Source: a virus
Taxonomy: Duplodnaviria; Caudoviricetes
Virus record (IMG/VR): IMGVR_UViG_3300025087_000034
DNA: 64,000 nucleotides
Strand: one strand, 5' to 3'
Below, one piece after another: positions 1 through 64,000 of this stretch. How positions within the stretch are numbered: the stretch's first letter is position 1; the number at the start of each line of letters is the position of its first letter. The notes below the pieces were generated by a model, which was given only the letters and a program-made list of their open reading frames with translations, had not been told where the DNA came from and did not search any database. Position numbers and translations under genes: made by a program.

Positions 1-1
1 C

Positions 2-139
2 CAGAAAAAGATATATTTTTCTTGTAAAGATGGTTACGGAGCAATAGATGTAGATACAAATACGCTAGACTACTACACATATATTAATGATTTTGTACAG
101 GGTGGTATTATAAATAAAGCTGAGTATGCTATAGGATAA
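2..139 (+). CDS. 3' end of a virion structural protein (partial)
   Basis: Frame 2 is open from the window edge to TAA at 137-139 (QKKIYFSCKDGYGAIDVDTNTLDYYTY...). The C-terminus resembles that of the 2057-aa protein (GFSVVNLDTSELVDYY). Confidence 0.5.
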   Translation, partial: QKKIYFSCKDGYGAIDVDTNTLDYYTYINDFVQGGIINKAEYAIG

Positions 140-141
140 CA

Positions 142-1272
142 ATGTCTTATACACTTACAGGAAACATAACAGGGATTTTAGGTATTACTAATATTGTTTC
201 TAGTGATTTAACTTATATGTCCGATGGCGATAAGTATGTTAACGGGCCCACGATTTCTGTAGGAGAGACAGCGGAATTTATTATAGATTTGTATAATAGG
301 TATTATACGTTGGGGGTGTATTATTATTATAGTGGTGGGGGTGTGGTTTCTATGTATGTTGAGGAGTCTTTTGGTTATTGGGTACAAGTTTTTCCGTCTG
401 TTATTCTTGGTGGTTTATTTATTGGTCTTACGGGTGTTTATCCTAAAAGAGTAAAGGTTGTGCACTTGGCTTCTTTGAGTCTTGTTACTGCACATGAGTT
501 ACAAATATATAATAAAGATACTCTACTGGTTTTTGATTTTGATAAGGTAGCTTTAGATTCAAGTGGTGTTTTAGATACTATGGTTTCTGTATATAATAGT
601 AGCACTGGTGTTAAAGATATAAATGTATTTGTTTCTGAGGGGAGCGGGGTAGAAAGTGTAGCCCTTTCTTATTCTGGGTCCGGCCCCTATTATTTTAGAT
701 ATGAAAAGGGTTTAATACTACCCGGGGCTTTTTCTTGGGATAGTGGGAGACATATTAATACTGTGGTTAGTGGCACAAACCTTACTATTTCAGGGGTCTC
801 TGTTAGTGGTACCTACTATAGCCCTGTTGTTGATTTGTATGGCTATAGTGGATACAGGGTTTTTTGGGATGAATTTTTACCAGACGGTGATTTTATAGGT
901 TTTATAGATAACAGTGGAAGCGAGAGGTGTATTGGGGTTAGGTCTTCATATATTGCTCCAGTAGAGGGTTGGTCTAGTGGGTCGTTGGCTTCTGAGTCAG
1001 ACCCGTTTTGGAGCATTGCGGATGGGTCTCTAAATTTTTTGGCGGCGCCGAAAGAGATCATAATAGCAGATGATATAAATAGGTATTCCCAATTTTGTAT
1101 AACAATTACAGGATCAATAACGAACAAACCATATATAAAAAAGGCAGGTTTTGAAACACCCATAACGATATCTGGTGTTCAACCAAGCACTTATGCAAAT
1201 ATATATATTCGTAATAATGAAGATACCTCTGGAAAAACAGCTGGTATCATAACATGGTATACAGAACAATAG
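142..1272 (+). CDS. putative virion structural/tail protein
   Basis: 376-aa S/G/T/Y/V-rich, beta-strand-type ORF among tail-like genes. No specific family recognised. Confidence 0.55.
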   Translation: MSYTLTGNITGILGITNIVSSDLTYMSDGDKYVNGPTISVGETAEFIIDLYNRYYTLGVYYYYSGGGVVSMYVEESFGYWVQVFPSVILGGLFIGLTGVYPKRVKVVHLASLSLVTAHELQIYNKDTLLVFDFDKVALDSSGVLDTMVSVYNSSTGVKDINVFVSEGSGVESVALSYSGSGPYYFRYEKGLILPGAFSWDSGRHINTVVSGTNLTISGVSVSGTYYSPVVDLYGYSGYRVFWDEFLPDGDFIGFIDNSGSERCIGVRSSYIAPVEGWSSGSLASESDPFWSIADGSLNFLAAPKEIIIADDINRYSQFCITITGSITNKPYIKKAGFETPITISGVQPSTYANIYIRNNEDTSGKTAGIITWYTEQ

Positions 1273-1279
1273 GTACTCA

Positions 1280-4200
1280 ATGTCAAGTTTAGACACTATT
1301 TTAAATATAGATTCTACCTATACAGATATTAACGGTAATTACATCCTTAATTCCGATGTAGTCACTTCTGTCTCAAACTATAATTCTACTGTTACTGGTA
1401 CAGAAAATGCATGGGACCATAAATGGAATGTAGCTAGTCCTTTTATAAATAGTAGTTTTTCTTTACCAACCAGTGGTACTTGGACTTATGGCACGGATGA
1501 TTCTGCTACTCCGTATAAACACAATTTTTTTAGGATGCCATGGATAGGCGAGACAGATTTGTTATCAGGTAAGTCTGTCACAAGTAGTGGGTATTCAGGG
1601 AGTTTTGATGCTCCTAACTTAGTAGTTTTTAATAGTGCTAATGGTTGGTGGACTGCAAATAAGACTGAGTATGTTAATGCGGTTATAGTAGACATGGGGG
1701 TTGTAAGTAGTATATCTCATATTTGTGTTATACCTGGGTTTGGTACAGATTATACAAATTGGGTTAAGAACTATAGGGTGGGAGTATCTAATACTATTAA
1801 TTATTGGGATTTTGAAATAGTAGCCAGCGGTATTACTACTAGTGGGGTTTTAGAGCCAATACAGGTGTTTCTGGGTGAAGATAGCACTCGGTATGTTAAG
1901 TTTTACGCAGATACAAATTGGGGGGGTGCTTCCTATATTTCTGTTGGAAAGTTACATGCTTATGACAATCCTACCTGGGGGGTGTTTGGGTATAAAGAGA
2001 AGGACCAAGTTGATGGTAGTTATGCTTTAATGTACCAATCTGTAGATTTAACAGAAATTGACACTGTTTATATTGATTTATTGTCTTTGATGTCAAGTGC
2101 AATACAAGATGGTACAATTTCTTTTTATGTAGATTCCAATCAAGTGGGCAGTACCCTTAGTTACTCTTCTACATTAGCTTGGGTGGATTCGGAAGATGGA
2201 AATAGGTGGAAGTATAGAGAATATCCAGTCGATGTTTCTGCTTATAGTGGGATTAGACAGTTTAAGGTTCAATTTAACACAACCAGGTCTGATAACACTA
2301 GGGCTTATTTTTATTTTTCCGCTTCAAATTTAGCTACTATGCCACGATGGTTTTATGAGGGGGTATCTGGTGTCAGGGGTTTGACCGCAGAGTTTCCTAC
2401 TCAGGTGTATGTTGTTGTTGATACCGAGGGTTTGTCCGTAATAAATGCGGCCGACAACACATTATGGATGAGGTTTTTGATTGGGTATGGCTATGCATTG
2501 GGGGAGGCTCCTGTTTCTGTGTGTGCTAGTAACGGTAAAGTTTGGGCTGCTACTAGTAAGGGGTTATATAGAATAGATTTCATTGATAACAGAGTTTATC
2601 GGTATAATAGTGCTGGTGTTTATTATAGGCCATCAATAGCTGCCAGAAATGAATATTCAAAGTGGTTTTTGTTAAATACAGATGTAGCTACTCCCTCGGA
2701 CTTTATAAGGTGTGTTGCTTGTGGCACCTATTTAGGCGACGAGTTTATTATAGCAGGTACTTCTGATGGTTTGTATTTTTTGAAGGACCCTTTTATAGGG
2801 GTGTCAGGGGCGTATAATTCTGTATATAAATGGAATATAAATAGTGTCTCAATAAATAATGGCAAGGTTGCTGTCTCTGTTGATGGTGGAACAAGTTCTA
2901 GGATTATTTACTATGATAGTATAGCCGCCTTATTGTCAGAAAATTTTGTTGTTGGTAATGAGGTTTTTTCTAACGATAGTCTGCCTATAAATTTTAGTCT
3001 TTCCGGGTCTTTACCTGAACAATTGTCTTCTATACGGTGTGGTGAGTTAGAGTTTTTACCTAATGGCGCCCATTTTACCGTTTCAGGTACCAAGGTTTTA
3101 CCTGGTTCTGTCAGTTTGGTTTCAAACAGGTATCCTTCTAGACCCTTTGATTTGTACGCTGACGTAAGGATAGATGACTGGGTAAGTCGTTGTGGAGGGG
3201 GTTTACATTTAGGGGCAGGTACTGGGTGGCCCTATTCGTTAGATTCTTATTATAGTGGGCATAGAAATAGCTATTCAGTTTCAGCGTCCAACTTAACATT
3301 CATGCCTGTTATACAAAATGACCCCTTGGTAGATAATATATATGACAGGTGGTCAAAAAATATTTCTACTAATACTACCTCTATGTTGTTGTCTGTTAGC
3401 GGTACTAGGTTTTATGGTTACACTTCAAGTAGCAGTACGGGTTCTCAATATGGCCCCCTTGTTGGTAGTTATCTTTCCCTAGCTAGTCCTTCGTCGTTTA
3501 CTGCTAGGGTAAAGGTTTGTATCAATAGTATGCCAACAGGAATTACTGCTGGTAGGTTTAAATCTGTATTGTTTGGTGTCAGTAATGGTAGCGGTGGTTC
3601 TACAAGTACGGTTTCTACTGCCATGGCTTTTACTTATCACACTTCTGATATAAATCCTGCTGCTTATAATACTATAGCTCAATCGGCTATAAATACGTGG
3701 ACTCCGAATACCATCAATACTGTGGCGGCTTTTTCTGGGGATGGTACTGGTGCTGCAGTTTTTCATCAATGGGAATTTACTTATAACAGTTCTACTGGTT
3801 TATTTTCTTGTAGTGTTGATGGTACACATATAAGAACATTTACAAATTCTGTTGGTTCTAATGTTTATATTGTGTTTGGATTTAAAGAGAGTGATAATTC
3901 TGTCCAAAATGTATCTTCTTATTTTAAAGATTTTGAGATAGATTTTGGTTATCCATCAGACAACATTAGTAGAAAATATATACTAGCCACTCATAATTCT
4001 GCCGGCGGGATTAAACCCACGGTTAGTGGTGGTACGCATCTAGATGGTGTACAATTTGATACCATAGACGGTACCGCTCTAGCGGAATGGCGAACTTGGC
4101 GACTTTCTTATGACGGTAGTAATGTTTCTAGTTATGTAGATGGAGCTTTGGTGGGGGGCCCTACGGGAGTTTCTTTTGGTAGTTTTGTAAACTTTTTCGT

Positions 4201-7200
4201 TGGTTATGACATGCCGGTTACTGTTAGTGGCATATCTTCCGTCTGTTTTGACATAAAAAACTTTAAGGTGGAGTTTGACCCAGATTATACAGTTATATCT
4301 GGTGGTATAAATGAAGTAAGATTAAATAATGGTGTGTACGTAGAGGTTGAGCAGGACGCTTCTTTTGTTTCTACGACCAGTGGTGTTAATATTTGTGTAT
4401 ATACAGGTTCTCTTGCTGGACAGCCTGATTATATTTATGATTATGGCATAGATGAGTCTGGCATGGATAATAACGTACTATATGGTAGTGCTAAAATAGT
4501 ATCCAATGTAGAACCAGATTCCGGGGTAATAGGTTATACAGGGCTTATGTATGTTGGTACTTCTAATTACTTTAATGATTCATTCGGTAATTCTTGGAAT
4601 AGGTGGATAGACAGGCCTGCTAGTGCGAATAGTTCTGCTAAGGGGTGTCTTTGTGTGTCTTATTTAGGTGACGTTGGGTATTTTTACTATAATTATACAC
4701 CAGATACTTTTTCTTTATTTTCTCGGTCCTTGTCCTCGTCTTATGGACAGTGGAGTTTAATAGGGTGTAATACTCAAGCTCCTGGTTATACAGGAGTTGG
4801 CTCTAGTAGGGCATATTGTGTTGATATAGATGATGGAAATCAGTATCTCATTGGTCCTACTTTTATGTCTTATTTCAATAAAGAAACAGGAGTGTGGAGT
4901 TCGAGTAATATCGGGACCGGTCCTGTGTATGTAGGCGGTGGAGAGGTCTTTGATGACGGTGAGGTGTCGCCTGCTGTTTCTAGAAAGGAGCTCTTCCTAG
5001 TGCAAGACGGGGAGGTAGGGAGGTTTAAGTCCGAGTGGTTAAATTGGGAGGGGGCTAGTTTATGTGGCACTTATAGTCCTGTAGGAGCTGTAGATACCTG
5101 TGTTGTTTATTCTGAATATGATAATGCTATTTATGTTTGGTCTTATGGTACGACTTCTAATTTTTATAGAATAATGCTTGATCAAAGAAGTTGGGAAGGG
5201 CCTTTGTCAGATCCTCCTGTACCATATAATGTTGATACTGGTATATATAGTTTTTATAGGCCTTATGATGAGTGTTTGTATTTTATGATAAGTAAGTATA
5301 ATAGGTTTTTGTGCTATGATATAAAGAAAGGGGCGTGGATTAATACCAGTTCTGGTTGGTTTTTTGCCTCCGTATCCAATAATATGAGTGCTTCTTATTC
5401 TCCAATAACAGATACTGTGTATTTGAATTATGGAATAGGGACTTTAAGTACGGCAAAATATAGGTTCAAAAATAATGAGTTTAAAGATTATGTTTCTTGG
5501 GAGCCTGCTTTATTAATTAACCCTGAGGGCCAATCAGGGAAAAGTTTCAGTAGGGTTTCTCTTGGTTCTGGTAAGTATGCTAAGTCTGATAGTTTTTCTG
5601 ATTCTTTAGTAGACGGGGTCTGGTTTGATTTTGAGAGCCATGCCGTGAGTAAGACTTCTGTGGACGAGGGGGGAGGGGTTTTAAGTTTTATAATTAACAA
5701 TATTACAGAAACGGGAGGGTCCCAAGCTTTGCGGACTAATGCGTGCCCGGTTCCCTCGGCGAGTTTTTCTGCTACTATGAAAGTGAAAATTTTGGGTCTT
5801 CCTTCTCCAAACCACGCTAGTTCTTTTAATAGTTTTGTTTTTGGTGTTACGGATTACCTGGGTAGTAGGGGTAATGATTCTTGGACTGGTGTTTCTAGAA
5901 TGGGTAATACCTTGTTAGGTAAAAACGGGCTGTGGCTTATTGGTTATAATACGCAGACACTGTCTTCTAGGTATTCTTTATGGAAGAAAGAGGGACAAAG
6001 TGAGACTAGGTATGGTAGTACAAACTATATAGGTTTTAATGCCACTGATGGTACAGAAAATGCTTCTTATAGGCTTTGGCGTATAGATTATAATTATCTA
6101 ACATCAACTTTATCTGCCTATATAGATGGTGTTTTTGTAGGGTCTGTGCTGCTCACGAGTCAACTAAAGCATGGTATGTATTTATGCTTTGGTGGTTATT
6201 GTAACCAGATTTCTAGTTCTGGACAGTTGGATGTGGACGTTATAGATCTAGTAGTAAATGATTACACAAATATTTCTACGGTAGCAGGTTATATGACATT
6301 GGGCTGTTCTTCCCTTTGCTCTGAAAATTATTATGAGCGCTATGACTGTACTATGCGGTCAGAAGTACAGTTTTGTTTTGAAAATGACTTTGTTTTAGAT
6401 ACCTATTCAACGGATTCCAATAATTATGTGTGTACAATAGCAAATATCGAGAATGGTGAAAAGAAATATGAGTTGAACGCTCTCTATGATGGTTCTAAGA
6501 AAATAGGGATATATTCTTTTGGTAGCCAGTCAGAGCTGGGGTCTTATTCCTCTGTTGTGTTGCATGATTGGGCTTCTAGGTCTTTGTATAAGCTTAGTGT
6601 GGATAGTGATAAAAATCTTAGTGTTTTTGTAGATGGAACCCTAAAAGAAGAGTTGTATACTTTAGGTATAAATATTCCAGATACCTTATTAAAGCGGGTT
6701 TCATTTGGTAAGAATAATTTTAACAATCCCGCTATACGAAATATAATGGATACTAACACGGACCATATTACAACCTCTGGAACATGGTCTTTACAGCAAA
6801 ACTCCGCTTCTTATAGGGGGGCTTATTTTGGGGCTCAGCGTTATAAGTATAATGGGTCATCTTCGGACGTTATCATATTTAGATTTAATTGTGGCAGTGC
6901 TATCTATGGTAGCTTGTATATGTTTTACAATGTTGACCCGGTGTATTCTACAACAACCCCTATTATTATTTATCATAATGGTGTGGAGACTTTGCCCGTA
7001 TCAGATTCTTTTTCTACAAACCCTCTTGTGTCTGTTTTAGATAACATAGGGGAGGGAGGGGCCTCTGATTTAGATGCAACTACAGTTGTTGTGTCTCAGG
7101 TACGGGATTGTAGTGGGTATTCTGTAGATGTTGTTAGGGCATCCGGGTGGGTTTATTTGGGCAGTTATTTGGGTATAAATAGGGTTATTGTTACCGGTTA

Positions 7201-7453
7201 TACTGGTAAGAGTGTTGTAGCAGATACGTTTAAAGTCGAATATGGGGATGAGCCTTCTTACAGTACCTTTTCTTCTAAGGTTTACAAATTTGGGTATGCT
7301 GTGGGTCAAGATTCCGTTAAATATTTAAGTAGTGCTTCTCCTGGTTTTAGTGTTGTTAATTTAGATACTAGTGAGTTGGTTGATTATTATGATAGTAATT
7401 CTTCACCGAATATAGTCGGTAGTGACATATCCGATATTAATATAGTAATATAG
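1280..7453 (+). CDS. large tail fibre/adhesin with F5/8 (discoidin/CBM32-like) and several ConA/LamG-like lectin domains
   Basis: 2057 aa. N-terminal discoidin pattern (VIVDMG...WVKNYRVGVS...TRYVKF). Four LamG-like 'W.l.Y....l..yvDG' segments (FHQWEFTYNSSTGLFSCSVDG, WRTWRLSYDGSNVSSYVDG, YRLWRIDYNYLTSTLSAYIDG, LYKLSVDSDKNLSVFVDG). Propeller-like stretches; Ser/Thr-rich. Confidence 0.7.
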   Translation: MSSLDTILNIDSTYTDINGNYILNSDVVTSVSNYNSTVTGTENAWDHKWNVASPFINSSFSLPTSGTWTYGTDDSATPYKHNFFRMPWIGETDLLSGKSVTSSGYSGSFDAPNLVVFNSANGWWTANKTEYVNAVIVDMGVVSSISHICVIPGFGTDYTNWVKNYRVGVSNTINYWDFEIVASGITTSGVLEPIQVFLGEDSTRYVKFYADTNWGGASYISVGKLHAYDNPTWGVFGYKEKDQVDGSYALMYQSVDLTEIDTVYIDLLSLMSSAIQDGTISFYVDSNQVGSTLSYSSTLAWVDSEDGNRWKYREYPVDVSAYSGIRQFKVQFNTTRSDNTRAYFYFSASNLATMPRWFYEGVSGVRGLTAEFPTQVYVVVDTEGLSVINAADNTLWMRFLIGYGYALGEAPVSVCASNGKVWAATSKGLYRIDFIDNRVYRYNSAGVYYRPSIAARNEYSKWFLLNTDVATPSDFIRCVACGTYLGDEFIIAGTSDGLYFLKDPFIGVSGAYNSVYKWNINSVSINNGKVAVSVDGGTSSRIIYYDSIAALLSENFVVGNEVFSNDSLPINFSLSGSLPEQLSSIRCGELEFLPNGAHFTVSGTKVLPGSVSLVSNRYPSRPFDLYADVRIDDWVSRCGGGLHLGAGTGWPYSLDSYYSGHRNSYSVSASNLTFMPVIQNDPLVDNIYDRWSKNISTNTTSMLLSVSGTRFYGYTSSSSTGSQYGPLVGSYLSLASPSSFTARVKVCINSMPTGITAGRFKSVLFGVSNGSGGSTSTVSTAMAFTYHTSDINPAAYNTIAQSAINTWTPNTINTVAAFSGDGTGAAVFHQWEFTYNSSTGLFSCSVDGTHIRTFTNSVGSNVYIVFGFKESDNSVQNVSSYFKDFEIDFGYPSDNISRKYILATHNSAGGIKPTVSGGTHLDGVQFDTIDGTALAEWRTWRLSYDGSNVSSYVDGALVGGPTGVSFGSFVNFFVGYDMPVTVSGISSVCFDIKNFKVEFDPDYTVISGGINEVRLNNGVYVEVEQDASFVSTTSGVNICVYTGSLAGQPDYIYDYGIDESGMDNNVLYGSAKIVSNVEPDSGVIGYTGLMYVGTSNYFNDSFGNSWNRWIDRPASANSSAKGCLCVSYLGDVGYFYYNYTPDTFSLFSRSLSSSYGQWSLIGCNTQAPGYTGVGSSRAYCVDIDDGNQYLIGPTFMSYFNKETGVWSSSNIGTGPVYVGGGEVFDDGEVSPAVSRKELFLVQDGEVGRFKSEWLNWEGASLCGTYSPVGAVDTCVVYSEYDNAIYVWSYGTTSNFYRIMLDQRSWEGPLSDPPVPYNVDTGIYSFYRPYDECLYFMISKYNRFLCYDIKKGAWINTSSGWFFASVSNNMSASYSPITDTVYLNYGIGTLSTAKYRFKNNEFKDYVSWEPALLINPEGQSGKSFSRVSLGSGKYAKSDSFSDSLVDGVWFDFESHAVSKTSVDEGGGVLSFIINNITETGGSQALRTNACPVPSASFSATMKVKILGLPSPNHASSFNSFVFGVTDYLGSRGNDSWTGVSRMGNTLLGKNGLWLIGYNTQTLSSRYSLWKKEGQSETRYGSTNYIGFNATDGTENASYRLWRIDYNYLTSTLSAYIDGVFVGSVLLTSQLKHGMYLCFGGYCNQISSSGQLDVDVIDLVVNDYTNISTVAGYMTLGCSSLCSENYYERYDCTMRSEVQFCFENDFVLDTYSTDSNNYVCTIANIENGEKKYELNALYDGSKKIGIYSFGSQSELGSYSSVVLHDWASRSLYKLSVDSDKNLSVFVDGTLKEELYTLGINIPDTLLKRVSFGKNNFNNPAIRNIMDTNTDHITTSGTWSLQQNSASYRGAYFGAQRYKYNGSSSDVIIFRFNCGSAIYGSLYMFYNVDPVYSTTTPIIIYHNGVETLPVSDSFSTNPLVSVLDNIGEGGASDLDATTVVVSQVRDCSGYSVDVVRASGWVYLGSYLGINRVIVTGYTGKSVVADTFKVEYGDEPSYSTFSSKVYKFGYAVGQDSVKYLSSASPGFSVVNLDTSELVDYYDSNSSPNIVGSDISDINIVI

Positions 7454-7462
7454 GGGTGGTTA

Positions 7463-8263
7463 ATGGTATACTATTCTGCAGGAACGGCAACAACTGAGCA
7501 GGATTTAATAGTGGCAATAGACACATTCTTGACTAGTACCATAGGTTCTTGGTCTAGAATAGGGACTATAACTGACACTTCCTCAGATAAAGATTATGTT
7601 TATAAAGTGGCTGGTCCCGGTACACCAGGGCAGTATAGGGATATTTATGTTCGTTGGAGGGGGTATAGTAATACTTTATATGTATACGGATATAGTGCTT
7701 GGTATAGTGCTGCTTCATATAGCGACCAATTGTATAGTACTACATATGCTGCTACTGGTGCTTCTGCTATAAAGTACTGGTTTTTTGGGGATAGTACATA
7801 TCTGTGGGTTGTTATAAAAAATGGAGATGACAATTATTATTATTCGTGTTTTGGTGGTTTTATAGACAGTTATTATTCTTATACTTACGATCCTTTACCC
7901 TTGGCCGTTGTTGGGCAGACATCATACGCTACCGGTCTTCAGGAGGCAGGTAGAACACAGATGTATTCTGCTACAGTTAGTGGGTCAAATGTCAACTATT
8001 TGGTTGACCATGCCCAAACAGATTTTTTAGCCTATGGTGACCCTAATGTTAGGGATAATAGTCAAGCACACTATCCTCTTATTCTGTATAGCACTACAGC
8101 AGGATCTAAGGAGATTAGGGGGGAATTTCCAGGAGCAGTAAAGTTTTCTGGCGATACTTTGGTTTCAGAAGATTGGGTGGTGGTGTCGGGAACAGACTAT
8201 AAGTTTTTTATACGTAGGTATAGTACGGACGACTGTGAGGGTTATGGCCCGGTCCATGTTTAA
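7463..8263 (+). CDS. putative virion structural protein (paralog of 8279-9118)
   Basis: Shares TEQD.I...D.FL..TI..W.RI...SD.SSD.DY, DIYvR.RGYS, KYW..GD and DPLPL motifs with the next gene. Confidence 0.6.
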   Translation: MVYYSAGTATTEQDLIVAIDTFLTSTIGSWSRIGTITDTSSDKDYVYKVAGPGTPGQYRDIYVRWRGYSNTLYVYGYSAWYSAASYSDQLYSTTYAATGASAIKYWFFGDSTYLWVVIKNGDDNYYYSCFGGFIDSYYSYTYDPLPLAVVGQTSYATGLQEAGRTQMYSATVSGSNVNYLVDHAQTDFLAYGDPNVRDNSQAHYPLILYSTTAGSKEIRGEFPGAVKFSGDTLVSEDWVVVSGTDYKFFIRRYSTDDCEGYGPVHV

Positions 8264-8278
8264 AGTGGAGGTAGAGTT

Positions 8279-9118
8279 ATGAAAATATATGATTATACAT
8301 CAGGAACTTGTATTACTGAGCAGGATTTTATAACTGTTCTGGACGATTTTCTTCTTAATACAATTACTGGGTGGACTAGGATAGAAAAAGTCTCTGATTT
8401 ATCTTCTGATAGGGATTATGCGTGGAAGTCTCCAGGAGAAACTCCTGCTGACAATGGGGATATATATATAAGATTTAGGGGATATAGTGATAATGTTTAT
8501 CTTTATGGTTATGGCGTCTATGTTAGTAGTGCAAGTTATGCAGATCAGATGTACGATGTTTCTTATACGTATATGCCTACGAACGGTCTTCCTTTTAAGT
8601 ACTGGCTATATGGGGATAGAAACTTTGTGTGTGTTATTATCCTGAATAATAGTACAGGAAATACACATACCGTTTATGCCGGTTTGATAAGAAGTTATTA
8701 TGTGCCCGTTACAGACCCTTTACCATTGTTAATAAGAGGAAACACTAGTGCGGATTACCCCTGGACAGATGCAACAAATTCTAGGGCATATATGTTTAAT
8801 TGCGTTTCCAGCGGGGTAGCTGTTAATGTTTCTTACAATTGGAGTACCCTTTTGGGTAATGACGTAGGGGTTAGAAGTAGCGCTGCTATTTTATTCCCTG
8901 TAATGTTGATGAATAGAAATGCGGGTGCATATGAGGTTAGAGGAGAGCCTTATGGGGTATACCAAGTAAATGGCTTTAGGGTGGGGCCTATGTCTGCCTT
9001 AATAACTGCTTCCGGTATTTTTGTTGTGTTTAGGCAGGGGGGCTCTTCTTATACAGATAGAACATATGCGTTTGGTCCTGTAGCTCCTGTTTCAGAGGAA
9101 ACCACCTTTACAGTATAA
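8279..9118 (+). CDS. putative virion structural protein (paralog of 7463-8263)
   Basis: Tandem paralog, GGAGG SD upstream. Confidence 0.6.
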   Translation: MKIYDYTSGTCITEQDFITVLDDFLLNTITGWTRIEKVSDLSSDRDYAWKSPGETPADNGDIYIRFRGYSDNVYLYGYGVYVSSASYADQMYDVSYTYMPTNGLPFKYWLYGDRNFVCVIILNNSTGNTHTVYAGLIRSYYVPVTDPLPLLIRGNTSADYPWTDATNSRAYMFNCVSSGVAVNVSYNWSTLLGNDVGVRSSAAILFPVMLMNRNAGAYEVRGEPYGVYQVNGFRVGPMSALITASGIFVVFRQGGSSYTDRTYAFGPVAPVSEETTFTV

Positions 9119-9123
9119 TCTAT

Positions 9124-11949
9124 ATGTCTCTAATTAAGAACATAGGCCTATTTGGGGCTAGAATGTCCAAGCCGGGTGTTCTTGGTGGTGTTATGGACGT
9201 TGTTTTGGGTACCAGGCTTTCCAGAAGAGGCAGTGTTGGGGCTGTTTTAGAGGGCCCTGTTCAGGGACATCTTAAATATAGGGGCTTGGTGGACTCTAGT
9301 GCTTTTCCTAAAAATGTTTATGCTAGACTTAAACATGATGATGCCGGAGGGTTTCTCCCTCTATATTCTGGTACGTTGGATTTGTCTGCCTTTATCAATG
9401 CTTTATTGAGAACCAGCACAGATTTATTCACAGATATTTTTGCCGAGGTTTTGTATTCGGATTTAAGGGCATTTATTTATCCTAAGGTTACCTTAGTAAC
9501 CAGTGATTTACGAAGTATAATTGTGTCGTCCTATCAAACAAGTATTAATTTATACGTTGGTATATCTGGTACTGCTCGTGTTCACACAGAGGCTCTCTCT
9601 TATACCTCTGTTTTATTGGCTACCCCATTTGGTTTTTCCATATTAAAACGTTGTTTAACTAAGTTGCCAGATTTAACGGGTAGTATTAGGGGGTGGGCTG
9701 TTTCAGATCTATCCGTGTATTCGGGTATTGGTTTTAGAGGCGAGGCTATTACATATGCCAATATACGAGGGATAGGGAAGGGTATATCTGATCTCAATGC
9801 TTATTTGGGGCCGACACGAATTAGGGATATGCTGGGTGAGCTTGTAACTATACAACCTTCTGATATTGGGGCTCTTGTTGTGGGGTATTCACCTGCTGAT
9901 CTTAATTCTTATATTTTATCTATTGAACCTAAGGAGCTAAGGGCCGTTGGGGGAGGGCATTTACCGGAAGATATTTATGCAAATTTGTTGGTTATACCAC
10001 CGAAAGATTTACCTGTTTTTATACGTTCTGGTCTTAGTGGAATGTTAGATCTTTTGTCTAGTCTTACTTCTACGGGGTATTGGGTGGATATGGGGGGTAG
10101 AATAGATGCTATGTATAGGAATTTTTCTAGCATTTTTGCAGGTATTATTGTCAGTATACCAAAAGATATTTATGCTCGTTTGTATGGTTGGGCTACTAGT
10201 GATTTAACTGTTTTTATATTAGGTGAATATACTGATAGTATGTATGCTTATATAAAGGGTATAAGTGTTGGTAATTTAAAGGATCTTGTTTCGTTTATAC
10301 GTGCTACTACTCATGTTACTATTGATGTTCTTGTCTTTGTAAAGGGTATAATAAGTGCCCATACAACAGATAAGCCATATAATTATTATTTATTTACTCA
10401 CCCCCATAGAAAGTTCTTGGTTGGATCTAGAGGTGGTTTGTCCATTATGACAATGGATCCGATTAGGGGCTATTTTCCTGATTTAAGTGCTTCTGTAGTT
10501 GCTTTTCAATTATACACGTCAACCTTTAGGGCTTTTATACGACCAGCTCTTAGACTTTCGTATGATTTGTCCACAAGTAGTTTTTCTGTTACTAAACCCC
10601 TAGTTATAAATAAGTTGGACCTAATTTTTAGGAATTTTAGTGGTTTATTTGCTGAGTTAAATGCTTTTTCTGCTTATAAAGTATTGTCTTGTTTTATACA
10701 GGGGTTTGTTTCTACTGGTACAAGTACTTCTGTTGGTGCTCATTGGATAACTTCTGCTTCTATTAGTAGGGCTTTTTTGGCTACCAATTATGGTCTTTTT
10801 ATTCCAGGGCCAGTTATAGGGGTTGTTCGTCCTATTACGTTTGTTAACAATAGCTCAACTCCAGATTTATGGGCATATGTTAGGTCATGGGCTGTTTCCG
10901 ATCTTTATTCCTCTATAAGTGTTTGGCCCTACGCAAATTTATTGGCCTCAGTGGTGTCTTTGGATTTGACACATGTGGCTATTTTAGCGGTTTTATTACA
11001 GTCGTTCACACTTTCTGATATAACGGCGGATATTTCTTCAAGTGGGGGTTTTTATGATTTGTTTTCTTCAGTTATTTCTGTAGGTAGTGTGTCTACTATT
11101 GGTGCTAGTATAAATGCTTATAGGGAAGTAAAGGGGCTTCGTTTAATACCTGTTTATACCATACCATTTTTGGAGCTAAGGGCGTTTATTAATCCTGGGG
11201 GAAGTTGTGCCCCCTTGTCTTCTTATAAAGACTTGTTATCTTTTATAAGGTGTTCTGTTAGTGGGGCTGGTAGTGGTGATTTATATGCTACTATAGATTC
11301 CTTATCTTGTATATCTGATATTTTTTCATTTATTGTAGGAAAAAAACTTACCAGAATACGTGTTATAGATTTATATTTTAATACAAGAGAAAGGTTATTT
11401 TGTAATTTATATGGACGTATTATAGGTACTCGTGCATATAATAATGATATGCAAGCCAGTATTTTGGGTTTATTCCTCAGCAGCGATTTAACTGCTACTA
11501 TACGTCCATATATACATAGGTTTAGAAATTTATCAGATAGTAGTATTATTGATATATATAAAAATGAGGGTACAACGGCTTCTTTGTATAAGAAGTTGCG
11601 GCTGTATTTCTCTTCTGGTGTTTCAGAGTATATATATGACCCAGCTAGTGGTGGGGTATATTCTATAGATAATAAGCGCTGGGTTCTTAATTTAGAAGAA
11701 GTTACCAGTACTGGTTCTTTTTTTGATAGGGGTATTAATGATAGAATTAAACGTATTAATTCCATCGTTAATTTCAATTCTACGGATGAAGCTGTGCGTT
11801 CGGCAATAGCCATGCTAGTTGATTTAAGCACTTACGACATGCAAGCAGTCGTGTCTGCTGTAGGAGGGGTCTATCATCTACAGGCTTTTGTTATAGGTAT
11901 GTCACAAGATAGGGTTATAGATTTATCTGGTAGTATTGTTTGTGTATAA
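9124..11949 (+). CDS. putative virion structural protein with degenerate 'xDLxAxIxG' repeats
   Basis: 941 aa with many short degenerate repeats (SDLRAFIYP, PDLTGSIRG, SDLNAYLGP, KDIYARLYG, KDLVSFIRA...). Confidence 0.5.
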   Translation: MSLIKNIGLFGARMSKPGVLGGVMDVVLGTRLSRRGSVGAVLEGPVQGHLKYRGLVDSSAFPKNVYARLKHDDAGGFLPLYSGTLDLSAFINALLRTSTDLFTDIFAEVLYSDLRAFIYPKVTLVTSDLRSIIVSSYQTSINLYVGISGTARVHTEALSYTSVLLATPFGFSILKRCLTKLPDLTGSIRGWAVSDLSVYSGIGFRGEAITYANIRGIGKGISDLNAYLGPTRIRDMLGELVTIQPSDIGALVVGYSPADLNSYILSIEPKELRAVGGGHLPEDIYANLLVIPPKDLPVFIRSGLSGMLDLLSSLTSTGYWVDMGGRIDAMYRNFSSIFAGIIVSIPKDIYARLYGWATSDLTVFILGEYTDSMYAYIKGISVGNLKDLVSFIRATTHVTIDVLVFVKGIISAHTTDKPYNYYLFTHPHRKFLVGSRGGLSIMTMDPIRGYFPDLSASVVAFQLYTSTFRAFIRPALRLSYDLSTSSFSVTKPLVINKLDLIFRNFSGLFAELNAFSAYKVLSCFIQGFVSTGTSTSVGAHWITSASISRAFLATNYGLFIPGPVIGVVRPITFVNNSSTPDLWAYVRSWAVSDLYSSISVWPYANLLASVVSLDLTHVAILAVLLQSFTLSDITADISSSGGFYDLFSSVISVGSVSTIGASINAYREVKGLRLIPVYTIPFLELRAFINPGGSCAPLSSYKDLLSFIRCSVSGAGSGDLYATIDSLSCISDIFSFIVGKKLTRIRVIDLYFNTRERLFCNLYGRIIGTRAYNNDMQASILGLFLSSDLTATIRPYIHRFRNLSDSSIIDIYKNEGTTASLYKKLRLYFSSGVSEYIYDPASGGVYSIDNKRWVLNLEEVTSTGSFFDRGINDRIKRINSIVNFNSTDEAVRSAIAMLVDLSTYDMQAVVSAVGGVYHLQAFVIGMSQDRVIDLSGSIVCV

Positions 11950-11955
11950 TTTTTC

Positions 11956-11984
11956 TTGTCAATTTTTTGTTTTTTTAGTATAAT
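11956..11984 (+). promoter_or_regulatory. sigma70/sigmaA-type promoter for the replication module
   Basis: TTGTCA (11956-61), 17 nt, TATAAT (11979-84); AAGGAG SD before the clamp gene. Confidence 0.8.
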
Positions 11985-12013
11985 TAATACGTGATGGTAA
12001 AAAGGAGATTTTA

Positions 12014-13153
12014 ATGCGTTTTACAGTACAACTTGTAGACTTACTTCCTGCTGTTATTGTTTTGTCCGATTTTGTGCCAATAAAGGATAGTAGTGGGGCG
12101 TTTACTTCTATTAGAGTTATTGCTAATGATAACTTTGTTAGCTTGGCTTTTAGTAGTCAAATCTGCTTCGTAAATATAAAGGTACCTGCAACAGTATTAG
12201 AGGTAGGGGATTTATCTCTTCAATTTGATCCATTAAATAAAGCTGTTAGAAGTTTTTCTCCTCTTTCTCAGGAAGGGATAGGGACTGAAAGCTTGTCCTT
12301 CGAGTTAAATGAGAGGGGGATTTTATTAAAGGCTTGCTCCTTGTATAAAGAAAAAAAGTCGTACAGTCGTAGACTTATTCCAGTCTCTCCTTCGTTTGTT
12401 CCAATGCTAAAGTCAGTAGAGGGCATGCCCTCTGTAGATATCAATGCGGACTTGTTTTCTTCTGTATTGAAGGGTATAATAGTGTCTGCGTCTGTACAGG
12501 ATGGAGGATCAGATTCAGGTGTCAGGTTTTTGGTAGAAGGAAGTAACTTTGTTTGTGCTTCCACGAATAGGGTTACTTTGACAGAGGCTGGAGGGGAAAA
12601 CGATTCTTCTATAGATGGTTCCCTTTCTTGTGTTTTAGATAGCCCTATGGTTGCCAAGATTGTAAAAACTATAGTAAAAATGAGGGACAGTGAGTACGAT
12701 TCCGTAACTTTGTTTTTTAGTGACAACGCACTTGTGGTATCTTTTGCTGGGGTCTTTTTAAAGGCAGCTATATCAACCCTAGTCTTTCCTGATTATGAGC
12801 CCTTATTCCAAGGATTTAAAAACCACTTTGACATAGAAGCGAAGATTCTTTCAGAGAATATTCGTAACTTAGCTTTTAGTGCTTCAAAGAGTGACGATTA
12901 TAGAGTATCTCTGTTTCTAAAAAGTGGGCAGTTATCTGTGTTTTCTAATGAAAGTGAGAATAGTGGTATAAATATAGAGGGGTTCTTAGGGGAGTTAGCT
13001 ATAGATTTTAATTGTTTCCTTCTTGAGCCTATAGTTAGCAATGCTGGCTATGGTGTGGTTAGGATATGGTTTAAGGACAATATTTCCCCTGTTTATCTAG
13101 AGTTTATAAAAAATGATATTAAAATAAGGTCTTTAGTAGCTTCATTAGGTTAA
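12014..13153 (+). CDS. dnaN: DNA polymerase III beta-type sliding clamp
   Basis: 379 aa, three-domain clamp size, with 'STNRVTL' (tDg.Rl-like), 'FPDYEPL' and 'IDFNCFLLEPI' motifs typical of DnaN. Confidence 0.8.
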   Translation: MRFTVQLVDLLPAVIVLSDFVPIKDSSGAFTSIRVIANDNFVSLAFSSQICFVNIKVPATVLEVGDLSLQFDPLNKAVRSFSPLSQEGIGTESLSFELNERGILLKACSLYKEKKSYSRRLIPVSPSFVPMLKSVEGMPSVDINADLFSSVLKGIIVSASVQDGGSDSGVRFLVEGSNFVCASTNRVTLTEAGGENDSSIDGSLSCVLDSPMVAKIVKTIVKMRDSEYDSVTLFFSDNALVVSFAGVFLKAAISTLVFPDYEPLFQGFKNHFDIEAKILSENIRNLAFSASKSDDYRVSLFLKSGQLSVFSNESENSGINIEGFLGELAIDFNCFLLEPIVSNAGYGVVRIWFKDNISPVYLEFIKNDIKIRSLVASLG

Positions 13154-13155
13154 AA

Positions 13156-13731
13156 ATGTCTAAACAGTCAACAATTTTTTCGGGCGCCGAAAAAAATATT
13201 ACTGAACAAGATTGTATTGACATATTAAAAGAAAAAAACTATATAATAATAAAGCTAGACGATTTAGACACAACACAGGTTAAAACAGCTAAGGAGCTAG
13301 TTTCTTTTTTCTATGCTACTTTATCTTTTTATAATAGGTCAAGATTATTACATTATGGGAAGACAACAAAAAAAGATTTAAAGTTAGCTTCATCTTTTAT
13401 AAAGATAAGACAAGAAGAAGCCGGTCTTAGTAAGGGTAGGGCTGTACAAGAATGTGCCATGATAGTAAGGTGTGTAATAGCAAATGAACCAAAGTTTTCT
13501 CTTTCTGAGCCGTTACATAATATGGAATGTTTTGGACAGGAAAATATGCGGTGGGTTACTGATAAAGCAATAAGCATAATAAACGGGGAGAATAAGAAGA
13601 TAGAAGAGGAAAAATATAATAAGTATATAGAAGATCTTTATGGTGCGCAAGAAAAAATAGCCATTGAAAATATAGATAATAAACATGTAGAAAATCTTAA
13701 GGATATTTTAGGAGATTTAGAAAATGGGTAG
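13156..13731 (+). CDS. hypothetical protein (replication cluster)
   Basis: 191-aa charged ORF coupled between dnaN and recA. Confidence 0.6.
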   Translation: MSKQSTIFSGAEKNITEQDCIDILKEKNYIIIKLDDLDTTQVKTAKELVSFFYATLSFYNRSRLLHYGKTTKKDLKLASSFIKIRQEEAGLSKGRAVQECAMIVRCVIANEPKFSLSEPLHNMECFGQENMRWVTDKAISIINGENKKIEEEKYNKYIEDLYGAQEKIAIENIDNKHVENLKDILGDLENG

Positions 13732-14770
13732 AAAGAAAGAAGCAACAGAAACTGTAGATATAGTTGAAGAAACCAAGAAGAATAAAAACAGTGCATTAGA
13801 TTTAGCGTTTAATCAGATAAATAAAAAGCACGGTAGTGTTCTAAAATGGCTTAGTGATGTTCCCTCCGGTTACGAATTTATTTCTACTGGGTCTATTTCT
13901 ATGGATCATGCTTTGGGAGGAGGTTTTCCTAGGGGTCGTATGATAGAAATATTTGGGGAGGAGTCTACAGGAAAGAGTACTGTGGCACTAGGTGCCTCAG
14001 CTTGTGCAAATAGAATGGGCTTGAAGGTTCTTTACATAGATTGTGAAAGGGCCATAGATAGAAAATTGGTAGCCGGTTATGGAGTTGATCCTTCTATGTT
14101 TTTACTAGACAATGTTTCTTTGTCTATGGAAGAACATTTTGATGTTGTATATGGATTATTGGGCACCGGTGAGATAGGGATGGTGGTTGTAGATAGTGTC
14201 CCTAGTCTTATACCAAAAGCTGAGCTTGCGGGTGACGCTGGGGATTCACATGTAGGGTTGCAGGCTCGGTTTTTGAGCCAGGAGTGTCGCAGAATTGTTA
14301 ATATGATAGGGGAGTCTAATACTCTGTTTATTTTCATAAATCAGCTGCGCGAAAAAGTAATGGCTTATGGTGATCCTAGAGTTACTCCTGGGGGTAAGGC
14401 TATAAAATTTTATAGCACTCATAGGGTTAGTGTTGATGGGAGTGGCAAAACCAAGAGTGCCAGAATATTAGATGACAAGGGTGTTCTTATAGGTCATAAA
14501 ATGTCCTATCAGGTTGTAAAAAACAAAATTAGTGCTCCCTTTAGGTCTGGTTCTGTTGACTTAATTTATGGTAAAGGGTTTGATAAGACTTCCGAGTTGG
14601 TTGATTTGTCAACGGATTTAGGTATAATACAGCTTGGTGGGGCTTGGTATACTATACCGGAGGTTGGAGAGAAAATACAGGGTCGTGACAGTGTAAAAGC
14701 CTATTTTGATAGTAATCCGGACTTTATGGCCCGAGTTGAGAAACAGATCCGCGAAATGCTTGCCTTATGA
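13724..14770 (+). CDS. recA: RecA recombinase
   Basis: FISTGS..MDHALGGGFPRGRMIEIFG, Walker A GEESTGKST, VVVDSV, FIFINQLREK, TPGGKAIKFY. Confidence 0.95.
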   Translation: MGRKKEATETVDIVEETKKNKNSALDLAFNQINKKHGSVLKWLSDVPSGYEFISTGSISMDHALGGGFPRGRMIEIFGEESTGKSTVALGASACANRMGLKVLYIDCERAIDRKLVAGYGVDPSMFLLDNVSLSMEEHFDVVYGLLGTGEIGMVVVDSVPSLIPKAELAGDAGDSHVGLQARFLSQECRRIVNMIGESNTLFIFINQLREKVMAYGDPRVTPGGKAIKFYSTHRVSVDGSGKTKSARILDDKGVLIGHKMSYQVVKNKISAPFRSGSVDLIYGKGFDKTSELVDLSTDLGIIQLGGAWYTIPEVGEKIQGRDSVKAYFDSNPDFMARVEKQIREMLAL

Positions 14771-15111
14771 GTTTAGTAGCAGATAAAGTGCATGAGCTTC
14801 TTATTGGTGCTTTCCCTTTTGCTCGTATTGTTAAAGAATATTCAATTGAATATAAGGGAAAAAGAATGTTTGTAGATTTTTTCTTACCTTCATATTCTAT
14901 AGCCGTGGAGGTACATGGTCAACAGCATGACAAGTTTGTTCAACATTTTCATGTTGACGAGGCGGGGTGGAGAAACCATCGCTATAGAGACAGAGCTAAA
15001 GAAGAGTGGGCCTCTTTAAATAATATAACTTTGGTTATTATACATGAGAATGAGGTACCAAAAACTAAGGAAGGTCTTATAGGACTAATTGAGGAGGTTT
15101 GTTATGGTTGA
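14767..15111 (+). CDS. DUF559/Vsr-like PD-(D/E)XK endonuclease
   Basis: VDFFLP...IAVEVHGQQH...RDRAKEEWA...ITLVII pattern. Confidence 0.65.
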   Translation: MSLVADKVHELLIGAFPFARIVKEYSIEYKGKRMFVDFFLPSYSIAVEVHGQQHDKFVQHFHVDEAGWRNHRYRDRAKEEWASLNNITLVIIHENEVPKTKEGLIGLIEEVCYG

Positions 15112-15577
15112 TGACTTATGGAGTGAGCTTGGTATTTTTTCTGAAAAATTTATGTTTAATAGGGTTACTCCTAATAGCACATTACTAGAGGAGGTTCTTT
15201 CTTTGGATGCTGCTCGATTGGATACTGTAGAGGCTACTACATTAAGAAAATATATTGTTGTATTAGCCCAGTATTTTATTACATTGCAGTTCGAAGAAAA
15301 CTCTGTTGTGGCTGTTGGAAATGCGTGGAGAAATTCCTTGGAGTCTCGCATTTTTAGTGTTCTTAGACAGGATCCTTTGGGTAAAATAAAAACTGTTGCC
15401 GAGAAACGAGGTTTTATTATAGAGACAGACGAGGAGGCTGGACAGTTAGAGCAACAGGGTAGGGTAGCTGACGCAAAGAGGGACCTTATAAAAGGGATGT
15501 CAAAGCCGGTAGAGCAGTATATACAGGTTCTAAAGAAAGAAATAGAGGCTAGGGAAAATGAGAAAACTAGAGGATAG
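15104..15577 (+). CDS. coiled-coil protein, possibly a UvsY-like recombination mediator
   Basis: ATG 15104 after GAGGAGG. Helical 157 aa between recA and dnaB; the UvsY resemblance is inferred from context only. Confidence 0.4.
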   Translation: MVDDLWSELGIFSEKFMFNRVTPNSTLLEEVLSLDAARLDTVEATTLRKYIVVLAQYFITLQFEENSVVAVGNAWRNSLESRIFSVLRQDPLGKIKTVAEKRGFIIETDEEAGQLEQQGRVADAKRDLIKGMSKPVEQYIQVLKKEIEARENEKTRG

Positions 15578-16988
15578 TATTTCAGTAAATGTGCCTTCAG
15601 CCGATTGGTATTCAAAGCCAGCGGCTGAGAGAGCTTTGCTATCTTTATGCTTACAAAATTATTCAACTTTTATTGATGTTTCCTCAAAACTTTTTCATGA
15701 GGATTTTCTGGACCCAGGAAACCGTGCTTTATTTATAACTATGTTATCTGTGCATTCTTTGGGTACAGAAGAGTTCGATTTGCCTACTGTTATTTCTTTT
15801 GCTGAGAATATGGGCGTTTTAGAAGATATAGGGGGCTATAAATATATAGACGCTCTTTTTAGGTCAGAGATTAGTCAGTCAAATTTAGAGGTGTATGTAA
15901 AACAAGTTCTAGATGCCTCTTTGTTATTTAAGCTGGAGAGGGTCTTAAGATTGAATGTTGAGTCTGTAAAAACTAGTGTTTCTGAAAATAAGACGGCTTC
16001 TGAGGTTATGTCGTCTGTGGAAAACCAGATTTTGAATCTTTCTTTGGATACATTAAAGGTTGATGATGGACAAGATTTGGTAGCTGGTCTGGAGGAAAGG
16101 TTAAAAGAATTTGAATCAAACCCAGCCGCTGTTAGAGGTATAAGGTGTGGTTTCGAAGTACTGGACCGCACTATAAACGGGTTTAAGCCAGGGACTTTAT
16201 CAATTTTGGCCGCGCGGCCAAAAACAGGAAAAAGTACATTGTTATTAAATTGGGGTATACATATTTGTTTACATGAAAAACTTCCTGTATTATATTTAGA
16301 TACAGAAATGAGTAAAGAAGAACAACAGACAAGAGCTTTATCAATCATATCAGGTGTTCCTGAACGTGTAATACTTAATGGGCTTTACATTAATGACGAG
16401 AATGTTATGAAGTCTGTATACTATGGTGTAGAAATAATGAATAAAATGAAATTTATCCATAAATACACACCAGGGTATAGAATAGAAGAACTTAAGGGCT
16501 TAATACGGAAGTATAAAGCTAAAAATAATATAGGTGTATTTATATATGATTACATCAAAATGACAGATATGGAAGATAAGTTTAACGAAACCCAAACTCT
16601 TGGATATATAACAAGTGGTTTGAAGGACACGGCGGGTATATTGGGTATAGCTGGAATATCTGCGGTGCAATTAAACCGTGGGGCTGAGGGGAAATCATTG
16701 GTTGGTTCCGGGGACATTGCCGATTCGGATAAAATTTTGAGATATTGTTCTACATTGATGGCTATGAGTAGAAAAACAAGGGCAGAAATAGATAAAGAGG
16801 GGGGTAGAAGTGGGACACATCGTTTACAAATTCTTGACAGCAGAGGCAGCAGAAGCTTATATAGTGGTATAGACTTGGAAGTTAATTTTCCCACATTGAC
16901 AATAAAAGAAGCCAGAGCACAGTCTTCAGCTGCATTTTTGGAACAAAAACAACTTGAGGAAGAAGTTACAAAATTAGGAGGAAGATAG
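15558..16988 (+). CDS. dnaB: replicative DNA helicase DnaB
   Basis: AERALL N-domain, Walker A ARPKTGKST, LYLDTEMS, FIYDYI, AVQLNR. No intein. Confidence 0.93.
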   Translation: MRKLEDSISVNVPSADWYSKPAAERALLSLCLQNYSTFIDVSSKLFHEDFLDPGNRALFITMLSVHSLGTEEFDLPTVISFAENMGVLEDIGGYKYIDALFRSEISQSNLEVYVKQVLDASLLFKLERVLRLNVESVKTSVSENKTASEVMSSVENQILNLSLDTLKVDDGQDLVAGLEERLKEFESNPAAVRGIRCGFEVLDRTINGFKPGTLSILAARPKTGKSTLLLNWGIHICLHEKLPVLYLDTEMSKEEQQTRALSIISGVPERVILNGLYINDENVMKSVYYGVEIMNKMKFIHKYTPGYRIEELKGLIRKYKAKNNIGVFIYDYIKMTDMEDKFNETQTLGYITSGLKDTAGILGIAGISAVQLNRGAEGKSLVGSGDIADSDKILRYCSTLMAMSRKTRAEIDKEGGRSGTHRLQILDSRGSRSLYSGIDLEVNFPTLTIKEARAQSSAAFLEQKQLEEEVTKLGGR

Positions 16989-17399
16989 ATGTCAACATTA
17001 GTTACTGTTCTTATTGCTCTAGGGATTGTTTTAGTGGTTGGTTTTCTTGTTTTTGTGATTTATAAGTGGGGAGCTAAAAATCCCGTTGTAGCCGGTGGTG
17101 TTTTAGGACTATTATCAGCGGTATCCTTCTATTTGAGGGGCATGTTTAAGGACGACCCAGATAAGTTGGATGCTCATGATTTTATGGTGTTATTCGATTT
17201 ACTTTCTAAGGTGGGGTTAGAGGCACTTAAGCTTAAGAAGGAGGGAAAGCCCTTTGTTGAAGCTAAGGAACTTATTACAGAAAAAGTAAAGGAGGTTGTT
17301 GAGACCGTTCCTGCGTTTAGAAACAAAGTACCAGATGAAACAGTAGACAGTATTGCCAAAGTAATTTTTGATGTTCTTGGTTATGTGCCAGGAGTTTAA
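16989..17399 (+). CDS. two-TM membrane protein (holin-like?)
   Basis: Two N-terminal hydrophobic helices followed by a charged soluble domain. Confidence 0.5.
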   Translation: MSTLVTVLIALGIVLVVGFLVFVIYKWGAKNPVVAGGVLGLLSAVSFYLRGMFKDDPDKLDAHDFMVLFDLLSKVGLEALKLKKEGKPFVEAKELITEKVKEVVETVPAFRNKVPDETVDSIAKVIFDVLGYVPGV

Positions 17400-17437
17400 T
17401 CTCTTATTTTCGCGGCGAAAGCCGCACAAGAGGTAAA

Positions 17438-18466
17438 ATGGATACTTTAACATTAGAAAAGATAAAGGCTAGTGTGGACCCAGATACTTTATTATTGAGT
17501 CTTGGGTTTGTGGCCCATTATTCCAATGAGACGGAAATACGGTGTGCTTGTATTTTGCATGGAGGAGATAATAAAACAGCTTTTTGTTTCAAAAAAGAGT
17601 CGAAGAGATTTTGTTGTTACACACACGGGTGTGAGCTGGATTCTACGGGAAGACTGGACAATGATGTTGTCGCGCTGGTAATGAAGACAAATAAATGCTC
17701 TTTTGTAGAGGCAATAAAGTATCTTAGTATGTTGACGGGTATTTCTATTGATAATTCTTCTCACCAAGATGAGGACATACTTAAACATAAAAAGAAGCTA
17801 GAAAAAGACAGCTTCATACGGTTCATGGAAGATGACACTACCGTGCAGGAAATACCAGAAAGTATTATGGAAAAGTACGAAAAAAATGGTGCAGAATATT
17901 TTTATGGGCTGGGAATATCTGAGGATATTATAAGTAAGTATCGTTTAGGGTCTGGGTATGATAGTAAAGGGGTACATAGAGGAATGATCCCTATATTGGA
18001 CGAACACGGAAGGCTAGTGGGTGTTAGTGGAAGGCGAACAGACAATGAAAAAGCCTCTAAATACTTATTAATGGAGAAATTTCAAAAAAGAAAAATACTT
18101 TATAATTTAAATAATGCATTAGAGTTTACAAATAAATACAAACAATCTATAATAATAGTAGAAGGATTCAAGGTTTGTTGGCATGTTTCTTCATCTGGGT
18201 TTCCAAATGTTGTTGCTATAATGGGTAAGTCAATAAGGCCAGAACAAGTTAACTTGTTAGTTAAATATGGAATATTTAATGTTATATTATTATTGGATGG
18301 GGATGATGAAGGAAAAAAAGGGATGGAGGTCTCAAGAAAACTGTTGGACAGAGGGAAGATAAATGTACTACCAATTTATTTACCTGATAAAAAATCACCG
18401 GATGATTTTTCTTGTGAAGAAATTAGTAGTTTGATCTCAATGTTTTTGGATTCTATAGGAGGCTAG
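17438..18466 (+). CDS. dnaG: DNA primase (CHC2 zinc finger + TOPRIM)
   Basis: CACILHGGDNKTAF...CYTHGC zinc finger; IIVEGF and LLLDGDDEG TOPRIM motifs. Confidence 0.92.
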   Translation: MDTLTLEKIKASVDPDTLLLSLGFVAHYSNETEIRCACILHGGDNKTAFCFKKESKRFCCYTHGCELDSTGRLDNDVVALVMKTNKCSFVEAIKYLSMLTGISIDNSSHQDEDILKHKKKLEKDSFIRFMEDDTTVQEIPESIMEKYEKNGAEYFYGLGISEDIISKYRLGSGYDSKGVHRGMIPILDEHGRLVGVSGRRTDNEKASKYLLMEKFQKRKILYNLNNALEFTNKYKQSIIIVEGFKVCWHVSSSGFPNVVAIMGKSIRPEQVNLLVKYGIFNVILLLDGDDEGKKGMEVSRKLLDRGKINVLPIYLPDKKSPDDFSCEEISSLISMFLDSIGG

Positions 18467-18468
18467 TT

Positions 18469-18804
18469 ATGGAAGGTTTAAATTACGTTCGTATGAGGGG
18501 TTTTTTGAGGAGACCAAAGGCGGGTTTTACGCCCACCGGGTATTCAAAGTTTAGTGCTTCTTTAGCGGTCCCTGTTACGTATAAGAAAGGCGGAGAAGAG
18601 GTTAGTTCTCTTATATACCATAATGTAAGCGCGTGGGGGGATACGGCCGAGGCTCTGGCGGAGCTGGCGGAGGAAACCCCTCTCGAGATAGAGGGACACA
18701 TTAATAGCCGTTCGTATGATTCTCCTTGTAAATCGTGTGGTGCTGTTGAAAAGAAATACTGGGTTGAGATTCAGGTTGGTAATTTCACTATTGTCTTTGA
18801 CTAG
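18469..18804 (+). CDS. ssb: single-stranded DNA-binding protein with CxxC insertion
   Basis: NYVRMRG.L, YHNVSAWG..AE, LEIEGHINSRSY OB-fold pattern. No acidic DDIPF tail. Confidence 0.8.
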   Translation: MEGLNYVRMRGFLRRPKAGFTPTGYSKFSASLAVPVTYKKGGEEVSSLIYHNVSAWGDTAEALAELAEETPLEIEGHINSRSYDSPCKSCGAVEKKYWVEIQVGNFTIVFD

Positions 18805-18814
18805 GAGACTCGAG

Positions 18815-19150
18815 ATGAATGATATTTTGTTTGGTGTCGCTGGGCCTGTTTTTATGAAGGCAGCAAGGTATAAGAGGGAGCACGTTAGTGGCCCCCACGC
18901 GTTAGAGGTTTGCTTGGATAAGATGTCGAACACAGTAATAGATAAAACTATAGAAAACGATGTTCGTATTGACTTTTCTTTGCTGGTTCGTTTACTTTTT
19001 GATCAAGTTAAGTATCCAGATCTAAAAGAAGGGGAATACTTTGTAATTAGTGGACTATTGTTGGAGGATAATTTCGGGTCAGTAACTATAGTTGGTAATG
19101 TAGTAAAGCTTTTGGAGGAGGGTTTTTATGTTAACAAAACAGACGATTGA
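18815..19150 (+). CDS. hypothetical protein, possible OB fold
   Basis: ATG 18815 after AGGAG; LKEGEYFVISGLL resembles OB-fold beta4. Confidence 0.45.
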   Translation: MNDILFGVAGPVFMKAARYKREHVSGPHALEVCLDKMSNTVIDKTIENDVRIDFSLLVRLLFDQVKYPDLKEGEYFVISGLLLEDNFGSVTIVGNVVKLLEEGFYVNKTDD

Positions 19151-19316
19151 TTTTGATGTTTCAGTAAGTCATCTTACTGCTTTTTATGATTCTGACGTTA
19201 CGTGTCCTTTTTGTGACAGCACCTATATTTCTTTGTTCGATAATGGGGGGACAGTTGAGTACATTTGCCCCGAGTGTGGAAATGTTTGGGTTGTTCTTGG
19301 TGCTGGTGAGGAATAA
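19128..19316 (+). CDS. small zinc-ribbon protein
   Basis: CPFC...CPECG; GGAGG SD upstream. Confidence 0.6.
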   Translation: MLTKQTIDFDVSVSHLTAFYDSDVTCPFCDSTYISLFDNGGTVEYICPECGNVWVVLGAGEE

Positions 19317-19322
19317 TAGCTC

Positions 19323-20159
19323 GTGGTTGTTAAATCAGGAATATATTGCATTTGTAATTTAATTAATGGGAAAATATACATTGGGTCAACTATAGATTTT
19401 GAGGCGAGATGGCACGAGCACAAAAGGCAACTAAATAAAGGTAGTCATCACTCTTTACATCTACAGAACGCTTGGAACAAATATGGTGAGGGTAACTTCT
19501 ATTTTGGTGTTTTGGAGGACGTAATAGATAAGTGTGAACTTATTACCGTGGAACAGCGTTGGATAGATGAGCTACATCCTGAATATAATATTTGTCCTAC
19601 AGCGGGTAATACTCGTGGGCGGGAAGTTTTAGAGAAAACTAGGCAGAAGATATCTAAGTCTAATAAGGGAAAGCTTTTAGGGGAGAAAAACCCAATGTAT
19701 GGTAGGACAGGTGAGAAACACCCAATGTACGGTTGCACAGGTGAGAAAAACCCAATGTACGGTCGTACAGGTGAAAGTAGCCCAAATTTTGGTAAACCAC
19801 GTCCAGAAGAAACCAAACGGAGGATATCTAAGTCTAATAAGGGAAAGCTTTTAGGGGAGAATCACCCGCTGTTTGGCCGTACAGGAAAGGATAGCCCTAA
19901 TTATGGTAAACATCGTACAGAAGAATACAAGCGTAAGCGGTCTGAGTCCCTAATGGGTAAGAATAACCCTATGTGGGGACGCACAGGGGTGAAGAGCCCA
20001 TGCTATAAACGGGCTAAATGTTGGTCTTACAATGGAAAATCCCAACCGTTGTCCGACTGGTCCAGAGAATATAATATAGACCAAACAACACTAGCTTCTC
20101 GTGTAAAAAAGTTGGGTTGGTCCCTTGAGAGGGCCCTCCTAACACCGGTGAAAAAATGA
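19323..20159 (+). CDS. free-standing GIY-YIG homing endonuclease with NUMOD3-like repeats
   Basis: SGIYCI...KIYIGST...RWHEH...EQRWID...YN; [10 protein letters not shown] repeats. Confidence 0.9.
19680..19800 (+). repeat. four 30-bp coding tandem repeats ([10 protein letters not shown]-like)
   Basis: ggtgagaaa(a/c)acccaatgtacgg... units. A ~39-bp direct repeat also lies at 19649-19687 and 19823-19861. Confidence 0.85.
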
Positions 20160-20992
20160 CTTTTTATGATGTGTTAGGCGCGTCTAAAGAGGCCTCAGAA
20201 GATGAGATAAAAAAAGCCTATAGAAAGAAAGCTAAGGAAACCCATCCAGATATAAATAAGGATGACCCAGAAGCTGAAGAGAAGTTTAAGAAGGTTTCTG
20301 AGGCTTATGGGGTTTTAGGAGACTCTGAAAAACGACAACAGTATGATTTTTCATTAGAAAACCCTGGTTTTAATGGGGGACCTGGATTTAATTCCTGGAC
20401 TAGTACTAATTTTGATGATATTTTTGGTGCACATTTTGGATTTGGTGCTAGTGGTCCCAGACAAAGACCAAAACCAAATCCTAAGGTAGTAGCTCGTGGG
20501 AAGGATGTAAGAATTAAGTATGACACTACTCTTTACTCAGCAATATTTGGTGGAGAGTTTTCTGGTAGGTTAAAATTTGACTCTGGATGTCCAAATTGTG
20601 CGGGGTATGGCTATCTTAAGTATGATACCCCGTGCAGTACTTGTGGGGGCTCAGGCCAGCAGTTTATATCCCATGGTATGCTTCGTATGAGTCAGCCTTG
20701 CTCTTCTTGTAGAGGCCTTGGGTTGGCTCCTAGTGAACAGTGTCCTGAGTGTTCTGGTTCTGGTAAGTGTAGTAATGAGTTTGAATACTTTGTTACTATT
20801 CCAAGAGGGTTTGTATATTCCAATAATGAAAATGGTGGTGTTATTATAGTAGAAGGTAAGGGGGCACCAGGAATTAACGGCGGGGAAAAAGGAAATTTAA
20901 TAATAATAACAAATATTTTAACCCCAAAAATAAATTTAGAACAGATAACAGAAGAAGAAAAGGAAATACTCAAAAAGTATATAGATAATTAA
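20156..20992 (+). CDS. dnaJ: DnaJ co-chaperone (J domain + zinc finger)
   Basis: HPD motif and four CxxCxGxG repeats. Confidence 0.95.
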
Positions 20993-20996
20993 AAAA

Positions 20997-21473
20997 ATGT
21001 CAAGAATATTAGGATTAGATGTATCTTCATCCAGTACCGGTTGGGCACTTACAATAAATAATAGATTTTATTTAAAAGAAGAATGTTATTATGGTATAAT
21101 AAGTCCAGAAAAGAATTTAACTCTTGCCGAAAAACTAGAATTTTTTAGGGTTAAATTAATAGAAATTTTAGATAAAACTAAACCAGATATAGTAATAATA
21201 GAAGACGTGTTTTTACAGCGTAATGTTAGTACTCTTAAACTATTATCTAGATTTTCTGGTGTGGCTATAGAAGCAGTAAAATCTAATTCAAAAATAGAAC
21301 CACAACTTCAAACAGTAAAAAAAATACGTTCCAAAGTAGGAACACAAGACAAAAAATCAACATATACATTTGTTGTAGAAAGGTTCAAGCTTCCGTGGAA
21401 AAAAGAAGACTTTAATAAGCGTAATGATATAACTGACGCACTGGCTCTGTGCTTGTTTGTAACTACAAAATAG
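20997..21473 (+). CDS. ruvC: RuvC-like Holliday junction resolvase
   Basis: ILGLDVSSSSTGW, VIIEDVF, DITDALAL. Confidence 0.85.
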   Translation: MSRILGLDVSSSSTGWALTINNRFYLKEECYYGIISPEKNLTLAEKLEFFRVKLIEILDKTKPDIVIIEDVFLQRNVSTLKLLSRFSGVAIEAVKSNSKIEPQLQTVKKIRSKVGTQDKKSTYTFVVERFKLPWKKEDFNKRNDITDALALCLFVTTK

Positions 21474-21484
21474 GAGTTTAAAAA

Positions 21485-22663
21485 ATGCAAAATCGATCTG
21501 TGTCTGCTACCGCCATGAAATTGTTTCTCCAATGTTTACAAAAGTTTTATTTTAAGTATTATTCAGATAAAGCTCCCCTAGTCTCTAGGGATTCTATGGC
21601 TTTTGGGTCAGCAGTTCACGAAGCCCTGGAACAGATGTATAAAAGACTAGGAAACCAAGGAAGGCTTCCTAATCAGGATGACTACGATTACGTAATAGAT
21701 GTTTTTATGAAATCGGCAGTTCAAAATCACCTTTCGGACCAATCTCTCTATGATGAAGGTCGGTTGATGTTGAAGAGCCGGTTGGACAAGTTTGATCCTA
21801 GCGAAAAAGTAATTGGTTTGGAGGTAATCTTTGGTAGACCTTATGAGAATCCTGAGGTACCTGTCTCTACCAAAAAAGGTACCCCACTTTTGGGAGCCAT
21901 AGATAAACTTATAGAATTAGATAAAGATACTATAGTAATATTGGATTATAAAACTAGTCGTATGGCATTTACCCAAGAGGAAGCCGATCATGACGAGCAG
22001 CTTTCCCTGTATGATTTGGTGGTTAGTATCCTGTACCCCCAATACAAAAATAGGATACTTGTTCTAGATTATTTACGATTAGAGCCTGTTATTACACATA
22101 GAACCTCGGTACAGAGAGTTTCGTTTGAAAGTCAGTTAGATTGCATCTATGAGGAAATTAAACAGCTATCATTTGAGAAGGTTAAGCCTTCTATTAATGA
22201 GTTCTGTGGGTGGTGTGAGTATAAGAATTATTGTGCTGCTTTCCAGAAGGTAGTATCTGACCCCGACTTATTAATAAAGCCTTATGGTGTGTGCTCTGAT
22301 CAGGAGCTTATAGAAGAATGGGAAAACTTCGGCAAGATAAAACGAATCATAGACTCTCACGATAGGGATTTAAAAATGCATATTTCAAAGACTGCCATGG
22401 ATAGAGATTCTTCCGGTATTTCTGGTGACGAAAAAGAACTGTACAGAGTCCAAAACAGTCGTGTGTCATACAATACGCAGGCTGTAGCTAAAGTTATCCC
22501 GCTAGAAGACTGTTTGCAGTTCTTTTCCGTAAATACTAAGGGTTTAGAGCGGTTTTTAGTGGATCACCCAGAGTATTCAGAGGAAGTCTTAAATAGTGCC
22601 GAAGTTTCTTTTAACAATTCCTTTTTTAAGTTGAGGGGAAAAAGGACTTCTTCGAGAAAGTAA
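21485..22663 (+). CDS. PD-(D/E)XK (RecB/AddB/Cas4-like) exonuclease
   Basis: FGSAVHEALE, GAIDKL...ILDYKT, QLSLY, CGWCEYKNYC plus an N-terminal Cys (Fe-S-type set). Confidence 0.85.
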   Translation: MQNRSVSATAMKLFLQCLQKFYFKYYSDKAPLVSRDSMAFGSAVHEALEQMYKRLGNQGRLPNQDDYDYVIDVFMKSAVQNHLSDQSLYDEGRLMLKSRLDKFDPSEKVIGLEVIFGRPYENPEVPVSTKKGTPLLGAIDKLIELDKDTIVILDYKTSRMAFTQEEADHDEQLSLYDLVVSILYPQYKNRILVLDYLRLEPVITHRTSVQRVSFESQLDCIYEEIKQLSFEKVKPSINEFCGWCEYKNYCAAFQKVVSDPDLLIKPYGVCSDQELIEEWENFGKIKRIIDSHDRDLKMHISKTAMDRDSSGISGDEKELYRVQNSRVSYNTQAVAKVIPLEDCLQFFSVNTKGLERFLVDHPEYSEEVLNSAEVSFNNSFFKLRGKRTSSRK

Positions 22664-22665
22664 AA

Positions 22666-22860
22666 ATGGTTGAAAAGAAAGAAAAAAAATATCAAATATA
22701 TAAAGAAGGTGTGTTTGTCGGACTTCAACTTCTAGATGGGACAAAGGTTTTTGGTATAATTGATACTTTTGACAATTACTTCTTATATATAGACGATGGA
22801 ATAACTATCATTGATGTACCACGGGACATAGTGAGAAGAATTTTTGCGGTTGTAAAGTAA
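22666..22860 (+). CDS. Sm/Hfq-like small protein
   Basis: VGLQLLDGTKVFGIIDTFDNYFLYI matches the Hfq Sm1 pattern (V.v.L.nG.kl.G.I..FD.f.ill). Confidence 0.55.
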   Translation: MVEKKEKKYQIYKEGVFVGLQLLDGTKVFGIIDTFDNYFLYIDDGITIIDVPRDIVRRIFAVVK

Positions 22861-23606
22861 TGATTACAAAATCTGGTATATACTGTATTTGTAATTTAGT
22901 TAATGGAAAAATATACATAGGACAGACGGCTGATTTTAAGCTAAGGTGGAGAAGCCATATTAAAAGGTTTAATAGAGGTTCTAGGAGTGCAAACCCACAC
23001 CTTCTTAGCGCGTGGAGAAAGTATGGCCCAGAAGCTTTTGTTTTTGAGGTTATAGAATATGTTCCTAAAGATAAAGAACTCCTTAAAGAACGGGAACAGT
23101 ATTGGATGGACTATTTGAATGTGACCGACTCGGAGGTGGGATATAATATATCTCCCACGTCCGGGTCATCTTTGGGAGTTAAGTATACAGAGGAACAAAA
23201 GCAGAAAATGTCTGGTGAAAACAGCGTTGGGTATCAACATGCTAAGTGCTGGGAATACAATGGAAAATCCCTGCCTTTGTCTGTTTGGGCGAAAGAGTAC
23301 AATATGAGCCAAACAACCCTTGCCTCCCGAGTAAAAGAGATGGGCTGGCCGCTTGAAAGGGCCTTAGCCACGACGGTAAAAAGTGACATGTTTGGTGAAA
23401 ATAACAATATGTTTGGTCACAAAGGTGAAAAAAGTCCTGGTTATAAACATGCTAAGCGCTATGACTATGATGGAAAATTACAGACTCTGTCCGATTGGGC
23501 TAAAGAGTATGGTATAAATCAAACTACATTGAGTTCTAGGATAAAGAAATTAGGGATGTCTATTGAAAGAGCCCTAACAACCCCTGTAAAGTCTAGAAAG
23601 AAATAA
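22860..23606 (+). CDS. second GIY-YIG homing endonuclease
   Basis: SGIYCI...KIYIGQT...REQYWMD...GYN; two copies of a C-terminal 'YNGK..pLS.WakEY...tTL.SR' domain shared with 19323-20159. Confidence 0.9.
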   Translation: MITKSGIYCICNLVNGKIYIGQTADFKLRWRSHIKRFNRGSRSANPHLLSAWRKYGPEAFVFEVIEYVPKDKELLKEREQYWMDYLNVTDSEVGYNISPTSGSSLGVKYTEEQKQKMSGENSVGYQHAKCWEYNGKSLPLSVWAKEYNMSQTTLASRVKEMGWPLERALATTVKSDMFGENNNMFGHKGEKSPGYKHAKRYDYDGKLQTLSDWAKEYGINQTTLSSRIKKLGMSIERALTTPVKSRKK

Positions 23607-23656
23607 TCTTTTGGTTGTTGTTTTTTGTATACAATATTTTCATAAAAAGGAGATTT

Positions 23657-24946
23657 ATGGTGGAACAAAAGAAAGATAAAATAAAGATGCTAGTATACGC
23701 TGACTCTGTGACCGCATCTACAGGTTTTGGGGTCGTTATGAAAAATATATTGTTGCCTTTGCATAACACAGGCAAGTATGAAATAACCATGCTTGGCATA
23801 AATTACTGGGGAACCCCACACCAGGCCCCGTTTGAAATCTGGCCTGTGGGTGTGGAGTCCATGTTTAGTGGGGACAAGGATCCGTATGGACGGTTGTTTG
23901 TCCAAAGAAAAATAGCAGAATCTGAATTTGATATTTTATTTATGTTGCAAGATTCATTTATCCTTGAGTTTGTAAAGGATTTTCTTCCAAAGTTAAGGCA
24001 GAAGGGAAAAAAGTTTACTTCCGTTATATATTTTCCTATAGATGGAATCCCTAAGAAAAGTTGGATTGAAGCTATGAATGTAGCTGACATTCCCGTCACG
24101 TATACTGAATTTGCGAAAAATGAGTGTATAAAGATTATTCCGTCTATGGAGAAAAGACTTAGAATAATTCCTCATGGTGCTAATATGGCAGATTTTTATC
24201 CATTATCTTATAGGGAAAACTATGAGTTTAAGAAGGCTTATTATAGACATTTGGCTGACCGATTTATAGTTTTAAACGTAAACCGCAATCAGCAGAGAAA
24301 AGACATATTTCGCACAATGCTTGCGTTTAGAGAATTTCATAGGAAGTATCCTGATACACTTTTGAATCTGCACCTTGCGGTAAAGGATCAGGGTGGTGAT
24401 ATTCTGGCAGTAGCGGATTCTCTGGGTTTAGTGCCAAATGTCGATTTTATTTTTCCGTATAATTTTTCTCCTTCTACTGGTTTTCCTGTAGACGTGCTAA
24501 ATAGGATTTATAATTCTGCTGACGTAGTGATTAGCACATCTAAAGGAGAGGGCTGGGGGTTGGCTCAGGTAGAAGCGATGGCCTGCAAAACTTTAGTAAT
24601 TTCCCCAAATAATACGGCTTGTACGGAAATAGTAGGTGAAGACAGGGGATTATTAGTAAAAAGTGGTCATGATATTGACCATCTTGAAATTATGATGTAT
24701 GACAACGAAGTTCTTCGTCCTGTGGTTAATGTCCAAGACTTAGTAGATAAGTTAGAATTAGCTTATAATGATGAAGTATTAAGAATGAAGCTAGCAGAGA
24801 ATGGATATAACTGGGTTAGAAACACACTTGTGTGGGAAAATAATATAGTTCCCTTGTGGGAGGTCATATTTGAAGAGGCTATGGAGATGAAGAATAAGGG
24901 GCATGTTGTTGAAAGTGATGGTTTCGGTGAGGTAGAGGAGGTTTAG
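23657..24946 (+). CDS. glycosyltransferase, GT4 (GT-B)
   Basis: ATG 23657 after AAGGAG; STGFGVV, NVNRNQQRKD, EGWGLAQVEAMAC. Confidence 0.88.
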   Translation: MVEQKKDKIKMLVYADSVTASTGFGVVMKNILLPLHNTGKYEITMLGINYWGTPHQAPFEIWPVGVESMFSGDKDPYGRLFVQRKIAESEFDILFMLQDSFILEFVKDFLPKLRQKGKKFTSVIYFPIDGIPKKSWIEAMNVADIPVTYTEFAKNECIKIIPSMEKRLRIIPHGANMADFYPLSYRENYEFKKAYYRHLADRFIVLNVNRNQQRKDIFRTMLAFREFHRKYPDTLLNLHLAVKDQGGDILAVADSLGLVPNVDFIFPYNFSPSTGFPVDVLNRIYNSADVVISTSKGEGWGLAQVEAMACKTLVISPNNTACTEIVGEDRGLLVKSGHDIDHLEIMMYDNEVLRPVVNVQDLVDKLELAYNDEVLRMKLAENGYNWVRNTLVWENNIVPLWEVIFEEAMEMKNKGHVVESDGFGEVEEV

Positions 24947-24948
24947 TT

Positions 24949-26070
24949 ATGCGAGGTATAAAGGTCATAGGCCCATATAATGATGCTTCTGGTTATGCCC
25001 AGGCATTTAGAGACAACGTTTTGTCTTTATATAAACTAGGTTTTGATATTACTATACAACCTAGGAATTTTGAACCAAACCCCCCACCGGTTTCAAATAA
25101 AGAACACGCAGCTATATTGGATAAACTTGTTGGAAGAAATATTAAGTATGATATAACCTTCCAACAGCTCACCCCAGACTTGTGGCGTGACCATGTGGAG
25201 CCTGACAAGTATAATATAGGTTTTATGGCTTGGGAGACTTCTTTGCTCCCGCCAAAATTTGTTCATTCTTGTTCTTCTGTACAAGAAATTTGGGTTCCCA
25301 GTGATTATAATGTAAGTGTACTAAGGTCTTGTGGGGTTGAAGTTCCAATAACAAAAATACCACATAGTATAGACCCAAATTTGTTTAGTTCAATAGACTG
25401 TGGAGAGTATAGCCTAAAAGGTTTGTCAAATAACACATATAAGTTTTATAGTATTTTTCAATGGATCGAACGAAAAAATCCTATGGGTCTTGTACGTTCA
25501 TATTTTAATGCTTTTGATGACAGCGATGATGTTGTTCTTATATTAAAGACGTATCGTACTGGTATGGGACGTGATAAAGATTTTATTAGAGAAAAGATAG
25601 TGGAAATCAAAAGGGATATGAACATAGGGGCATATCCTAGGGTAGTGCTTATTGGGGACATGCTTAGTAAAAATCAGGTGTTAGGATTACATAAGTATTG
25701 TGATAGTTATGTATGTTTGCACCGGGGTGAGGGGTTCGGCCTTCCTCTGTTCGAGGCCGGGCTAGTCGGTAACCCTGTAATCGGTACTGGTTATGGTGGG
25801 AACACAGAGTTCATGAAAGAAGACAACAGCTATTTAGTAGAGTATCAAATGACGTATGTTTCTGGTATGAGTTCATTTAATCCTTGGTACTTAGGAAGCG
25901 GACAATGGGCAGAACCTAATTTGATTGACGCAAGTGAGAAAATGAATTATGTATTTAATAATAGAATAGAAGCTAGAGAGACAGGAAGGAGACTTCAAGA
26001 TTATATAGCTAGTAATTTTTCTACAGAAGCAGTTTCTAAGTTAATGTTTGATAGGTTATCAAAACTATAA
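24949..26070 (+). CDS. glycosyltransferase, GT4 (GT-B)
   Basis: ASGYAQA, WETSLLP, RKNPMGL, HRGEGFGLPLFEAG. Confidence 0.88.
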   Translation: MRGIKVIGPYNDASGYAQAFRDNVLSLYKLGFDITIQPRNFEPNPPPVSNKEHAAILDKLVGRNIKYDITFQQLTPDLWRDHVEPDKYNIGFMAWETSLLPPKFVHSCSSVQEIWVPSDYNVSVLRSCGVEVPITKIPHSIDPNLFSSIDCGEYSLKGLSNNTYKFYSIFQWIERKNPMGLVRSYFNAFDDSDDVVLILKTYRTGMGRDKDFIREKIVEIKRDMNIGAYPRVVLIGDMLSKNQVLGLHKYCDSYVCLHRGEGFGLPLFEAGLVGNPVIGTGYGGNTEFMKEDNSYLVEYQMTYVSGMSSFNPWYLGSGQWAEPNLIDASEKMNYVFNNRIEARETGRRLQDYIASNFSTEAVSKLMFDRLSKL

Positions 26071-26086
26071 CTTTTTGGGGGTTTTT

Positions 26087-26920
26087 ATGTTGCTGCGCGA
26101 AAAAATTATCTCATTGATTTACAGGGAAATTCTTGGTAGGGATGTAGACGATATTGGTTTGGGTATATATATGAGGTCTAGCGTTCCTATAGAGGTTGTA
26201 TATAGTGAGGTTTATAATTCCGATGAAGCAATGGAGTATAGGGATAGGATGGAGGAAGAGAGGTTTTTAAAGCAGGCGAATATTAAGTTGCCATTAACCT
26301 TAGCAATGTTTGTTAAGGACGTAGAAGACAGTGTAGAAATGGCTATAAGAAGTGTTTTACCTATAGTTAGTGAGGTTGTTATTACAGATACTGGTTCCTC
26401 TGATAGAACTATAGAGGTGTGTAAGGACCTGGGGGCTCGTGTCTATAGTGTGGGGTTTTCTGACTTTGGTAGCATAAGAACGGTGTCTGGTCATTTAAGT
26501 AGGCAGCCCTGGGTTCTTGGTTTGGACGCCGACGAGGTTGTTCTTTCTGAAGACCTTCCAAAATTTAAGGATTTAATAGAGAATAGTAATGTAGATGCCT
26601 GGGGTTTGCCAAGAAAACGATGGGCCGATTTGGAAATGCTAGTACAGGTAGAGCCGGAGGCATACCCGGATTTTCAATATAGGCTATTTCGTAATGATTT
26701 AAATATTATTTATGTTAGACGAATACACGAAATAATTAAAGGAACTGATAAAAAAGTGGAGGCGCTTGACGGTCCTTGTATACAGCACTTTCAAGATGTT
26801 TTTAAGTTCGGAGAAAAATTAAAATCAAGAAATTTACTTTATAAGAATTTGTATGATAAAGATATTTGTGATGGTGTGGGGCACGAGGGTTTAGCCGTAC
26901 AACCCATTGACGAGGTGTGA
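26087..26920 (+). CDS. GT2 glycosyltransferase with N-terminal DUF4214-like module
   Basis: IYREILGRDVDDIGL N-domain; DTGSSDRT, FSDFG..R, WVLGLDADE, RIHE. Confidence 0.85.
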   Translation: MLLREKIISLIYREILGRDVDDIGLGIYMRSSVPIEVVYSEVYNSDEAMEYRDRMEEERFLKQANIKLPLTLAMFVKDVEDSVEMAIRSVLPIVSEVVITDTGSSDRTIEVCKDLGARVYSVGFSDFGSIRTVSGHLSRQPWVLGLDADEVVLSEDLPKFKDLIENSNVDAWGLPRKRWADLEMLVQVEPEAYPDFQYRLFRNDLNIIYVRRIHEIIKGTDKKVEALDGPCIQHFQDVFKFGEKLKSRNLLYKNLYDKDICDGVGHEGLAVQPIDEV

Positions 26921-27729
26921 TTTTGTATATTAGTGTTCCAATAATTCTACGTAACATCGTAAGGCTTAATTACCCTGTGGAAATGGTAGTTGGTAGTGTT
27001 GCGGGCTTGGCTAATGAGGTTGTTTTGTGCGTCGACCCTTCCTCGGAGGACTCGACTGTTAAGTTGTGTGAGGAGATGTCTTTAAGGTCGAAGCTCGGTG
27101 GAATAAAGACAGATATACGTGTAGTATATAGTAAATGGGATTTAAAAAACATAACTGATACAGGATATGAATTTGCTAAACAAACAAATATAGCAATAGA
27201 TTACTGTATTGGGGACTGGGTGCTTCTTTTACAGGCCGATGAAGCAATTCACGAACAAGATTTTGATAAGATACTTGACGCAATTGATTATGCAAACGAT
27301 AATAATATAGATGGGTATGAAATGACACGTCTGTATTTTTATGGTAGTATGGATGTCATACGAGACGATTGGACAGTTCCTATTATAAGATTATTTAAGA
27401 AGGGGTCTAGAAAATCGTGTGGGGACGCTATGAATACCTTAGGTAAGGGAAGGGTTGAAAGACTTAATGTTCCAATATATCATTATTCACGTATAGGGGA
27501 TCCTGAAATTATATCTAAACGTATATTATCTTTGGATAAATTTTTTCACCGCGCGGAAAAATTAAAGGACGAAAAAGAACTTAAACCATACTCATTTGAC
27601 ACATATAACTTTGATTGTCAACATAAAGACAATATAGACATAGGAAGAAAAAAAGTAGAACAATCATTTAGTACATTTACAGGCACACACCCAAAAATAT
27701 TCGTTGGGTATACTGGGGAGGGTTTTTAG
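26917..27729 (+). CDS. GT2 glycosyltransferase
   Basis: VDPSSEDST, GDWVLLLQADEAIHE, IYHY. Confidence 0.85.
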   Translation: MILYISVPIILRNIVRLNYPVEMVVGSVAGLANEVVLCVDPSSEDSTVKLCEEMSLRSKLGGIKTDIRVVYSKWDLKNITDTGYEFAKQTNIAIDYCIGDWVLLLQADEAIHEQDFDKILDAIDYANDNNIDGYEMTRLYFYGSMDVIRDDWTVPIIRLFKKGSRKSCGDAMNTLGKGRVERLNVPIYHYSRIGDPEIISKRILSLDKFFHRAEKLKDEKELKPYSFDTYNFDCQHKDNIDIGRKKVEQSFSTFTGTHPKIFVGYTGEGF

Positions 27730-27732
27730 TTC

Positions 27733-28371
27733 ATGATATTAGAAATGTCTTCCTGGGCCAAACTAAATATAAAAGAACCTGCCCCTTTATATGAAGTTCC
27801 AGGAATTAATTCTATAGAACCTATTGATGTATATAATTTTCGTTATTCTCGTCCGTATACTGAATTAAGTAAACCAGAACTAGAGGACCCACACAGGCAG
27901 TATTTGGATGTTTTGTGTAATTTGGACAGGGGAAGCTCTCTTTTAATTTTTGGCTCTGGTCACAGTTTTAATATGAACATCTTTTATGATTATGGGAGGT
28001 TTTCTAGGCTTGTAGCTGTAGATTTTTCCGCGGCGGCAAAAATAGGTCTTTACAAAGAAATAGAATTTTACGATAATAATATACTAGAAGGTGACTTACC
28101 TGTTGTTTGTGACTATGTTTTTTCAGCTCATACTATAGAGCATTTTTATAAGAAAGAATTATTTGATATTGTTTTACCTAGATTGTTTAAGGCTGCTAGA
28201 AGGGGTGTAGTGATATTAGTACCGTACGGTACTAATTGGGCCGGGGAACCTTACCATAAGTGTCAGTTTTATGAAAATGATGAATTTGCATCGTTGTTTG
28301 ATAAATACAGGATTGTAAGAAAGGGTTCAGAAATTATATTTTTTAAAGGGGAAACTGACCATGGATTTTAG
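27733..28371 (+). CDS. class I SAM-dependent methyltransferase
   Basis: LLIFGSGHS (motif I variant), VAVDFS, DYVFSAHTIEHF. Confidence 0.7.
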   Translation: MILEMSSWAKLNIKEPAPLYEVPGINSIEPIDVYNFRYSRPYTELSKPELEDPHRQYLDVLCNLDRGSSLLIFGSGHSFNMNIFYDYGRFSRLVAVDFSAAAKIGLYKEIEFYDNNILEGDLPVVCDYVFSAHTIEHFYKKELFDIVLPRLFKAARRGVVILVPYGTNWAGEPYHKCQFYENDEFASLFDKYRIVRKGSEIIFFKGETDHGF

Positions 28372-28915
28372 TGGACTAAACACTGTTAAACAGGTATGTG
28401 AAAAAATAGGGCAGGTTATGCGTCCTTGTCCCGTATGTGTAGAAACAGGTACAATGTATGCTATTTCAGAAGAAAATCTAGTACACACAACTACCAACAA
28501 TATATTAAAGCATATATGCAGGCCTAATGGCGGTAAATTATTTTCTTTAGATATAGATAAAGAACATCAATACATTGCTAGGTCTGTGTGCTGCGGAGAT
28601 GATTGTGTATATGTTCTTGGTGATAGTATTGTTTCTTTGGGTCTCTTAAATTTTGAATTATCTTCTAAGGATTGTCCTATTGATGTTTTATGGTTAGATT
28701 CTAAGGAATTTGATATTGCACACACTGTTAATGAGTATAATGCTATCAAAGGGTGTTTAAATAAGAAGGGACATTTTGTTATGGTTGATGATATACACAA
28801 TGCTAATTCTGTTAAATATAAAGAAATAGTTCCTATTTTAAAGGGGGCCGGTTATTTTTGGGTAGAAGTCCTAACACCCACAGGGCTTTTTGTTTCGTGG
28901 GTTGGCTATGCCTAG
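28361..28915 (+). CDS. class I SAM-dependent methyltransferase (Methyltransf_24-like)
   Basis: VETGT, FSLDID, GDS, IDVLWLDS, VMVDD. Confidence 0.7.
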   Translation: MDFSGLNTVKQVCEKIGQVMRPCPVCVETGTMYAISEENLVHTTTNNILKHICRPNGGKLFSLDIDKEHQYIARSVCCGDDCVYVLGDSIVSLGLLNFELSSKDCPIDVLWLDSKEFDIAHTVNEYNAIKGCLNKKGHFVMVDDIHNANSVKYKEIVPILKGAGYFWVEVLTPTGLFVSWVGYA

Positions 28916-29052
28916 GTTGGTCGTTTTAAGTAATCCTAGGTCTGGTACATCTTTATTAACACATTTATAGTCATCTTACAGGGCCGTAAAACCCATCCCT
29001 TTAGGGGTGGGATATAAGGCCTTCTTGATTTTTAGAAAGATTAAAATAATAG

Positions 29053-29081
29053 TTGACCTTTTTAGCCTCGCAACCTATTAT
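29053..29081 (+). promoter_or_regulatory. tnpB promoter
   Basis: TTGACC-17 nt-TATTAT inside the element left end. Confidence 0.65.
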
Positions 29082-29109
29082 TATAATAAGTCCCAGGGAG
29101 GGACTTTCA

Positions 29110-30186
29110 ATGGTTAAAACTTTTTCCTTCCGTATAAAAGATTCCACCTCTGCTAAGCACCTTTATGCTATGGCTAGAGCTGTAAACTTTGTATGGAACT
29201 ATTGCAATGAGGTTCAAAAGAAGGCTGCTAATAGTCATAGGCCCTGGGTTAATTGGGTAATGTTAAATAACCTAACTTCCGGGTGTTCCAAGGAACTTCG
29301 TTTGCATAGCCAAACTATTCAAGCTATTGACGAATGTTATGCTACTTCACTAAAGGAAGCCAAATCTCCTACTGGTAAAAAGAAACGTTTCCTACGATTC
29401 CGTGGTAGAAGAAGCCAGGGCTGGATTCCTTTCAAAGCTTCTGGAATAAAACTTCGTAAGGATTCCGTTGTTTACCAAGGACGAATATTCCGCTTCTGGA
29501 AGACTCGAAGTATTCCTGAACAAATTAAGGGTGGAAACTTCTCTTGTGACGTTAGGGGTCGTTGGTACCTTAACCTTGTCTGTGAATACGAGGAAGCCCT
29601 TGTTTCCAACGAAGGTAGTGTTGGCATTGATTTAGGACTTAAGTCTTTGGCTACCTTGTCTAACGGTAAAAAGTACGATGCTCAAAAGTTCTTCCGCAAG
29701 TATGAGAGAAAGCTTGCTCACCACCAACGGTGTAATAATGCACGTCAAGTAAGAACGATTCATGCTAAGATAGCTAACTCTCGTAAAGATTTCAACCATA
29801 AAGTTTCCCATGAGTTGACCAGAGACTTTAATAAGGTATTCATCGGTGACGTAGACAGCCTTGGTCTATTAAAGACCAGGCTAGCCAAGTCAGTTTCCGA
29901 CGCTTCTTGGGGTCAGCTCCGTACCTTCATTGAATACAAAGCGATTGCGCGTGGTGGTACGTACTACGTTGTTGACGAGAACAACACTACTCGAACCTGT
30001 TCAGCCTGTGGGTGCCTTACTGGGCCCTCCGGTCTAGCAGGGCTTCGAGTTAGAGAATGGCAGTGTAAAGAGTGTGGCACGGTGCACGATAGGGATACCA
30101 ACTCAGCTATCAATATTGAACAACGAGGCCTCTCAACTCTGCATTCTCCACTCAGGACATTGAGTGCTAAAGAGGAAATTCCTTAG
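29110..30186 (+). CDS. tnpB: TnpB RNA-guided endonuclease (rearranged RuvC-II type)
   Basis: ATG 29110 after GGAGG. VNFVWNYC, GIDLGLK, VFIGDV, VDENNTTRTCSAC, CKECGTVHDRDTNSAINI. Confidence 0.92.
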   Translation: MVKTFSFRIKDSTSAKHLYAMARAVNFVWNYCNEVQKKAANSHRPWVNWVMLNNLTSGCSKELRLHSQTIQAIDECYATSLKEAKSPTGKKKRFLRFRGRRSQGWIPFKASGIKLRKDSVVYQGRIFRFWKTRSIPEQIKGGNFSCDVRGRWYLNLVCEYEEALVSNEGSVGIDLGLKSLATLSNGKKYDAQKFFRKYERKLAHHQRCNNARQVRTIHAKIANSRKDFNHKVSHELTRDFNKVFIGDVDSLGLLKTRLAKSVSDASWGQLRTFIEYKAIARGGTYYVVDENNTTRTCSACGCLTGPSGLAGLRVREWQCKECGTVHDRDTNSAINIEQRGLSTLHSPLRTLSAKEEIP

Positions 30187-30240
30187 GAATCCCCTGACTT
30201 TAGTCGGGGGAGGATGTCAATGCTTCGTTCTTTTGATTTG
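30060..30240 (+). ncRNA. TnpB omega/reRNA (scaffold to 30220, guide from the right flank)
   Basis: Established architecture of tnpB elements. The 5' boundary is approximate and not directly visible. Confidence 0.55.
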
Positions 30241-30402
30241 GGTTTTTTAGGAATAGTTCCCTATAATAATTTAGATCCACAGGATATGTATTCTTATCGT
30301 CTAGAGTTTTCTTCTATAAACTTACAGAGTATTACTGCAGAAGATAAGTTGTTTTTTATAATAAGGGACCCGCGGTCGGTTATTACCTCTGTGCATCCTT
30401 CA

Positions 30403-30412
30403 GGGGGGGGGG
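30403..30412 (+). repeat. G10 homopolymer tract (candidate phase-variation site)
   Basis: The longest G run I saw in the window. G9 or G12 would put the sulfotransferase halves in frame. Confidence 0.8.
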
Positions 30413-30823
30413 CCTTATGGATTTGATTATTCTGGGTGGATTAAGAATTTTCTTTTAGTAGAGCACTTATTTTTGTGTCCATTTTTATGCACAATATGGT
30501 TTGACGATCTTATATTACGCCCTAGTTTGGTTGAGGGTGTTATTTCAAGGTTTTTAAGGGCATCCCCTGTTAAATCATTTGAGTCTCATGGGGATACTTT
30601 TGAAGCAAAGTACGTTGGAGAAGACGGGATGGGGTTTGAAGCAGGGGGCTTTAGGTCTTTTGATGCAGAAAAGGTTTGTTCTTGGGAAAAAATAGAGCAT
30701 AGGGAGCGTTTAAAGAAGCAAATAATAACAAGTCCTTCTATGTTGAGCGATTTAGTGTACTTAGGGTTTGAGAATGACTCTTCTTGGGTTGCTGCCCTTT
30801 AATTCTAGCTTAGGAGACTACGT

Positions 30824-31864
30824 ATGAGAATTAAATTTTGTAATCCTATAACTCCGGATTTAAAATTAGTTAATTCCTACCTAAAAGAAAGCTTTACTTC
30901 TGGGTATTTATCTAATTTTGGTCCTGCCTATACTGAATTGTGTAGGAAGTTTAAAGAAAATGTATTTAATCTAGGCCCAGATAGGGAAATATTATTGACA
31001 TCTTCCGGTCACACTGCTCTTATGGCTGCTTATGCCGCTTTAGGGGTAAAAAGGCTATTGGTGCCGTCTTTTACATTTGAGGCTACTAGAGCGGCTGCTA
31101 CTTTGCAGGGTATAGGTACCATAATAAAGGATGTTGATCCTATGTCGGGATGTTTTACCGTTGATATTATAAAATCTGTGGACCCCTCCACATATGATGC
31201 TATAGTGGTTGTTTGTGCTTTATCAACAATACCAGATTTGGATAGTATACAACGATATTGTAGGTCGATGGGAAAACGTATGATTATTGATGCCGCCCCA
31301 GCTTTTGGTACTAAGAATATTTATTATTATGGGGATGCTTTTTGCTTGTCTTTTCATGCTACGAAAACATTGCCGGCCGGGGAGGGTGGAGCGGTTATAC
31401 TTAAATCAGATTACTACGATAAGGCTAGAAGTTTTATAAATTTTGGTTTCGATGACAAAAAAAATGTTTCTATGGTGGGCATGAATGCAAAGATTAGTGA
31501 GTATTCGTGTGCTGTTTTGCTGGCTCTTATTGAAAAAGTCAGGTTTGTTGTGGACAAGAGGCTAGAGAATTTACAGGTTTATCGTTCTTTTATTGACCAT
31601 TTAATACCTCCTACTTGGGTTTATAACACTGTGTACCAAAGTCTACCAATTTTTTTAGATAGCTCAGAAAAAGTTGGTCCTATAAGGAAAAGGTTGTCGG
31701 AGGTTGGAGTAGACACCCTACAATATTACTCCCCACTAGACCCTGGTTCTCCTGTTTCTGCTTCCCTTTATAGCAGAAATATAAATATTCCTATACACCA
31801 AGGTGTAAGTATAGAGGATATAGGTTTTATTTGTTCTGTAATTTTAGATGGGGGTTTAGAATGA
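30824..31864 (+). CDS. DegT/DnrJ/EryC1/StrS PLP-dependent sugar aminotransferase (VioA/WecE-like)
   Basis: SNFGP, SSGHTAL, IIDAAPAFG, SFHATKTLPAGEGG, GMNAKISE. Confidence 0.9.
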   Translation: MRIKFCNPITPDLKLVNSYLKESFTSGYLSNFGPAYTELCRKFKENVFNLGPDREILLTSSGHTALMAAYAALGVKRLLVPSFTFEATRAAATLQGIGTIIKDVDPMSGCFTVDIIKSVDPSTYDAIVVVCALSTIPDLDSIQRYCRSMGKRMIIDAAPAFGTKNIYYYGDAFCLSFHATKTLPAGEGGAVILKSDYYDKARSFINFGFDDKKNVSMVGMNAKISEYSCAVLLALIEKVRFVVDKRLENLQVYRSFIDHLIPPTWVYNTVYQSLPIFLDSSEKVGPIRKRLSEVGVDTLQYYSPLDPGSPVSASLYSRNINIPIHQGVSIEDIGFICSVILDGGLE

Positions 31865-33120
31865 AGGACCTGCTAATTTTTGTTCCGTTAGATACTTTTG
31901 CGAAGGCACAATATGAGTTTCTTCCATTAGGTCCATTATATTTGTCTTCGTATTTAAGTAGGGCAGGATTTGAAGTAGATGTTGTTCATGGCTTAGTTTC
32001 AGATATAAAGCCAGGGTATAAATACTACGGGCTTTCTGCGTCTACTGCTCAGTATATAATGATAAAAGAAGCTCTTTCTTATATTAGGGAAATACAGTTG
32101 GGGGCGGTTGTTGTGGCAGGGGGGCCCCATTTTAATGCAGGGCAGTGTGTAGAGGAGGCTCGTGGTGACGGATGGGACCATATAGTGGTCGGTGATGGTG
32201 AGGTGGCCTTGTTAGATATTATGTCTAATAAGGTTTCTAGGACTGACCTTGTAATATATGGCACCCCTATTTTAAACGTTGACGAGGTTCCTTTCCCCGA
32301 CTACGATAAATTAGACATACATAAGTATAATTTTCCTTTAAAAGATGGATTAAAATGTGTAAATATTATAACTTCTAGAGGATGCCCCTTTAAGTGTGCT
32401 TTTTGTAGCACTTCCAATAAGAAGCTAAGGCAAAGGTCAGCAGATAACGTTTTGGAAGAGGTAGACCTATTAATAAATAAGTATGGTTTTGATAGTCTTA
32501 TGTTTGTTGATGACACAATGTCGATAAACTCTAAAAGATACTACTCAATACTGTCTGGTTTGGAGGAGTTTGACTTAAAATGGCGTTCTTATGCTAGAAC
32601 TACTACTATAACCTATGAAGGCCTAGAAAGAATGAAGAGGTCTGGGTGTATAGAGGCAGGACCTGGCATAGAATCCGGAAATCAGGATATTTTGGATATG
32701 ATAGGAAAAGGGACAAACGTTGAGTCAAATATTGCCTGGTGTAGGCGGTGTGAGGAAACAGGTATAACCTGTACACCCTCAATCATAATAGGTTTACCAA
32801 ATGAGTCTTATAGTACTATTAATGATGCACTAGTTTTTATGGAGAGGGCTAAGACTAGTGCCTTTGCATATAATATGCTTATGCCTTTTCCTGACTCTCC
32901 TATTTTACAAAATTATGATTACTGGAAAGATTATGTAACGGTATACCCTTATACGTGGGAAGATTGTGTTACTAAATCTAAGAAAATAACCAAGTGTTTT
33001 ATTTCTACCCCGTACCTGACAAGGGAACAGATATTGGAAGAGTACTATAAAAATTATGGTCGTTTTGCTGAAATCACAGGGTTTGACCCTAGAAAAAGGG
33101 GCACTAGAAAAGATGATTAG
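31861..33120 (+). CDS. cobalamin-binding radical SAM enzyme (class B methyltransferase-like)
   Basis: PLGPLYLSSYL, VVAGGPH, GDGE B12 domain; SRGCPFKCAFC; FVDD; GIESG. Confidence 0.9.
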   Translation: MKDLLIFVPLDTFAKAQYEFLPLGPLYLSSYLSRAGFEVDVVHGLVSDIKPGYKYYGLSASTAQYIMIKEALSYIREIQLGAVVVAGGPHFNAGQCVEEARGDGWDHIVVGDGEVALLDIMSNKVSRTDLVIYGTPILNVDEVPFPDYDKLDIHKYNFPLKDGLKCVNIITSRGCPFKCAFCSTSNKKLRQRSADNVLEEVDLLINKYGFDSLMFVDDTMSINSKRYYSILSGLEEFDLKWRSYARTTTITYEGLERMKRSGCIEAGPGIESGNQDILDMIGKGTNVESNIAWCRRCEETGITCTPSIIIGLPNESYSTINDALVFMERAKTSAFAYNMLMPFPDSPILQNYDYWKDYVTVYPYTWEDCVTKSKKITKCFISTPYLTREQILEEYYKNYGRFAEITGFDPRKRGTRKDD

Positions 33121-33724
33121 AACATATACACAGGATTGGTTTGATAGGTGTATACCTTCTTGGACAAAATATCTTGATAAATATAAGGGAAAGGAAAACC
33201 TTAGGTTTCTAGAAGTTGGAAGTTATGAGGGGCGTTCCACTTGTTGGTTGTTGGACAATATTCTTACACATTTATCATCTAAAATAAAGTGTTTTGATTT
33301 GTTTGAGGGTTGTTCTTCTCAGGGGGAGTGGTCTAAAGAACTCTACGATAGGTATAATATGAGTGAGGTTTTCAGGAACTTCATTAGTAATGTTTCTTCT
33401 TATGGTGACCGTGTTGAATATAGGGTAGGGGTTTCTCAAGAACTCTTACGTGAACTAGGGCATTCTCCCTTGTTTGATTTTATATATATAGATGGTTCCC
33501 ATATAGCTTGTGACGTTCTTGAAGATTCCGTTCTTGCTTTTAGGCTTCTTAAGCCCAACGGTATAATGATATTGGATGACTATACCTGGGAATTTTTTGA
33601 GGAACCTTTACGCCATCCTAAAATGGGAATAGATGCTTTTCTTACTATTTTTCATGGTCAATTTGATGTGTTGTTAAAAGACAGACAGGTTATATTAAGA
33701 AAGACAGGAATAAAAGAAGAGTAA
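33113..33724 (+). CDS. class I SAM-dependent methyltransferase (Methyltransf_24-like)
   Basis: FLEVGSYEGRS, FDFIYIDGSH, LLKPNGIMILDDY. Its stop codon is supplied by the IscB element end. Confidence 0.88.
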   Translation: MIRTYTQDWFDRCIPSWTKYLDKYKGKENLRFLEVGSYEGRSTCWLLDNILTHLSSKIKCFDLFEGCSSQGEWSKELYDRYNMSEVFRNFISNVSSYGDRVEYRVGVSQELLRELGHSPLFDFIYIDGSHIACDVLEDSVLAFRLLKPNGIMILDDYTWEFFEEPLRHPKMGIDAFLTIFHGQFDVLLKDRQVILRKTGIKEE

Positions 33725-33967
33725 GCAACCCCACGCCTAAGGGCGGGGGCTTTCGAGTCCTTGCTTACTAGGGAACAATTCCAAAAAAGGAGTCGTTAAT
33801 CGTTGAGTAGAAGAAATACATACACACCTACGGATGCTCCTCAAGTTCGTAGCAACTGTGACGCTGAATTAAAAACCCCTAGGGGTAGGGGTGGTGTTCA
33901 GCGTTTAAAAACTCTACCCAACCGTCCCGATGAGGATCTAATCTTAGCTTCGGCTAAGAGACAGAAC
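33700..33967 (+). ncRNA. IscB omega RNA 1 (5' flank-derived guide + scaffold)
   Basis: ~250-nt hairpin-rich leader conserved with 49451-49701, upstream of a PLMP-type iscB. Confidence 0.75.
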
Positions 33968-35217
33968 TTGCGAGTCTCTGTCTATGTCTTAAACCAGCGA
34001 AGTCAGCCATTGATGCCAACAACACCAAGAAAAGCTGAGAAGCTATTGAAGGAGGGAAAGGCTATAGTTGTTAAGCGAGCGCCTTTCACTATTCAGTTGA
34101 CCTATTCTACGGGAGAGAACAAACAGCCCATCAGGCTAGGGGTAGATAGTGGTTTCGTACACGTAGGATTATCAGCAGTTTCAAAGAAACAAGAACTTTA
34201 CTCTGCCGAGGTTCAACTACGAATCGATATAGTGAATTTATTATCGGAACGTAGGTCTTATAGGAGAAATCGTAGAAATAGAAAGACTCGCTATCGTCAA
34301 GCTCGTTTCCTTAATCGAGGTATAAAAAAAGGCTGGCGGGCTCCTTCTATTCAGCACAAATTGGATAGCCATATTAGGTTGGTAAACAAGGTTAAGCAAA
34401 TCTTACCCATTACTGAGGTGGTGGTAGAGGTAGCCTCGTTTGATATTCAGAAGATAAAGAACCCAGAGATAAGTGGTAAACAGTATCAAGAGGGGGAACA
34501 AAAGGACTTTTGGAACACCAGAGAATACATCCTTCATAGAGATGACCATAAGTGCTGCCATTGTAAGGGTAAATCAAAGGACCCCATTCTTAGTGTTCAC
34601 CATTTGGAATCTAGGAAGACTGGTGGTGATAAACCAGCTAATTTGATAACGCTGTGTAAGACGTGCCACGATGATTACCATGGTGGAAAAATTGAATTGA
34701 AAGCGAAACCTTCCAAAGGGTTCAAAGCTGAAGTTTTTATGACAATGGTACGATGGCGCTTAGTAGAACAGTTGCAATGTAGGTACATCTATGGCTATGT
34801 CACCAAACAAGCTAGGGTATTGTTAGGCTTGCCTAAGAGCCATATCAACGACGCATTTGTAATCGTGAGTTCAGGGGCGTGTCCTAGAAGCCAAACCTAC
34901 TTTATTAAGCAGGTTAGAAAGCAAAATCGTAAGCTCTTTAAGGGACTACATAGTGGAATAAGAAACACAGCAACTCGTTATATCCAAGGTTTTCAACGGT
35001 ATGATAAAGTACTATGGAAGGGACAGGAGTGTTTTGTGTTTGGTAGACGAACCACGGGTTACTTTGACCTGAGATTATTAGACGGCACCAAAGTCCATAC
35101 TTCAGCTAAGGCTAAGGACTGTGTTAGACTAGAAAGCGGTAAAACGTTACTAACCCAAATAAGGAGCAGCGCTTCCTCCCCATGGTTAAAACCAAGGGTT
35201 TCCGCGCTGGAGATTCA
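33721..35217 (+). mobile_element. non-autonomous iscB (IS200/IS605 family) element 1
   Basis: Starts GTAAGCAACCCCACGCCTAAGGGCGGGGGC, ends with hairpin ...GGGTTTCCGCGCTGGAGATTCA directly before ATGA. Ends are homologous to element 2. Confidence 0.85.
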
Positions 35218-35221
35218 ATGA
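33968..35221 (+). CDS. iscB: IscB RNA-guided endonuclease 1
   Basis: YVLNQRSQPLMP, LGVDSG (RuvC-I), Arg-rich bridge helix, VVEV, HNH (VHHL..RKTGGD...NLITLCKTCH), SHINDA. Start TTG 33968 is inferred. Confidence 0.93.
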   Translation: MRVSVYVLNQRSQPLMPTTPRKAEKLLKEGKAIVVKRAPFTIQLTYSTGENKQPIRLGVDSGFVHVGLSAVSKKQELYSAEVQLRIDIVNLLSERRSYRRNRRNRKTRYRQARFLNRGIKKGWRAPSIQHKLDSHIRLVNKVKQILPITEVVVEVASFDIQKIKNPEISGKQYQEGEQKDFWNTREYILHRDDHKCCHCKGKSKDPILSVHHLESRKTGGDKPANLITLCKTCHDDYHGGKIELKAKPSKGFKAEVFMTMVRWRLVEQLQCRYIYGYVTKQARVLLGLPKSHINDAFVIVSSGACPRSQTYFIKQVRKQNRKLFKGLHSGIRNTATRYIQGFQRYDKVLWKGQECFVFGRRTTGYFDLRLLDGTKVHTSAKAKDCVRLESGKTLLTQIRSSASSPWLKPRVSALEIQ

Positions 35222-35877
35222 CTGCTTTAGCTATAGTAGGAGCAGGGGGCCATGGTAGAGAGGTTTTATTATATTCTCAAGGGGTGCATGATTATAAATT
35301 TGAGGACGTATTTTTTCTTGACGATAATGAGAAACTAATAGGTTCTTATGTTTGTGATGCTTTGGTATTAGGTACAATAGAGGGGACCGTTGAAAGGCTG
35401 GATCCAGAAGATACCCTTTTTGTATGTGCCGTGGGTTCCCCTTATTTACGTATGGCCTTTGTTAACAGAGTACTCGCTGTGTGGGGCGACAGGGCTAAGT
35501 TCGCAAACATAGTGCATAGTAGTATTTTTTTATCGAAGTTTGTAAGTTTGGGTGTCGGGAGTATGGTTTGTCCTGGTACCTTAGTGACTACCAATGTAAA
35601 GATAGGTAACCATGTGAGTGTAAATTTGAATTGCACTCTAAGTCACGATGTTGTTATCGAGGACTTTGTGAATTTATCCCCCGCTGTACATTTATGTGGC
35701 GGTAGTATTCTTCGGGAGGGGTGCGACATAGGGGCGGCTGTAACTGTAATACCTAAGGTAGAAATTGGGGAGGGGGCTGTAGTAGGTGCCGGTGCTTGTG
35801 TTATTTCTGATATTCCACCACATAGTCTGGCTGTTGGTGTTCCTGCCAGAATTGTTCGTCACAATTTAAATAAGTGA
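35218..35877 (+). CDS. NeuD/PglD/VioB-family sugar N/O-acetyltransferase
   Basis: IVGAGGHGREV, FLDDN, AVGSP.LR, hexapeptide repeats (HD..IEDFV), VGVPAR. Confidence 0.9.
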   Translation: MTALAIVGAGGHGREVLLYSQGVHDYKFEDVFFLDDNEKLIGSYVCDALVLGTIEGTVERLDPEDTLFVCAVGSPYLRMAFVNRVLAVWGDRAKFANIVHSSIFLSKFVSLGVGSMVCPGTLVTTNVKIGNHVSVNLNCTLSHDVVIEDFVNLSPAVHLCGGSILREGCDIGAAVTVIPKVEIGEGAVVGAGACVISDIPPHSLAVGVPARIVRHNLNK

Positions 35878-35884
35878 GGGCCTT

Positions 35885-36910
35885 ATGAAAATATTAGTTT
35901 GCTGTCCGGGGTCTTGGCGTCATGGTTTAGATAGCCCAGAAAGAGGGGAGGGTCGTTGGGCACAAAATTTAGCTCGTTTGCTAGGAAAGCTGGGGCATGA
36001 TGTATATGCCTGTAGTATGGGTGCTCCTATATGGGGGGAAGGTATAGTTGCTCAGAACGTGCGTCTTATACAAGAGCACGAGGCTAAGCAATTCCAGCCT
36101 TTTGATATATACATAGATACTGCTTGGTGGAATGAGAAGGTTCCCTCTGCTACAGCAAAGAAAAATTTCCATGTCCACTGGTCATTAGAGCAGCATTTAA
36201 GAACAGTTAACTTTCCAAAAGACCACTATATTATTTATCCCTATTATAGTTCAAAAGAATATTTTATTGGGGATTTTAATCCTATAAATGATAGAACTTT
36301 CTTTTTACCCGTTCCTCTATGTGAGACATTTGCTGAGCCTTCTTTTGATAAAAAAAGTTTACTTTGTCCTACAAGCGGTAATTCTTGGGACCATGCTCCT
36401 TACGAGTTATTTTCTATTTTTTCTAGGGTTTTGAAGGAAATCTTAAAAGAAAACCCTGATTTATCTACTGATTGGTTGTTTAGTGACGCTCTTGTGCCAC
36501 CAATATCCAAGCGTAATCTTATTAGCGAGTTGGATAATCGGGCAGGAAAAGATAGGTTTCATAGAACCTTACCATACCATAAAGTAATGTCTATTATTTC
36601 CAGTTGTAAGTTAGCTGTTCCCCTTAGAATACAGGGCTGCCTATTGGATTCAACCGCCCTTGGTGTCCCTACTATTGTTTGGGAAGAGTGTTGCTGGTTC
36701 CCAAGAATTAAACAAATAGCGGAAAATAACGGTGTTCTTATAGAAAAGGGAAATGAAACATGTGATAGACTTAAGCATATTGTTTCTTTACTTCTTACAG
36801 ATAAAGAATTATATATAAAGTATGTTAAGGAGCTTCAAGGTGAACTTGGTCATCATACAGAGGCCGGTACTGCAGCGTGTTTTAATCATATATTGGAACA
36901 GATTTTTTAA
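35885..36910 (+). CDS. divergent GT-B glycosyltransferase (paralog of 39306-40304)
   Basis: MKILVCCP...GEGRWAQNLARLLGKLGHDV N-terminus and LDSTALGVPTIV C-terminus. Confidence 0.6.
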   Translation: MKILVCCPGSWRHGLDSPERGEGRWAQNLARLLGKLGHDVYACSMGAPIWGEGIVAQNVRLIQEHEAKQFQPFDIYIDTAWWNEKVPSATAKKNFHVHWSLEQHLRTVNFPKDHYIIYPYYSSKEYFIGDFNPINDRTFFLPVPLCETFAEPSFDKKSLLCPTSGNSWDHAPYELFSIFSRVLKEILKENPDLSTDWLFSDALVPPISKRNLISELDNRAGKDRFHRTLPYHKVMSIISSCKLAVPLRIQGCLLDSTALGVPTIVWEECCWFPRIKQIAENNGVLIEKGNETCDRLKHIVSLLLTDKELYIKYVKELQGELGHHTEAGTAACFNHILEQIF

Positions 36911-36928
36911 TCGTATTTAGGAGGCACA

Positions 36929-37879
36929 ATGTCTTTCAAAAGATTAAATATTTTTATTACAGGTATAAATGGTTTTCTAGGAACTGCTACGGCAGAATAT
37001 TTTTTAAACTGTGGTGCACATGTTATCGGTTTAGTTAGAGATCAGAATAGAAAGACAATGAGGGGGATTCAGGATAGATGTTCCATTGTTTATGGGGATG
37101 TTACTGATAAGTCATTGGTTCAGCGTATTATTTCCCATTATGAGGTTGACTATGTTATACATCTTGCCTCTCAGCCCATAGTTAAGATTTGTGATAATGA
37201 CCCCTATACTGCTTATAATACTAATGTTATGGGCGTTGTTAGTGTTTTGGAGGCGTGCAGAGTAATGAGGCAGGCAGCACCACGGGTCTTGGTAATGTCC
37301 TCGGATAAGTTCTATAGTAATGCACAAGAGCTTCCTTATGTAGAGGATTTATCCCCTATTGTCTCTGATACATATTGTACGTCCAAGCTATGCCAAGATT
37401 TTATTGCCCGTTCATACGCTATTACCTATAACCTACCTATATTTACGGCTCGTGCGGGTAACATCTACGGTCCAGGGGACTTGAACTTGTCTCGTCTTAT
37501 ACCAAAAAACACCATTAGAATTCTTGAGGGTGATAATCCGGTTTTGTATGGTCAGGCGGCTGAGTTTGTTAGGGAATTTTTGTACATAGACGATATAATG
37601 ACTGCTTTTGACACACTACTTACAAAAGCGGTTCCAGGGGAGGCCTATAATATTGGTGGTACCAAGCCGTATAAGATACTAGATGTTTTAGAACTCTTAA
37701 GAGACAAGATAAACCCAAATATTAAAATAGATGTAGTTGATGTTGATTTTTACGAAATAAGCAAGCAGTATTTAGACGCTTCGAAACTCATGTCTTTAGG
37801 GTGGTGCCCTAAGGTTTCTTTGGACGAAGGTTTGTCTCGAACTATTTCTTGGTATAAAGACTATTTAAATAGGGTTTAA
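36929..37879 (+). CDS. NAD-dependent NDP-sugar 4,6-dehydratase/epimerase (RfbG/Gmd-like)
   Basis: ITGINGFLG, HLASQP, TNVMG, SSDKFY, YCTSK, RAGNIYGPGD, REFLYIDD. Confidence 0.9.
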   Translation: MSFKRLNIFITGINGFLGTATAEYFLNCGAHVIGLVRDQNRKTMRGIQDRCSIVYGDVTDKSLVQRIISHYEVDYVIHLASQPIVKICDNDPYTAYNTNVMGVVSVLEACRVMRQAAPRVLVMSSDKFYSNAQELPYVEDLSPIVSDTYCTSKLCQDFIARSYAITYNLPIFTARAGNIYGPGDLNLSRLIPKNTIRILEGDNPVLYGQAAEFVREFLYIDDIMTAFDTLLTKAVPGEAYNIGGTKPYKILDVLELLRDKINPNIKIDVVDVDFYEISKQYLDASKLMSLGWCPKVSLDEGLSRTISWYKDYLNRV

Positions 37880-37884
37880 ATAAA

Positions 37885-38532
37885 ATGTACAAAAAATACG
37901 AAAAGGTTTTGTTAGAAGAGTGTGGCATAGATTTTAATCGCTATATAACCGTTTTGGCTAATAATGGTAACACTACTGGTATATATGCTGACGTTGCTTT
38001 GTTACTGTATAGGTTAGTAAGGTTTAGTGGTACTAATAGTGTGTTGGAGTTTGGTAGTGGCATGAGTACCCTTATACTGTCAAAGGCTTGTATGGATTAT
38101 GGTAAGAATTTGGTGGTGGGAGAGTCCGGGCGTAAGTGGTATAATATAACAAAGGTGTGTTTAGATGCACTGTCTTTAAACAGCAGAGGGTTTGTGTGTA
38201 CAGATAGCGATGAAAGTAAGTTTCCTGTTTTGGATGGTCCTGTTTCCTTAGTGTGGGTTGATGGTACTGTTTCCGAAGTACAGGGGCCTGGGTATAATAG
38301 GCTGGGGTCTTGTGAGTATTATTGGAATAGTATAAAAGGGGCCTGCCTTCTTTTTGATGATTCTGAGTCTGCTTATATGTCTGGTATTAAACCAGTACTT
38401 GAACAAAACGGCAGAAGTGACGATAGTTATTTTTTATTTAATCCAACCGGGAGAGGTGATAGGCAGGTCTTGGTTTCTGTACCAGAGTCTGGTGAACAAT
38501 TTTTAGACGTTGTAAAATCTTGTATTCTTTAA
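37885..38532 (+). CDS. SAM-dependent methyltransferase-like protein
   Basis: VLEFGSGMSTL, LVWVDG, LLFDDS. Confidence 0.65.
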   Translation: MYKKYEKVLLEECGIDFNRYITVLANNGNTTGIYADVALLLYRLVRFSGTNSVLEFGSGMSTLILSKACMDYGKNLVVGESGRKWYNITKVCLDALSLNSRGFVCTDSDESKFPVLDGPVSLVWVDGTVSEVQGPGYNRLGSCEYYWNSIKGACLLFDDSESAYMSGIKPVLEQNGRSDDSYFLFNPTGRGDRQVLVSVPESGEQFLDVVKSCIL

Positions 38533-38542
38533 GGGGGGTATC

Positions 38543-39304
38543 ATGAGTTATAGAATTTCAGAAGAACAAATACGAAAAGATCAGGCAGAATTTAAGAAGG
38601 AGTATCCTCCGTTTGTGCCTTTTGCACTAAATTCTAGTGATAAAAATAAGTTAGCTAATAAGTTTTCTTCCCTACTAGTAACACAAAACGGAATGGACAC
38701 AGACGACTACTGTGTTAATGATAACAACAAGGTAGAGACGTATTTAAAGGACGTAAAACCTGGCAGCACTGTTTTACTTTTGGGTACGGGTACAGGAAGA
38801 GAGGTGCTGGTGGCTAAAGAGATGGGGTTTTTAGCTATAGGTACGACTTTGGGTTCACGAAATGTTTATTTTGGTCACAAGTTTTTGCGTTTGGGTCCGA
38901 GTGAGTTAGTTGAGTGTGCAAACGAGGTCCTACCTTTTAGAAACAATTCTTTTGACGTTGTAGCTGGGTTCCAAGTATTTGAACATGCCATAGCTCCGTT
39001 TTTATTTTTGATGGAGTTACGAAGGGTTTTGAAGTACGGGGGAAGGGTTTTAATGGAGTGGCCTCCTGCGTCAGACTACCATATGGGCCAAAATCCCCAC
39101 CATCAAGTTTGTTACTGTCCTGGACAGGCGGAGTCCTTGTTACAAAAGGCTTGTTTTGAAAATATAAAGTCCTATTATAGTAATTTGCAGCCCATACCAG
39201 ACGATGAAGTATGGTCTGCTAGGAATCACGGGCATATGTTGTGTGTTGAGGGCATAAAAAGTAGGGCCGAACAAGATTTTGTTGGTTTGTATTTAGGAGC
39301 TTAG
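38543..39304 (+). CDS. class I SAM-dependent methyltransferase (Methyltransf_11-like)
   Basis: VLLLGTGTG, LPFRNNSFDVV, VFEH, RVLKYGG. Confidence 0.85.
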   Translation: MSYRISEEQIRKDQAEFKKEYPPFVPFALNSSDKNKLANKFSSLLVTQNGMDTDDYCVNDNNKVETYLKDVKPGSTVLLLGTGTGREVLVAKEMGFLAIGTTLGSRNVYFGHKFLRLGPSELVECANEVLPFRNNSFDVVAGFQVFEHAIAPFLFLMELRRVLKYGGRVLMEWPPASDYHMGQNPHHQVCYCPGQAESLLQKACFENIKSYYSNLQPIPDDEVWSARNHGHMLCVEGIKSRAEQDFVGLYLGA

Positions 39305-39305
39305 G

Positions 39306-40304
39306 GTGAAGGTACATATTAATTGCCCTGGTATGTGGAGGGCGGACTTGGAAAGCCCAGAAAGGGGAGAGAGCAGGTGGGCTCAAAACTTAGTTAAGTT
39401 GTTGGGCACTGCAGGGCACGAGGTTTATGCTTCTAGTTATGGGTACCCAGAGTGGGTTAACCCTCCTGTTCCTAATGTTACCCTACTTAATGAGACGATG
39501 GATATGAGGGTATTGGGGAAGCTAGACTTACACATAGACGCTTCTTGGTGGGACGGTAAGGTTTTTCCAATAGATGCTAAGAAGAAGGTAATGGTTAAGT
39601 GGTCATTAGAAGACTATTTAAAAAAAGAGCCGTTACCAAAAGACCATTACCTATTTTATCCTTATGAGTCTAGGGAAGTTTTATTTATGAATGACCAAAA
39701 CCCAAGTAGGGATAGAACTTTTTTTATGCCTATACCTTTGTGTGAAAAGTTTGAAGAACCAAAGTTTAATAACAAAGGTATTTTATGGCCCTCAAAGGGG
39801 TTAGACGTAGAGGCAGGCTTTAAGGGGACGGCTGCATTTGTTTTGAAAGAGGTTTTATATCCCCTCCTTGAGCAAGATAATTCATTATTCGTTATTTGGA
39901 TGATGTACCATGAACTTATAAAAACTGATTTAGATATACGAGTACGTAATGGAATAGATGAAAGATATCCTTCATGTGCTTATAATGTAGTTATTGACCT
40001 GTTAAAAAGAAGTAAAATAGCTTTACCAATAAACCATCCCGGATCTATATTAGAATGTGCAGCCTATGGTGTAGCTAGTCTTATATGGGAAGACGCTGGG
40101 TTTTTTCCTGAGGTAGCCAAAAATAATGGTTTATTAATTGAGCGTGGGGCTAAAAAAGAAAGGATTAAAGAAGTTATATTACAACTTCTTAACGATGAAT
40201 CAGTATACAATAAATACGTAAAAGATTTACAGTACGTATTAAGACATCATGAAAACCCAACAGCTCTTTCTATATTTAATGATATAATGAGCAAGATATT
40301 TTAG
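39306..40304 (+). CDS. divergent GT-B glycosyltransferase (paralog of 35885-36910)
   Basis: Shares SPERGE.RWAQNL, WSLE, PKDHY, DRTFF.P.PLCE.F.EP.F; ILECAAYGVASL. Confidence 0.6.
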   Translation: MKVHINCPGMWRADLESPERGESRWAQNLVKLLGTAGHEVYASSYGYPEWVNPPVPNVTLLNETMDMRVLGKLDLHIDASWWDGKVFPIDAKKKVMVKWSLEDYLKKEPLPKDHYLFYPYESREVLFMNDQNPSRDRTFFMPIPLCEKFEEPKFNNKGILWPSKGLDVEAGFKGTAAFVLKEVLYPLLEQDNSLFVIWMMYHELIKTDLDIRVRNGIDERYPSCAYNVVIDLLKRSKIALPINHPGSILECAAYGVASLIWEDAGFFPEVAKNNGLLIERGAKKERIKEVILQLLNDESVYNKYVKDLQYVLRHHENPTALSIFNDIMSKIF

Positions 40305-40324
40305 CTTTCCTAGGAGGATTTAAA

Positions 40325-41206
40325 ATGACCGACCTACCCATCGTTTATTGTGCTATGTGTAAAAACAACCTTTTTCAGTTAAATGAGGCTGTTGAATCTG
40401 TTCTTCCGTTTGTTGACTATGTTGTATTGGTTGACGGAGGCTCAGACGATTGCACGCTATTCCATTTTCATGGAAGGGAGGACGAGGGTATACACCTATT
40501 TTTACACCCATGGAAAGACCATTTTTCTGAGCAGAGAAATAATTATATAAAGAGGGCCAGGGAGGTTGTGGGTTCGGACTCCTTTTGGATTTTGGTTAGT
40601 GACCCAGATGAGCACTTTGATTCACAAACCTTGATGTCTTTGAGGGGGGTTCAAAGTACCTGTGTTAGCAGGAGACTTAATTCCGCGATGTTCAGGTGTA
40701 GGAGTGAGTCTTACATAGGGAACAGGAAGGTGTGGGAAAATTTAGATGATTATCGAAAGTTGTTGTTTTTTTCATACGAACCGGGTATGGAGTACAGAGG
40801 AAATCCTCACGAGCACCTTGTTTTCCCGTCCGGAAATCCCCGGCCATTGGTGACTGATCTAATTTATTCACATAAAAAGTGGGAGTCCGTTATCTGGGAG
40901 CGCGGATGTCGCAATTATTGGATTCAAGGTGGGGGCGATAACGCCGGCGTAAAAAATCAACTTTGGGTGGAATTACGCCAACTTACAAAGGACTACTACG
41001 GAAGGGACCTATCTTGGGCTGAGTTCCAAAGGGAACTTGTCTATGCAACAATACCTGACACGGTAAAGAGTTGGATGATTAATAAAGCTAGGTTGGATAC
41101 AGGCTGGAGCGGGTCATCTGAATCTAGGGAAAATTACAAATATTTTTTCCGGTTTTTACATGCAGAATTAGAACCAGAAGAACTTCGTGGAACTTATATA
41201 GAATAG
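40325..41206 (+). CDS. GT2 glycosyltransferase
   Basis: VDGGSDD, WKDHFSEQRN, WILVSDPDE, PHE. Confidence 0.82.
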   Translation: MTDLPIVYCAMCKNNLFQLNEAVESVLPFVDYVVLVDGGSDDCTLFHFHGREDEGIHLFLHPWKDHFSEQRNNYIKRAREVVGSDSFWILVSDPDEHFDSQTLMSLRGVQSTCVSRRLNSAMFRCRSESYIGNRKVWENLDDYRKLLFFSYEPGMEYRGNPHEHLVFPSGNPRPLVTDLIYSHKKWESVIWERGCRNYWIQGGGDNAGVKNQLWVELRQLTKDYYGRDLSWAEFQRELVYATIPDTVKSWMINKARLDTGWSGSSESRENYKYFFRFLHAELEPEELRGTYIE

Positions 41207-41215
41207 GAGAAAAAA

Positions 41216-41509
41216 ATGAAGTACATGCCTGTAAAGGAATTTCTTGATAGTGGTTTATTATTCTTAGTAAATAAGGATATATTGCATCCTTTAGGTCTTG
41301 CGCTGTCAGTGTCCATAAGTGAAGAGGGAGAATATAGTTTTGTGGGTATTTGGGATTGTAGAGAAGATCCAGGCGGGCTTAGTTATGAAGAGGAAACCTA
41401 TAGAGACGGGCAGGAAAAGTGGCTGAAATATTATGATGAACAAGGTAGAAATAAAATAAGTGAGAGACACACTATTTTAGGTTATGTAGTACAAGAATTA
41501 GACAAGTAG
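41216..41509 (+). CDS. hypothetical protein
   Basis: 97-aa ORF with AGGAG SD, inside the operon. Confidence 0.6.
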   Translation: MKYMPVKEFLDSGLLFLVNKDILHPLGLALSVSISEEGEYSFVGIWDCREDPGGLSYEEETYRDGQEKWLKYYDEQGRNKISERHTILGYVVQELDK

Positions 41510-41512
41510 ATT

Positions 41513-42436
41513 ATGAATATACTTCTTCTTGGTGGCGCTGGTCTTATAGGTCGGCAACTAGAAAAACTTCTATCAGAAGACGGTCATAAAACTACCGTTA
41601 TGGACAATTTTATGACTAGTGATGGTAAAGGATACAAACCAGTTGGAAATATTATAACAGGTAACACAACAATGTTTTCAAATGTAAAACCTGTTTTTTC
41701 TACATTTAGTCCTGATGTTGTTTTTCATTTTTCCGAGTGTTGTACGGACAAAAATGGGGATTATGATTTCATACTTGAGTCTCAAAATAAAATAGGTACT
41801 TGTTATTCTATATTACAATCTTTAAATTTATATAGTGTAAAATATATTTTTTATGGTTCATCTTGTGAGGTTTTTTCTTCCCCCGGCCAAAAAAAATTAC
41901 ACGAGAATAGTAAGACAGGGGGGTTTTCATATACTGGAAAAACAAATGATTATGTAGAAAAGTTCTTTGAAGAAGCTTCAAAATATTATGGGTTTAAATT
42001 TATTCCTATTAGATATTTTAATGTTTGTGGCGAGCGTTTAGTTCCAAATCCTAAGTCTGATATAGTAACTTCTTTTGTTGATTTGGTATTGAATAATGTA
42101 TATTTTGATATTTTTGGTCCAAATTCATTAATTGACGTTTTAGACGTTGACGATGCTGTAAAAGCAACTTATTTATTATATAAGTCTGTTGTTGAAGGTT
42201 CTTTTTGTGGACCAATAAATATTGGTTCTGGTAATCCAATAAAACTTATAGAATTGTTCGAGAAGGTAAATTTTTCTATAACGGATGAAAAATTAAAACC
42301 AGGTAAAATGAAGTCTAATGGGAATGTAGGTTCTTTTGTGTGTGATAATACATTGATGCGCTCTCTTGGGTGGGAGCCTTCTGTGGATATTGAGTCTAGT
42401 ATAGCTAAGGTTGTAAAATTTCGCCGGGGGAAATAA
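41513..42436 (+). CDS. NAD-dependent epimerase/reductase (extended SDR, atypical catalytic motif)
   Basis: LLGGAGLIG, RYFNVCG, IDVLDVDDAV, INIGSG. The YxxxK motif is degenerate (YTGKT). Confidence 0.75.
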   Translation: MNILLLGGAGLIGRQLEKLLSEDGHKTTVMDNFMTSDGKGYKPVGNIITGNTTMFSNVKPVFSTFSPDVVFHFSECCTDKNGDYDFILESQNKIGTCYSILQSLNLYSVKYIFYGSSCEVFSSPGQKKLHENSKTGGFSYTGKTNDYVEKFFEEASKYYGFKFIPIRYFNVCGERLVPNPKSDIVTSFVDLVLNNVYFDIFGPNSLIDVLDVDDAVKATYLLYKSVVEGSFCGPINIGSGNPIKLIELFEKVNFSITDEKLKPGKMKSNGNVGSFVCDNTLMRSLGWEPSVDIESSIAKVVKFRRGK

Positions 42437-42443
42437 AAAAAGA

Positions 42444-44309
42444 ATGAACAAAGAAGAGCTTGAACAATATAGAGCAGAAAAAGGTTTTGCTCTACCGTAC
42501 AAACCCAACTATATATTTATAGATACAGAAGAAGAAGCATTAAAAGCACTAGAACACCTAAAAACATTTGAAGTATTATCTGTAGATACAGAAACTACAG
42601 GTTTATCTCCGTATAATTCAAAACTACTTCTTATACAAATAGCTACACCAGAACTATGCTATATTTTAAACTGTACTAAGGTTGATCCTAAAGTATGGTC
42701 TCCTATTTTTACTGACCTTAATATATTAAAAATCCTACAAAACGCTAAATTCGACTATAAGTTTATAAAGGTATTTTGTGGTGTCTCAATGAGGCCGCTA
42801 TTCGATACTTTTATTGCTGAGGCTTTAATAACTGCTGGTACAAAACAACCGTTAAAATTAAACTTTATTGCTCTAAAATATTTAGGTATAGAAATAAATA
42901 AAGGCGTTAGAACGTCATTTATTGGACAATATAAGACTGATTTTTCTTTGATTGAAAAGTTGTATGCAGCGAATGATGCTTTGATATTGCATAATATCTA
43001 TAATGATCAAGTTGACATTTTAGAGCGTGATGGCTTATTAAATATAGCAATGTTAGAATTTAAGACTATAGTTCCTATAGCTGAGATGGAACTTATTGGC
43101 AGTAGAGTAGATTCTAATAAATGGCGTTTGTTGGTGGAGGTTGCCAGAAAACATATGGGGGAATCGGAGATCAAAGTAAAAGATATTTTGGATCCTGTTT
43201 CTTCGCAACGAGATTTATTTGGTGGTTGCTCTATAAATCTTGGTAGCCCTGCTCAGTTATTGGCCCATTTAACAAGGTTGGGAATAAAGGTCCCTGGCCG
43301 TCAAGGGGTTTTGGAACCGATACAAAATACACAGGAAGAAACGCTTAAACAAATCGCCCATCCAATAGGACCTGCTTTAATAGAGTATCGGGGGTGGGAG
43401 AAAATATGTAACGCTTATGGGGAAAAATTCTTAGAAAAGATAGATGCCAAAACAGGAAGGCTATATGCAGAGTTAAGTCAAATGGGCGCGGGGACAGGAA
43501 GGACGGCTTCTAAAAACCCCAATCTGCAACAAGTTCCAGGGTTTAATCCCGAAGATGAGACTACTTTGGATTTTAGGTCCTGTTTTATAGCTTCTCCGGG
43601 GTACAAACTTGTTGTTGGTGACTACCCACAACAGGAATTACGTATTTTAGCGGAGTTGTCTAAAGATGAAAAGTTTGCTAAGGCGTTTACTTTAGGGGTT
43701 GATCTACACACACGGACAGCCATTGACATTTGGGGTGGAACAGAGGAGGAGGTTAAGCAAAACGGAAATAGAAAAAAGGCAAAATCTATTAATTTTTTAA
43801 TTTCATACGGCGGTCAAGCGTATACGTTAGCAAAAAGATTGGGTATGGACGAAGATGAGGCCCAGAAAATTTTAAATGCCTATTTTTCTACGTATCCTAG
43901 AGTTAAAAAATATATAGAAGAGTATGGGGAAAAGGCTATTAGCAATGGGTATAGTGTTACTTTGGGTGGTAGAAGACGCTATTATGATTTTCCTACTACT
44001 GATGATGAGAAATATGATAGTAAGATGAGAGCGATAAGAAGAAAGGGAGCTAATCATTGCATCCAAGGTACCGCCGCTGATATCGGGAAACAAGCAATTT
44101 GCCATTTCTTTTATGAATTAGAAAAGTTAAATCTAGATGCTCATATCTCGATGTTCATCCATGATGAGATAGTTTGTGAAGCGAAGGTTGAACATGCTAC
44201 TATGGTAGCCAAACTATTGGAGGAATGCATGGTACGAGCCTTTAAAGATTTCTGTAAAAAGATATCAATAACTGTAGAAGCATGTATCGATGATACATGG
44301 AGACACTAG
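42444..44309 (+). CDS. polA: family A DNA polymerase (3'-5' exonuclease + polymerase, no 5'-3' exonuclease)
   Basis: DTETTG, QNAKFD, YAANDA; TGRTASKNPNLQQVP, DYPQQELRILA, KSINF.ISYG, NHCIQGTAAD, IHDEIV. Confidence 0.95.
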   Translation: MNKEELEQYRAEKGFALPYKPNYIFIDTEEEALKALEHLKTFEVLSVDTETTGLSPYNSKLLLIQIATPELCYILNCTKVDPKVWSPIFTDLNILKILQNAKFDYKFIKVFCGVSMRPLFDTFIAEALITAGTKQPLKLNFIALKYLGIEINKGVRTSFIGQYKTDFSLIEKLYAANDALILHNIYNDQVDILERDGLLNIAMLEFKTIVPIAEMELIGSRVDSNKWRLLVEVARKHMGESEIKVKDILDPVSSQRDLFGGCSINLGSPAQLLAHLTRLGIKVPGRQGVLEPIQNTQEETLKQIAHPIGPALIEYRGWEKICNAYGEKFLEKIDAKTGRLYAELSQMGAGTGRTASKNPNLQQVPGFNPEDETTLDFRSCFIASPGYKLVVGDYPQQELRILAELSKDEKFAKAFTLGVDLHTRTAIDIWGGTEEEVKQNGNRKKAKSINFLISYGGQAYTLAKRLGMDEDEAQKILNAYFSTYPRVKKYIEEYGEKAISNGYSVTLGGRRRYYDFPTTDDEKYDSKMRAIRRKGANHCIQGTAADIGKQAICHFFYELEKLNLDAHISMFIHDEIVCEAKVEHATMVAKLLEECMVRAFKDFCKKISITVEACIDDTWRH

Positions 44310-44316
44310 GTTAATA

Positions 44317-44916
44317 ATGTCATCAAGTTATAGTAGTTTGGTAAAGGACATACAAATAGGAAAAATTGAGGGTGAGGACCCCGTGTCTGATTTTATAAGG
44401 AGTGAGTTTGGTATAGATACCATAGTGGCAGGGCATGCCAATAAGGCGTGGGACCTTGAAGTCGTCGGGGTGTATGCCCCTTATGTAGAGGAGAAGCGTA
44501 TACGTAATAAGGACAGGCTTATAAAAAAGTTTGAGTCAAAATTTGGCCATACTTTTGAGATTAAACGGGACATGGTTTCTGACAGGACAGGTAATTTTTT
44601 CTTTGAGGTATTTTCCAATATCCGGGTTAACAATCCAGGGTGTATTGCGGCTTCTAAGGCTGACATGTTAGTTATTGTTACTAGGAAAGAGTTTATATTT
44701 ATAAATAGGGGTTTATTTTTAAGTTGGATTATATCTAATCTTTATTATGATAATGAATTTTCCCGCGGTTGGAAAATGAGAACTTGTAAGAAAGTAAAAG
44801 AAGTCGAACTAAAAAGTTCGCTCATATCACCACAGGTGCGGGGAATATTAATTCCGCTGGACGATATAAAGAAAGAAGCTAGTGTTGGTGTGTTTAAAAG
44901 GGGCGTTATTGTTTAG
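44317..44916 (+). CDS. PD-(D/E)XK-fold nuclease-like protein
   Basis: WDL...FEIKRD...TGNFFFEV...SKADML pattern common in phage nucleases. Confidence 0.55.
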   Translation: MSSSYSSLVKDIQIGKIEGEDPVSDFIRSEFGIDTIVAGHANKAWDLEVVGVYAPYVEEKRIRNKDRLIKKFESKFGHTFEIKRDMVSDRTGNFFFEVFSNIRVNNPGCIAASKADMLVIVTRKEFIFINRGLFLSWIISNLYYDNEFSRGWKMRTCKKVKEVELKSSLISPQVRGILIPLDDIKKEASVGVFKRGVIV

Positions 44917-45801
44917 ATGAGTAGAAAGCGTAATACATTAGAGGAAGTGAGAAAGGTTTTCGAGTCTAGAAGGTATGAGTTACGAAGTGAGGACTATAAA
45001 AATAATAGCACAAAGTTAGACTATAGGTGTCCAAAAGGTCACCTAGGGTCGATGATTTATGGTAGTTTTTATCAAGGAACGAGCTGTCCTATTTGTAACA
45101 TAGAGAACCAAAGGCTCCTTTACAAAGAGGTTGAGAGAGCTTTTGATGCCAGGGGTTATACACTACTTAGTAGGGAGTATAAAAACAACAGTACTAAGTT
45201 AGACTATACGTGCCCAAAAGGTCACCTAGGGTCGATGACCTATGGTAACTTTTATCAAGGAAGGGGCTGTCCTATGTGTAACATAGAGAATCAAAGGCTC
45301 CTTTATGAGGAGGTTGAGAGAGTTTTTGGTGCCAGGGGGTATACATTACTTAGTAAAAAGTATGTGAATGCCCATGCAAAGTTAGATTATAAGTGTCCAA
45401 AAGGTCATTTGGGGTTTATGACTTATAGTCAGTTTCAACAGGGTAATGATTGTCCTATTTGTTCAGAGACTTCCTCTGTTTCTAAAGTGTCACAAAAATG
45501 GTTGGATTGTTTAGGTCTGGCTAAGGAAATGGGAATTAGCAGAGAGGCTAATTTGCAAATAGGGGACCATCGTTTCAAGGTAGATGGTTTCGATTCTAAA
45601 ACAAGCACTGTTTATGAGTTTCTTGGAGATTACTGGCACGGGAATCCAGAAAAGTTTAAGCCACAAGAGTTGAATAAAAGGGCGGGTAGAACCTTTGGCC
45701 AGCTTTATCAAGAAACCCTTGAACGTATTAAGATTTTAGAAGAAGCAGGTTATAAAGTAATTTATATTTGGGAACAGGATTTCTTAAATTCTATAAAATA
45801 A
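44917..45801 (+). CDS. endonuclease with 3 zinc-binding 61-aa repeats and a Vsr/DUF559-like C-terminal domain
   Basis: 3x CPKGH...CPxC; KVDGFD...VYEFLGDYWHGNP...GYKVIYIWE. Confidence 0.8.
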   Translation: MSRKRNTLEEVRKVFESRRYELRSEDYKNNSTKLDYRCPKGHLGSMIYGSFYQGTSCPICNIENQRLLYKEVERAFDARGYTLLSREYKNNSTKLDYTCPKGHLGSMTYGNFYQGRGCPMCNIENQRLLYEEVERVFGARGYTLLSKKYVNAHAKLDYKCPKGHLGFMTYSQFQQGNDCPICSETSSVSKVSQKWLDCLGLAKEMGISREANLQIGDHRFKVDGFDSKTSTVYEFLGDYWHGNPEKFKPQELNKRAGRTFGQLYQETLERIKILEEAGYKVIYIWEQDFLNSIK

Positions 45802-45815
45802 CATTTAACAATTTG

Positions 45816-45851
45816 TAGCCCTATTTGTGTTTTTTGGGCTATTTTTCTTTT
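45816..45851 (+). terminator. possible intrinsic terminator
   Basis: TAGCCC/GGGCTA stem followed by TTTTTCTTTT. Loop is long (14 nt). Confidence 0.4.
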
Positions 45852-45871
45852 GATTTTGGAGATGTATAAAT

Positions 45872-48157
45872 ATGGTAATAAGTCGTTTGTGTGACAATTC
45901 TGAAGCCATTCTTCGGGCTCGTTATTATCTTAACGAGAATGAGGACTGGCCGGTTCTCTGTCACAGGGTTACTGACAGTGTAATTCCTATTTCTTGCAGT
46001 AGGTATGATTATACCGAAGAAGAAGTAAGGGAATTAACAAGAAGGATGTTTGAGCATATAAATAATCTTGAGTTTTTGCCAAATTCTCCTACTATGTTTA
46101 ATGCTGGAACTGAGTATCCTATGCTAAGCGCGTGTTTCGTAATAGACGTTCCAGACAATCTGCCCGGTATCTATGAGTCTGTTAAAGAGTCAGCCATGAT
46201 TCATAAAATGGGTGGGGGTGTTGGTTTTTCTTTAAGTAAGCTAAGATGTCGAGGGTCAAAAATTGCTACTACACACGGTAATAGCGGTGGAGCGGTTTCT
46301 TTTCTGAAGGTATTCGCAAATGGCACTGCTGAAATAACGGCGGCGGGTAAGCGTAAAGGGGCCAACATGGCCATGCTTAGAATAGACCATGCAGATATTG
46401 AAGAATTTATAAATTGTAAGTCTGTAGAGGGGGAGTTGGCTAATTTTAATATTTCACTACAATTTACTGACTCTTTTTTATCCGCCTGCTTAAATGACAC
46501 TGAAATTAGTTTGATCGATCCAAAGGATGGGTCGGTAGTGAGAGTTGTGCAAGCTAGGAGTTTGATGAGAAAGGCAGCAGAAGGGGCGTGGAATAATGGC
46601 GAGCCTGGGGCATGTTATATAGATGCAGTAAACAGGGATAACCCCACACCGCACCTGGGGGAAATAAACTCATCAAACCCTTGTGGGGAGTACTATTCTT
46701 CTCCATCTTATAATTCGTGTACATTAGGATCTATAAATCTAACAAGGTATGTTATGGTTAAAAATATCGAAAGTTCGATTGTTTTTGATTGGGAAAAATT
46801 CCGTAAAGATATTTTTGATTATGTTTTTTATTTAGATTGTATCATAGATGCAAATAGTTTTCCTTTAGAGAAAATAAAAGAAGTAACTTGCAAAACCAGA
46901 CCTATAGGTTTGGGTGTTATGGGTTTTGCGGACATTCTTATTATGATGGGTATTAAATATAATTCTGAGGAAGGTCTTTCTTTTGCTCGCGAACTTTCTG
47001 AGAATCTTAGCTACTATTCATTAGTAGCTAGTAAAGAGTTAGCTAAGAAAAGAGGCCATTACGCAGAATTTAGGGTAGAAAATCATGGGTATGAAAAGGC
47101 TAGGGGCTTAGGTGTTCTGGATTGGGAAGCCTTGGTTAAAGAAATAAAAATACATGGACTTAGAAATTCGCATACTGTGGTAATAGCCCCAACTGGTACT
47201 ATTGCCAGGATTGCTAATGAGTGTTCTTTTGGGATAGAGCCCATATTTTCAAAGAGTTTTGAAAGTAATATATTAGATGGAGCTAAGCAAGAAACCAAGA
47301 ATGGTTTGTACCAAAAGTTTTTAGATGGTGAGTTAAAGGTAGGTGAGGACGTCTTTGTTTGTGCTAAGGATATTTCTTGGCAAGACCATATCAAAATGCA
47401 GGCTGAGTGGCAAAAGTTCGTACACAATGGTATAAGTAAGACCATAGGAATGCCTAATAGTGCTACTACCCAGGACGTGTACGCTGCATATATGATGGCG
47501 TATGAACTGGGCCTAAAGGGTATCACGGTGTATAGGGAGGGGAGTAGAAAACAAGAGGTTCTTGTTGAGAAGTCAAAGAAAGAAGAGTGGCATGGGGTGG
47601 GTGATACGTTTGAGCATGCTTCCCCTATAAAACGACCTTTAGAGCTAGAATGCGACATACATCATACACAGGTTGGTGGAGAAAAGTGGGTAGTTCTTGT
47701 AGGGCTCTTAGATGGCAAGCCATATGAAATTTTTGGCGGGCTACAAAAATTCATAGAATTACCTAGGAAATATACTAAGGGCCTGATAGTAAAGAAACCA
47801 AACAAAAAAAGTAGAAGTAAGTATGATTTAATCCTAGATAAAGGAACCCCTGATGAATTAGTTGTTAAAGATATAGTATCTGTATTTGAAAATAAAGAAC
47901 ATGGTGTTGTTGGTAGGTTGATTAGTTTATCTTTGCGTCATCAGGCTCGCCCAAGTTTTCTTTGTGAGCAGTTAATAAAAGATGACGATTTCGATTTTCA
48001 AACGTACAGTAAAGTTATAGCACGTATTTTGAAGAGGTATATAGTAGATGGTGAAAACCCTGAAAGTTCAAAAGTTTGCCCTGAGTGTGGCGGGGAGCTT
48101 TATTATATGGAGGGGTGTGTTTTATGCCATTCGTGTGCATGGTCGAAGTGCTCATAA
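45872..48157 (+). CDS. nrdJ: class II (adenosylcobalamin-dependent) ribonucleotide reductase
   Basis: FLPNSPT..NAG, LSACF, GGVG, NPCGE, SCTLGSINL, RPIGLG, IAPTGT, C-terminal TSCPD and Zn-ribbon; no beta subunit nearby. Confidence 0.92.
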   Translation: MVISRLCDNSEAILRARYYLNENEDWPVLCHRVTDSVIPISCSRYDYTEEEVRELTRRMFEHINNLEFLPNSPTMFNAGTEYPMLSACFVIDVPDNLPGIYESVKESAMIHKMGGGVGFSLSKLRCRGSKIATTHGNSGGAVSFLKVFANGTAEITAAGKRKGANMAMLRIDHADIEEFINCKSVEGELANFNISLQFTDSFLSACLNDTEISLIDPKDGSVVRVVQARSLMRKAAEGAWNNGEPGACYIDAVNRDNPTPHLGEINSSNPCGEYYSSPSYNSCTLGSINLTRYVMVKNIESSIVFDWEKFRKDIFDYVFYLDCIIDANSFPLEKIKEVTCKTRPIGLGVMGFADILIMMGIKYNSEEGLSFARELSENLSYYSLVASKELAKKRGHYAEFRVENHGYEKARGLGVLDWEALVKEIKIHGLRNSHTVVIAPTGTIARIANECSFGIEPIFSKSFESNILDGAKQETKNGLYQKFLDGELKVGEDVFVCAKDISWQDHIKMQAEWQKFVHNGISKTIGMPNSATTQDVYAAYMMAYELGLKGITVYREGSRKQEVLVEKSKKEEWHGVGDTFEHASPIKRPLELECDIHHTQVGGEKWVVLVGLLDGKPYEIFGGLQKFIELPRKYTKGLIVKKPNKKSRSKYDLILDKGTPDELVVKDIVSVFENKEHGVVGRLISLSLRHQARPSFLCEQLIKDDDFDFQTYSKVIARILKRYIVDGENPESSKVCPECGGELYYMEGCVLCHSCAWSKCS

Positions 48158-48158
48158 T

Positions 48159-48251
48159 GTTTATGAAACTTTTAAACGTTTTGACCTTATAAAAGAGGCC
48201 GGTTATAATTTGGTGTATATTTGGGAATATGACTTTTTAAACTTACTATAA
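48159..48251 (+). pseudogene. C-terminal remnant of a Zn-repeat/Vsr-type endonuclease
   Basis: YETFKRFDLIKEAGYNLVYIWEYDFLN matches YQETLERIKILEEAGYKVIYIWEQDFLN of 44917-45801. Confidence 0.7.
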
Positions 48252-48259
48252 TTTTTTCC

Positions 48260-48288
48260 TTGTCATTTTTCTCATGTTTTTCTATTAT
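48260..48288 (+). promoter_or_regulatory. sigma70/sigmaA-type promoter
   Basis: TTGTCA-17 nt-TATTAT, same upstream TAATTTTT..C context as the 11956 promoter. Confidence 0.72.
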
Positions 48289-48314
48289 TAGTAGTAAGAA
48301 AGGAAAGGTGATTC

Positions 48315-48611
48315 ATGTCGTCAGTTAAATGCAAGCTTTGTTCTAAGTATGAGGCTGGTTATTGTTCTGTGAAAAACCAGGGAGGGAAGCCCCAACACGT
48401 ACTTCCTAATAAGGACAGGCAGTGTAGTAAGTTTATGGTAAATGCAGAAGCTTTTGCTCACGAAGCAGACAAGATTTATGAGAAGAGCCAGATTCCCCTT
48501 TTCGCTCCCACCTGGAGATATTGGGCGGATAAAAAAGAATTGAAAGAGACAGGGGAGGAAAAGGGACCTAAATTTATTCAAATCAATCCAGGGGTAAACA
48601 AACATGTATAA
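48315..48611 (+). CDS. hypothetical Cys-rich protein
   Basis: CKLC...C...C; AAAGGTGA SD. Confidence 0.55.
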   Translation: MSSVKCKLCSKYEAGYCSVKNQGGKPQHVLPNKDRQCSKFMVNAEAFAHEADKIYEKSQIPLFAPTWRYWADKKELKETGEEKGPKFIQINPGVNKHV

Positions 48612-48789
48612 AGTTATATATCAAGACAACCAAACTGGTTCTTGTCTTTTTTGTCATGGGACTGGTCTTTTAGTAATAAAGAATGCTTATGATCCTAATT
48701 TAGAAGAGTATATTACATGTGATTATTGTAGGGGAACTGGTTTGGTAAATGGGTCTGGTAATTTTTTTGGCGCCGGCCAAAAAAATTAA
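48604..48789 (+). CDS. small DnaJ-type zinc-finger protein
   Basis: CLFCHGTG and CDYCRGTG. Confidence 0.6.
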   Translation: MYKVIYQDNQTGSCLFCHGTGLLVIKNAYDPNLEEYITCDYCRGTGLVNGSGNFFGAGQKN

Positions 48790-48819
48790 GACCATTTTAG
48801 GGAGGGTGGATAAATCTTG

Positions 48820-49470
48820 ATGTTTGATATAGAAGAAACACTACGGGATTCAGGAATTAATTTAATCTTAGGTGTGGATGAGGTAGGTAGGGGTGCTTTA
48901 ATATCTGATGTTGTTGTTTCATGTGTAATTTTGCCGGCGGGCCATAAAATAGAAGGTATAAAAGACTCAAAAAAATTTACAGGTCCTAAAGCGCATGAAA
49001 ATAGAATAAAGATATCAAAATTAATACATGAAAGAGCTTTGGAAGTTCATATAATTTCTGCACCAGCAGAAGTTATAGATAAAATAAATATATTAGAAGC
49101 AACAAAACTGTGTATAATAACAGCTATATCAAAATGTAAAATAAAACCAGGTATGGTTATAATAGATGGTGATATGGAATTTGAAGATGGTGAAATTATG
49201 TATCCATATATGTGTGTAGAAAAGGCGGACTCTAGGAGTGAAAACGTAGCGGCTGCCTCTATTGTAGCTAAGGTACACAGAGATAATCATATGTTATTGT
49301 TGGATAAAGTTTATCCACAATATGGTTTAGCACAGCACAAAGGCTATGGAACAAAAGAGCATATGGAGGCCATATTAAAATATGGTCCTTGTGAACTTCA
49401 TAGGAAGTCTTTTAGTGTAAAAGGAAGAAAAATAGGGAGTATTAAACCTAGTAAGCAGCCCCACGCCTAA
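48820..49470 (+). CDS. rnhB: ribonuclease HII
   Basis: GVDEVGRG, IKDSK, IIDG, KADS...VAAASIVAKVHRD, HKGYGT..H, HRKSF. Last 6 codons lie in the IscB element 2 end. Confidence 0.93.
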   Translation: MFDIEETLRDSGINLILGVDEVGRGALISDVVVSCVILPAGHKIEGIKDSKKFTGPKAHENRIKISKLIHERALEVHIISAPAEVIDKINILEATKLCIITAISKCKIKPGMVIIDGDMEFEDGEIMYPYMCVEKADSRSENVAAASIVAKVHRDNHMLLLDKVYPQYGLAQHKGYGTKEHMEAILKYGPCELHRKSFSVKGRKIGSIKPSKQPHA

Positions 49471-49701
49471 AGGTGGGGGCTTTTAGGAGCCCTTACTTAC
49501 TAGGGAGCGATCCCAGAAAGGAGTCGTTAATCGTTGAGTAGAAGAGATACATACACACCTACGAATGCTCCTCAAGTTCATAGCAACTGTGGCGCTGAAT
49601 TAAAAACCCCTAGGGGTAGGGGTGGTGTTCAGCGTTTAAAAACTCTACCCAACAATCCCGATGAGGACCTAACCCGTGGACAGGGGGTACATTTAACATT
49701 A
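49430..49701 (+). ncRNA. IscB omega RNA 2
   Basis: Homologous to 33721-33967. Confidence 0.75.
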
Positions 49702-50936
49702 GTGTACGTACTGAACAATCGTGGTGAGCCGTTGATGCCTTGTAGTCCAAAGAAAGCCAAAGCATTGCTAAAGGAGGGAAAAGCCAAGGTAAGGACTAGA
49801 ACACCTTTTACGATACAATTGCTTTATGGTAGCTCAGGTTACAAACAACCTATTAGGTTGGGAGTAGACAGTGGTTTTAAGCACGTAGGACTATCTGCTG
49901 TTTCTGACAAGCAGGAACTTTACTCTGTTGAAGTCCAGCTTAGAATCGACATAGTGAATTTATTATCGGAACGTAGGTCTTATAGGAGAAATCGTAGAAA
50001 TAGAAAGACTCGCTATCGTCAAGCTCGTTTCCTTAATCGAGGAATAAAAAAAGGCTGGCTAGCCCCCAGTATTCAACACAAACTAGATAGCCATGTTAGG
50101 TTAGTAAACAAGGTTAAGCAAATCTTACCCGTTATTGAGGTGGTGGTAGAGGTAGCCTTGTTTGATATTCAGAAGATAAAGAATCCAGAGACGGGTGGTA
50201 AACAGTACCAAGAAGGGGAACAAAAGGGTTTTTGGAACACCAGAGAATACATACTCCACAGGGACAACCACAAGTGTTGCCACTGTAAGGGTAAATCAAA
50301 CGACACTGTTCTTAATGTTCACCATTTGGAGTCTAGAAAAATTGGTGGCGATAGACCGGAGAATTTAATAACACTTTGTAAGACGTGTCATGATACTTAT
50401 CATAATGGAGGGATTAAATTGAAAGCAAAGCCTTCTAAAGGGTTCAAAGCTGAAACTTTTATGACAATGGTACGATGGCGTTTAGTAGAACAATTGAGCT
50501 GCAGCTACACTTATGGTTACGTTACCAAGCATAATAGAACCTTGATAGGACTACCCAAGAGTCACGCAAACGATGCATTTGTAATCGCGAGCAAAATAGA
50601 CCGACCTAGATGTCAGTCTTATCAGATCAAACAAGTTAGGAAGCAAAATCGTAAGCTGTTCAAAGGACCACATAGTGGAGTAAGAAACACAGCCGCTAGA
50701 TATATTCAAGGTTTTCAACGGTACGATAAAGTAAAGTGGAAATCTCAGGAGTGTTTTGTGTTTGGGCGAAGGACTAGGGGTACTTTTGATCTAAGGCTAC
50801 TAGATAGGACTAAACTTTGTGGTGATGCTAAAGCTAAAGACTGTGTTAGGCTAGAAAGCGGTAGAACGTTCTTAACTCAAAGGAGCAGCGTTTCTTCCCC
50901 GGGGCTAAAGCTCGGGGTACCCGCGCTGAAGATTTG
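49451..50936 (+). mobile_element. non-autonomous iscB element 2
   Basis: Starts GTAAGCAGCCCCACGCCTAAAGGTGGGGGC, ends ...GGGGTACCCGCGCTGAAGATTTG directly before ATGG. Confidence 0.85.
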
Positions 50937-50937
50937 A
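49702..50937 (+). CDS. iscB: IscB RNA-guided endonuclease 2
   Basis: VYVLNNRGEPLMP, LGVDSG, bridge helix, HNH, SHANDA. Start GTG 49702 is inferred. Confidence 0.93.
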   Translation: MYVLNNRGEPLMPCSPKKAKALLKEGKAKVRTRTPFTIQLLYGSSGYKQPIRLGVDSGFKHVGLSAVSDKQELYSVEVQLRIDIVNLLSERRSYRRNRRNRKTRYRQARFLNRGIKKGWLAPSIQHKLDSHVRLVNKVKQILPVIEVVVEVALFDIQKIKNPETGGKQYQEGEQKGFWNTREYILHRDNHKCCHCKGKSNDTVLNVHHLESRKIGGDRPENLITLCKTCHDTYHNGGIKLKAKPSKGFKAETFMTMVRWRLVEQLSCSYTYGYVTKHNRTLIGLPKSHANDAFVIASKIDRPRCQSYQIKQVRKQNRKLFKGPHSGVRNTAARYIQGFQRYDKVKWKSQECFVFGRRTRGTFDLRLLDRTKLCGDAKAKDCVRLESGRTFLTQRSSVSSPGLKLGVPALKI

Positions 50938-51992
50938 TGGCTAGTTTTGATTTAGATAAAGAATATTTAAGTCTTGATGATGTTCTTTTGGTACCTGCCT
51001 ATTCAGAAATAGCAAGCAGGTTGGATACAGATATATCTACAACATTGGTTGGTAATATAAAGATAAAAATACCTGTTGTTTCAGCTGCCATGGATACAAT
51101 TTCTGGGAAGGATATGGGTATCAAGTTGGGTCGTTTAGGTGGGGCCGCTTTTCTTCACAGGTTTGCTTCAGATGAAGAAATTGTGTCCATGGTAAAAGAT
51201 ATAAAAGAGGCAGGTCAGTTAGCTATACCTTCTATAGGAATAAGGAAGGACATAGTTCAATGGGTAGATGTATTATTGGGCGCCGGTGCTGACGTAATAT
51301 CTATTGATATAGCACACGGGCACAGTAAAGAGGTTTTAACAACAATAGGTTTGTTGAAGGGCGTTTATAAAGAGGCGTGCAAAGTAGTGGCTGGTAATGT
51401 TGCCACAAAAGAGGGTGTTCATGACCTAATTGAGGCGGGTGCAGACGCTGTAAAGGTTTTTGTAGGCCCGGGGGCTGCGTGTTCTACTCGTGTAGTAACT
51501 GGTTTTGGCGTCCCTACCTTCTCATGTTTAGTAGAGTGTCTTGGTGAGGCATCTAGACACAATATTCCTATAATAGCTGATGGTGGGCTAAAAGCCCCCG
51601 GTGATTTTACTAAATGCTTGGCAGTGGGTGCTAGTGCCTGTATGTCAGGATCAATGCTCTCTGCTACGGATGAGACTCCTGGTAAGTATGTAAAGATACG
51701 GGACAAATTTTATAAAGAATACAGGGGGATGGCGTCTGAGGCTAGCCAGAAGGACTTCAAGAGGGGGTTGAAATTAGGTACTGCGTCAGAGGGTGAGGCT
51801 ATGCTTTTTGAATCTAAGGGACCTGTAAAGGATGTTATAGATAGGATAACCGGAGGCATTAGAAGCGGCCTTACCTATTGTGGGGCTAAAAACCTGCAAG
51901 AGCTTAGGGAAAAAGCCCGCTTTATAAGAATAACCCAAAGTGCGGCAGCGGAAGGTTTGCCACACGGCCTGAATAACAAGGGGGCCCTTTGA
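50937..51992 (+). CDS. guaB: IMP dehydrogenase/GMP reductase family enzyme (no CBS domains)
   Basis: DDVLLVP, SAAMDT, IDIAHGHS, AGNVAT, GPGAACSTR, IIADGG, YRGMAS. Confidence 0.85.
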   Translation: MASFDLDKEYLSLDDVLLVPAYSEIASRLDTDISTTLVGNIKIKIPVVSAAMDTISGKDMGIKLGRLGGAAFLHRFASDEEIVSMVKDIKEAGQLAIPSIGIRKDIVQWVDVLLGAGADVISIDIAHGHSKEVLTTIGLLKGVYKEACKVVAGNVATKEGVHDLIEAGADAVKVFVGPGAACSTRVVTGFGVPTFSCLVECLGEASRHNIPIIADGGLKAPGDFTKCLAVGASACMSGSMLSATDETPGKYVKIRDKFYKEYRGMASEASQKDFKRGLKLGTASEGEAMLFESKGPVKDVIDRITGGIRSGLTYCGAKNLQELREKARFIRITQSAAAEGLPHGLNNKGAL

Positions 51993-52369
51993 GTCTATTA
52001 AATGATAGATTAAACAGGCGGAAAGAAAAGATACAGTCAGAACAACTCGACAAGTTTGATGGTGTTTTGTTTTGTCATGTGACTGGGGCATCTTTTGGTA
52101 GCAGGCAGGAAATAATAAAACAAATAGGGGGGTCAACACTATTAAGATTAGACAGAGATAGGCGTAATGAATTTGATTTTCATGCGGTTTTAGTTATGGC
52201 GTTTGTAAACGATGAATGGCAAGAAGCAGGGTTTGTGCCTTCCACAGTAAATAAATCGGTGGCTCAATCTTTGGATGCAGGGGATAGTTTAAAGGTAGGC
52301 CTGTGGAGAAAGAACGGTGGAGAGGATGGGTTTCTCTATGGTTTGTCAATAACAATTAGCAAGGATTAG
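51989..52369 (+). CDS. stand-alone HIRAN domain protein
   Basis: VTGASF..R...L.RDRRNEFDFHAV.V...GFVP. Confidence 0.75.
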   Translation: MSLLNDRLNRRKEKIQSEQLDKFDGVLFCHVTGASFGSRQEIIKQIGGSTLLRLDRDRRNEFDFHAVLVMAFVNDEWQEAGFVPSTVNKSVAQSLDAGDSLKVGLWRKNGGEDGFLYGLSITISKD

Positions 52370-52381
52370 GAGATTTAGAAG

Positions 52382-52645
52382 ATGGCAAAGAAACAAGAAA
52401 ACGATTATTTGGGTGGGTTTTATTCTGACATGCTTTTAGATGAATTAAAAAACGAGATTATAAAGAATCTAAAGAGGATTGCCACACTAGAAGCAGAGAG
52501 GAAAGACTATATGGACAGCGCCAAAGATACTTTAAAGGATATGGACGAAAGAATTCGTGCCCTAATCCACTGGGTGGGTGTAAAAGAAACAGAGGCTGAA
52601 CAAGCCCGGATGGCTGTTTTGGTATCTAAAGAGTTTTCAAAATAA
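52382..52645 (+). CDS. hypothetical coiled-coil protein
   Basis: 87 aa, AGGAG SD. Confidence 0.6.
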   Translation: MAKKQENDYLGGFYSDMLLDELKNEIIKNLKRIATLEAERKDYMDSAKDTLKDMDERIRALIHWVGVKETEAEQARMAVLVSKEFSK

Positions 52646-52660
52646 TTAGGAGGAATAAAT

Positions 52661-52819
52661 ATGCCTTTAGACAATTTGTACAAAGTAAACCAATCACTTA
52701 TAGATCTTCAGAAATGTATGGAGAAACACAACGAAAGTTTGGTAAAAGAACTAAAGGACTTAAACTCTAATGTTAGGGAATTAGTTAAGGTCCTTGGAAA
52801 GAAGAAGGTTGAGAAGTAA
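52661..52819 (+). CDS. small coiled-coil protein (not in the ORF track)
   Basis: AGGAGG SD; MPLDNLYKVNQSLIDLQKCMEKHNESLVKELKDLNSNVRELVKVLGKKKVEK. Confidence 0.6.
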   Translation: MPLDNLYKVNQSLIDLQKCMEKHNESLVKELKDLNSNVRELVKVLGKKKVEK

Positions 52820-53477
52820 AGACGCAATAAGGAAATGGGTAAAAAGACACACAAATAAATATGTGTGTTTTTGTGGTTGTGGTGAATTTATAGAGATAAA
52901 ACCTATACATAAAAAACGTGGAATTCCCAAATTTATACAGGGGCATAACATGAACGGAAAATTCAATCCCAAGTCGGGAGAAGAGTTTGAGTTTATTGTT
53001 AAGAGCCCTTCTTGGGAGGTTTTATCAGAGGAAGAAAGGCAGCGTAGGTTATCAAATTTACGGATGTTTGGAAAGGGAAAAGACCACCCACAGTGGAAGG
53101 GCGGAAGGATAAGAACTGAAGATGGCTACATCTTAGCCCACGCTCCAAATCACCCATTTCATAATAACGGATATGTGTTTGAGCACCGGCTTGTCATGGA
53201 AAAATTCTTAGTAGAAAATTTTCCAGATAGTGATTTTTTAGTAGGGGTAAATGGAAAGAGGTATTTAAATCCTGTTGTTGTTGTTCATCATAAAATACAC
53301 GAGCAAAAAGACAACAATGATGTAGAGAACCTTTTTCCTTTTCCTTGTGCCGATGCTCATATTTTTTGGCATAATAGCCCATTATCTGACGATGAAAAAA
53401 TAAAATTAATAAAATTAGGTATTTACAAAACAAACCAGGAGGAGGGAACAACCCCCAATGGTGAAAAGAAAACATAA
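52794..53477 (+). CDS. HNH homing endonuclease
   Basis: CFCGCG, WKGGR, GYVFEHRLVME, VVHH...KDNN..ENL...H...H. Confidence 0.8.
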   Translation: MERRRLRSKDAIRKWVKRHTNKYVCFCGCGEFIEIKPIHKKRGIPKFIQGHNMNGKFNPKSGEEFEFIVKSPSWEVLSEEERQRRLSNLRMFGKGKDHPQWKGGRIRTEDGYILAHAPNHPFHNNGYVFEHRLVMEKFLVENFPDSDFLVGVNGKRYLNPVVVVHHKIHEQKDNNDVENLFPFPCADAHIFWHNSPLSDDEKIKLIKLGIYKTNQEEGTTPNGEKKT

Positions 53478-54804
53478 AATAGTTGTGCTAGATACTTCCG
53501 TCCTTCTTTATGACGCAAGAAGTATATATGGTTTTAGGGGAAGTGACATAGTAATTCCATTGGTTGTTTTGAGTGAAATTGATAAGTATAAGAACGTAGA
53601 TGACGAGGTAGGTAGAAATGCTAGGTTGTTTGCTCGTAGTATAAAGGGGTTCCTGTCTAATGGTGCGGATTTGCGCACGGGGGCAAAAAGACTCCCAACA
53701 GATGAATTATTAATAGTTAAAAATCTAGAGAACGTTTCATTAATAAATCCGTTAGTAATAGATATAAATAAAAATGATGATGTAATATTAGCAGTTTGTT
53801 TAGAAGTGGATTTATTCTCTGATATTAAAGTAAAGTTAGTAACTAGAGATACAAATATGCACATAAAAGCAAGTTATTTAGGTATAGCTTGTGAAGATTA
53901 TGTGGATAATACTGGGTATGTTGAAAAGGAAGACTTGTATTCCGGTATAAAGAATTACTCTGTTCCAACTGATTACATAGAGCAGCTATATTTAGATAGT
54001 AAAATAGATCTTTGTATTGGTGGGATAGAAGAATTCATAAAGGTTTCTGATTTTGATGGTCTAGAAAATGTGGGTGTTGTCTTAAATAGTTTGGATCAGA
54101 GCAATCAGTCTGCCCTCGCTGTGTATAAGTCTGGTGTTCTGCACAAATTAAAGTATACCGGCAAGGCTGTTAGCAGGGTAACCCCCAAGTGTGCAGAGCA
54201 ACATTTGGCAATGGAGTTTTTGTTGGATAGAAGCATTGATCTAGTGACACTTACTGGGGGGGCCGGGGTTGGTAAGACTTTGTTGGCCCTAGCTTGTGGG
54301 CTGAAGATGATAGAGCAGAATATGTATAGAAAATTTGTTGTTAGTAGACCTATACAGCCTTTGGGAAGGGATTTGGGTTTCTTACCGGGTGACACTATGG
54401 ATAAATTACAGCCTTGGTTAGCTCCAATAAGGGATAGTGTTGAATTTATTTATGGTGGTTCCGAGAAGCAGCAGTTTGAGGATCTAGTTGCTTTTGGTAC
54501 ATTAGAGATAGAGCCTCTTACTTATATTAGGGGGCGTTCTATGCCAAATACCTTGTTTCTAGTTGATGAAGGTCAGCAATTGACCAAGCATGAAATGAAG
54601 ACCATAATCAGTCGTATGGGAAAGGGAAGTAAAATTATTTTAACAGGGGATATTTTCCAGATAGATAATCCATATTTGGATACATGTACCAATGGTTTAA
54701 CTAGGGTCGTAGAGTTATTCAAACCTTATTCTTTATCTGCTCATGTATCTTTAACGAAAGGTCAAAGGAGTGATTTGGCAACTTTGGCGGCAAATATTCT
54801 TTAA
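53458..54804 (+). CDS. phoH: PhoH-family ATPase with N-terminal PIN domain
   Basis: VLDTSVLL PIN domain; GGAGVGKT, LGFLPG, YIRGRS, DEGQQ, SRMG..SKIILTGD..QID. Confidence 0.92.
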   Translation: MVKRKHKIVVLDTSVLLYDARSIYGFRGSDIVIPLVVLSEIDKYKNVDDEVGRNARLFARSIKGFLSNGADLRTGAKRLPTDELLIVKNLENVSLINPLVIDINKNDDVILAVCLEVDLFSDIKVKLVTRDTNMHIKASYLGIACEDYVDNTGYVEKEDLYSGIKNYSVPTDYIEQLYLDSKIDLCIGGIEEFIKVSDFDGLENVGVVLNSLDQSNQSALAVYKSGVLHKLKYTGKAVSRVTPKCAEQHLAMEFLLDRSIDLVTLTGGAGVGKTLLALACGLKMIEQNMYRKFVVSRPIQPLGRDLGFLPGDTMDKLQPWLAPIRDSVEFIYGGSEKQQFEDLVAFGTLEIEPLTYIRGRSMPNTLFLVDEGQQLTKHEMKTIISRMGKGSKIILTGDIFQIDNPYLDTCTNGLTRVVELFKPYSLSAHVSLTKGQRSDLATLAANIL

Positions 54805-54810
54805 TTTTCC

Positions 54811-54839
54811 TTAACATTAATTTAGATTTAACCTATAAT
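54811..54839 (+). promoter_or_regulatory. sigma70/sigmaA-type promoter
   Basis: TAATTTTCC TTAACA-17 nt-TATAAT. Confidence 0.7.
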
Positions 54840-54981
54840 TATGTGTGGAGGTGAGGATAGTTACAGAAGGGTAACGAAACTACTGTGGGTTTTGATAAAA
54901 TGGAAGATTACTCTAAGTGTGTTACTAAGGGTAGCTTGTTAACTTTAAGAGTGTACTACCTTAATAATTAGGAGGTATTTT

Positions 54982-55338
54982 ATGTTTAAATTTAAGAGTA
55001 TCATTGGTTCTTTTTTGGCCTCGTTTTTAATTTTTTCCGCCTGTACTCCATCTACTACGCAAATTAACACGGCAAAAGATGCTATGAGCAAGATAAATAT
55101 GAGTGTTGTTTTTGCTGAAGCTTATATTACGGTTGCTCAGGCTCAGTATGCTACTAATCCAAAGGTTTTTGCTGCCTTAGAGGCAACTAAACTAGCACTT
55201 TCTACAGTTAAGTCTGTACTTACTTCTGTAGAGGCAGGGCTGAGTAAGGATTATGCTGCTCTGTATTCTGCTTCTGTGGTTTTGTTACAGAGAACTTTTG
55301 AGTTGGCACTTGCTATAAAAGAAGCTTCTTCTAAGTAA
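54982..55338 (+). CDS. lipoprotein
   Basis: Signal peptide MFKFK+hydrophobic core ending in a lipobox-like FSAC; AGGAGG SD. Confidence 0.7.
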   Translation: MFKFKSIIGSFLASFLIFSACTPSTTQINTAKDAMSKINMSVVFAEAYITVAQAQYATNPKVFAALEATKLALSTVKSVLTSVEAGLSKDYAALYSASVVLLQRTFELALAIKEASSK

Positions 55339-55386
55339 TATTTAGGGCCCATTTTTGGGCCACAAGACCTAAAAGGAGGTTGGCTA

Positions 55387-56424
55387 ATGAGAGATCTAGA
55401 ACATGATGAAACCGAGACTCGCAAGGAAGATATAACAAATATATACAAAGAAATATTAGGAAGGGAACCGGATGTAAGTGGGTTAAACGCGTATATGCTT
55501 TCTACCTTGTCTGTAGCTCAAATAAAGGAAGCTATATCAAGGTCGGTAGAGGCACAGGAAAAGTTTCAGGCAAAAAACTTTGGTGAAATACTAAAGAAGT
55601 CGGGTAGTTCCGAACTATTAGTTGTAGGGTCTTCCCCTAAAGATAGTAAAAATGTAGAGGAATTGATATCTTTCGGAATAAAATATGCATTAGATTTAAA
55701 CGACACAGAAGATTATGCGTTTGATAAATCATCTTTCGAGGGCTATCTTAGAGTACCAATTAGTAAGTATTCCCCCCTCACTAAGCTACAAATAGATAGT
55801 TGTTTTAAGTTTATATATGACTGTGTTTTAGTAAAGAATAAAAAATTATTTGTGCATAGTAAGATGGGCTTTGAAAGGCCCCCAGTTATCATGGCTTTGT
55901 TCTTGGTGGCAGATAAGGATCTCTCTTTTAAAACTGCTATTTCCGTATTGATGAGTAAGCATGAGGCGATTCGACCGAACAGGGACTTGATAACTGCTGA
56001 GGTTCTTGATTATGTATATTCCCTTCGTGGGAAGTTGAAGGAAAAGTATGGCGGAAGTATAGCACAGGATAAGGGTATAGGGGAGGAGGTTCGACTATTA
56101 GGGAAGCAGCCTGTTTCTCCTATTAATATTCTTGGCAATTTGTACGTATGTTGCAATCTAAATACTGATGTAGTGTCATATTTAAAAAACAATTCTATAG
56201 ATACAATTATAGATTTAAATATGAAACCAATAAAGATGACTCAAGAAACTTCTTGGTTCAAGAAATTGCACTTACCTGTGTTTTTGGACCAGGTTGATTA
56301 TATATTGCCAACTGTATTAAAATCAGTGAATAAGTATATAAATAAAGGTAAAGTTATGCTTGTTTGTGAGGATGAGGGTGTCTTATCTCTGGTTGTTGAA
56401 AAAATATCTATTCACGTATCATAA
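55387..56424 (+). CDS. DUF4214-like module + two dual-specificity-phosphatase-like domains (catalytic Cys replaced by Ser)
   Basis: IYKEILGREPDVSGL; LLVVGS...GIKYALDL...LFVHSKMGFERP; second degenerate domain NLYV...IDTIIDLN. Confidence 0.65.
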   Translation: MRDLEHDETETRKEDITNIYKEILGREPDVSGLNAYMLSTLSVAQIKEAISRSVEAQEKFQAKNFGEILKKSGSSELLVVGSSPKDSKNVEELISFGIKYALDLNDTEDYAFDKSSFEGYLRVPISKYSPLTKLQIDSCFKFIYDCVLVKNKKLFVHSKMGFERPPVIMALFLVADKDLSFKTAISVLMSKHEAIRPNRDLITAEVLDYVYSLRGKLKEKYGGSIAQDKGIGEEVRLLGKQPVSPINILGNLYVCCNLNTDVVSYLKNNSIDTIIDLNMKPIKMTQETSWFKKLHLPVFLDQVDYILPTVLKSVNKYINKGKVMLVCEDEGVLSLVVEKISIHVS

Positions 56425-56460
56425 AGAAGAGCAGGAGGTTTTTGATATTGTTCTTTTTAA

Positions 56461-56592
56461 GCGGGTGTTTGTGTAAGTCCCTACACCGGCTACGGCCGGA
56501 TAAAATCCCGTTCCCTGTAGGGGAAGAGGGGCGGGTTGACTATACACCGCCTGCACGTTTTTTGCAGGCACAAGGCTAGGGTATATATACCC
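56461..56592 (+). ncRNA. candidate structured cis-regulatory RNA (family not assigned)
   Basis: GC-rich intergenic island with nested stems, a c(UACG)g tetraloop, mutually exclusive stems and a palindrome next to the SD. Confidence 0.4.
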
Positions 56593-56609
56593 AAGAAAGG
56601 AGTTTTTAA

Positions 56610-56963
56610 ATGCACATTTTAGTTTTGGATAATACACCAGACCTGCAGTTTAGGGAGGTTTTTGATCACTTATTGGGATCAAAACATGAAATAATTACTG
56701 TCAATACTGTAGAAACGGCAATAAGTAATATCCGTGCACGAGTATACGGAGCTATTTTTATTACGAATATTAAGGGTAGACATCTGTCTATTTATGAATT
56801 TATAGAGGCGTTAAAAACATCTAGTGTTAATAGACAGGCGAATGTGATTGTACTAAATGATATGTCTTCGATTTCACAAAGAATTAAAGCCTCGTTTGGA
56901 GGGAGAGTAGTACATTTTATTGCTAAGGAATATTTAGAAGAGCTTCTTAAAGGAGTAACCTAA
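56610..56963 (+). CDS. atypical CheY-like receiver domain protein
   Basis: ILVLDN...FRE...L...HEI...TVETA...YGAIFITN...EFIEALK...VIVL; no phospho-acceptor Asp after beta3. Confidence 0.5.
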   Translation: MHILVLDNTPDLQFREVFDHLLGSKHEIITVNTVETAISNIRARVYGAIFITNIKGRHLSIYEFIEALKTSSVNRQANVIVLNDMSSISQRIKASFGGRVVHFIAKEYLEELLKGVT

Positions 56964-57535
56964 TGTGTTATGTTGCGATTGATACAGAGACCACGGGTTT
57001 AATGCCAAGCATGAATGAGGTTGTCGAAGTAGCCTTGATTGTTTGCAACGATAGGTTAATCGAGACAGGTAGGGTATCGTTTAGGATGGATATAGAAAGG
57101 CCACAGAACGCAGAAGCTCGTGCACTTGAAATTTGTGGTTATGATAAACATACGTGGAATCCTAAGTTTAAATCACATGCAGATGGTCTTAATTATCTTA
57201 ATAAGTTTATAGATTTTGCTATTTCTGAGTTTTCTTCCGCTCCTATTTTAGTAGGGCAGAACGTTAAGTTTGATCTTGGTTTTATGAATGAAGAATATAA
57301 AAGGGCGGGTATAGTCAACCCCTTTTCTAAAATGAGTCTTCTAGATTTACAAGAGGTGGCTCAGGTCTGGGCTGCCTACAAAGGTGTTCGTTTAAAATAT
57401 AGGAGACTTTCTTATTTTTGTGAACTAGCTAATATTGTTAATGAAAGGGCCCATTCAGCAGAGGGTGATGTAGAAGCTACTTTAGCTTCAATGAGGGTCT
57501 TTTTGCTGGATTTGAAGGGGGTTGTAGGTGATTAG
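56963..57535 (+). CDS. DEDDh 3'-5' exonuclease (DnaQ-like)
   Basis: IDTETTG, VGQNVKFD, AHSAEGD. Confidence 0.88.
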   Translation: MCYVAIDTETTGLMPSMNEVVEVALIVCNDRLIETGRVSFRMDIERPQNAEARALEICGYDKHTWNPKFKSHADGLNYLNKFIDFAISEFSSAPILVGQNVKFDLGFMNEEYKRAGIVNPFSKMSLLDLQEVAQVWAAYKGVRLKYRRLSYFCELANIVNERAHSAEGDVEATLASMRVFLLDLKGVVGD

Positions 57536-57821
57536 TTCTAAAGAAATACATTTTAAGTTTAAGAGTGTACATATGGTGGTAACTGAAATGCTAGGAAAAG
57601 ACGGTCTGGTTGAAGCTGTTTATCCGTCTGGTATTATTCCTAAAACAGAAGACGGGGAGTCTTTAAAATTGGCATTAAGTAGGCTTAATAACCTTTTAGC
57701 TACAGGGTTAAGAAGCAAGGAAACAATTACTCAATTGTTAAATAGGACAAGTAGAATAAATAGTTATGTGTTGGGTGTTGTTGGAAACCTCATAAATAAT
57801 GACCTATTACTCAACAAGTAG
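57528..57821 (+). CDS. hypothetical protein
   Basis: 97 aa, coupled to neighbours. Confidence 0.5.
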   Translation: MISSKEIHFKFKSVHMVVTEMLGKDGLVEAVYPSGIIPKTEDGESLKLALSRLNNLLATGLRSKETITQLLNRTSRINSYVLGVVGNLINNDLLLNK

Positions 57822-58023
57822 TTTTAGGATTGGGGACTGTATTGGGTATTGCAGACGAGGCGGGGCTAAAGGTTCCATAGTTTTGGTAGTTGTGTTTTCA
57901 GACTATGAAATTGATGAGTATTATGAATTGCCATTTTTAGCAACTACGGATATTCCTATAGGGTTCCCTGTGTGTTTTGGCGGAAACGGAACCATATACC
58001 ATAAAAATTCTTCCGGCGGGTGA
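57799..58023 (+). CDS. hypothetical small protein
   Basis: 74-aa ORF filling the gap before the lysin; overlaps the upstream gene. Confidence 0.35.
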   Translation: MTYYSTSSFRIGDCIGYCRRGGAKGSIVLVVVFSDYEIDEYYELPFLATTDIPIGFPVCFGGNGTIYHKNSSGG

Positions 58024-58030
58024 AAAAAAT

Positions 58031-58960
58031 ATGTTAAAATTACTAGATATACTAAAACTAATCCTGTCTAAAATATTGGTGCTTTTTAGTAAAAAAGATA
58101 TAGTACAACCTAAACAACCAGAACAAGCGGAAAAAGAACCAAAAGTTGAACCAGAACCAGAAGTAATTATAGAAGAAAAAGAAAGGGAGCTTCTTTCCCC
58201 TATACTACATAAAAGATATATTAGTCTTTATTGTATTGCTGATATGGTTTCTGGAAGTGTAAAATTGTTGGACAAACAAGATAATATAGTTGCGCTACTA
58301 ACCAGCTATTCGAAGTCTAGGTTAGACATGGAAGGTACTGGTCTACTCCCAGACGGGCGGGTTATAAATGTTGATGGTATGGCTTTGGGGGAAATGCGCT
58401 ATAAGATAATGGATTCTACTCGGCCATATGGGGTAGGTATATATGGTAAGGCATTAGAACCTTGGGTATCTCTTGCTCATCAGCTAAGCCAACTACTACA
58501 GTATAGCTTGTTTGGTAGGACTGTGGTAATACCCTCTATGCGGGGGTATGTTTTGCCAGACGGGAAGGTTCACACAGGAATTTTTAGGGTCGATGACACC
58601 GGGGGTGGCTTACATAAATGTCCGTATTCTAATGGTTTATGGCGCACGGGTAGCTCCAAGTCTGAATATGGGCAGTTTGACGTGTTCATTGGTGGACCAG
58701 AAAGCGTTTATAAGAAATTGTTAGGAAAGTGGGATAGTTATAAAGAAGTTTTTGTTATGCCTCGCGATTTAGACTCTCCTGATGGTATTCAAGAGTCCCT
58801 TAACTTACTTCTTGACGCTGGCTTGAAGGTGGACGGTATAATAGGGCTCGCTTCAATGGCAGCCATAAATAGAATAAAGGCGATATTAGATCTTCCTCAA
58901 GATGGTTTTTGGTCTGACGATGTGAAACAGTATGTTTCAGACTGTTTAAATAGCTGGTAG
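58031..58960 (+). CDS. putative endolysin/lytic transglycosylase (3D domain + peptidoglycan-binding domain)
   Basis: FGRTVVIP...RVDDTGGGL...FDVFIG (3D/MltA-like); IQESLN...LKVDGIIG..S..AI (PG-binding); amphipathic N-terminus and PE-rich linker. Confidence 0.7.
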   Translation: MLKLLDILKLILSKILVLFSKKDIVQPKQPEQAEKEPKVEPEPEVIIEEKERELLSPILHKRYISLYCIADMVSGSVKLLDKQDNIVALLTSYSKSRLDMEGTGLLPDGRVINVDGMALGEMRYKIMDSTRPYGVGIYGKALEPWVSLAHQLSQLLQYSLFGRTVVIPSMRGYVLPDGKVHTGIFRVDDTGGGLHKCPYSNGLWRTGSSKSEYGQFDVFIGGPESVYKKLLGKWDSYKEVFVMPRDLDSPDGIQESLNLLLDAGLKVDGIIGLASMAAINRIKAILDLPQDGFWSDDVKQYVSDCLNSW

Positions 58961-58992
58961 TGTTTATGTTTTTGACTAGTTGAGGTTTGGAT

Positions 58993-60249
58993 ATGTTAAA
59001 AAAGTTTTTCTATGAAAATGTTAAACAAGTTTTTAAGGATAGGGGTTATACACTAATTAGCAAAGAGTATATAAATAGTCGTACAAAGTTGGGCTATGAA
59101 TGCCCGAAAGGCCATTTAGGATCTATGACTTATAGTCATTTTCAACAGGGAAGTAGTTGCCCTGTTTGTTCTATTGAGAATAGCAAGCTTTCCTATGAAG
59201 AAGTTAAGAGGGCCTTTGATGATAGGAGCTATACGTTACTTAGTAAAGAGTATACAAATAAAACTATTAAGTTAGACTATGAGTGCCCAAAAGGTCACTT
59301 GGGGTCTATGACTTATGGTAATTTTCAACAGGGAAATAGTTGCCCTGTTTGTTCTATTGAGAATAGCAAGCTTTCTTACGACGATGTTAAGAAAGTTTTT
59401 AGAGATAGGGGCTATATCTTACGCAGTAAGGAGTATGTAAATAGCCAAACTAAATTAGACTATGAGTGCCCAAAAGGTCACTTGGGGTCTATGACTTATG
59501 GTAATTTTTATCAGAAACACGCCTGCCTTGTTTGTTTTATTGAGAATAGCAGGCTTTCCTATGAAGAAGTTAAGAGGGCCTTTGATGATAGAGGTTATAC
59601 ACTACTTAGTAAAGAGTATGTGAATGTCCAAACTAAGTTAGACTATATATGCCCAAAAGGTCACCTAGGATCGATGACCTATGGTAACTTTCATCAAGGA
59701 AAGGGCTGCCCTATTTGTAACATAGAGAATAGCAAGCTTTCCTATGAAGAAGTTAAGAGAGCCTTTGACGGTAGAGGTTATACCTTGCTTAGCAAGGAGT
59801 ATGTAAATGCTGGCGCTAAGTTAGACTATAGGTGCCCTAAGGGTCATTTGGGGTCTATGATTTATAGTCATTTTCAACAGGGAAGTGACTGTCCTATTTG
59901 TTCAGATAGCTCTCCTGTTTCTAAAATTTCCCAAAAATGGCTAGCTTCCTTAGGGCTATCGTCGGAGATGGGAATTAGTAGGGAAGTTAGTTTGAAAATA
60001 GGGGATAACAGGTTTAAGGTAGATGGTTTTGATCTTTCAACAAATACAGTTTATGAGTTTCTTGGGGACTATTGGCATGGGAACCCTAGTGTATTTGATC
60101 CTAATGAAGTGAACAAAAATAATAAAAAGACTTTTGGCCGGCTTTACCAAGAAACCTTGGAAAGAATTCACCTCTTAGAAGAAGCAGAGTACAATGTGGT
60201 TTATATTTGGGAGAAAGATTTTTTAGAAGGAAAGGGGTGTTGTAGTTAA
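58993..60249 (+). CDS. endonuclease with 5 zinc-binding 61-aa repeats and a Vsr/DUF559-like C-terminal domain
   Basis: 5x CPKGH...CxxC; KVDGFD...YEFLGDYWHGNP; paralog of 44917-45801. Confidence 0.8.
   Translation: MLKKFFYENVKQVFKDRGYTLISKEYINSRTKLGYECPKGHLGSMTYSHFQQGSSCPVCSIENSKLSYEEVKRAFDDRSYTLLSKEYTNKTIKLDYECPKGHLGSMTYGNFQQGNSCPVCSIENSKLSYDDVKKVFRDRGYILRSKEYVNSQTKLDYECPKGHLGSMTYGNFYQKHACLVCFIENSRLSYEEVKRAFDDRGYTLLSKEYVNVQTKLDYICPKGHLGSMTYGNFHQGKGCPICNIENSKLSYEEVKRAFDGRGYTLLSKEYVNAGAKLDYRCPKGHLGSMIYSHFQQGSDCPICSDSSPVSKISQKWLASLGLSSEMGISREVSLKIGDNRFKVDGFDLSTNTVYEFLGDYWHGNPSVFDPNEVNKNNKKTFGRLYQETLERIHLLEEAEYNVVYIWEKDFLEGKGCCS
59005..59915 (+). repeat. five 183-bp coding tandem repeats
   Basis: Recurrent tgcccaaaaggtca(c/t)...atgac(t/c)tat units; three homologous units at ~44935-45475. 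Confidence 0.85.
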
Positions 60250-60250
60250 A

Positions 60251-60685
60251 ATGGCCCGTGATATAAGAACGTATTTAGAAAATTATCTGGATAGCTATCC
60301 GGGTATGCTGGAGTGGTACACCAAAGTAGAAAGTGAGGCAGAGTTTGGCTATAGAGAAGTTTTAGTTGTGCAGCTTTTTAACGGTATAAGGGCTTTGGCA
60401 ATATTGGAACACGATTCTCCCATTGGTAAGCTGTGCCATGTATCTGTAGTGCCTATGTATAGGAGGCTGGGTCTTGGGATGTGTTTAGTTAGTAAGGCAT
60501 TCGATAGGTTAATTGCTCGTGGTTCTGAGGAGATTGTTTTAACCACTGATTGGAGTACCTATTTAAATTATGGCCCATTTTTTCTAGGTTGTGGGTTTAA
60601 CCCTGTTGGTGCTTTTATTCGTAAGGATATTTCGGGTGCTTTAGAGGTTATTTGGAAAATTAAGTTTAAAACTGCTATTAGATAA
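60251..60685 (+). CDS. GNAT acetyltransferase
   Basis: KLCHVSVVPMYRRLGLG..LV acetyl-CoA motif; FFLGCGF. Confidence 0.8.
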   Translation: MARDIRTYLENYLDSYPGMLEWYTKVESEAEFGYREVLVVQLFNGIRALAILEHDSPIGKLCHVSVVPMYRRLGLGMCLVSKAFDRLIARGSEEIVLTTDWSTYLNYGPFFLGCGFNPVGAFIRKDISGALEVIWKIKFKTAIR

Positions 60686-60769
60686 GATAATCCTTCAGTG
60701 TTTGGGGGTTTTCCCAACCCTTCCTATAGTAAAATCCATACAAAAATAATATATATTAAAAATTTTCTC

Positions 60770-60799
60770 TTTACAGAGTTAAGCTATTTTTCTATTTAT
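60770..60799 (+). promoter_or_regulatory. possible promoter of the same family
   Basis: AATTTTCTC TTTACA-17 nt-TATTTA; imperfect -10. Confidence 0.4.
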
Positions 60800-60837
60800 A
60801 TAGGTGAACGGGGACGATGATCCTCAAGGAGAGAAGC

Positions 60838-61701
60838 ATGGACGAGAAAACAATTGCTAGATTGAAGCAGCCGTTAAAAATTTATAGTTTGCCAGGTCCT
60901 AAGGGAAAAGAGTATAAGTATGTAAAGGGTGAGGACGTGATATCGGCTCTGAACGAGGCTTTTCAACACAATTGGTGTTCGGAGGTAAAAAATGTTATAA
61001 CTATTGACGGGCATGTTGTGGTACATGTTGCCATAACTGCTCAAGGGATCACTCATGAAGCTTTTGGTGGTGCTGATGTAGCTGTACACAAATATGGGGA
61101 AAGTCAGGGGAAACCAGTCAATATGTCTAACACATATAAGAGTGCTTTGACTAATTCTATAAAGAAGGCCAGTGAACAGTTTGGTCTTGGTCTTAATGTA
61201 GAGGATTATGTTGATACAAATGATACCGAATATGGTGACCCCAGACCAAAGAATGAGATACCTAAAAATTTTGGCGGGCCACAAAAAACTCAACCAAAAA
61301 CAACAGGTGAAACTACAGTATCAATAAAAAAACGAGAAGAGGTAAAAGAAGAACTACCAATAGATGTAGAACAACTTAAAAGGCTTGTATCAGCAGTAAT
61401 TGCTAACTCTGACCCGATAAAAGAAGAACCAAAAAAACCGGATTCTTTAGTTAAATTATACACAGAAGAGCAAAAGACAGCTCAAGATACATTTCCTAAG
61501 TCAAATACTGGTAAAATAAATGCTATTCAATTGGGAGCTATAACAGGCATGTGTAAGTTGCGAGGTATTTCTGTTACTGAGGTTGTGGTAGAGGCATTGG
61601 GACCCTTAGAATCTTCAGGTGACATAGATATTAATGATTTATCCTATAATGAGGGTGTCAAGATAATCGGCCATTTAAATGGAAAGAAGAAACTGAGTTA
61701 G
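60838..61701 (+). CDS. Rad52/Rad22-like (Sak) single-strand annealing protein
   Basis: G.KG..Y.YV.GEDVI..LNEAF..NW, THEAFGG, YKSA.T..IKKA...FGLGL; ATG 60838 after AAGGAG. Confidence 0.8.
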   Translation: MDEKTIARLKQPLKIYSLPGPKGKEYKYVKGEDVISALNEAFQHNWCSEVKNVITIDGHVVVHVAITAQGITHEAFGGADVAVHKYGESQGKPVNMSNTYKSALTNSIKKASEQFGLGLNVEDYVDTNDTEYGDPRPKNEIPKNFGGPQKTQPKTTGETTVSIKKREEVKEELPIDVEQLKRLVSAVIANSDPIKEEPKKPDSLVKLYTEEQKTAQDTFPKSNTGKINAIQLGAITGMCKLRGISVTEVVVEALGPLESSGDIDINDLSYNEGVKIIGHLNGKKKLS

Positions 61702-61703
61702 TT

Positions 61704-63635
61704 ATGTCAAAATACGAGGTCGTTGAACGTCTTTGGGAATCTGCTGGATTTAATATCACAATACTACAAGTACCGCCAGACAAAATAGACGACAAACTGG
61801 CAATATTGTCAGATGGAAGTGGTTTATTAACTTCTTTTATGTATAACAGATTCTTGTTTAATACTTGTATTGTTGATCCCAGTAAGGTGTGGCCTTTCAT
61901 GGGCAGCTTATCTGAAAATACTGACCTTGTTGTTAGTGCAGTTATGGATTTAAAGTCTCTGATTATTGAAGCTAATCCCTTACTTGATCCAAGAATATTG
62001 ATAATAAATGATGAAAATATAATAAGACTCCCAAATCAAGGTGACACGACCTCGACAGCTCGGCTACTAATAAACAATCCTCGTTGGGATGATACGAACG
62101 TAGAATCAGATGATGAGGAAGATATTGATAATTTCTTTTCTAATGCCGAGCCACCGAGGCTGCCTTTAAATGTAAATCCCAGTATTCCTTGGGCAGAAAA
62201 ATTGGAACTCAAGGAGTGGTCAACTACTGGTCTGGTTGTGTTAGTACTTAAATGTTCTGTTGACGATATTCCTGAAGTTTTTAAGGATAAGTATTCCTTT
62301 GCTAATGATGATGGTGGTTATGAGGCATACAGATTATTCATTGTGGCAAAGACAGTAGCAGATTTTGCTGCTATGTTTCAACATTTGGATGAAATGGGTA
62401 TAACAAAGAAAAACTCGCCCAAAGAATTAGTACGACAACTATATGAACTAGTTATAGAAGAAAATCCATTTCTAGCCTGGGAAAGTGTAGATTTGGATAA
62501 GGTAAAGAGGGCGGTAATAGCTAAATATGGTAAGCAGCAAAAACCGCATCTGAACAAGTTTAGTAAGGATAGTGTAAAAGGGGATAAGAATACTGAAACA
62601 AAGAAACAAGCAAGGTTAAGTAAAGATTTTTATAGGGAATTTTCCGATGTATCAGAAGAAGAGGTAAATACTTTAGCGGAAAGAATAAAACAAGAAGTAA
62701 TAGGACAGGACCCTGTTATAGAAGAAATAGTAGATTCTATAAAACTAGCCAAATGTGGGTTTAAAGAAGAAGGTACACCTATTGCTACTTTCTTGTTAAC
62801 TGGTGAATCCGGTGTTGGTAAAACTCATTGTGCCAAAATGTTGGCTAAATATTTAACAGGTGATGAACATAATTTAGTTAGGGTGGATTGTTCCGAATAT
62901 AGTCATAGCCACGAGATTTCAAAGCTTATAGGAAGTCCCAATGGTTATATCGGGTCTTCCGACACTACCAAGTTTTTTGAAATGATGACGAAAAGTCCAT
63001 TTAGCGTGGTTTTATTTGATGAACTGGAAAAAAGTCATTCCAAACTCCATGACCTGCTGCTTCAAGCTATAGATGAGGGTCATCTCACAAACGGTAAGTC
63101 AGAAACGGTGTCCTTTGGTCAGGCTATTTTCTTGTTCACTTCTAATATAGGGGTTCAAGAAGTAAAGAGTGTTGGGAGCAGAATCGGTATAGGGGATGGT
63201 GCCGTAGTAACAAGGGATAAGAGGGCGGCTGCTATAACTGAAGCGGTAAAAGATAAATTTAAACCGGAATTCATTGGTAGGTTAGACGGTGTTCTTACCT
63301 TTGACGTTCTAAATAAGGATTCTTGTATGAGAATAGTAGACCTTCAGTTTAATAGGGTAAATGAGTTATTAGCAAAAAAGGACATAAGGATAGAGTATGA
63401 CGAAGCTGTGAAGGAGTACATTTATAGTAGAGGATTCAAGAAGGGTTATGGTGCCCGTCCTCTGAAGAGGGTGGTGCGAAAAGAAGTGTTTCTTCCTGTT
63501 TCTAAACTGTTGTTGGAACAAAAGTTGTCTTCTAAGGTAGTTGTAAAGGTAGGTATTAGCGAAGACAAGTTAACCTTTAGTGTAGAAGGGAAAAAATCTA
63601 AGAAGAAAAAGAAGGAGGCTGCAAAAATAGAGTAA
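61704..63635 (+). CDS. Clp/Hsp100 AAA+ ATPase (only the second, NBD2-type module) with novel N-terminus
   Basis: VIGQD, FLLTGESGVGKT, RVDCSEY, LIGSP.GY, VLFDELEK, FTSN, PEFIGR, YGARPL. Confidence 0.88.
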   Translation: MSKYEVVERLWESAGFNITILQVPPDKIDDKLAILSDGSGLLTSFMYNRFLFNTCIVDPSKVWPFMGSLSENTDLVVSAVMDLKSLIIEANPLLDPRILIINDENIIRLPNQGDTTSTARLLINNPRWDDTNVESDDEEDIDNFFSNAEPPRLPLNVNPSIPWAEKLELKEWSTTGLVVLVLKCSVDDIPEVFKDKYSFANDDGGYEAYRLFIVAKTVADFAAMFQHLDEMGITKKNSPKELVRQLYELVIEENPFLAWESVDLDKVKRAVIAKYGKQQKPHLNKFSKDSVKGDKNTETKKQARLSKDFYREFSDVSEEEVNTLAERIKQEVIGQDPVIEEIVDSIKLAKCGFKEEGTPIATFLLTGESGVGKTHCAKMLAKYLTGDEHNLVRVDCSEYSHSHEISKLIGSPNGYIGSSDTTKFFEMMTKSPFSVVLFDELEKSHSKLHDLLLQAIDEGHLTNGKSETVSFGQAIFLFTSNIGVQEVKSVGSRIGIGDGAVVTRDKRAAAITEAVKDKFKPEFIGRLDGVLTFDVLNKDSCMRIVDLQFNRVNELLAKKDIRIEYDEAVKEYIYSRGFKKGYGARPLKRVVRKEVFLPVSKLLLEQKLSSKVVVKVGISEDKLTFSVEGKKSKKKKKEAAKIE

Positions 63636-63644
63636 AAAACGAAG

Positions 63645-64000
63645 ATGGCAGTAAAAAATATAAGTAAAAACCACTTAATATTTGAAGTATTTCCTTGGCT
63701 TAGGAAATGGGTAGACTGGGAAGCCAACAAAGAGGGGCTAGAAGACCTATCGTGTAGAAGTAAATACAGAATTTCTTTAAGATGCCCTGTGTGTGGCTAC
63801 AGACTTAAATATACAGTGTCAATGCTGAAAGAGTTGGTCCATAATTTAGAGTGTAGACGATGTAATAGTTTAGGTATAAAAAGGCCAGACCTTCTTAAAT
63901 ATTGGGATTATAAAGCTAATATGTTAGACCCTTTTATAATTTCTCCTGGGTCTCATAAGACGGCTAATTGGAAATGTGAAAAATGTGGGTACAGTTGGAC
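63645..64000 (+). CDS. zinc-ribbon repeat protein (DUF4379-like), partial
   Basis: ATG 63645; RCPVCGY...CRRC...PDLLKYWDYKAN..P..I.PGS...NWKCEKCGYSW, open to the window end. Confidence 0.7.
   Translation, partial: MAVKNISKNHLIFEVFPWLRKWVDWEANKEGLEDLSCRSKYRISLRCPVCGYRLKYTVSMLKELVHNLECRRCNSLGIKRPDLLKYWDYKANMLDPFIISPGSHKTANWKCEKCGYSW

Follow-up and report, generated by a model that had tools for sequence, protein, structure and literature searches.

The plus strand of an uncultured groundwater jumbo phage (genome ~260 kb) carries, at positions 23657–42436 of the 64,000-nucleotide stretch that we analysed (the window), 19 closely packed genes that most likely form a functional, lineage-conserved and modular glycan island. 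They encode seven glycosyltransferases, a 4,6-dehydratase-like SDR, a DegT aminotransferase, a NeuD/VioB-type acetyltransferase, a second SDR, a B12 radical-SAM enzyme and SAM methyltransferases, two of them firm and three sub-threshold. Assemblies of this phage come from five groundwater and soil metagenome studies. Intergenic gaps range from -65 to +20 nt, save around two mobile elements and a broken sulfotransferase gene, and GC content is uniform across the window, the island included. Catalytic motifs are intact in all products checked (GT4a and GT4b, the GT2s, both SDRs, DegT and the radical SAM protein). We agree with the first-pass annotation that the block is a genuine phage glycan-building cluster and no chance grouping. 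Its description as autonomous had to be dropped, as neither an NDP-sugar pyrophosphorylase (NTP_transferase) in the contig nor a Wzx, Wzy, priming transferase, flippase or polymerase in the island was found; nor is it one coupled operon, as TnpB and IscB elements interrupt it. None of 20 ORF products checked contained a transmembrane-like segment, which together with the lack of Wzx, Wzy and a priming transferase in the island suggests that assembly is soluble.

Pfam cut-offs define here what is firm and what is sub-threshold; of the NCBIfam equivalog cut-offs, only that of NeuD was passed. The set of two GT4, three GT2 and two GT-B glycosyltransferases named at first pass is borne out by Pfam, motifs, orthologues and the GT-B fold. 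The first gene of the island encodes GT4a, a GT-B family 4 enzyme (23657–24946; Glycos_transf_1, 3e-16; EX7E motif) that matches phrog_2170 at 1e-47, has B736L of chlorovirus NY-2A as its best PDB match (2e-8) and has 45% identical orthologues in the related loci L010 and L015. The second GT4, GT4b (24949–26070; Glycos_transf_1, 1.5e-6; EX7E motif GEGFGLPLFEA), has orthologues of 36–49% identity in L010, L015 and L014. GT2a (26087–26920; Glycos_transf_2, 9e-7; DXD motif LDADE), a GT-A family 2 enzyme, occurs in all four close relatives at 45–57% identity. The divergent GT2-like GT2b (26917–27729) matches Glycos_transf_2 slightly under the cut-off (8.7e-5) and is kept in four relatives (30–57% identity), where its orthologues carry Glycos_transf_2. 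GT2c (40325–41206; DXD motif SDPDE) is likewise divergent (Glycos_transf_2 at a sub-cut-off 1.7e-3), and Glycos_transf_2 is assigned to its orthologues in L012, L015 and L014. The protein encoded at 35885–36910 has no Pfam model; its AF2 model (pLDDT 93.8, pTM 0.91) retrieved GT4 and GT1 enzymes in Foldseek (E ~1e-9), with ManT, MshA, PimA and WaaG at the top, identifying it as a GT-B fold glycosyltransferase. Its family comprises 36 protein clusters, all of them unnamed and without a Pfam match; it was seen only in metagenomic, phage-like contigs, and a homologue is present in four of four relatives. A paralogue, 40% identical and weakly matching Glycos_transf_1 (0.006), constitutes the second GT-B glycosyltransferase (39306–40304).

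Four enzymes point to the synthesis of modified sugars. The dehydratase-like SDR (36929–37879; Epimerase, 7e-47) is found in all relatives at 41–60% identity and matches both the dTDP-glucose 4,6-dehydratase model (1e-50) and the CDP-glucose model (1e-40) below their cut-offs; its best PDB matches are RmlB enzymes, yet SDK replaces their TDE triad while YxxxK is retained, so that activity and nucleotide specificity are uncertain. The DegT/DesI-like PLP sugar aminotransferase (30824–31864; Pfam 3e-43; lysine in SFHATK) has DesI as its best NCBIfam model (3e-35, under the equivalog cut-off) and belongs to a clade of its own, with ~95 proteins of 37–69% identity whose contexts were phage-like in six of six cases read; outside this clade, identity falls sharply to at most 34%. 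The sugar N-acetyltransferase (35218–35877) is of the NeuD/PglB/VioB family (TIGR03570, 187.7 bits against a cut-off of 160.8; PglD_N and hexapeptide repeats). Together, these three are compatible with the route to 4-acetamido-4,6-dideoxyhexoses that had been proposed for them. The last gene encodes a GalE-like SDR, a 4-epimerase or 4-ketoreductase (41513–42436; Epimerase, 3e-22; GalE model, 2e-22, sub-cut-off); it ends 7 nt before polA, and in L012 and L015 the orthologous gene stands immediately before PolA. A 97-aa protein encoded just upstream (41216–41509) has no family match and a 40% identical homologue outside the sugar cluster in L002.

The first-pass annotation had also counted five SAM methyltransferases, of which two are firm and three fall below threshold here and are backed by orthologues. 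The firm enzymes are a Methyltransf_24 protein (33065–33724; 1.6e-18; 66% identical in L012) and a Methyltransf_11 protein (38543–39304; 4.6e-11; 56% identical in L010 and L012). Among the candidates, a 212-aa class I protein (27733–28371) gives a match at 0.09 only, and its 40% identical L012 orthologue matches Methyltransf_23 (5e-6) and six other methyltransferase models. A 184-aa, putatively CmcI-like sugar O-methyltransferase (28361–28915; Methyltransf_24, 0.007) belongs to the island core, being present in four relatives at 40–51% identity, with RMNT_CmcI at 3e-4 in its L012 orthologue. The third candidate, of 215 aa (37885–38532; Methyltransf_24, 0.017; motif I LEFGSGMS), has an L012 orthologue matching Methyltransf_24 at 1.3e-4. 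The B12 radical-SAM enzyme, like the two SDRs, is confirmed by Pfam domains and motifs: it is a class B (B12-binding) radical SAM protein and candidate sugar C-methylase (31861–33120; B12-binding, 8e-10; Radical_SAM, 4e-20) with the CX3CX2C motif CPFKCAFC and with PhpK and HpnJ-like models as its best NCBIfam matches, all sub-cut-off. It is 71% identical in L012 and absent from L010, L014 and L015.

Sulfation, by contrast with its prediction at first pass, has been lost, as the sulfotransferase gene is a fixed pseudogene. Its N-terminal fragment (28908–28967), which includes the PAPS 5'-phosphosulfate loop PRSGTS, terminates at a stop made by an IS insertion after TTAT. The inserted IS200/IS605-type element (28969–30220, ends approximate) carries a tnpB ORF (29110–30186; OrfB_IS605 and Cas12f1-like TNB) and is absent from L010, L012 and the P0004 contig; from L006 we infer a diverged second TnpB copy. 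The remainder of the gene (30223–30802; motif RDPRSVITS) bears a +1 frameshift in a G10 tract at ~30393–30402 and reads through only when a single base of that tract is left out (-1 correction). This part has no Pfam match, and in its atlas features it matches sulfotransferase clusters at 0.95. Among the relatives, a single homologue was detected, and it is without the PAPS loop; no homologue is present in the other loci examined. An IscB-type mobile element gene, outside the pathway, lies between the methyltransferase and acetyltransferase genes (33803–35221; RRXRR, 1.6e-65; HNH, 5e-6), where local GC reaches up to 0.43; it is absent there in the P0004 contig and L012 and has an 80% identical paralogue at 49841–50934. 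The G10 tract and both insertions are identical in six independent assemblies.

These lesions would fit a host LPS/EPS locus that was recently captured and is decaying in the phage, the sulfotransferase being disabled by both an IS and a frameshift and the block having taken up two mobile elements. We find this barely credible, since conservation in related phages contradicts it. In L010, L012 and L015 the island occupies the same slot, between DnaJ-RuvC-PD-(D/E)XK on one side and PolA-RNR on the other, and the divergence of core replication proteins is about that of the island products (38–56% identity for PolA and 41–47% for RuvC and PD-(D/E)XK, vs 23–71% for the cluster); L014 also retains core genes, at 26–46% identity. 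Moreover, the DegT and GT-B clades are phage-like in every context examined, with the drop in DegT identity noted above, the GC content matches the remaining window, the checked catalytic motifs are all intact and the IscB insertion is intergenic. The core conserved among relatives comprises a GT4, two GT2, a GT-B, the dehydratase and the CmcI-like O-methyltransferase, whereas relatives may have or lack the DegT/NeuD branch, the B12 radical SAM, the sulfotransferase and extra methyltransferases; the interior varies in the manner of an O-antigen locus and the core is kept. The relatives L010, L012/L013, L015 and L014 possibly represent the moraphage lineage, 200–307-kb aquatic phages with DnaJ, PolA, PhoH and glutamine-synthetase-like genes, whose core has four glycosyltransferase orthogroups (PMC12619734).

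Gene content, the intact motifs, the fold of the two GT-B enzymes, synteny, conservation and the breaks in the sulfotransferase gene are directly shown; which sugar is made, on which nucleotide carrier, how the glycan is assembled and what accepts it, we infer as follows. The island products would be active in the cytoplasm, the island providing no lipid carrier. The 4,6-dehydratase-like SDR may convert host NDP-glucose (dTDP- or CDP-) to a 4-keto-6-deoxy sugar, which the DegT/DesI-like enzyme would aminate at C4 and the NeuD/VioB-type enzyme N-acetylate, yielding an NDP-4-acetamido-4,6-dideoxyhexose; the GalE-like SDR could provide a second sugar, epimeric or reduced. From these, the seven soluble glycosyltransferases (2 GT4, 3 GT2, 2 GT-B) would build a hetero-oligosaccharide, to be O- or N-methylated by up to five SAM methyltransferases and possibly C-methylated by the B12 radical-SAM enzyme. 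The variable interior would then give different glycans in related phages.

By analogy with mycobacteriophage, chlorovirus and Mimivirus glycans, the acceptor is most likely at least one phage-encoded protein, probably on the virion. A methylated rare-sugar glycan on phage proteins, probably those of the virion, is our best reading of the sequence, as it was at first pass, and we hold it tentatively, with somewhat less than even confidence. In three of four cultured phages with the nearest GT4a homologues, these lie in or beside head-morphogenesis modules: in S-CBS4, GT4 comes after portal and an uncharacterised gene and is followed by GalT, methyltransferase, protease and major head protein; in Mae-JY09, an uncharacterised gene and GT4 stand, in this order, between major capsid protein and head-tail adaptor; and in TJE1 a sugar mini-cluster adjoins terS, terL and portal. 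The homologue in the fourth, S-EIVl, adjoins primase. Seven glycosyltransferases and heavy methylation also resemble giant-virus protein glycans. The island itself lies within the replication module and has no structural genes next to it; we could connect it with no glycoprotein, acceptor motif or capsid gene, and the giant proteins encoded upstream, which had been proposed to be fibres, matched F5/8-C only below threshold.

The same enzymes could instead remodel the host envelope, feeding an unusual NDP-sugar and additional transferases and methylases into Und-P-linked O-antigen, capsule, EPS or protein O-glycosylation of the host; the infected-cell surface would then be altered, for example for superinfection exclusion or to keep progeny from re-adsorbing. 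GT2, GT4, DegT and NeuD are usual O-antigen locus content, the relatives vary modularly as such loci do, the 24 LPS genes of the lytic cyanomyovirus P-SSM2 were read in this way by their authors (PMC1079782), and expression with the replication genes, suggested by gene position only, would suit action before lysis. O-antigen GT2 and GT4 enzymes are also soluble by sequence, so the absence of transmembrane proteins is compatible with use of the host Und-P machinery. We nevertheless consider this unlikely: Pfam revealed no priming transferase, flippase, polymerase, ligase or membrane protein here or in six related loci, a foreign glycan would need to be accepted by host Wzx, Wzy and ligase, and the GT4a homologues of small cultured phages are found within or beside head modules in three of four cases. 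Less probable still is an acceptor of another kind, such as a lipid, a small molecule or a protein of phage or host that is not structural. We found no acceptor for the island, and the structural neighbours of its GT-B enzyme include the small-molecule or lipid glycosyltransferases MshA, BshA, PimA, YjiC and CalG; however, a glycan made by seven transferases should be sizeable, the island has neither a carrier nor an export gene, and no positive evidence for such an acceptor was seen.

DNA hypermodification, with an oligosaccharide on a hydroxylated base shielding phage DNA from host nucleases, had been left open because of the position of the island, and we now regard it as quite improbable. 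The island lies in a replication/nucleotide module directly upstream of polA (in its own contig, L012 and L015), and phage DNA-glycan clusters, which rely on GT-A and GT-B enzymes of LPS-like kind, often adjoin polymerases (Pyle et al. preprint). In addition, the ThyX of the contig is atypical, with RHR changed to RIA as conserved in its clade, and 58% of the genome is in hand, leaving 42% unseen; on these grounds the idea keeps some probability, less than was first allowed. However, the absence of a base-hydroxylating enzyme noted at first pass extends to the 133-kb contig, which revealed no ThyA homologue, TET/JBP, C5-methylase or DpdA/TGT; none is listed in six related loci either, and intact DNA-hypermodification pathways usually cluster together (Pyle et al.). 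Moreover, Flavobacterium phage immuto, with a collinear cluster of distant homology, has virion DNA of canonical dA/dC/dT and fdPreQ1 only (PMC10516641), and known DNA glycans comprise at most three sugars. The under-representation of GATC (observed/expected 0.60) weakly suggests exposure to restriction, and the RNA-guided TnpB and IscB appear to have spread within the genome.

The closest cultured analogue of the island is found in immuto, a large myovirus, in which a Cas4-like PD-(D/E)XK gene is followed by GT, GT, an unnamed gene, GT2, DegT, methyltransferase, GT, PglD-like acetyltransferase, SDR and GT2. The matches to GT4a, GT4b, GT2a, NeuD and the dehydratase are collinear, but identity is only 21–32%, the third GT of immuto falls outside the GT-B family of the island, a B12 radical SAM is missing and polA lies on the opposite side; its DNA has fdPreQ1, whereas our contig lacks DpdA. 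The uncultured relatives L010, L012/L013, L015 and L014 share the slot and the core at 30–60% identity and differ in their interiors. As analogies, the Mimivirus and mycobacteriophage comparisons of the first-pass annotation are apt. Mimivirus and chlorovirus glycosylation uses UDP-linked sugars. Megavirinae/Mimivirus and chloroviruses likewise combine dehydratase, aminotransferase and N-acetyltransferase to give viosamine-type sugars, with glycosyltransferases, methylation and a cluster content that varies between clades (PMC4691112, PMC10117803, PMC9614988), and B736L is the best solved relative of GT4a; these are, however, giant viruses of eukaryotes, and nothing indicates that the clusters descend from a common ancestor. 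Phage DNA-glycan clusters share LPS-like GT-A/GT-B enzymes, sometimes NDP-sugar genes, and a place near replication genes, but need a ThyA homologue or a C5-methyltransferase with 5mYOX, usually adjacent and not found here, and make glycans of up to three sugars (10.1101/2023.12.21.572611; PMC13326640). The T4-like cyanophage P-SSM2 is also a lytic phage with many polysaccharide genes (24; PMC1079782), although it represents another phage lineage with other genes. In mycobacteriophages, according to the summary of Freeman et al. 2023 in PMC12619734, soluble glycosyltransferases encoded by the phage work in the cytoplasm, and glycans decorate capsid and tail-tube subunits; far fewer enzymes are involved there, as was also noted at first pass, compared with 19 enzyme genes in the replication module here.

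At positions 23657-42436, the plus-strand island of sugar-making and sugar-transferring genes proved to encode most of what the first-pass annotation had listed; the enzyme families were recovered, the exceptions being the sulfotransferase, now a pseudogene, and the purported autonomy of the cluster. Firm assignments comprise two GT4 glycosyltransferases with EX7E motifs (GT4a, 23657-24946; GT4b, 24949-26070), a GT2 enzyme with a DXD motif (GT2a, 26087-26920), a DegT aminotransferase (30824-31864; Pfam 3e-43, SFHATK lysine), a B12-binding radical SAM enzyme (31861-33120; PF02310 8e-10, PF04055 4e-20), a NeuD/PglB/VioB N-acetyltransferase (35218-35877; TIGR03570, 187.7 bits against an NCBIfam cut-off of 160.8), two methyltransferases and two SDRs, one dehydratase-like (36929-37879) and one GalE-like (41513-42436). 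The N-terminal B12-binding domain and the radical SAM core, with CX3CX2C present as CPFKCAFC, are those of a class B (cobalamin-binding) radical SAM methylase. Two further GT2 enzymes (GT2b, 26917-27729; GT2c, 40325-41206) scored below threshold and are backed by orthologues. Likewise, three small methyltransferase-like proteins are sub-threshold, with orthologues in a close uncultured relative (L012) that match Methyltransf_23, RMNT_CmcI and Methyltransf_24; these three showed neither pairwise similarity to a firmly assigned methyltransferase nor, by sequence, a match in the PDB.

Two paralogues of 332-341 residues (35885-36910 and 39306-40304) match no Pfam model. Their family alignment has 36 members, all unnamed metagenomic proteins, and the predicted model of one member (pLDDT 93.8) matched ManT, MshA, PimA and WaaG with Foldseek E values of ~1e-9; by fold prediction, the pair are GT-B glycosyltransferases. 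No membrane segment was found in any of the 20 ORF products checked, and intergenic gaps range from -65 to +20 nt except at two insertions. The 133-kb contig, 58% of the genome, encodes no NDP-sugar pyrophosphorylase (PF00483, RmlA-like), and "autonomous" is therefore too strong a term for the cluster.

The IMG/VR record is linear, 133,010 bp long and an estimated 58% complete by CheckV; the window corresponds to its bases 28353-92352. All sizeable genes of the window lie on the plus strand, at an even GC content of ~0.38. Upstream, the island is flanked by genes for DnaB, DnaG, DnaJ, RuvC, a Cas4-like PD-(D/E)XK nuclease and GIY-YIG homing endonucleases, downstream by genes for PolA, RNR, PhoH and a Lon-like protease. 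At least 22 contigs, the longest of 258,514 bp, encode a DegT protein identical to this one, and we therefore assign the island to an uncultured jumbo phage. The stretch is present in 11 runs, drawn from five groundwater and soil metagenome studies; nine of these runs may be sources of the assembly. No match was obtained when the block was compared with cultured phages by Megablast, or when a viral contig collection devoid of near-identical records was scanned with a PolA pattern and with an exact 28-mer. PolA shares ~30% identity with polymerases of crAss-like and other phages, no cultured phage being close, and the best bacterial TnpB matches (41-49% identity) are scattered over Oxalobacteraceae, Cyclobacteriaceae and others, pointing to no host. 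A terminator and promoter scan yielded no usable signal (13 terminators, 13.5 expected). Across the whole contig, GATC occurs less often than expected (154 sites compared to 257; observed/expected 0.60), CpG is likewise depleted (rho 0.60), and several 6-bp palindromes, e.g. GTCGAC and GAGCTC, are rare.

Which sugar might the island enzymes make? The dehydratase-like SDR retains GxxGxxG and YCTSK motifs, and the STDE motif of RmlB aligns with SSDK. RmlB enzymes are its nearest relatives, and its top NCBIfam models are dTDP-glucose 4,6-dehydratase and then CDP-glucose 4,6-dehydratase, both below cut-off. A D-K pair is typical of CDP-glucose 4,6-dehydratases. For DegT, the top equivalog model is DesI (3e-35, below cut-off), from which we infer amination at C4. 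No isomerase family, such as a 3,4-ketoisomerase, is represented among the island products, unlike in two more distant phage sugar clusters (L002 and L003), which contain dTDP_sugar_isom. Of the enzymes diagnostic of a viosamine/VioNAc-type pathway, the DegT aminotransferase and the NeuD/PglB/VioB acetyltransferase are both encoded. A dehydratase-like SDR, a DesI-like aminotransferase acting without a ketoisomerase and a VioB/PglD-family acetyltransferase would together yield an NDP-4-acetamido-4,6-dideoxyhexose. With seven transferases, up to five methyltransferases and a class B radical SAM enzyme, the predicted end product would be a methylated hetero-oligosaccharide.

Sulfation of this glycan, which had also been proposed, does not hold, as the sulfotransferase gene is dead, being both split by an insertion sequence and frameshifted. 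Its first 20 codons, including the PRSGTS loop, lie at 28908-28967 and end in a stop contributed by an IS200/IS605-type TnpB element, whose insertion point follows TTAT; the remainder (30223-30802), with the motif RDPRSVITS, can be read through only by skipping one base of a G10 tract. Hence the 5'-PSB and 3'-PB motifs of a PAPS sulfotransferase are there, and an intact frame is not. When the frame is repaired, language-model features group the product with sulfotransferases (atlas score 0.95); Pfam returned no match for it, and a genome scan with Sulfotransfer_3 was negative. The sole homologue detected among the relatives (L010:6066-6653) is an intact 195-residue ORF without the PRSGTS PAPS-binding loop, which suggests, at the level of sequence, an independent loss of sulfation; a 287-residue gene at the sulfotransferase position in L012 is unrelated, and no homologue was found in the other relatives examined. 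Conservation thus does not extend to sulfation. The insertion sequence, the G10 tract and an IscB element are identical across six independent assemblies, leaving phase variation at G10 unsupported; contigs do not reveal minority variants.

The IscB gene (RRXRR and HNH; 33803-35221) sits between methyltransferase and acetyltransferase genes, a position at which relatives lack it. A second IscB-type gene at 49534-50937 is ~80% identical to it at the DNA level, with upstream segments 91% identical, and both coincide with local GC peaks (0.43 compared to 0.38). In the one diverged assembly of the same phage locus (L006:1-8140), all 135 mismatches to the window fall inside the TnpB element (28964-30220), whose left end precisely marks the switch to another region with RNA ligase, RtcB and ankyrin genes. 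A second, ~89% identical TnpB copy must therefore lie elsewhere in the genome, and this assembly is a chimera or recombinant at that copy. A solo TnpB left-end fragment is found at G000:C1:121029-121094 of the whole contig.

Conservation of the cluster in related phages, suggested earlier as a check, was borne out, with the island occupying the same slot in three relatives. In L010 and L015 it starts directly after the DnaJ-RuvC-PD-(D/E)XK genes; in L012 and L015 the GalE-like SDR gene closes it directly before PolA, which in L015 is followed by RNR. Identities to these three relatives are comparable for island proteins (23-71%), PolA (38-56%) and RuvC and PD-(D/E)XK (41-47%), indicating that the island diverged along with the core genome. 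The shared slot and this co-divergence contradict the idea of a captured, decaying host LPS/EPS locus. The DegT clade comprises ~95 proteins of 37-69% identity, beyond which identity does not exceed 34%, and all six of its contexts that were read were phage-like. All four close relatives, wherever their locus is complete, have GT2a, GT2b, a CmcI-like methyltransferase, a GT-B enzyme and the dehydratase, and GT4b and GT2c each occur in three of four. The DegT/NeuD branch, the B12 radical SAM enzyme with neighboring methyltransferases, MT11, the second SDR and the sulfotransferase vary. Fixed flanks and core around a shifting interior are the pattern of an O-antigen locus. The interior of L015 differs in carrying a 507-residue radical-SAM-like protein (L015:8481-10004), a papain-like Peptidase_C1 (14669-15511) and an NT5C nucleotidase (16427-16963) interspersed with the glycosyltransferases, content that shows free exchange of the island interior. 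The more distant L002 and L003 clusters combine RmlB, an RmlC-like isomerase, DegT, GT2 and methyltransferases; a DSPc (dual-specificity-phosphatase) gene lies inside each (L002:7896-8321; L003:6680-7099). Four core glycosyltransferase orthogroups of a possibly related "moraphage" lineage were listed without analysis in a 2025 paper (PMC12619734). Save for the dead sulfotransferase, the island is thus real, intact, long-resident and modular.

A cultured analogue exists in Flavobacterium phage immuto, whose cluster likewise follows a PD-(D/E)XK nuclease gene and is collinear with the island (in order, GT, GT, unknown, GT2, DegT, methyltransferase, GT, PglD-like acetyltransferase, SDR, GT2). Five island proteins match their positional counterparts in immuto with 21-32% identity; gp173 of immuto, considered as a member of the GT-B family, does not belong to it.

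As to the acceptor, we tentatively favor glycosylation of phage, probably virion, proteins as the likeliest of the readings. The seven glycosyltransferases are phage-encoded and predicted to be soluble, as are those of mycobacteriophage-type virion glycosylation. GT4a belongs to phrog_2170 (1e-47), and of its nearest cultured homologues, three of four are encoded within or next to head-morphogenesis modules: in S-CBS4 between the portal gene and those for head protease and major head protein, along with a second glycosyltransferase and a methyltransferase; in Mae-JY09 two genes past the major capsid gene; and in TJE1 in a mini-cluster of nucleotidyltransferase, epimerase, methyltransferase and glycosyltransferase just upstream of terS, terL and portal. 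In the fourth, S-EIVl, the homologue adjoins primase. The best relative of GT4a among solved structures is a chlorovirus glycosyltransferase; together with the head-module neighbors, it would associate the island with a virion acceptor. A 2057-residue protein encoded upstream of the replication genes (1280-7453), conceivably a virion fiber, has sub-threshold F5/8 type C and Golvesin_C matches and no PHROG match; giant upstream proteins as glycan acceptors are unsupported, as their Ser/Thr content is ordinary and their Pfam matches are sub-threshold. The island enzymes might instead remodel the host envelope, for which P-SSM2 provides a precedent of many LPS genes in a lytic phage (PMC1079782), and peripheral O-antigen transferases are soluble, too. 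However, Pfam and the membrane-segment check revealed no priming phosphoglycosyltransferase, flippase or ABC exporter, polymerase or ligase among the island products, and the integral membrane proteins of a Wzx/Wzy- or ABC-dependent O-antigen/EPS locus are missing from the island; we consider envelope remodeling unlikely.

Less probable still is that the island glycosylates phage DNA. Known routes to glycosylated DNA employ either a homologue of ThyA or the pairing of a C5-methyltransferase with a TET-like dioxygenase, and the genes for these usually neighbor those of the transferases (10.1101/2023.12.21.572611; PMC13326640). The absence of a base-hydroxylating enzyme, previously noted for the window, extends to the contig (58% of the genome), which lacks ThyA (PF00303), TET/JBP (PF12851) and C5-methylase (PF00145) as well as DpdA; hydroxylated-pyrimidine enzymes are not listed in six related loci either. 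Moreover, LC-UV-MS/MS of immuto virion DNA gave canonical dA, dC and dT, with fdPreQ1 replacing dG (PMC10516641), and hence no sign of sugar on the DNA of the closest cultured analogue. Under-representation of GATC and multiplication of RNA-guided TnpB and IscB elements in the genome are weaker points against DNA modification. On the other side, 42% of the genome lies outside the contig, and the contig encodes an atypical ThyX homologue 6.4 kb past the window end (G000:C1:98799-99494, equivalent to L001:1486-2181 in the stretch beyond the window; PF02511 6e-42). In this variant, RIA(H) replaces the RHR signature and LRF the LEH segment, while Ser and QRY are retained. The changes are kept across a clade of ~24 protein clusters and in some phage ThyX proteins of 190 residues, by virtue of which the variant is probably functional. 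An argument that ThyX implies normal thymidine was dropped once the altered motifs were seen. Conceivably, though very improbably, the variant would produce a hydroxylated or hydroxymethylated pyrimidine nucleotide rather than dTMP, on which the seven glycosyltransferases would build a methylated oligosaccharide exceeding known DNA glycans in size.

With 19 enzyme genes, the island is among the larger glycosylation islands of tailed phages and a stable trait of an uncultured large-phage lineage that probably includes jumbo phages. If the glycan resides on the virion, the O-antigen-like variation between relatives would imply phage "serotypes" and a selective agent reading them; immuto offers a cultured model for identifying the acceptor by experiment. 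Rare-sugar biocatalysis could draw on three candidates: the soluble GT-B family, the B12 radical SAM enzyme encoded amid sugar genes, and the dehydratase with its SDK active site. Giant eukaryotic viruses and a few mycobacteriophages provide well-documented cases of glycans made by viruses; to our knowledge, large phage glycosylation systems are uncharacterized. Neither phage glycosylation clusters nor giant-virus viosamine clusters as such are new. What this island adds is its size, a slot that stays fixed among relatives, a content that varies as in O-antigen loci, a GT-B family that no Pfam model covers and a cultured analogue in which the question can be put to the test.

Follow-up and report, generated by a model that had tools for sequence, protein, structure and literature searches.

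The locus described here raises the question of how a 1497-bp mobile element with its own nuclease gene can lie at the overlapping stop and start codons of two phage genes and leave both encoded proteins unchanged, and whether such placement is a property of the wider family. The element, termed E1, was found in a window of 64,000 nucleotides, the whole stretch of DNA that was analysed, which is part of a 133-kb virus record (58% complete) of a groundwater phage. The same proteins are present on contigs of up to 258 kb, several of which carry the label groundwater metagenome. Between positions 27733 and 41206 the plus strand of the window holds a long cluster of sugar-modifying phage genes encoding a DegT aminotransferase, a B12 radical SAM protein, methyltransferases, a NeuD-type acetyltransferase and an epimerase, and E1 with its flanking genes is part of this co-oriented cluster. 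A TnpB gene (29053-30186, plus strand; PF07282, PF01385) constitutes a second kind of IS200/IS605 cargo within the same cluster. The locus contains the following features:

33113..33724, plus strand: upstream host gene, class I methyltransferase, 203 residues from ATG (PF13578, Methyltransf_24, E 1e-18)
33721..35217, plus strand: IscB element E1, 1497 bp, non-autonomous (defined by its junctions, the similarity of its ends to those of relatives and the guide rule)
33721..33724, plus strand: terminal GTAA, the cleavage site of the right end (TTAC as read on the TnpA strand), with the replacement stop at bases 2-4
33721..33942, plus strand: omegaRNA scaffold, HEARO RF02033 (Rfam, 113.9 bits, full model)
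33729-33749, plus strand: right-end subterminal hairpin (from sequence)
33750-33753, plus strand: right-end DNA guide CTTT (AAAG on the TnpA strand; compare AAAG/TTAC of IS608, PMC3201880)
33968..35221, plus strand: iscB (NF040563, 350 bits against a cut-off of 175; PF14239, PF01844)
35178-35198, plus strand: left-end hairpin (from sequence), at the 19-nt distance from the cleavage site seen in IS608
35199-35202, plus strand: left-end DNA guide TTTC, 15 nt from the target, predicting ATGA
35209..35212, plus strand: GGAG, possible Shine-Dalgarno sequence, 5 nt before the ATG at 35218, its first G closing the outer stem
35218..35221, plus strand: target/TAM ATGA, serving as acetyltransferase start, iscB stop and presumed original methyltransferase stop
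35218..35877, plus strand: downstream host gene, sugar acetyltransferase of the NeuD/PglB/VioB family, 219 residues (TIGR03570 above cut-off)

[quoted passage not shown] The iscB frame probably starts at the TTG at 33968, which would give a protein of 417 residues without a clear Shine-Dalgarno sequence, and it crosses the left-end hairpin to end on the TGA of the target (35219-35221). At the filled 5' junction, which reads GAA GA|G TAA, the methyltransferase terminates on a TAA (33722-33724) that is supplied by the element. Cutting out 33721-35217 yields a reconstructed empty junction of GAA GA|A TGA, with ATG ACT GCT in an ATGA overlap. Both versions encode the identical GIKEE* terminus and the acetyltransferase is unchanged too; at the level of protein sequence the insertion is silent, and every sequence statement that an earlier note had made about this junction holds. 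The silence follows from the geometry of the site: since GTAA consists of one base plus a stop, like A plus TGA, an upstream gene keeps an in-register stop at an ATGA overlap, and since its last codon changes only from NNA to NNG, the exchange is synonymous except for ATA. An insertion 5' of ATGA without duplication of the target likewise leaves an ATGA start or stop/start overlap intact, and no duplication is seen at E1, as judged from the filled site alone. The methyltransferase is called as 219 residues in some assemblies; 80 viral homologues stop at projected residues 193-207 of 203. In the acetyltransferase, the family match extends from residue 4 and homologues begin at the same methionine. 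In light of these homologue termini, we take the end of the former and the start of the latter to be natural.

The rule by which guide and cleavage site pair position by position is derived from the structure of IS608, and we checked it against the AAAG/TTAC pair of that element. In IS608, cleavage sites pair with 4-nt guides beside hairpins, the left site being located 19 nt from its hairpin (PMC3201880). Applied to E1, the rule predicts ATGA from TTTC and GTAA from CTTT. Among 137 relatives, the guide-predicted target is present in 125, compared to about 16 expected by chance, and the spacers between guide and element end peak at 14-17 nt. Guide and target covary, as illustrated by TTTC/ATGA in E1, TACC/ATGG in its sister element E2 and TAGC/ATGC in a close relative (L347), and in the relatives compared the GTAA end covaries with the guide CTTT and the GTCA end with CTTG. 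Based on these sequence comparisons, a choice of the target by the DNA guide is supported. For another locus (L003), a reading as ATGG insertion was rejected because its guide predicts ATAA; its left end (iscB stop at 4309) is that of an ATAA-target element with a strong AAGGAGGTGA, beside which a short ATG frame ends in a stop that overlaps the start of the next gene.

The empty allele, for which the earlier note had suggested to look in related phages, was not found at the E1 site itself: the junction pattern has no match in the viral contigs searched, all places seen among the 21-23 junction-crossing contigs are filled by the element, look-ups with the exact proteins return filled alleles or contigs that end within the element and not at the junction, and homologue searches with both flanking genes recover distant relatives of 26-44% identity only. 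For two relatives of 63-65% amino acid identity, empty alleles were encountered in 7 and 18 Methanoperedens genomes and show an exact N|ATGA insertion, both at conserved stop/start overlaps. The N|ATGA target and 5'-GT ends had previously been verified by empty loci (Kapitonov 2016, PMC4810608), in agreement with the proposal that ATGA is a known IscB-type target. We infer the boundaries of E1 from the TnpA guide rule, the empty alleles of the two relatives and the published N|ATGA loci.

As for the expression of the downstream gene, the two signals to which a rescue had been ascribed are both present, a GGAG (35209-35212) 5 nt before the ATG and an iscB stop (35219-35221) overlapping it. The claim that they preserve coupling needs revision, as the insertion severs the coupling between methyltransferase and acetyltransferase, and the latter is now coupled to iscB instead. 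The GGAG is located at the base of a predicted RNA stem, which would be melted by a ribosome translating iscB. Within the close clade, this motif varies between GGAG (3) and GAAG (5). Across the survey described below, we rejected a general role of element-borne Shine-Dalgarno sequences or coupling as adaptation to start codons, since neither is enriched there: the former are found at 11 of 38 starts and 10 of 49 sites elsewhere (p=0.45), and an iscB stop within the target at 11 of 38 and 13 of 49, respectively (p=0.81). Where iscB frames reach the element end, 24 of 28 stop in or on the target, thus providing the nuclease with a fixed C-terminus. The number of internal promoter matches in E1 (7 vs 5.3) is what chance would give, and a search of its sense strand for terminators was negative.

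Two further copies of the family are contained in the same genome:

49451..50936, plus strand: sister element E2, 81% amino acid identity, with a GTAA end, guide TACC and target ATGG
121034-120778 of genome C1, minus strand, outside the window: IscB mini element of 257 bp without ORF, before an ATGG start

E2 adjoins the start of an IMPDH/GMP-reductase-like gene and is not silent, altering the end of an RNase HII from NG* to SKQPHA*. The mini element has probably decayed, as judged from a left guide with one change that predicts ATAG; its empty site would place a GAGG just 3 nt before the ATG. All three IscB-family copies of the contig adjoin a start codon, compared to 36 of 1119 ATGA motifs that are first-Met starts (with 6 of 1119 being stop/start overlaps) and 27 of 1071 ATGG motifs, and this placement exceeds chance. 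No Y1_Tnp domain characteristic of TnpA was detected in this 58% complete contig.

In a survey across relatives, 225 loci were reduced to 94 independent sites with both ends, 87 of which have ATGA or ATGG targets, and same-strand motifs in the element flanks were used as controls. With a start defined as opening a long ORF, start codons were found at 42 of the 87 sites and at 182 of 1994 control motifs (OR 9.3, p=1e-19), whereas a second gene-calling heuristic placed 38 of 87 at starts. Overall, 44-48% of sites coincide with starts vs 8-9% of nearby motifs, which is about five times the motif expectation, in gene calls that are ORF heuristics and undercount starts (one locus, L113, was missed in the first count). 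The upstream flank keeps a Shine-Dalgarno sequence at 22 of 38 starts and 15 of 49 other sites, which supports the surveyed starts as true. The enrichment at start codons for which the earlier note had suggested to look is thus real. Its notion that the motif itself steers the element to operon junctions is not borne out: 8-11% of ATGA motifs are starts and 0.5-1% overlaps, and with only about 9% of motifs being starts, ATGA permits a start site but does not steer towards it, so that the excess needs something more.

Most of this excess is probably due to avoidance or loss of gene-breaking sites, as 24% of the insertions are located inside genes and 75% of the control motifs. Among non-disrupting sites, starts are still in excess (38/66 vs 151/488, OR 3.0, p=4e-5), and an effect with an OR of 2.6 (p=8e-4) persists after adjustment for fifth base, GC content and folding. 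The fifth target base is an A in 62 of 84 sites and 595 of 1835 controls (in E1 it is a C), occupied starts are richer in AT than free starts (p=0.004), and occupied sites in general fold more weakly and are more AT-rich than controls. A need for read-in transcription, as reflected in the published orientation bias, may account for part of the residual excess. The copies in Duodenibacillus massiliensis, which are 98-99% identical, lack a Shine-Dalgarno sequence and carry an iscB stop located 30 nt early, are found at starts in 11 of 15 cases (13 of 15 by hand) vs 11% of control motifs. The corresponding loci (L520-L552, G466) comprise about 26 IscB matches; of the 15 copies that were parsed, 14 share the reading frame of a long ORF behind them. 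In close phage relatives of E1, nearly all copies adjoin starts. The already mentioned relative with the guide TAGC (L347, 2501-3907) occupies an ATGC that shares its frame with a ribonucleotide reductase gene.

The two types of element ends differ in their effect on the upstream gene. GTCA is found at 141 of 155 ends and GTAA at 7 of 155, and copies with the former lengthen the upstream protein by 5-25 residues (15 cases ending in the TGA of the target). Given these extensions and the 24% of surveyed sites inside genes, the statement of the earlier note that the element does no harm is not supported in its original wording. Among GTAA elements with ATGA targets, 4-5 of 11 are located at overlaps, all of them silent (E1, L341, L342, L469 and probably L466), vs 8 of 81 with other ends. 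Without E1, this excess has a p-value of 0.10, or 0.02 if L466 is included, and it vanishes when compared to any TGA stop (p=0.2-0.4). On a quickly built IscB tree, in which a few long rows (n467, n152) are misplaced, GTAA needs 6-8 changes and the nearest relatives of E1 carry both end types. By inspection, loci reading as TnpB-type elements also end in GTAA, where it cannot provide a sense stop as it does in E1. We regard the pattern as suggestive of preferential retention at overlaps and not as proof. Two phage elements of about 365 bp with a GTAA end (L341, 4201-4566; L343, 4087-4451) consist of omegaRNA only and reside at starts, one of them silently in an overlap. A search for further GTAA elements recovered a single match from 413 bacterial genomes, which does not resemble an element, and none from GenBank phages; a loose pattern returned chance matches only. 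In L001 and L002 (also L160), the outer stem arms of the left end enclose an inner hairpin region that has been inverted or made symmetrical, through either a misassembly or a genuine palindrome inversion.

Taken together, we favour with a probability of about 0.6 that E1 is an element of known type, whose placement at a start results from selection and a preference for AT-rich target DNA. In this scheme, a host Y1 transposase (TnpA) would move E1 in trans by single-strand peel-and-paste, with the 4-nt left-end guide selecting ATGA and insertion occurring exactly 5' of it without duplication. The motif would make starts and overlaps available, and their excess would arise from the loss of gene-breaking insertions, the requirement of the element for sense-strand read-in transcription to produce its guide RNA, and a bias towards ATGAA and AT-rich, weakly folded DNA. 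Translation of the acetyltransferase might rely on the GGAG together with ribosomes that re-initiate behind iscB, features that would be incidental to the E1 copy. By analogy to a characterized homologue (10.1101/2023.03.14.532601), the omegaRNA guide would correspond to the 3' end of the methyltransferase directly 5' of 33721, and IscB loaded with this guide from the flank would cleave alleles that lack the insertion and thereby keep the element fixed; cleavage at a TAM identical to the target motif is a candidate activity, compare TTCAT for GstIscB. Mobilisation, homing-like retention and harmless expression of E1 are properties that we infer. The guide-predicted targets and the covariation of guide and target among relatives, the exact empty alleles, the deficit inside genes, the AT bias, the lack of enrichment of Shine-Dalgarno sequences and coupling, the GTAA ends of TnpB-type loci and the published orientation bias speak for this explanation. 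Against it stand the negative searches for an empty E1 allele and for a TnpA gene in the contig, the residual start excess, the Duodenibacillus copies, and the occurrence of GTAA at overlaps together with its 6-8 changes on the tree.

These latter observations form the basis of other accounts. That ATG-target IscB elements occupy a safe harbour beyond passive survival, be it through a preference for initiation regions or a selected stop-rebuilding GTAA, is a tentative proposal. Its fully adaptive version, in which ATG targets, the GTAA end, an iscB frame terminating within the target, and tails that contain GGAG or are rich in AU were all selected for harmlessness, appears unlikely to us. It would account for the 24 of 28 end-reaching frames that stop in or on the target, the silence of all 4-5 GTAA overlap insertions, the repeated appearance of GTAA on the tree, accompanied by corresponding changes in guide and omegaRNA stem, and the near-exclusive placement of close phage relatives at starts. 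However, neither stop-in-target nor Shine-Dalgarno sequences are commoner at starts, the target TGA also simply fixes the C-terminus of IscB, and GTAA is a minority end, whose overlap excess is borderline without E1 and absent against any TGA stop, in a sample that is mostly of phage origin, where overlaps may be commoner.

We consider it still more doubtful that integration is truly targeted beyond the tetranucleotide, with a preference for initiation regions as unstructured single-stranded or transcription-exposed DNA. The residual OR of 2.6, the 11-13 of 15 starts in a near-identical Duodenibacillus family devoid of rescue signals and the AT-rich, weakly folded nature of occupied sites would be expected from such targeting, but the 1-2% divergence of these copies leaves time for selection, the start effect outlasts adjustment for GC and folding so that measured accessibility does not explain it, and the gene calls are ORF heuristics. 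Finally, the boundaries could be shifted by two bases (GT|GA) or the junction remodelled after insertion, in which case the reconstructed allele never existed. GT|GA, GT|GG and GT|AA targets are listed for other ISC families in Table 1 of PMC4810608, a GT|GA cut at E1 would give an empty GAG TGA with a GTG start and the same proteins, and the viral contigs searched contained no empty E1 site; yet the guide rule demands an A at the first position and the empty alleles of the relatives read ATGA, for which reason GT|GA was rejected for them, making this scenario very improbable.

The element family, the ATGA target and the orientation bias are already known. ISC2-1_HM, ISC2-1_MS and ISC1-1_MA have the N|ATGA target predicted for E1 and insert without duplication, of which the filled E1 site shows no sign either, and ISC2 transposons share its length of about 1.5 kb, iscB as only gene, the 5'-GT terminus and subterminal hairpins, but they begin with GTCA instead of GTAA (PMC4810608); the same paper contains no mention of 'start codon', 'stop codon' or GTAA. 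ISGst from Geobacillus stearothermophilus uses a TTCAT TAM, equivalent to ATGAA on the iscB strand, and guide-TAM pairing; it draws its omegaRNA guide from the upstream flank, as E1 would, and like E1 it is co-oriented with the upstream gene (10.1101/2023.03.14.532601). Its activity was measured, whereas that of E1 is predicted and the fifth target base of E1 is a C; in that paper, we found no statement on docking at start codons. IS608 from Helicobacter pylori has the same 19-nt distance between left site and hairpin and the same AAAG/TTAC pair (He et al. 2011, PMC3201880). Unlike E1, IS608 is autonomous with TnpB and TTAC is its target, whereas in E1 TTAC marks the right end and TCAT the target. 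In the literature searched, most of it non-subscription, no paper was found that states either a start-codon bias or a stop-restoring end. IStrons, which combine a group I intron with IS605 or IS607, also insert without harm to the host protein. These achieve silence by splicing, E1 by position and without an intron: group I introns are absent from the window, where an Rfam scan finds two HEARO matches only.

The finding that nearly half of the surveyed ATG-target IscB insertions, and 11-13 of 15 copies in one genome, are located directly on start codons is possibly an unreported pattern of the family, and these insertions often separate a ribosome-binding site from its gene. For annotators, this serves as a warning that IscB elements part genes from their native translation signals. 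Comparing GTAA with GTCA would be a simple way to test if the ends of transposons adapt to the reading frames of their hosts, and the copies in Duodenibacillus massiliensis provide a good natural system for polarity tests. If true, the pattern would help to explain how the ancestors of Cas9 survive, without splicing, in densely packed phage genomes and in essential operons.

Follow-up and report, generated by a model that had tools for sequence, protein, structure and literature searches.

The window, which is the whole stretch of 64,000 nucleotides that was analysed, encodes on its + strand two paralogous proteins, HEG-A and HEG-B, in which a string of zinc modules is followed by a Vsr-like nuclease domain. 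Both are members of a published and very common class, and the array design is already known. It is highly probable that they are free-standing homing endonucleases of this 'CapR-like array + EDxHD/Vsr-like nuclease' class and that they act as proposed below. The source is an uncultured jumbo phage that has expanded this family of homing-endonuclease genes (HEGs). HEG-A and HEG-B are useful mainly for annotation, as a further example of a large, already described class. What is added here consists of candidate DNA-reading columns identified across the family, a 5-module and a 4-module allele of HEG-B, a mosaic between HEG-A and its paralog P0003, and a HEG fossil at the side of the ribonucleotide reductase gene.

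HEG loci, array layout and paralogs

The neighbours of HEG-A are a 208-aa ORF, located after the DNA polymerase gene, and the gene for a 761-aa ribonucleotide reductase; HEG-B is flanked by a 327-aa ORF and a GNAT-like ORF (Table 1). The 208-aa ORF (44290-44916, + strand) lies directly upstream of HEG-A, its stop codon abutting the HEG-A start codon; it has no Pfam family, and only five non-identical homologs (58-62% identical) were found among 5.8 billion proteins. For HEG-B, the ATG at 58993 that the initial annotation had used is most likely the correct start, and an alternative TTG exists upstream at 58987. No group I or group II intron RNA was detected around HEG-A and HEG-B in the window, and the two are therefore free-standing genes.

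A third intact homing-endonuclease gene, HEG-C, is found just after the Clp ATPase gene. Its product has five DUF4379 modules (2.2e-58) of the W..C..C type and a nuclease of the HEG-A/B type, which is 46-48% identical to the nucleases of HEG-A and HEG-B over the aligned domain. A fourth HEG is present as a fossil that overlaps and extends past the 3' end of the reductase gene, so that this gene is preceded by a live HEG and followed by a dead one. The DNA polymerase, reductase and Clp genes have HEGs packed closely beside them, and a stretch of 19 kb contains three intact HEGs and one fossil.

Table 1. Positions of the HEGs, their modules and domains, and the IscB-like elements in the window
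Feature	Position	Strand	Description	Evidence
HEG-A	44917-45801	+	294 aa; 3 CapR-like zinc modules + Vsr-like nuclease	ORF, Pfam, PHROG, AF2
HEG-A array	44935-45483	+	three 61-aa modules: A1 44935-45117, A2 45118-45300, A3 45301-45483	
HEG-A nuclease domain	45475-45798	+	residues 187-294; Vsr-like PD-(D/E)XK fold	
HEG fossil (fourth HEG)	48141-48251	+	36-aa remnant of nuclease C-terminus; nuclease positions 73-108	E 3.3e-7, 51% identical
HEG-B	58993-60249	+	418 aa; 5 modules + nuclease as in HEG-A	
HEG-B array	59008-59922	+	five 61-aa modules (span)	
HEG-B modules	B1 59008-59190, B2 59191-59373, B3 59374-59556, B4 59557-59739, B5 59740-59922	+		
Exact in-register run, 54 nt	B2 59272-59325, B3 59455-59508	+	longest among all repeat pairs	
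HEG-B nuclease domain	59923-60246	+		E 1.1e-51, 72% identical to HEG-A domain
HEG-C, 5' part	63645-64000	+	461 aa, continues beyond window end; complete in L001:998-2383	
IscB-like element 1	49451-50937	+	HEARO RNA at 49451-49673	RF02033
IscB-like element 2	33721-35221	+	HEARO RNA at 33721-33942	RF02033

Two IscB-like elements are also present in the window. Their HEARO RNAs scored 116 bits (element 1) and 114 bits (element 2) with Rfam RF02033, for which the gathering score is 83, and an ORF of about 415-472 aa lies after each RNA. The ORF of element 1 (49690-50934) matches Pfam RRXRR (1.6e-65) and HNH (2.7e-6) and has a PLMP motif, and the ORF of element 2 (33803-35221) is closely similar to it by eye. 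Judged from these matches, the two elements look like RNA-guided OMEGA-type nucleases in a jumbo phage. Upstream of element 1, at a distance of about 1.3 kb, are the reductase gene and the HEG fossil.

When the repeats were anchored on CPKGH, eight in-register units were found, three in HEG-A and five in HEG-B, each exactly 61 aa (183 nt) long, in agreement with the initial annotation. Among the eight units, 21 of the 61 columns are invariant. These include C32, H36, C51 and C54, which make up the zinc-ligand set C-x3-H...C-x2-C and are conserved in 100, 94, 99 and 99%, respectively, of about 600 family repeats. Whole repeats are 57-81% identical at the DNA level and 51-82% identical at the protein level, and synonymous sites between repeats are near saturation (pS 0.3-0.8, mostly 0.4-0.8, with the lowest at 0.30). 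The near-identical DNA that had been described between the two loci was observed for the patch cited (45210-45290 versus 59650-59730; 75 of 81 nt identical at a 1-nt offset), but the description does not extend to whole repeats, and the longest exact word common to the HEG-A and HEG-B genes is 21 nt. Among pairs of identical residues, codon identity is 0.68 in the core and 0.63-0.73 in the flanks. Because the same codons are used to a similar extent in both, the patch is explained without recent exchange between the loci and reflects conserved residues together with biased codon use; recent gene conversion between HEG-A and HEG-B was rejected as a needed explanation. Counted from the C-terminal end, the two arrays are colinear (A3 with B5, 78% nt identity; A2 with B4, 81%), and one-to-one orthologous repeats between the paralogs were not found, the last module excepted. 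The HEG-A and HEG-B nuclease domains have 71-72% amino acid identity.

By exact-sequence look-up, at least seven paralogs are on record (HEG-A, HEG-B, HEG-C, P0003, P0006, P0032 and P0264). Each of the seven occurs on 12-14 contigs, the longest of which is 258,514 bp in every case, and most simply they belong to one phage genome. Six of the paralogs carry 23 CapR modules, and all 23 differ from one another at columns 24/25/44/49. HEG-A and P0003 are identical at 57 of 58 positions in the N-terminal half of the nuclease, whereas their repeats are only 51-62% identical, which indicates that the nuclease has not had the same history as the array.

The number of modules also varies. P0262, encoded on a 2.4-kb ENA contig, is HEG-B minus exactly 61 aa in frame and is otherwise identical to HEG-B. 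It has a chimeric module in which the front of B2 is fused to the back of B3, with the spot at columns 24-26 coming from B2 and the spots at columns 43-50 coming from B3. The deletion junction falls inside the 54-nt exact run that B2 and B3 have in common, and the loss of one repeat is the result of either unequal recombination or assembly collapse at this run. The repeat shuffling suggested by the initial annotation is thus seen in P0262 as a module number altered by recombination, subject to the possibility of assembly collapse. In another ENA contig, of 2.3 kb, a frameshift where module 3 begins divides HEG-A into two (P0260 + P0259), and on a 77.9-kb contig the HEG-A gene call is shortened at the N-terminus and starts at Met107 (P0258). 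These records may represent decaying alleles or sequencing errors.

Family membership and folds of the module and nuclease

The Pfam CapR homology domain (PF21817; cut-off 24.2 bits) scored 51.4 bits (1.3e-13) in HEG-A and 77.3 bits (1.1e-21) in HEG-B, and DUF4379, described as a 'probable treble clef zinc finger', scored 26.5 bits (7.3e-6) and 37.7 bits, respectively. PHROGs places both proteins in endonuclease families (PHROG 559/681). The exact 61-aa period together with the CapR and DUF4379 scores corresponds to the array of the class described in PMC12350094, and the C-terminal domain of about 100 aa with a Vsr-like fold corresponds to its nuclease. The four ligands and two knuckles of PF21817 are also present, the first knuckle being C-x3-H versus CxxC in the PLE CapR protein.

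A tblastn search against deposited phages matched 349 records, with 26-32% identity across almost the entire length. The matches included Hef-like homing endonucleases of Campylobacter phages and of AR9/PBS1, as well as endonucleases of T5-like phages, and the relatives annotated as 'Hef-like' are 26-28% identical to HEG-A and HEG-B. In an exhaustive profile-free search, the family comprised 18,907 protein clusters (clustered at 50% identity) at E <= 0.001 and 1,293 clusters at E <= 1e-30. In 120 close homologs, the number of units per array is between 3 and 9 and the period is 60, 61 or 65 aa. C-terminal nucleases of at least four kinds occur fused to the CapR-like array, namely the Vsr-like type of HEG-A, other Vsr-like types, HNH and EYDG. 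At the nucleotide level, a megablast of 10 kb of the window gave no match to deposited phages. The search for syntenic relatives yielded none with the DNA polymerase as query and only distant loci with P0032, and a metagenome scan with P0003 yielded 80 loci that are at most 49% identical over most of the protein, the 258,514-bp contig not being among them. Among the relatives from these DNA polymerase, P0032 and P0003 searches, neither a HEG-less allele nor a target site was found.

The model of a single module (pLDDT 89.6) has helix 1 at columns 2-11, strands at columns 14-16, 27-31 and 37-41, a short helix at columns 42-46 and then a helix that begins from the CxxC (columns 52-59). Columns 15-31, 31-37 and 29-39 co-vary among 1,048 non-redundant modules, which gives independent support for the predicted three-stranded sheet. 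Searches with Foldseek and VIA-align revealed no convincing solved relative of the module, the best match being 6sga_Fd (Z 5.0), an assembly factor of the Trypanosoma mitoribosome, and none that binds DNA or is solved bound to it. The candidate DNA-facing side is therefore suggested from composition. At column 50, which precedes the second zinc knuckle, K, R or H is found in 60% of the 1,113 modules of the family; among the closest ~600, 77% have R. In all eight repeats of the window this column is S, G, D or A (e.g. at 45082-45084 and 59155-59157). Only a few modules of the other paralogs of this phage retain R or K there.

In the AlphaFold2 model of HEG-A (mean pLDDT 88), the domains are each confident and their relative orientation is not (pTM 0.50). 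As the initial annotation had stated, each array is fused to a Vsr-like nuclease, with a domain of ~108 aa following the last module. When the predicted structure of HEG-A residues 187-294 was compared with solved structures using VIA-align, matches were obtained to Vsr (1cw0_A; Z 8.1, rmsd 3.1, 99 residues aligned; Foldseek probability 0.96) and to the catalytic domain of I-Bth0305I (3r3p_B; Z 6.3, rmsd 4.2, 83 aligned), and also to RAP domains (Z 7.0-8.7) and the DUF559 protein 3hrl_A (Z 6.1). Searches of the PDB by sequence, with the single protein and with a profile, gave no significant match to any chain, and there was no Pfam Vsr match. An alignment of 23 homologs shows no variation at D223, E234, H241 and E286 and almost none at E210; in the sequences inspected, HEG-A position 251 is occupied by an acidic residue. 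With this acidic residue, the conserved positions may form an E-D-x-H-D-like series, and they are candidate catalytic residues. All family-invariant nuclease residues are present in both HEG-A and HEG-B.

Vsr proper is a stand-alone T:G mismatch nickase that is paired with a cytosine methyltransferase. The proteins described here are fused to arrays, occur in multiple copies and are located between phage replication genes, and their identification as the Vsr mismatch-repair endonuclease proper was rejected.

For both the module and the nuclease, the best structural neighbours are proteins, from protists and animals, of the mitochondrial ribosome or RNA metabolism. For the module these are 6sga_Fd, 6hiv_DS and 6yxx_E2, the last of which aligns at low Z both to the module region and to a single module; for the nuclease they are the RAP domains of 9g6k_Li (Z 8.7), 6z1p_AS and FASTKD4. 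Based on these model comparisons, the whole HEG architecture may possibly have common ancestry with mitochondrial proteins.

Variable columns of the zinc modules

Among the eight repeats of the window, variability is highest at columns 25 and 49 (2.5 bits), followed by columns 24, 31, 10 and 50 and then by columns 1, 11, 22 and 44, and ten columns have an entropy of at least 1.75 bits. The initial annotation had assigned the variation to two fixed spots. Variation at columns 24-26 (after Y-x-N) and 43-46 is real, but it is not confined to these spots, as columns 49-50, 31, 22, 10-11 and 1 are equally or more variable.

To describe the pattern across the family, residue sharing in pairs of modules within the same array was compared with that in pairs between arrays, using 235 arrays with 1,113 modules. 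Columns 24, 25, 41, 43, 44, 47 and 49 showed no array memory (excess +0.01 to +0.05), and the same was observed for the linker columns 55 and 57-59 (+0.01 to +0.05). Residue identity at all of these columns is very low (0.12-0.21). A strong array signature (+0.33 to +0.42) was observed at the scaffold columns 9, 14, 30, 38, 42, 45 and 50. Acidic residues make up 5% at columns 24, 25, 43, 44, 47 and 49, compared with 41% on the exposed face of helix 1 and 19% on the face of the sheet, and K/R/H/N/Q/S/T account for 72% at the same six columns. The hot-column pairs 24-25, 25-43, 41-44 and 44-49 co-vary (z 8-10; 1,048 non-redundant modules). The per-site comparison that the initial annotation had called for therefore places its hot spots in a class that is without array memory, poor in acidic residues and co-varying, although column variability across the 235 arrays is a continuum with no sharp class.

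The other comparison called for, that of dN/dS, gave weak evidence at the codon level. Pooled dN/dS is 0.58 at the hot columns, which were picked after the fact, and 0.16 elsewhere. The ratio of pN to pooled pS exceeds 1 only at columns 22, 24 and 25 (1.6-2.1), and this in the nine least-diverged within-array pairs (9 of 105, with pS < 0.55), which are few, related and not independent, most of them probably coming from this window. Since synonymous sites are saturated, no firm sign of positive selection is obtainable.

In terms of a recognition surface, the hot columns have the appearance expected of a nucleic-acid-reading surface, which is indirect evidence, and such a surface would be nearer to that of a zinc-finger array than to that of a TALE. 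TALE-like logic, as invoked by the initial annotation, needs near-identical repeats that differ at about one di-residue, and it does not apply to repeats that are 51-82% identical and vary at ten or more columns. A looser recognition, similar to that of zinc-finger arrays, is possible. No recurring set of residue combinations was found at the hot columns, and no published proposal or test of a residue-level code for these modules was found in the literature. It is doubtful that the modules carry a decipherable code, in which columns 24/25, 43/44/47 and 49 would set each sub-site. If they did, the arrays of 3-10 modules that occur in nature would amount to programmable nucleases, with module recombination as the means of retargeting, and the HEG-B variant with four modules in place of five would suggest that targets evolve by such recombination.

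Proposed mode of action and comparison with known systems

For HEG-A and HEG-B, we infer DNA binding by the modules, the face that contacts DNA, cleavage and homing as follows. The N-terminal string of 61-aa treble-clef-like zinc modules would bind a long DNA target, and the contact of each module, probably with a few base pairs, would be made by a surface that is poor in acidic residues and evolves fast. It would comprise columns 22-26, in the loop that precedes strand 2, columns 41-47, where strand 3 ends and the short helix follows, and column 49. The conserved N23, K27 and K/R60 would hold the DNA backbone, as would R50, which most of the family has. The C-terminal Vsr-like domain would then cut near the bound site. 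During co-infection, a related genome that is without the HEG would be cut and repaired from the HEG-bearing genome, and the gene would spread together with flanking markers. The arrays probably evolve by substitution at the surface columns and by unequal recombination in the conserved repeat core, as from five to four modules, and further by exchange between arrays and nuclease domains.

Sequence-specific DNA binding by this domain has been shown only for CapR of PLE, which requires its conserved cysteines, the zinc ligands, to bind DNA (PMC8096241), and CapR domains are needed for the Acr activity of the CasPR anti-CRISPR repressors (2026 preprint 10.64898/2026.02.23.707548). CapR-domain proteins with such roles therefore exist, and HEG-A and HEG-B might likewise be domesticated DNA-binding silencers of host or rival genes, with no role as nucleases. 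This is very improbable, as the PLE CapR protein and the CasPRs are without a nuclease domain, whereas the Vsr-like domain of HEG-A and HEG-B is intact, and as the paralog expansion, the fossil copy and the frameshifted allele are in keeping with a selfish nuclease and its life cycle. A larger, though still minor, possibility is that the array binds DNA mainly by backbone and shape with little specificity per module, and that the variable columns are unconstrained surface loops that drift fast, so that module differences would convey little information. The linker columns 55 and 57-59, which behave like the proposed hot spots in having no array memory, and the synonymous saturation, which leaves no firm signal of positive selection, are both compatible with drift. 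The composition of the hot columns (5% acidic, 72% K/R/H/N/Q/S/T) is unlike that of other exposed variable columns, however, and these columns co-vary with one another; neutral loops are unlikely to avoid D/E so consistently.

At the other extreme, each 61-aa module would read a fixed sub-site, determined by a handful of residues, independently of its context, and module swaps would retarget the enzyme predictably. The exact 61-aa period with a conserved linker is consistent with such a strong code, as are the 23 modules of the six CapR paralogs that all differ at columns 24/25/44/49, the randomised, polar or basic and co-varying character of these columns within arrays, the nine within-array pairs that have diverged least, with their pN/pS of 1.6-2.1 at columns 22, 24 and 25, and the natural chimera P0262, which joins the 24-26 spot of one module to the 43-50 spots of the next. 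A strong code is nevertheless unlikely. The repeats are 51-82% identical, with ten or more variable columns on a continuum of variability, residue combinations do not recur, and pooled dN/dS is 0.58 even at hot columns that were themselves chosen after the fact. In addition, the sole studied Vsr-type homing enzyme has a specificity that is spread evenly and loosely over its site (PMC3239194). Homing endonucleases of the CapR-like array class are the preferred interpretation of HEG-A and HEG-B, and looser, zinc-finger-array-like recognition by their modules is possible.

The family-wide column statistics name specific positions to mutate. A natural test set is also provided by the six CapR-array paralogs, which present 23 distinct modules on one scaffold, and by the 5- and 4-module alleles of HEG-B. 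Were the modules to prove additive in their specificity, designed DNA binding would gain a new scaffold in this family.

Like HEG-A and HEG-B, C2H2 and TALE arrays consist of fixed-length tandem modules with a conserved scaffold and a subset of polar positions that change fast. The C2H2 and TALE folds are unrelated to CapR-type modules, however, and the HEG-A and HEG-B modules are far less uniform than TALE repeats. With respect to the nuclease, PMC3239194 defines the Vsr-like EDxHD homing family and places the Hef-type phage enzymes in it; Hef of phage U5 cuts nrdB (PMC2988022). The I-Bth0305I/Hef family has in common with HEG-A and HEG-B the Vsr-like catalytic fold and the association with ribonucleotide reductase genes, and differs in that I-Bth0305I uses NUMOD/HTH DNA-binding regions in place of zinc modules.

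Phage homing endonucleases commonly bear repeated CapR/DUF723/DUF4379 zinc-finger DNA-binding domains, as reported in 2023 (PMC10448857), where it was argued that this modularity would speed target diversification and where in-frame loss of repeats by recombination was documented. The T5orf172 (GIY-YIG-like) enzymes of ICP1 and other phages described there have repeated zinc modules as in HEG-A and HEG-B, and also resemble them in repeat loss by recombination, in domain shuffling among paralogs and in clustering beside essential genes. The catalytic domain is different, being T5orf172 in those enzymes and Vsr-like PD-(D/E)XK in HEG-A and HEG-B. The general idea of the initial annotation, that shuffling of modular arrays retargets phage homing nucleases, is reasonable and is already found in PMC10448857 and PMC12350094, while its strong TALE-like form is unsupported.

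The 2025 study (PMC12350094) described enzymes with 3-5 CapR-like domains followed by a nuclease domain of about 100 aa related to EDxHD/Vsr, and reported thousands of unannotated relatives. HEG-A and HEG-B are similar to these enzymes in the order of the domains, the size and number of the modules, the type of nuclease and the phage setting. In contrast to the published examples, which lie inside group I or group II introns, HEG-A and HEG-B are free-standing between genes, and their lineage has C-x3-H...C-x2-C ligands and is without the arginine that precedes the second knuckle in the family.

Follow-up and report, generated by a model that had tools for sequence, protein, structure and literature searches.

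The DNA under investigation, a stretch of 64,000 nucleotides referred to here as the window, derives from an uncultured groundwater jumbo phage. Positioned between the genes for RNase HII and an IMPDH/GMP-reductase-family protein is an intact ISC/IS200-IS605 element, designated element 2, which extends from 49451 to 50936, lacks TnpA, and encodes an omegaRNA and the nuclease IscB. The features of the locus, and the sister element located upstream in the window, are as follows.

48817-49470, plus strand: RNase HII gene (rnhB), Pfam RNase_HII E 8e-33
49430-49450, plus strand: left flank, the putative omegaRNA guide, 16-21 nt immediately 5' of HEARO model position 1
49451-50936, plus strand: ISC (IscB) element 2, entire, 1486 bp, without TnpA, terminal inverted repeats, or target-site duplication
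49451-49673, plus strand: omegaRNA scaffold (HEARO RNA, RF02033), overlapping the 5' portion of the iscB ORF
49534-50937, plus strand: iscB ORF, 467 codons from TTG, Pfam RRXRR and HNH, TGA stop
50937-50940, plus strand: ATGG, comprising the TAM, the start codon, and the first base of codon 2 of the downstream gene
50937-51992, plus strand: IMPDH/GMP-reductase-family gene, 351 aa, no CBS pair, Pfam IMPDH E 5e-101 over residues 11-343
33721-35217, plus strand: sister element 1 (IscB and omegaRNA), with flank ATGA at 35218-35221, end motif GTTTCC, and Thr at the residue-415 position

The 5' end of element 2 was set by the match to HEARO together with covariance model R2, one of two such models (R1 and R2) employed to locate the end hairpins. 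The match to RF02033 runs end to end (model positions 1-211) with a score of 116.3 bits, the gathering score being 83, and an E of 2.5e-23. Since the full model is covered, the omegaRNA scaffold is taken to start at G49451. The terminus reads GTAAGC and displays the 5'-GT by which ISC elements are recognized, and the 5' hairpins fall within the HEARO P1 region. The 3' end was set by the constant spacer of 7-8 nt that separates hairpin and flank in ~80 relatives. Elements 2 and 1 share 79% nucleotide identity, which stops at both boundaries. The flanks of element 2, CCTA and ATGG, show no duplication. In IscB omegaRNAs the guide sits 5' of the scaffold (Meers et al. 2023, bioRxiv 10.1101/2023.03.14.532601), and the boundaries and guide/TAM layout put forward in the initial annotation hold. 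Its wording that the element ends one base before the ATG is wrong: G50936 is the last base and directly adjoins the ATG. A terminator scan of element 2 revealed no plus-strand terminator at the 3' end, and in a promoter scan the promoter-like matches were near the shuffle expectation.

The final 20 nt of rnhB (49451-49470) are element sequence, such that the encoded protein ends in KP followed by the element-derived SKQPHA. At the opposite junction, the TGA stop of iscB (50935-50937) is composed of TG from the element and A50937 from the downstream ATG (50937-50939). Both the RNase HII tail and the stop/start overlap had been read correctly at the outset, as had the predicted empty site: joining 49450 to 50937 yields AAA CCT AAT GGC TAG, with a gene overlap of 8 nt. 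The native downstream start is in use, the closest homologue beginning MAIFDLDKEYL and the protein here MASFDLDKEYL. This gene, earlier named guaB, belongs to the IMPDH/GMP-reductase family and has no CBS pair.

The iscB ORF contains RRXRR (E 2e-65) and HNH (E 3e-6) domains according to Pfam. Its product matches solved IscB chains with an E of 6e-42 and with the catalytic motifs aligned. Solved IscB chains are homologous only from residue 55 onward, and the position of the start codon is therefore uncertain. The RuvC-I/II/III and HNH catalytic residues and the N-terminal PLMP motif are all present. Indeed, the motifs GVDSG, VVVEV, HH...N (VHH...N), HANDAF, and EPLMP align to OgeuIscB and are invariant in four relatives. 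Neither sequence nor profile searches with the TI domain yielded a usable match in the PDB. The top nine PDB matches to the modelled C-terminal domain (residues 348-467, pLDDT 73) are all IscB/IsrB TI domains, with Z scores of 6.2-7.0 that lie below 8 and are hence modest. As judged from its sequence and the modelled C-terminal domain, the protein is an IscB with respect to the split RuvC/HNH arrangement, the catalytic residues, the cognate omegaRNA, and the TI domain. Strong purifying selection acts on the nuclease gene, with a dN/dS of 0.11 at a dS of 1.1 between elements 2 and 1.

The placement of element 1 is the same as that of element 2, its iscB stop overlapping the downstream start. 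A 257-bp ORF-less remnant of the same family, located outside of the window, is also placed before a start codon and is flanked by ATGG. A search for Y1_Tnp (PF01797) gave no match in the 133-kb record, itself 58% complete. The TnpB gene at 29053-30186 is associated with an R1-like hairpin on the opposite strand. Strains differ in whether they carry a second TnpB insertion, a sign that IS200/605 elements may be mobile in this population.

The initial annotation had proposed that relatives be searched for the empty allele. The 15-mer that corresponds exactly to the empty site, AAACCTAATGGCTAG, does not occur in the phage genome itself and has 36 matches in viral contigs, none of which lies near rnhB or IMPDH; they are therefore regarded as chance matches, and the allele was not found in the right context among these contigs. 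Searches of viral contigs with RNase HII, IMPDH, and acetyltransferase sequences returned only relatives at 40% identity or less. In related phages, which carry no element at this junction, rnhB adjoins or overlaps the downstream gene. One such empty-site orthologue (L141) reads GATATGTA/ATGATT, and a second (L142), with the same gene order, reads GATTTGTAGA/ATGGAG. The rnhB products of related phages end 2-5 residues past a conserved ...KIG motif, and no match exists between the element 2 guide and the rnhB ends of those found. In the contig of the closest relative, the downstream protein is 81% identical, and the upstream gene, 65 aa in length and cut by the contig end, overlaps its start by 14 nt. 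Reconstructed from the protein sequence, this overlap appears to be in the frame predicted for the empty site.

Element 2 itself is carried by nine of the nine distinct contexts listed, which come from 24 contigs with an identical downstream protein. Its occurrence in every context listed makes any current mobility presumptive and counts against the explanation preferred below. It is also what would be expected of an inert relic, namely a fixed and inactive insertion that is merely tolerated, and the decayed remnant of the same family in this genome points in the same direction. Given an uninterrupted ORF that retains every catalytic motif, its low dN/dS, an omegaRNA score far over the gathering cutoff, and two intact element ends, a relic is very improbable.

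The following features, some within the end of the iscB ORF, define the 3' region of the element.

50776-50778, plus strand: codon for Arg415 (FGRRT-R-GTF), candidate reader of TAM base 4
50880-50885, plus strand: AAGGAG, part of the conserved GAAAGGAG word, just 5' of the end hairpin
50886-50928, plus strand: two-tier subterminal hairpin at the element 3' end (left end in the TnpA orientation)
50886-50890 and 50924-50928, plus strand: outer arms of the hairpin
50897-50917, plus strand: inner hairpin
50917-50922, plus strand: end motif GTACCC (GTnTCC in ATGA-type elements), in which C50920 covaries with the G of ATGG
50929-50936, plus strand: 8-nt spacer AAGATTTG, the final bases of element 2

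The predicted fold of the 3' hairpin has an energy of -27.4 kcal/mol. Compensatory changes are observed at all eight pairs of the inner hairpin in 32 sequences, and the outer arms covary as judged by eye in an alignment. The spacers between hairpin and flank ATG in relatives measure 5-12 nt, mostly 7-8 nt. The GAAAGGAG word, at the outward end of the element, shows nucleotide-level conservation: all instances recovered use AGG for its Arg codon, versus an AGG use of 18% in these ORFs, and it is present in three reading frames and, in two loci, beyond the stop. In predicted folds, its GAAAG portion pairs with the T-rich spacer, and thus the word may merely lengthen the hairpin read by TnpA.

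ATGA forms the flank at about 90% of ~160 related loci. Flanks were also searched for with a model of the 3' hairpin alone in two independent collections, and an ATG was located 5-11 nt downstream of the hairpin in 78 distinct elements, 74 with ATGA and four with ATGG. The end motif carries C in all four ATGG-flanked elements, and T in 68 and C in two of those flanked by ATGA (Fisher p 1.3e-5), the elements in this comparison not being phylogenetically independent and representing about four lineages. The ATGG-flanked elements in which C replaces the T of GTnTCC are element 2, the remnant, and three others. Five elements of the ATGG/C set keep IscB, and these have Arg rather than Ser/Thr at residue 415. 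Arg415 is limited to six elements, all with motif C; in 69 others the residue is Ser, Thr, Asn, Leu, or Ala. The close pairs E1/E2 and L101/L103 differ by the switch from T to C and to Arg, which took place independently in each. Note that two elements (L186 and L192) have both motif C and Arg, yet are flanked by ATGA or by the ambiguous ATGATGG, and so Arg may relax rather than switch the reading of base 4. An attempt to map Arg415 onto R323/Q326 of DtIsrB gave no residue-level correspondence; the sole alignment (8dmb, rmsd 5.7 Å, ranges only) would put R323/Q326 nearer to residues 429-432.

These observations bear on the claim of an ATGR-guided insertion. The ATG(R) target stands, but a single relaxed motif does not, since element 1 lies at ATGA and element 2 at ATGG, each matched by its own end motif and residue 415. 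On the sequence evidence, then, ATGR is two lineage-specific targets. The G of ATGG appears to be encoded twice, once through the substitution of C for T in the end motif and again through the Ser/Thr-to-Arg415 change in the nuclease, such that the transposase target and the nuclease TAM would have moved together. When simple Watson-Crick registers between end motif and target were tried by hand, the covarying base was explained, but only two of the four positions fit. No earlier description of natural covariation among end motif, nuclease residue, and target was found in the literature searched. The covariation provides evolutionary support for the notion that transposase target and nuclease TAM have to stay in step. 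The two sister elements, with ATGA and ATGG in one genome, constitute a natural experiment in TAM retargeting, and residue 415 (Ser/Thr or Arg) is a candidate single-residue handle on the TAM choice of IscB.

The same observations limit an account in which element 2 no longer transposes in phages and is purely an RNA-guided homing element or inter-phage weapon, spreading and aiding its carrier by cutting element-free relatives in co-infection, with the flanking genes co-converted. The concept of "non-restorative homing" has been discussed (PMC13565253). Such an account would agree with the lack of a TnpA match in the 133-kb record, with a guide that equals the pre-insertion junction, with the strong purifying selection on the nuclease gene, and with the presence of a copy in all contexts listed for this phage versus its absence at the same junction in related phages. 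The genome, however, contains three copies at three unrelated sites, and target and end motif covary; both findings require a transposase-type target choice at some time. The polymorphic second TnpB insertion, with the mobility that it suggests, and the failure of the guide to match the rnhB ends of related phages likewise argue against it. Although it overlaps with the explanation favored here, homing alone strikes us as a rather unlikely account.

In 17 of 44 (39%) and 18 of 34 (53%) in-silico empty sites, an ORF of 60 aa or more has the flank ATG as its first start, whereas the corresponding values for control sites are 4-5% for ATGA and 9% for ATGAAA. The enrichment over the motif alone in relatives is thus 5-12 fold in two data sets, and a replicated figure is provided for the preference of this IscB clade for true gene starts (39-53% versus 4-9% from the motif). 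In this genome, three of three copies lie at gene starts, for which the chance with ATGR sites is about 7e-5. Roughly one relative in five has an iscB stop that overlaps the flank ATG, and in many the ORF ends within the hairpin.

The initial annotation saw in this placement an "operon-preserving strategy". Start codons would then be evolved safe harbours, and the displaced gene would be re-expressed by coupling to the iscB stop (TGATG or ATGA) or by way of a hairpin-bridged GAAAGGAG ribosome-binding site. Consistent with such a design are the enrichment at true starts beyond the motif, the conservation of GAAAGGAG, which recurs in three frames and, at two loci, beyond the stop, and the overlap of stop and start in both intact copies of this genome. 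The geometry of word, hairpin, 7-8 nt, and ATG is also constant, and the hairpin would bring GAAAGGAG to a distance of 7-8 nt from the ATG. Moreover, in many in-silico empty sites, the insertion severs the host Shine-Dalgarno sequence from its ATG (L107, L126, L202, and the TAA-GAGGACT/ of the remnant). An equal enrichment is expected, however, if disruptive insertions are simply selected against, and the proposed strategy is not separable from such selection: were only harmless insertions to survive, the 5-12 fold would look no different. The stop/start overlap is confined to a minority of relatives. In addition, the pairing of GAAAG with the spacer in predicted folds argues against a ribosome-binding role. 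We consider an adaptive design to be unlikely. Less likely still is the broader proposal that this IscB clade harbours at start codons with a co-evolving end motif, residue 415, and target base, while an outward, hairpin-bridged GAAAGGAG ribosome-binding word re-drives the displaced gene. If true, the element would be a self-contained "insert without polar effect" cassette.

The explanation that we favor, with a probability of roughly 80%, is that element 2 is a functional, non-autonomous ISC-type IS200/IS605 transposon composed of IscB and its omegaRNA and placed 5' of an ATGG that is a gene start. Acting in trans, a Y1 transposase (TnpA) from the host or from another element residing alongside would place the single-stranded element beside a 4-nt target, chosen by pairing with the short motif beside the end hairpin, GTACCC in element 2. 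The omegaRNA would be read through from rnhB, with 16-21 nt of the left flank serving as the guide. IscB would then cut the element-free allele, consisting of the left flank joined to ATGG, in a sister genome after excision or in a co-infecting relative, and recombination would copy element 2 back into the cut allele. Copies would persist where they are harmless, that is, before a start codon, where the downstream protein stays intact and the upstream gene loses a few residues at most. In the case of rnhB, a predicted C-terminus of ...NG would have been exchanged for ...SKQPHA.

Several known systems are related to the one described here. In IS608 and ISDra2, a motif beside the subterminal hairpin reportedly pairs with the target tetranucleotide, and altering the motif is said to retarget insertion, in work by Barabas and coworkers from 2008 and Guynet and coworkers from 2009. 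This pairing model fits the T/A to C/G covariation at 50920/50940, and in simple Watson-Crick schemes accounts for only two of the four positions. Integration of HEARO at ATGA/GTGA is likewise said to have been noted by Weinberg in 2009. The kind of element to which element 2 belongs, an ISC transposon, and its ATGA-type target are already known, and the retuning to ATGG is a variation. The target of ISC2 was published as N/ATGA for ISC2-1_HM and ISC2-1_MS, and also for ISC1-1_MA, in a report in which the words "start codon" do not appear (Kapitonov, Makarova & Koonin 2016, PMC4810608). Element 2 resembles ISC2 (1.3-1.7 kb) in being IscB-only and non-autonomous and in its 5'-GT terminus, subterminal hairpins, and lack of target duplication. 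ISC2 shares its ends with IS605B (TnpB) elements whose gene runs the other way (PMC4810608), as is also seen here for the TnpB gene at 29053-30186. Whereas ISC2 lies directly 5' of ATGA, element 2 and the remnant lie at ATGG, and in a jumbo phage.

The GstIscB system (ISGst) of Geobacillus stearothermophilus employs the TAM TTCAT, which is ATGAA on the iscB strand and is common to TnpA and IscB, and TnpA is mostly absent near iscB, being found at about 1.5% of iscB genes (bioRxiv 10.1101/2023.03.14.532601). As in GstIscB, the flank of element 2 would provide the guide, and the element is co-oriented with the upstream gene; unlike GstIscB, base 4 of its TAM is G, and no cognate TnpA is known here. 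DtIsrB recognizes the TAM NTGA, its TI-domain Gln326 reads base 4, and the Q326R substitution makes ATGG/TTGG cleavable (Hirano et al. 2022, PMC9581776). DtIsrB has no HNH domain and only nicks, in contrast to the IscB of element 2. The change from Ser/Thr415 to Arg nevertheless follows the same gain-of-Arg, A-to-G logic as DtIsrB Q326R, here as suggested by covariation.

The window belongs to a 133-kb IMG/VR virus record (58% complete by CheckV), and groundwater metagenome contigs of up to 258 kb carry identical genes. Its second IscB element, referred to as element 2, and the adjoining genes are arranged as follows.

48817-49470, plus strand, RNase HII gene (rnhB), upstream neighbor of element 2
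49451-50936, plus strand, element 2 insert, 1486 bp, between the RNase HII gene and the IMPDH/GMP-reductase-family gene
50937-51992, plus strand, IMPDH/GMP-reductase-family gene, 351 aa, downstream neighbor of element 2

Positions 49451-49673 give a full-length match to HEARO, the IscB omegaRNA, in Rfam (116 bits), and the iscB reading frame (49534-50937) encodes RRXRR and HNH domains. Solved IscB structures align to its product with an E value of 6e-42, and the RuvC/HNH catalytic motifs and the PLMP motif are present. The C-terminal 120 residues were modeled (pLDDT 73), and the nine best PDB matches are exclusively IscB/IsrB TAM-interacting (TI) domains (Z 6-7), the TAM being the four nucleotides directly 3' of the element. 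As noted in the initial annotation, and borne out by the sequence, the iscB stop codon combines TG of the element with the first base of the downstream ATG, the final 20 nt of rnhB are element sequence and give it the tail SKQPHA and a stop, and joining 49450 to 50937 in silico yields AAA CCT AAT GGC TAG, in which rnhB and the downstream gene overlap by 8 nt.

The exact empty-site 15-mer was not found in an rnhB/downstream-gene context, and the element is present in all nine distinct contexts listed from 24 contigs with an identical downstream protein. Related phages share the gene order ribonucleotide reductase, two small genes, rnhB, and IMPDH-like gene, the last two of which abut without an element; the junctions in two of these loci read GATATGTA|ATGATT (L141) and GATTTGTAGA|ATGGAG (L142). 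In the closest relative, the downstream protein is 81% identical and begins MAIFDLDKEYL, as compared to MASFDLDKEYL in the window phage, and an upstream gene of 65 aa, cut by the contig end, overlaps the downstream start by 14 nt. From its protein sequence, this overlap can be reconstructed in what would be the predicted frame. The abutting genes together with this N-terminus and overlap thus support the native start codon as well as a junction that is tight or overlapping, but the exact allele that had been predicted was not found.

Other differences were observed near this locus. From position 48163 onward, contigs from other strains (L132, L134, L136, and L137) are virtually identical to the window (99.99-100% in L132 and L136, which were checked). 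Upstream of the equivalent position, the terminal part of the ribonucleotide reductase gene seen in the window gives way to a second copy of TnpB, which shows 88% identity to window 29524-30220, and a DUF4379 gene of 211 aa. The phage population is in this respect polymorphic for the presence or absence of an IS200/605-type element. A 67-aa reading frame at 48048-48251 (plus strand) overlaps the ribonucleotide reductase gene at its end and terminates in GYNLVYIWEYDFLNLL. It may be what is left of a small endonuclease-like gene akin to the DUF4379 gene in the other haplotype. In L141 (1-1592), the ribonucleotide reductase is 1067 aa long with LAGLIDADG/Hom_end matches; within it there is probably an intein or homing endonuclease, absent from the 761-aa gene of the window.

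Two further derivatives of the IscB family are found in the same genome.

33721-35217, element 1, 79% identical in DNA to element 2
about G000:C1:120778-121034 (L003:1501-1757), outside the window, minus strand, ORF-less remnant of 257 bp, IscB-element derivative

The ATGA directly 3' of element 1 starts an acetyltransferase-like gene. The remnant retains fragments of omegaRNA and iscB; its 5' end is degenerate, and its 3' hairpin and end are intact. It is flanked by TAA-GAGGACT on one side and on the other by ATGGAT, with which a helicase-like gene of 455 aa begins. A start codon therefore adjoins all three copies. Such starts constitute 4% of the 2230 ATGR sites in the genome, and the chance of three out of three is ~7e-5 before any selection. 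Between elements 1 and 2, iscB shows a dN/dS of 0.11 at a dS of 1.1, and thus both intact genes have been kept functional. A search of the 133-kb record, 58% complete, found no gene for a Y1 transposase. A 377-aa TnpB gene lies at 29053-30186 (plus strand), and just past its stop the IscB 3'-end model matches the opposite strand at 30180-30239 (31.6 bits). TnpB and IscB elements hence have end hairpins in common while their genes point in opposite directions, as in the ISC/IS605B pairs of Kapitonov et al. (PMC4810608).

Relatives with protein identities of 48-63% were sampled from metagenomes (80) and GTDB genomes (80). A covariance model was built from the 3' hairpin alone, leaving out spacer and flank, and the bases following each match were then read. 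A spacer of 5-11 nt precedes the flank in 78 distinct elements, and this flank is ATGA (mostly ATGAA) for 74 of them and ATGG for four. Insertion guided by ATG(R), as initially proposed, is right according to these flanks; it is not new, however, since the prevailing ATGA is the published target, namely N|ATGA for several ISC families (Kapitonov et al. 2016, PMC4810608) and TTCAT, or ATGAA on the iscB strand, shared by TnpA and IscB of a Geobacillus element (Meers et al. 2023, bioRxiv 10.1101/2023.03.14.532601). DtIsrB, a relative of IscB, recognizes NTGA (Hirano et al. 2022, PMC9581776). Six loci (L056, L066, L067, L177, L179, and L183) form a subgroup whose element end has an added module, a conserved extra 19-23 nt (CCTGCACCCCACGGAGTATT) between hairpin and ATGA. 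Two HEARO/omegaRNA 5' ends, tandem or close, in the bacterial loci L082 (2260, 2637), L102 (2247, 5076), L119 (1618, 2187), and L217 (675, 2365) suggest nested or tandem IscB elements.

For loci with a 5' end placed by Rfam or by our R2 covariance model, the flanks were joined in silico, and the flanking ATG was scored as a gene start when an ORF of 60 aa or longer had its first in-frame start there. This was so in 17 of 44 metagenome loci (39%, versus 4.5% of control ATGA sites; p 2e-12) and in 18 of 34 GTDB loci (53% versus 4.2%; p 2e-16). Longer control words reach 5.9% (ATGAA) and 8.7% (ATGAAA). The start-codon enrichment is robust, and its replication in two sets is part of what the present analysis adds. 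One hit start encodes MKRTFQP, which by eye we take to be L34/rpmH-like, and another MKPKVVVGMSGG, presumably mnmA-like; several insertion sites are four-base ATGA stop/start overlaps of genes. The interpretation put forward earlier is supported in part; as to its "operon-preserving strategy", the enrichment fits survival of harmless insertions as well as targeting and cannot tell them apart. Translational coupling is not a family trait, because by our reading of the loci the iscB stop overlaps the flanking ATG in only about a fifth of relatives.

Almost every element has the word GAAAGGAG immediately 5' to the outer stem. Wherever this word was recovered, AGG is its Arg codon, versus 18% AGG among Arg codons of these ORFs, and the word is seen in three reading frames and, in two loci, past the stop codon; it is therefore constrained as nucleic acid. 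That it serves as an outward-facing ribosome-binding site, brought by the hairpin to 7-8 nt from the host ATG, is an improbable reading, though one that would give "operon-preserving" substance. Predicted folds pair the A-rich part of the word with the T-rich spacer, however, so it may simply extend the structure recognized by the transposase.

ATGA-type elements have GTnTCC after the inner hairpin, ahead of the outer 3' arm. In elements flanked by ATGG the motif differs, as follows.

Element 2, window 50917-50922, plus strand, GTACCC, flank ATGG
Remnant, GTACTC
Locus L103, GTCCCC
Sutterella elements L205, L212, and L217, GTTCCC

Base 4 of the motif is complementary to base 4 of the TAM, T with A and C with G. 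In IS608-type transposition the end motif pairs with its cleavage site, and such pairing would predict this complementarity. In the full-length protein alignment, only one TI-domain column sets the ATGG elements apart: residue 415 is Arg in element 2 (FGRRT-R-GTF) and Ser (45), Thr (20), or rarely Asn, Leu, or Ala in ATGA elements. Motif C and Arg 415 occur in the same six elements among the 78 and in no others, and four of these six are flanked by ATGG versus none of 68 T-type elements (Fisher p about 1e-5). The switch is independent in two close pairs, elements 1 and 2 of the window genome and loci L101 and L103. Judged from this three-way covariation, which is new here, ATGG appears to be a separate, encoded specificity and element 2 an ATGG-specific variant. 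Structural comparison gave no confirmation of a contact between residue 415 and the TAM. Otherwise, element 2 is ordinary: its family is known, and so is the kind of target at which it sits. Because two Arg-bearing elements, L186 and L192, are yet flanked by ATGA or ATGATGG, Arg 415 may relax base 4 rather than switch it, much as the engineered Q326R substitution does in DtIsrB (PMC9581776).
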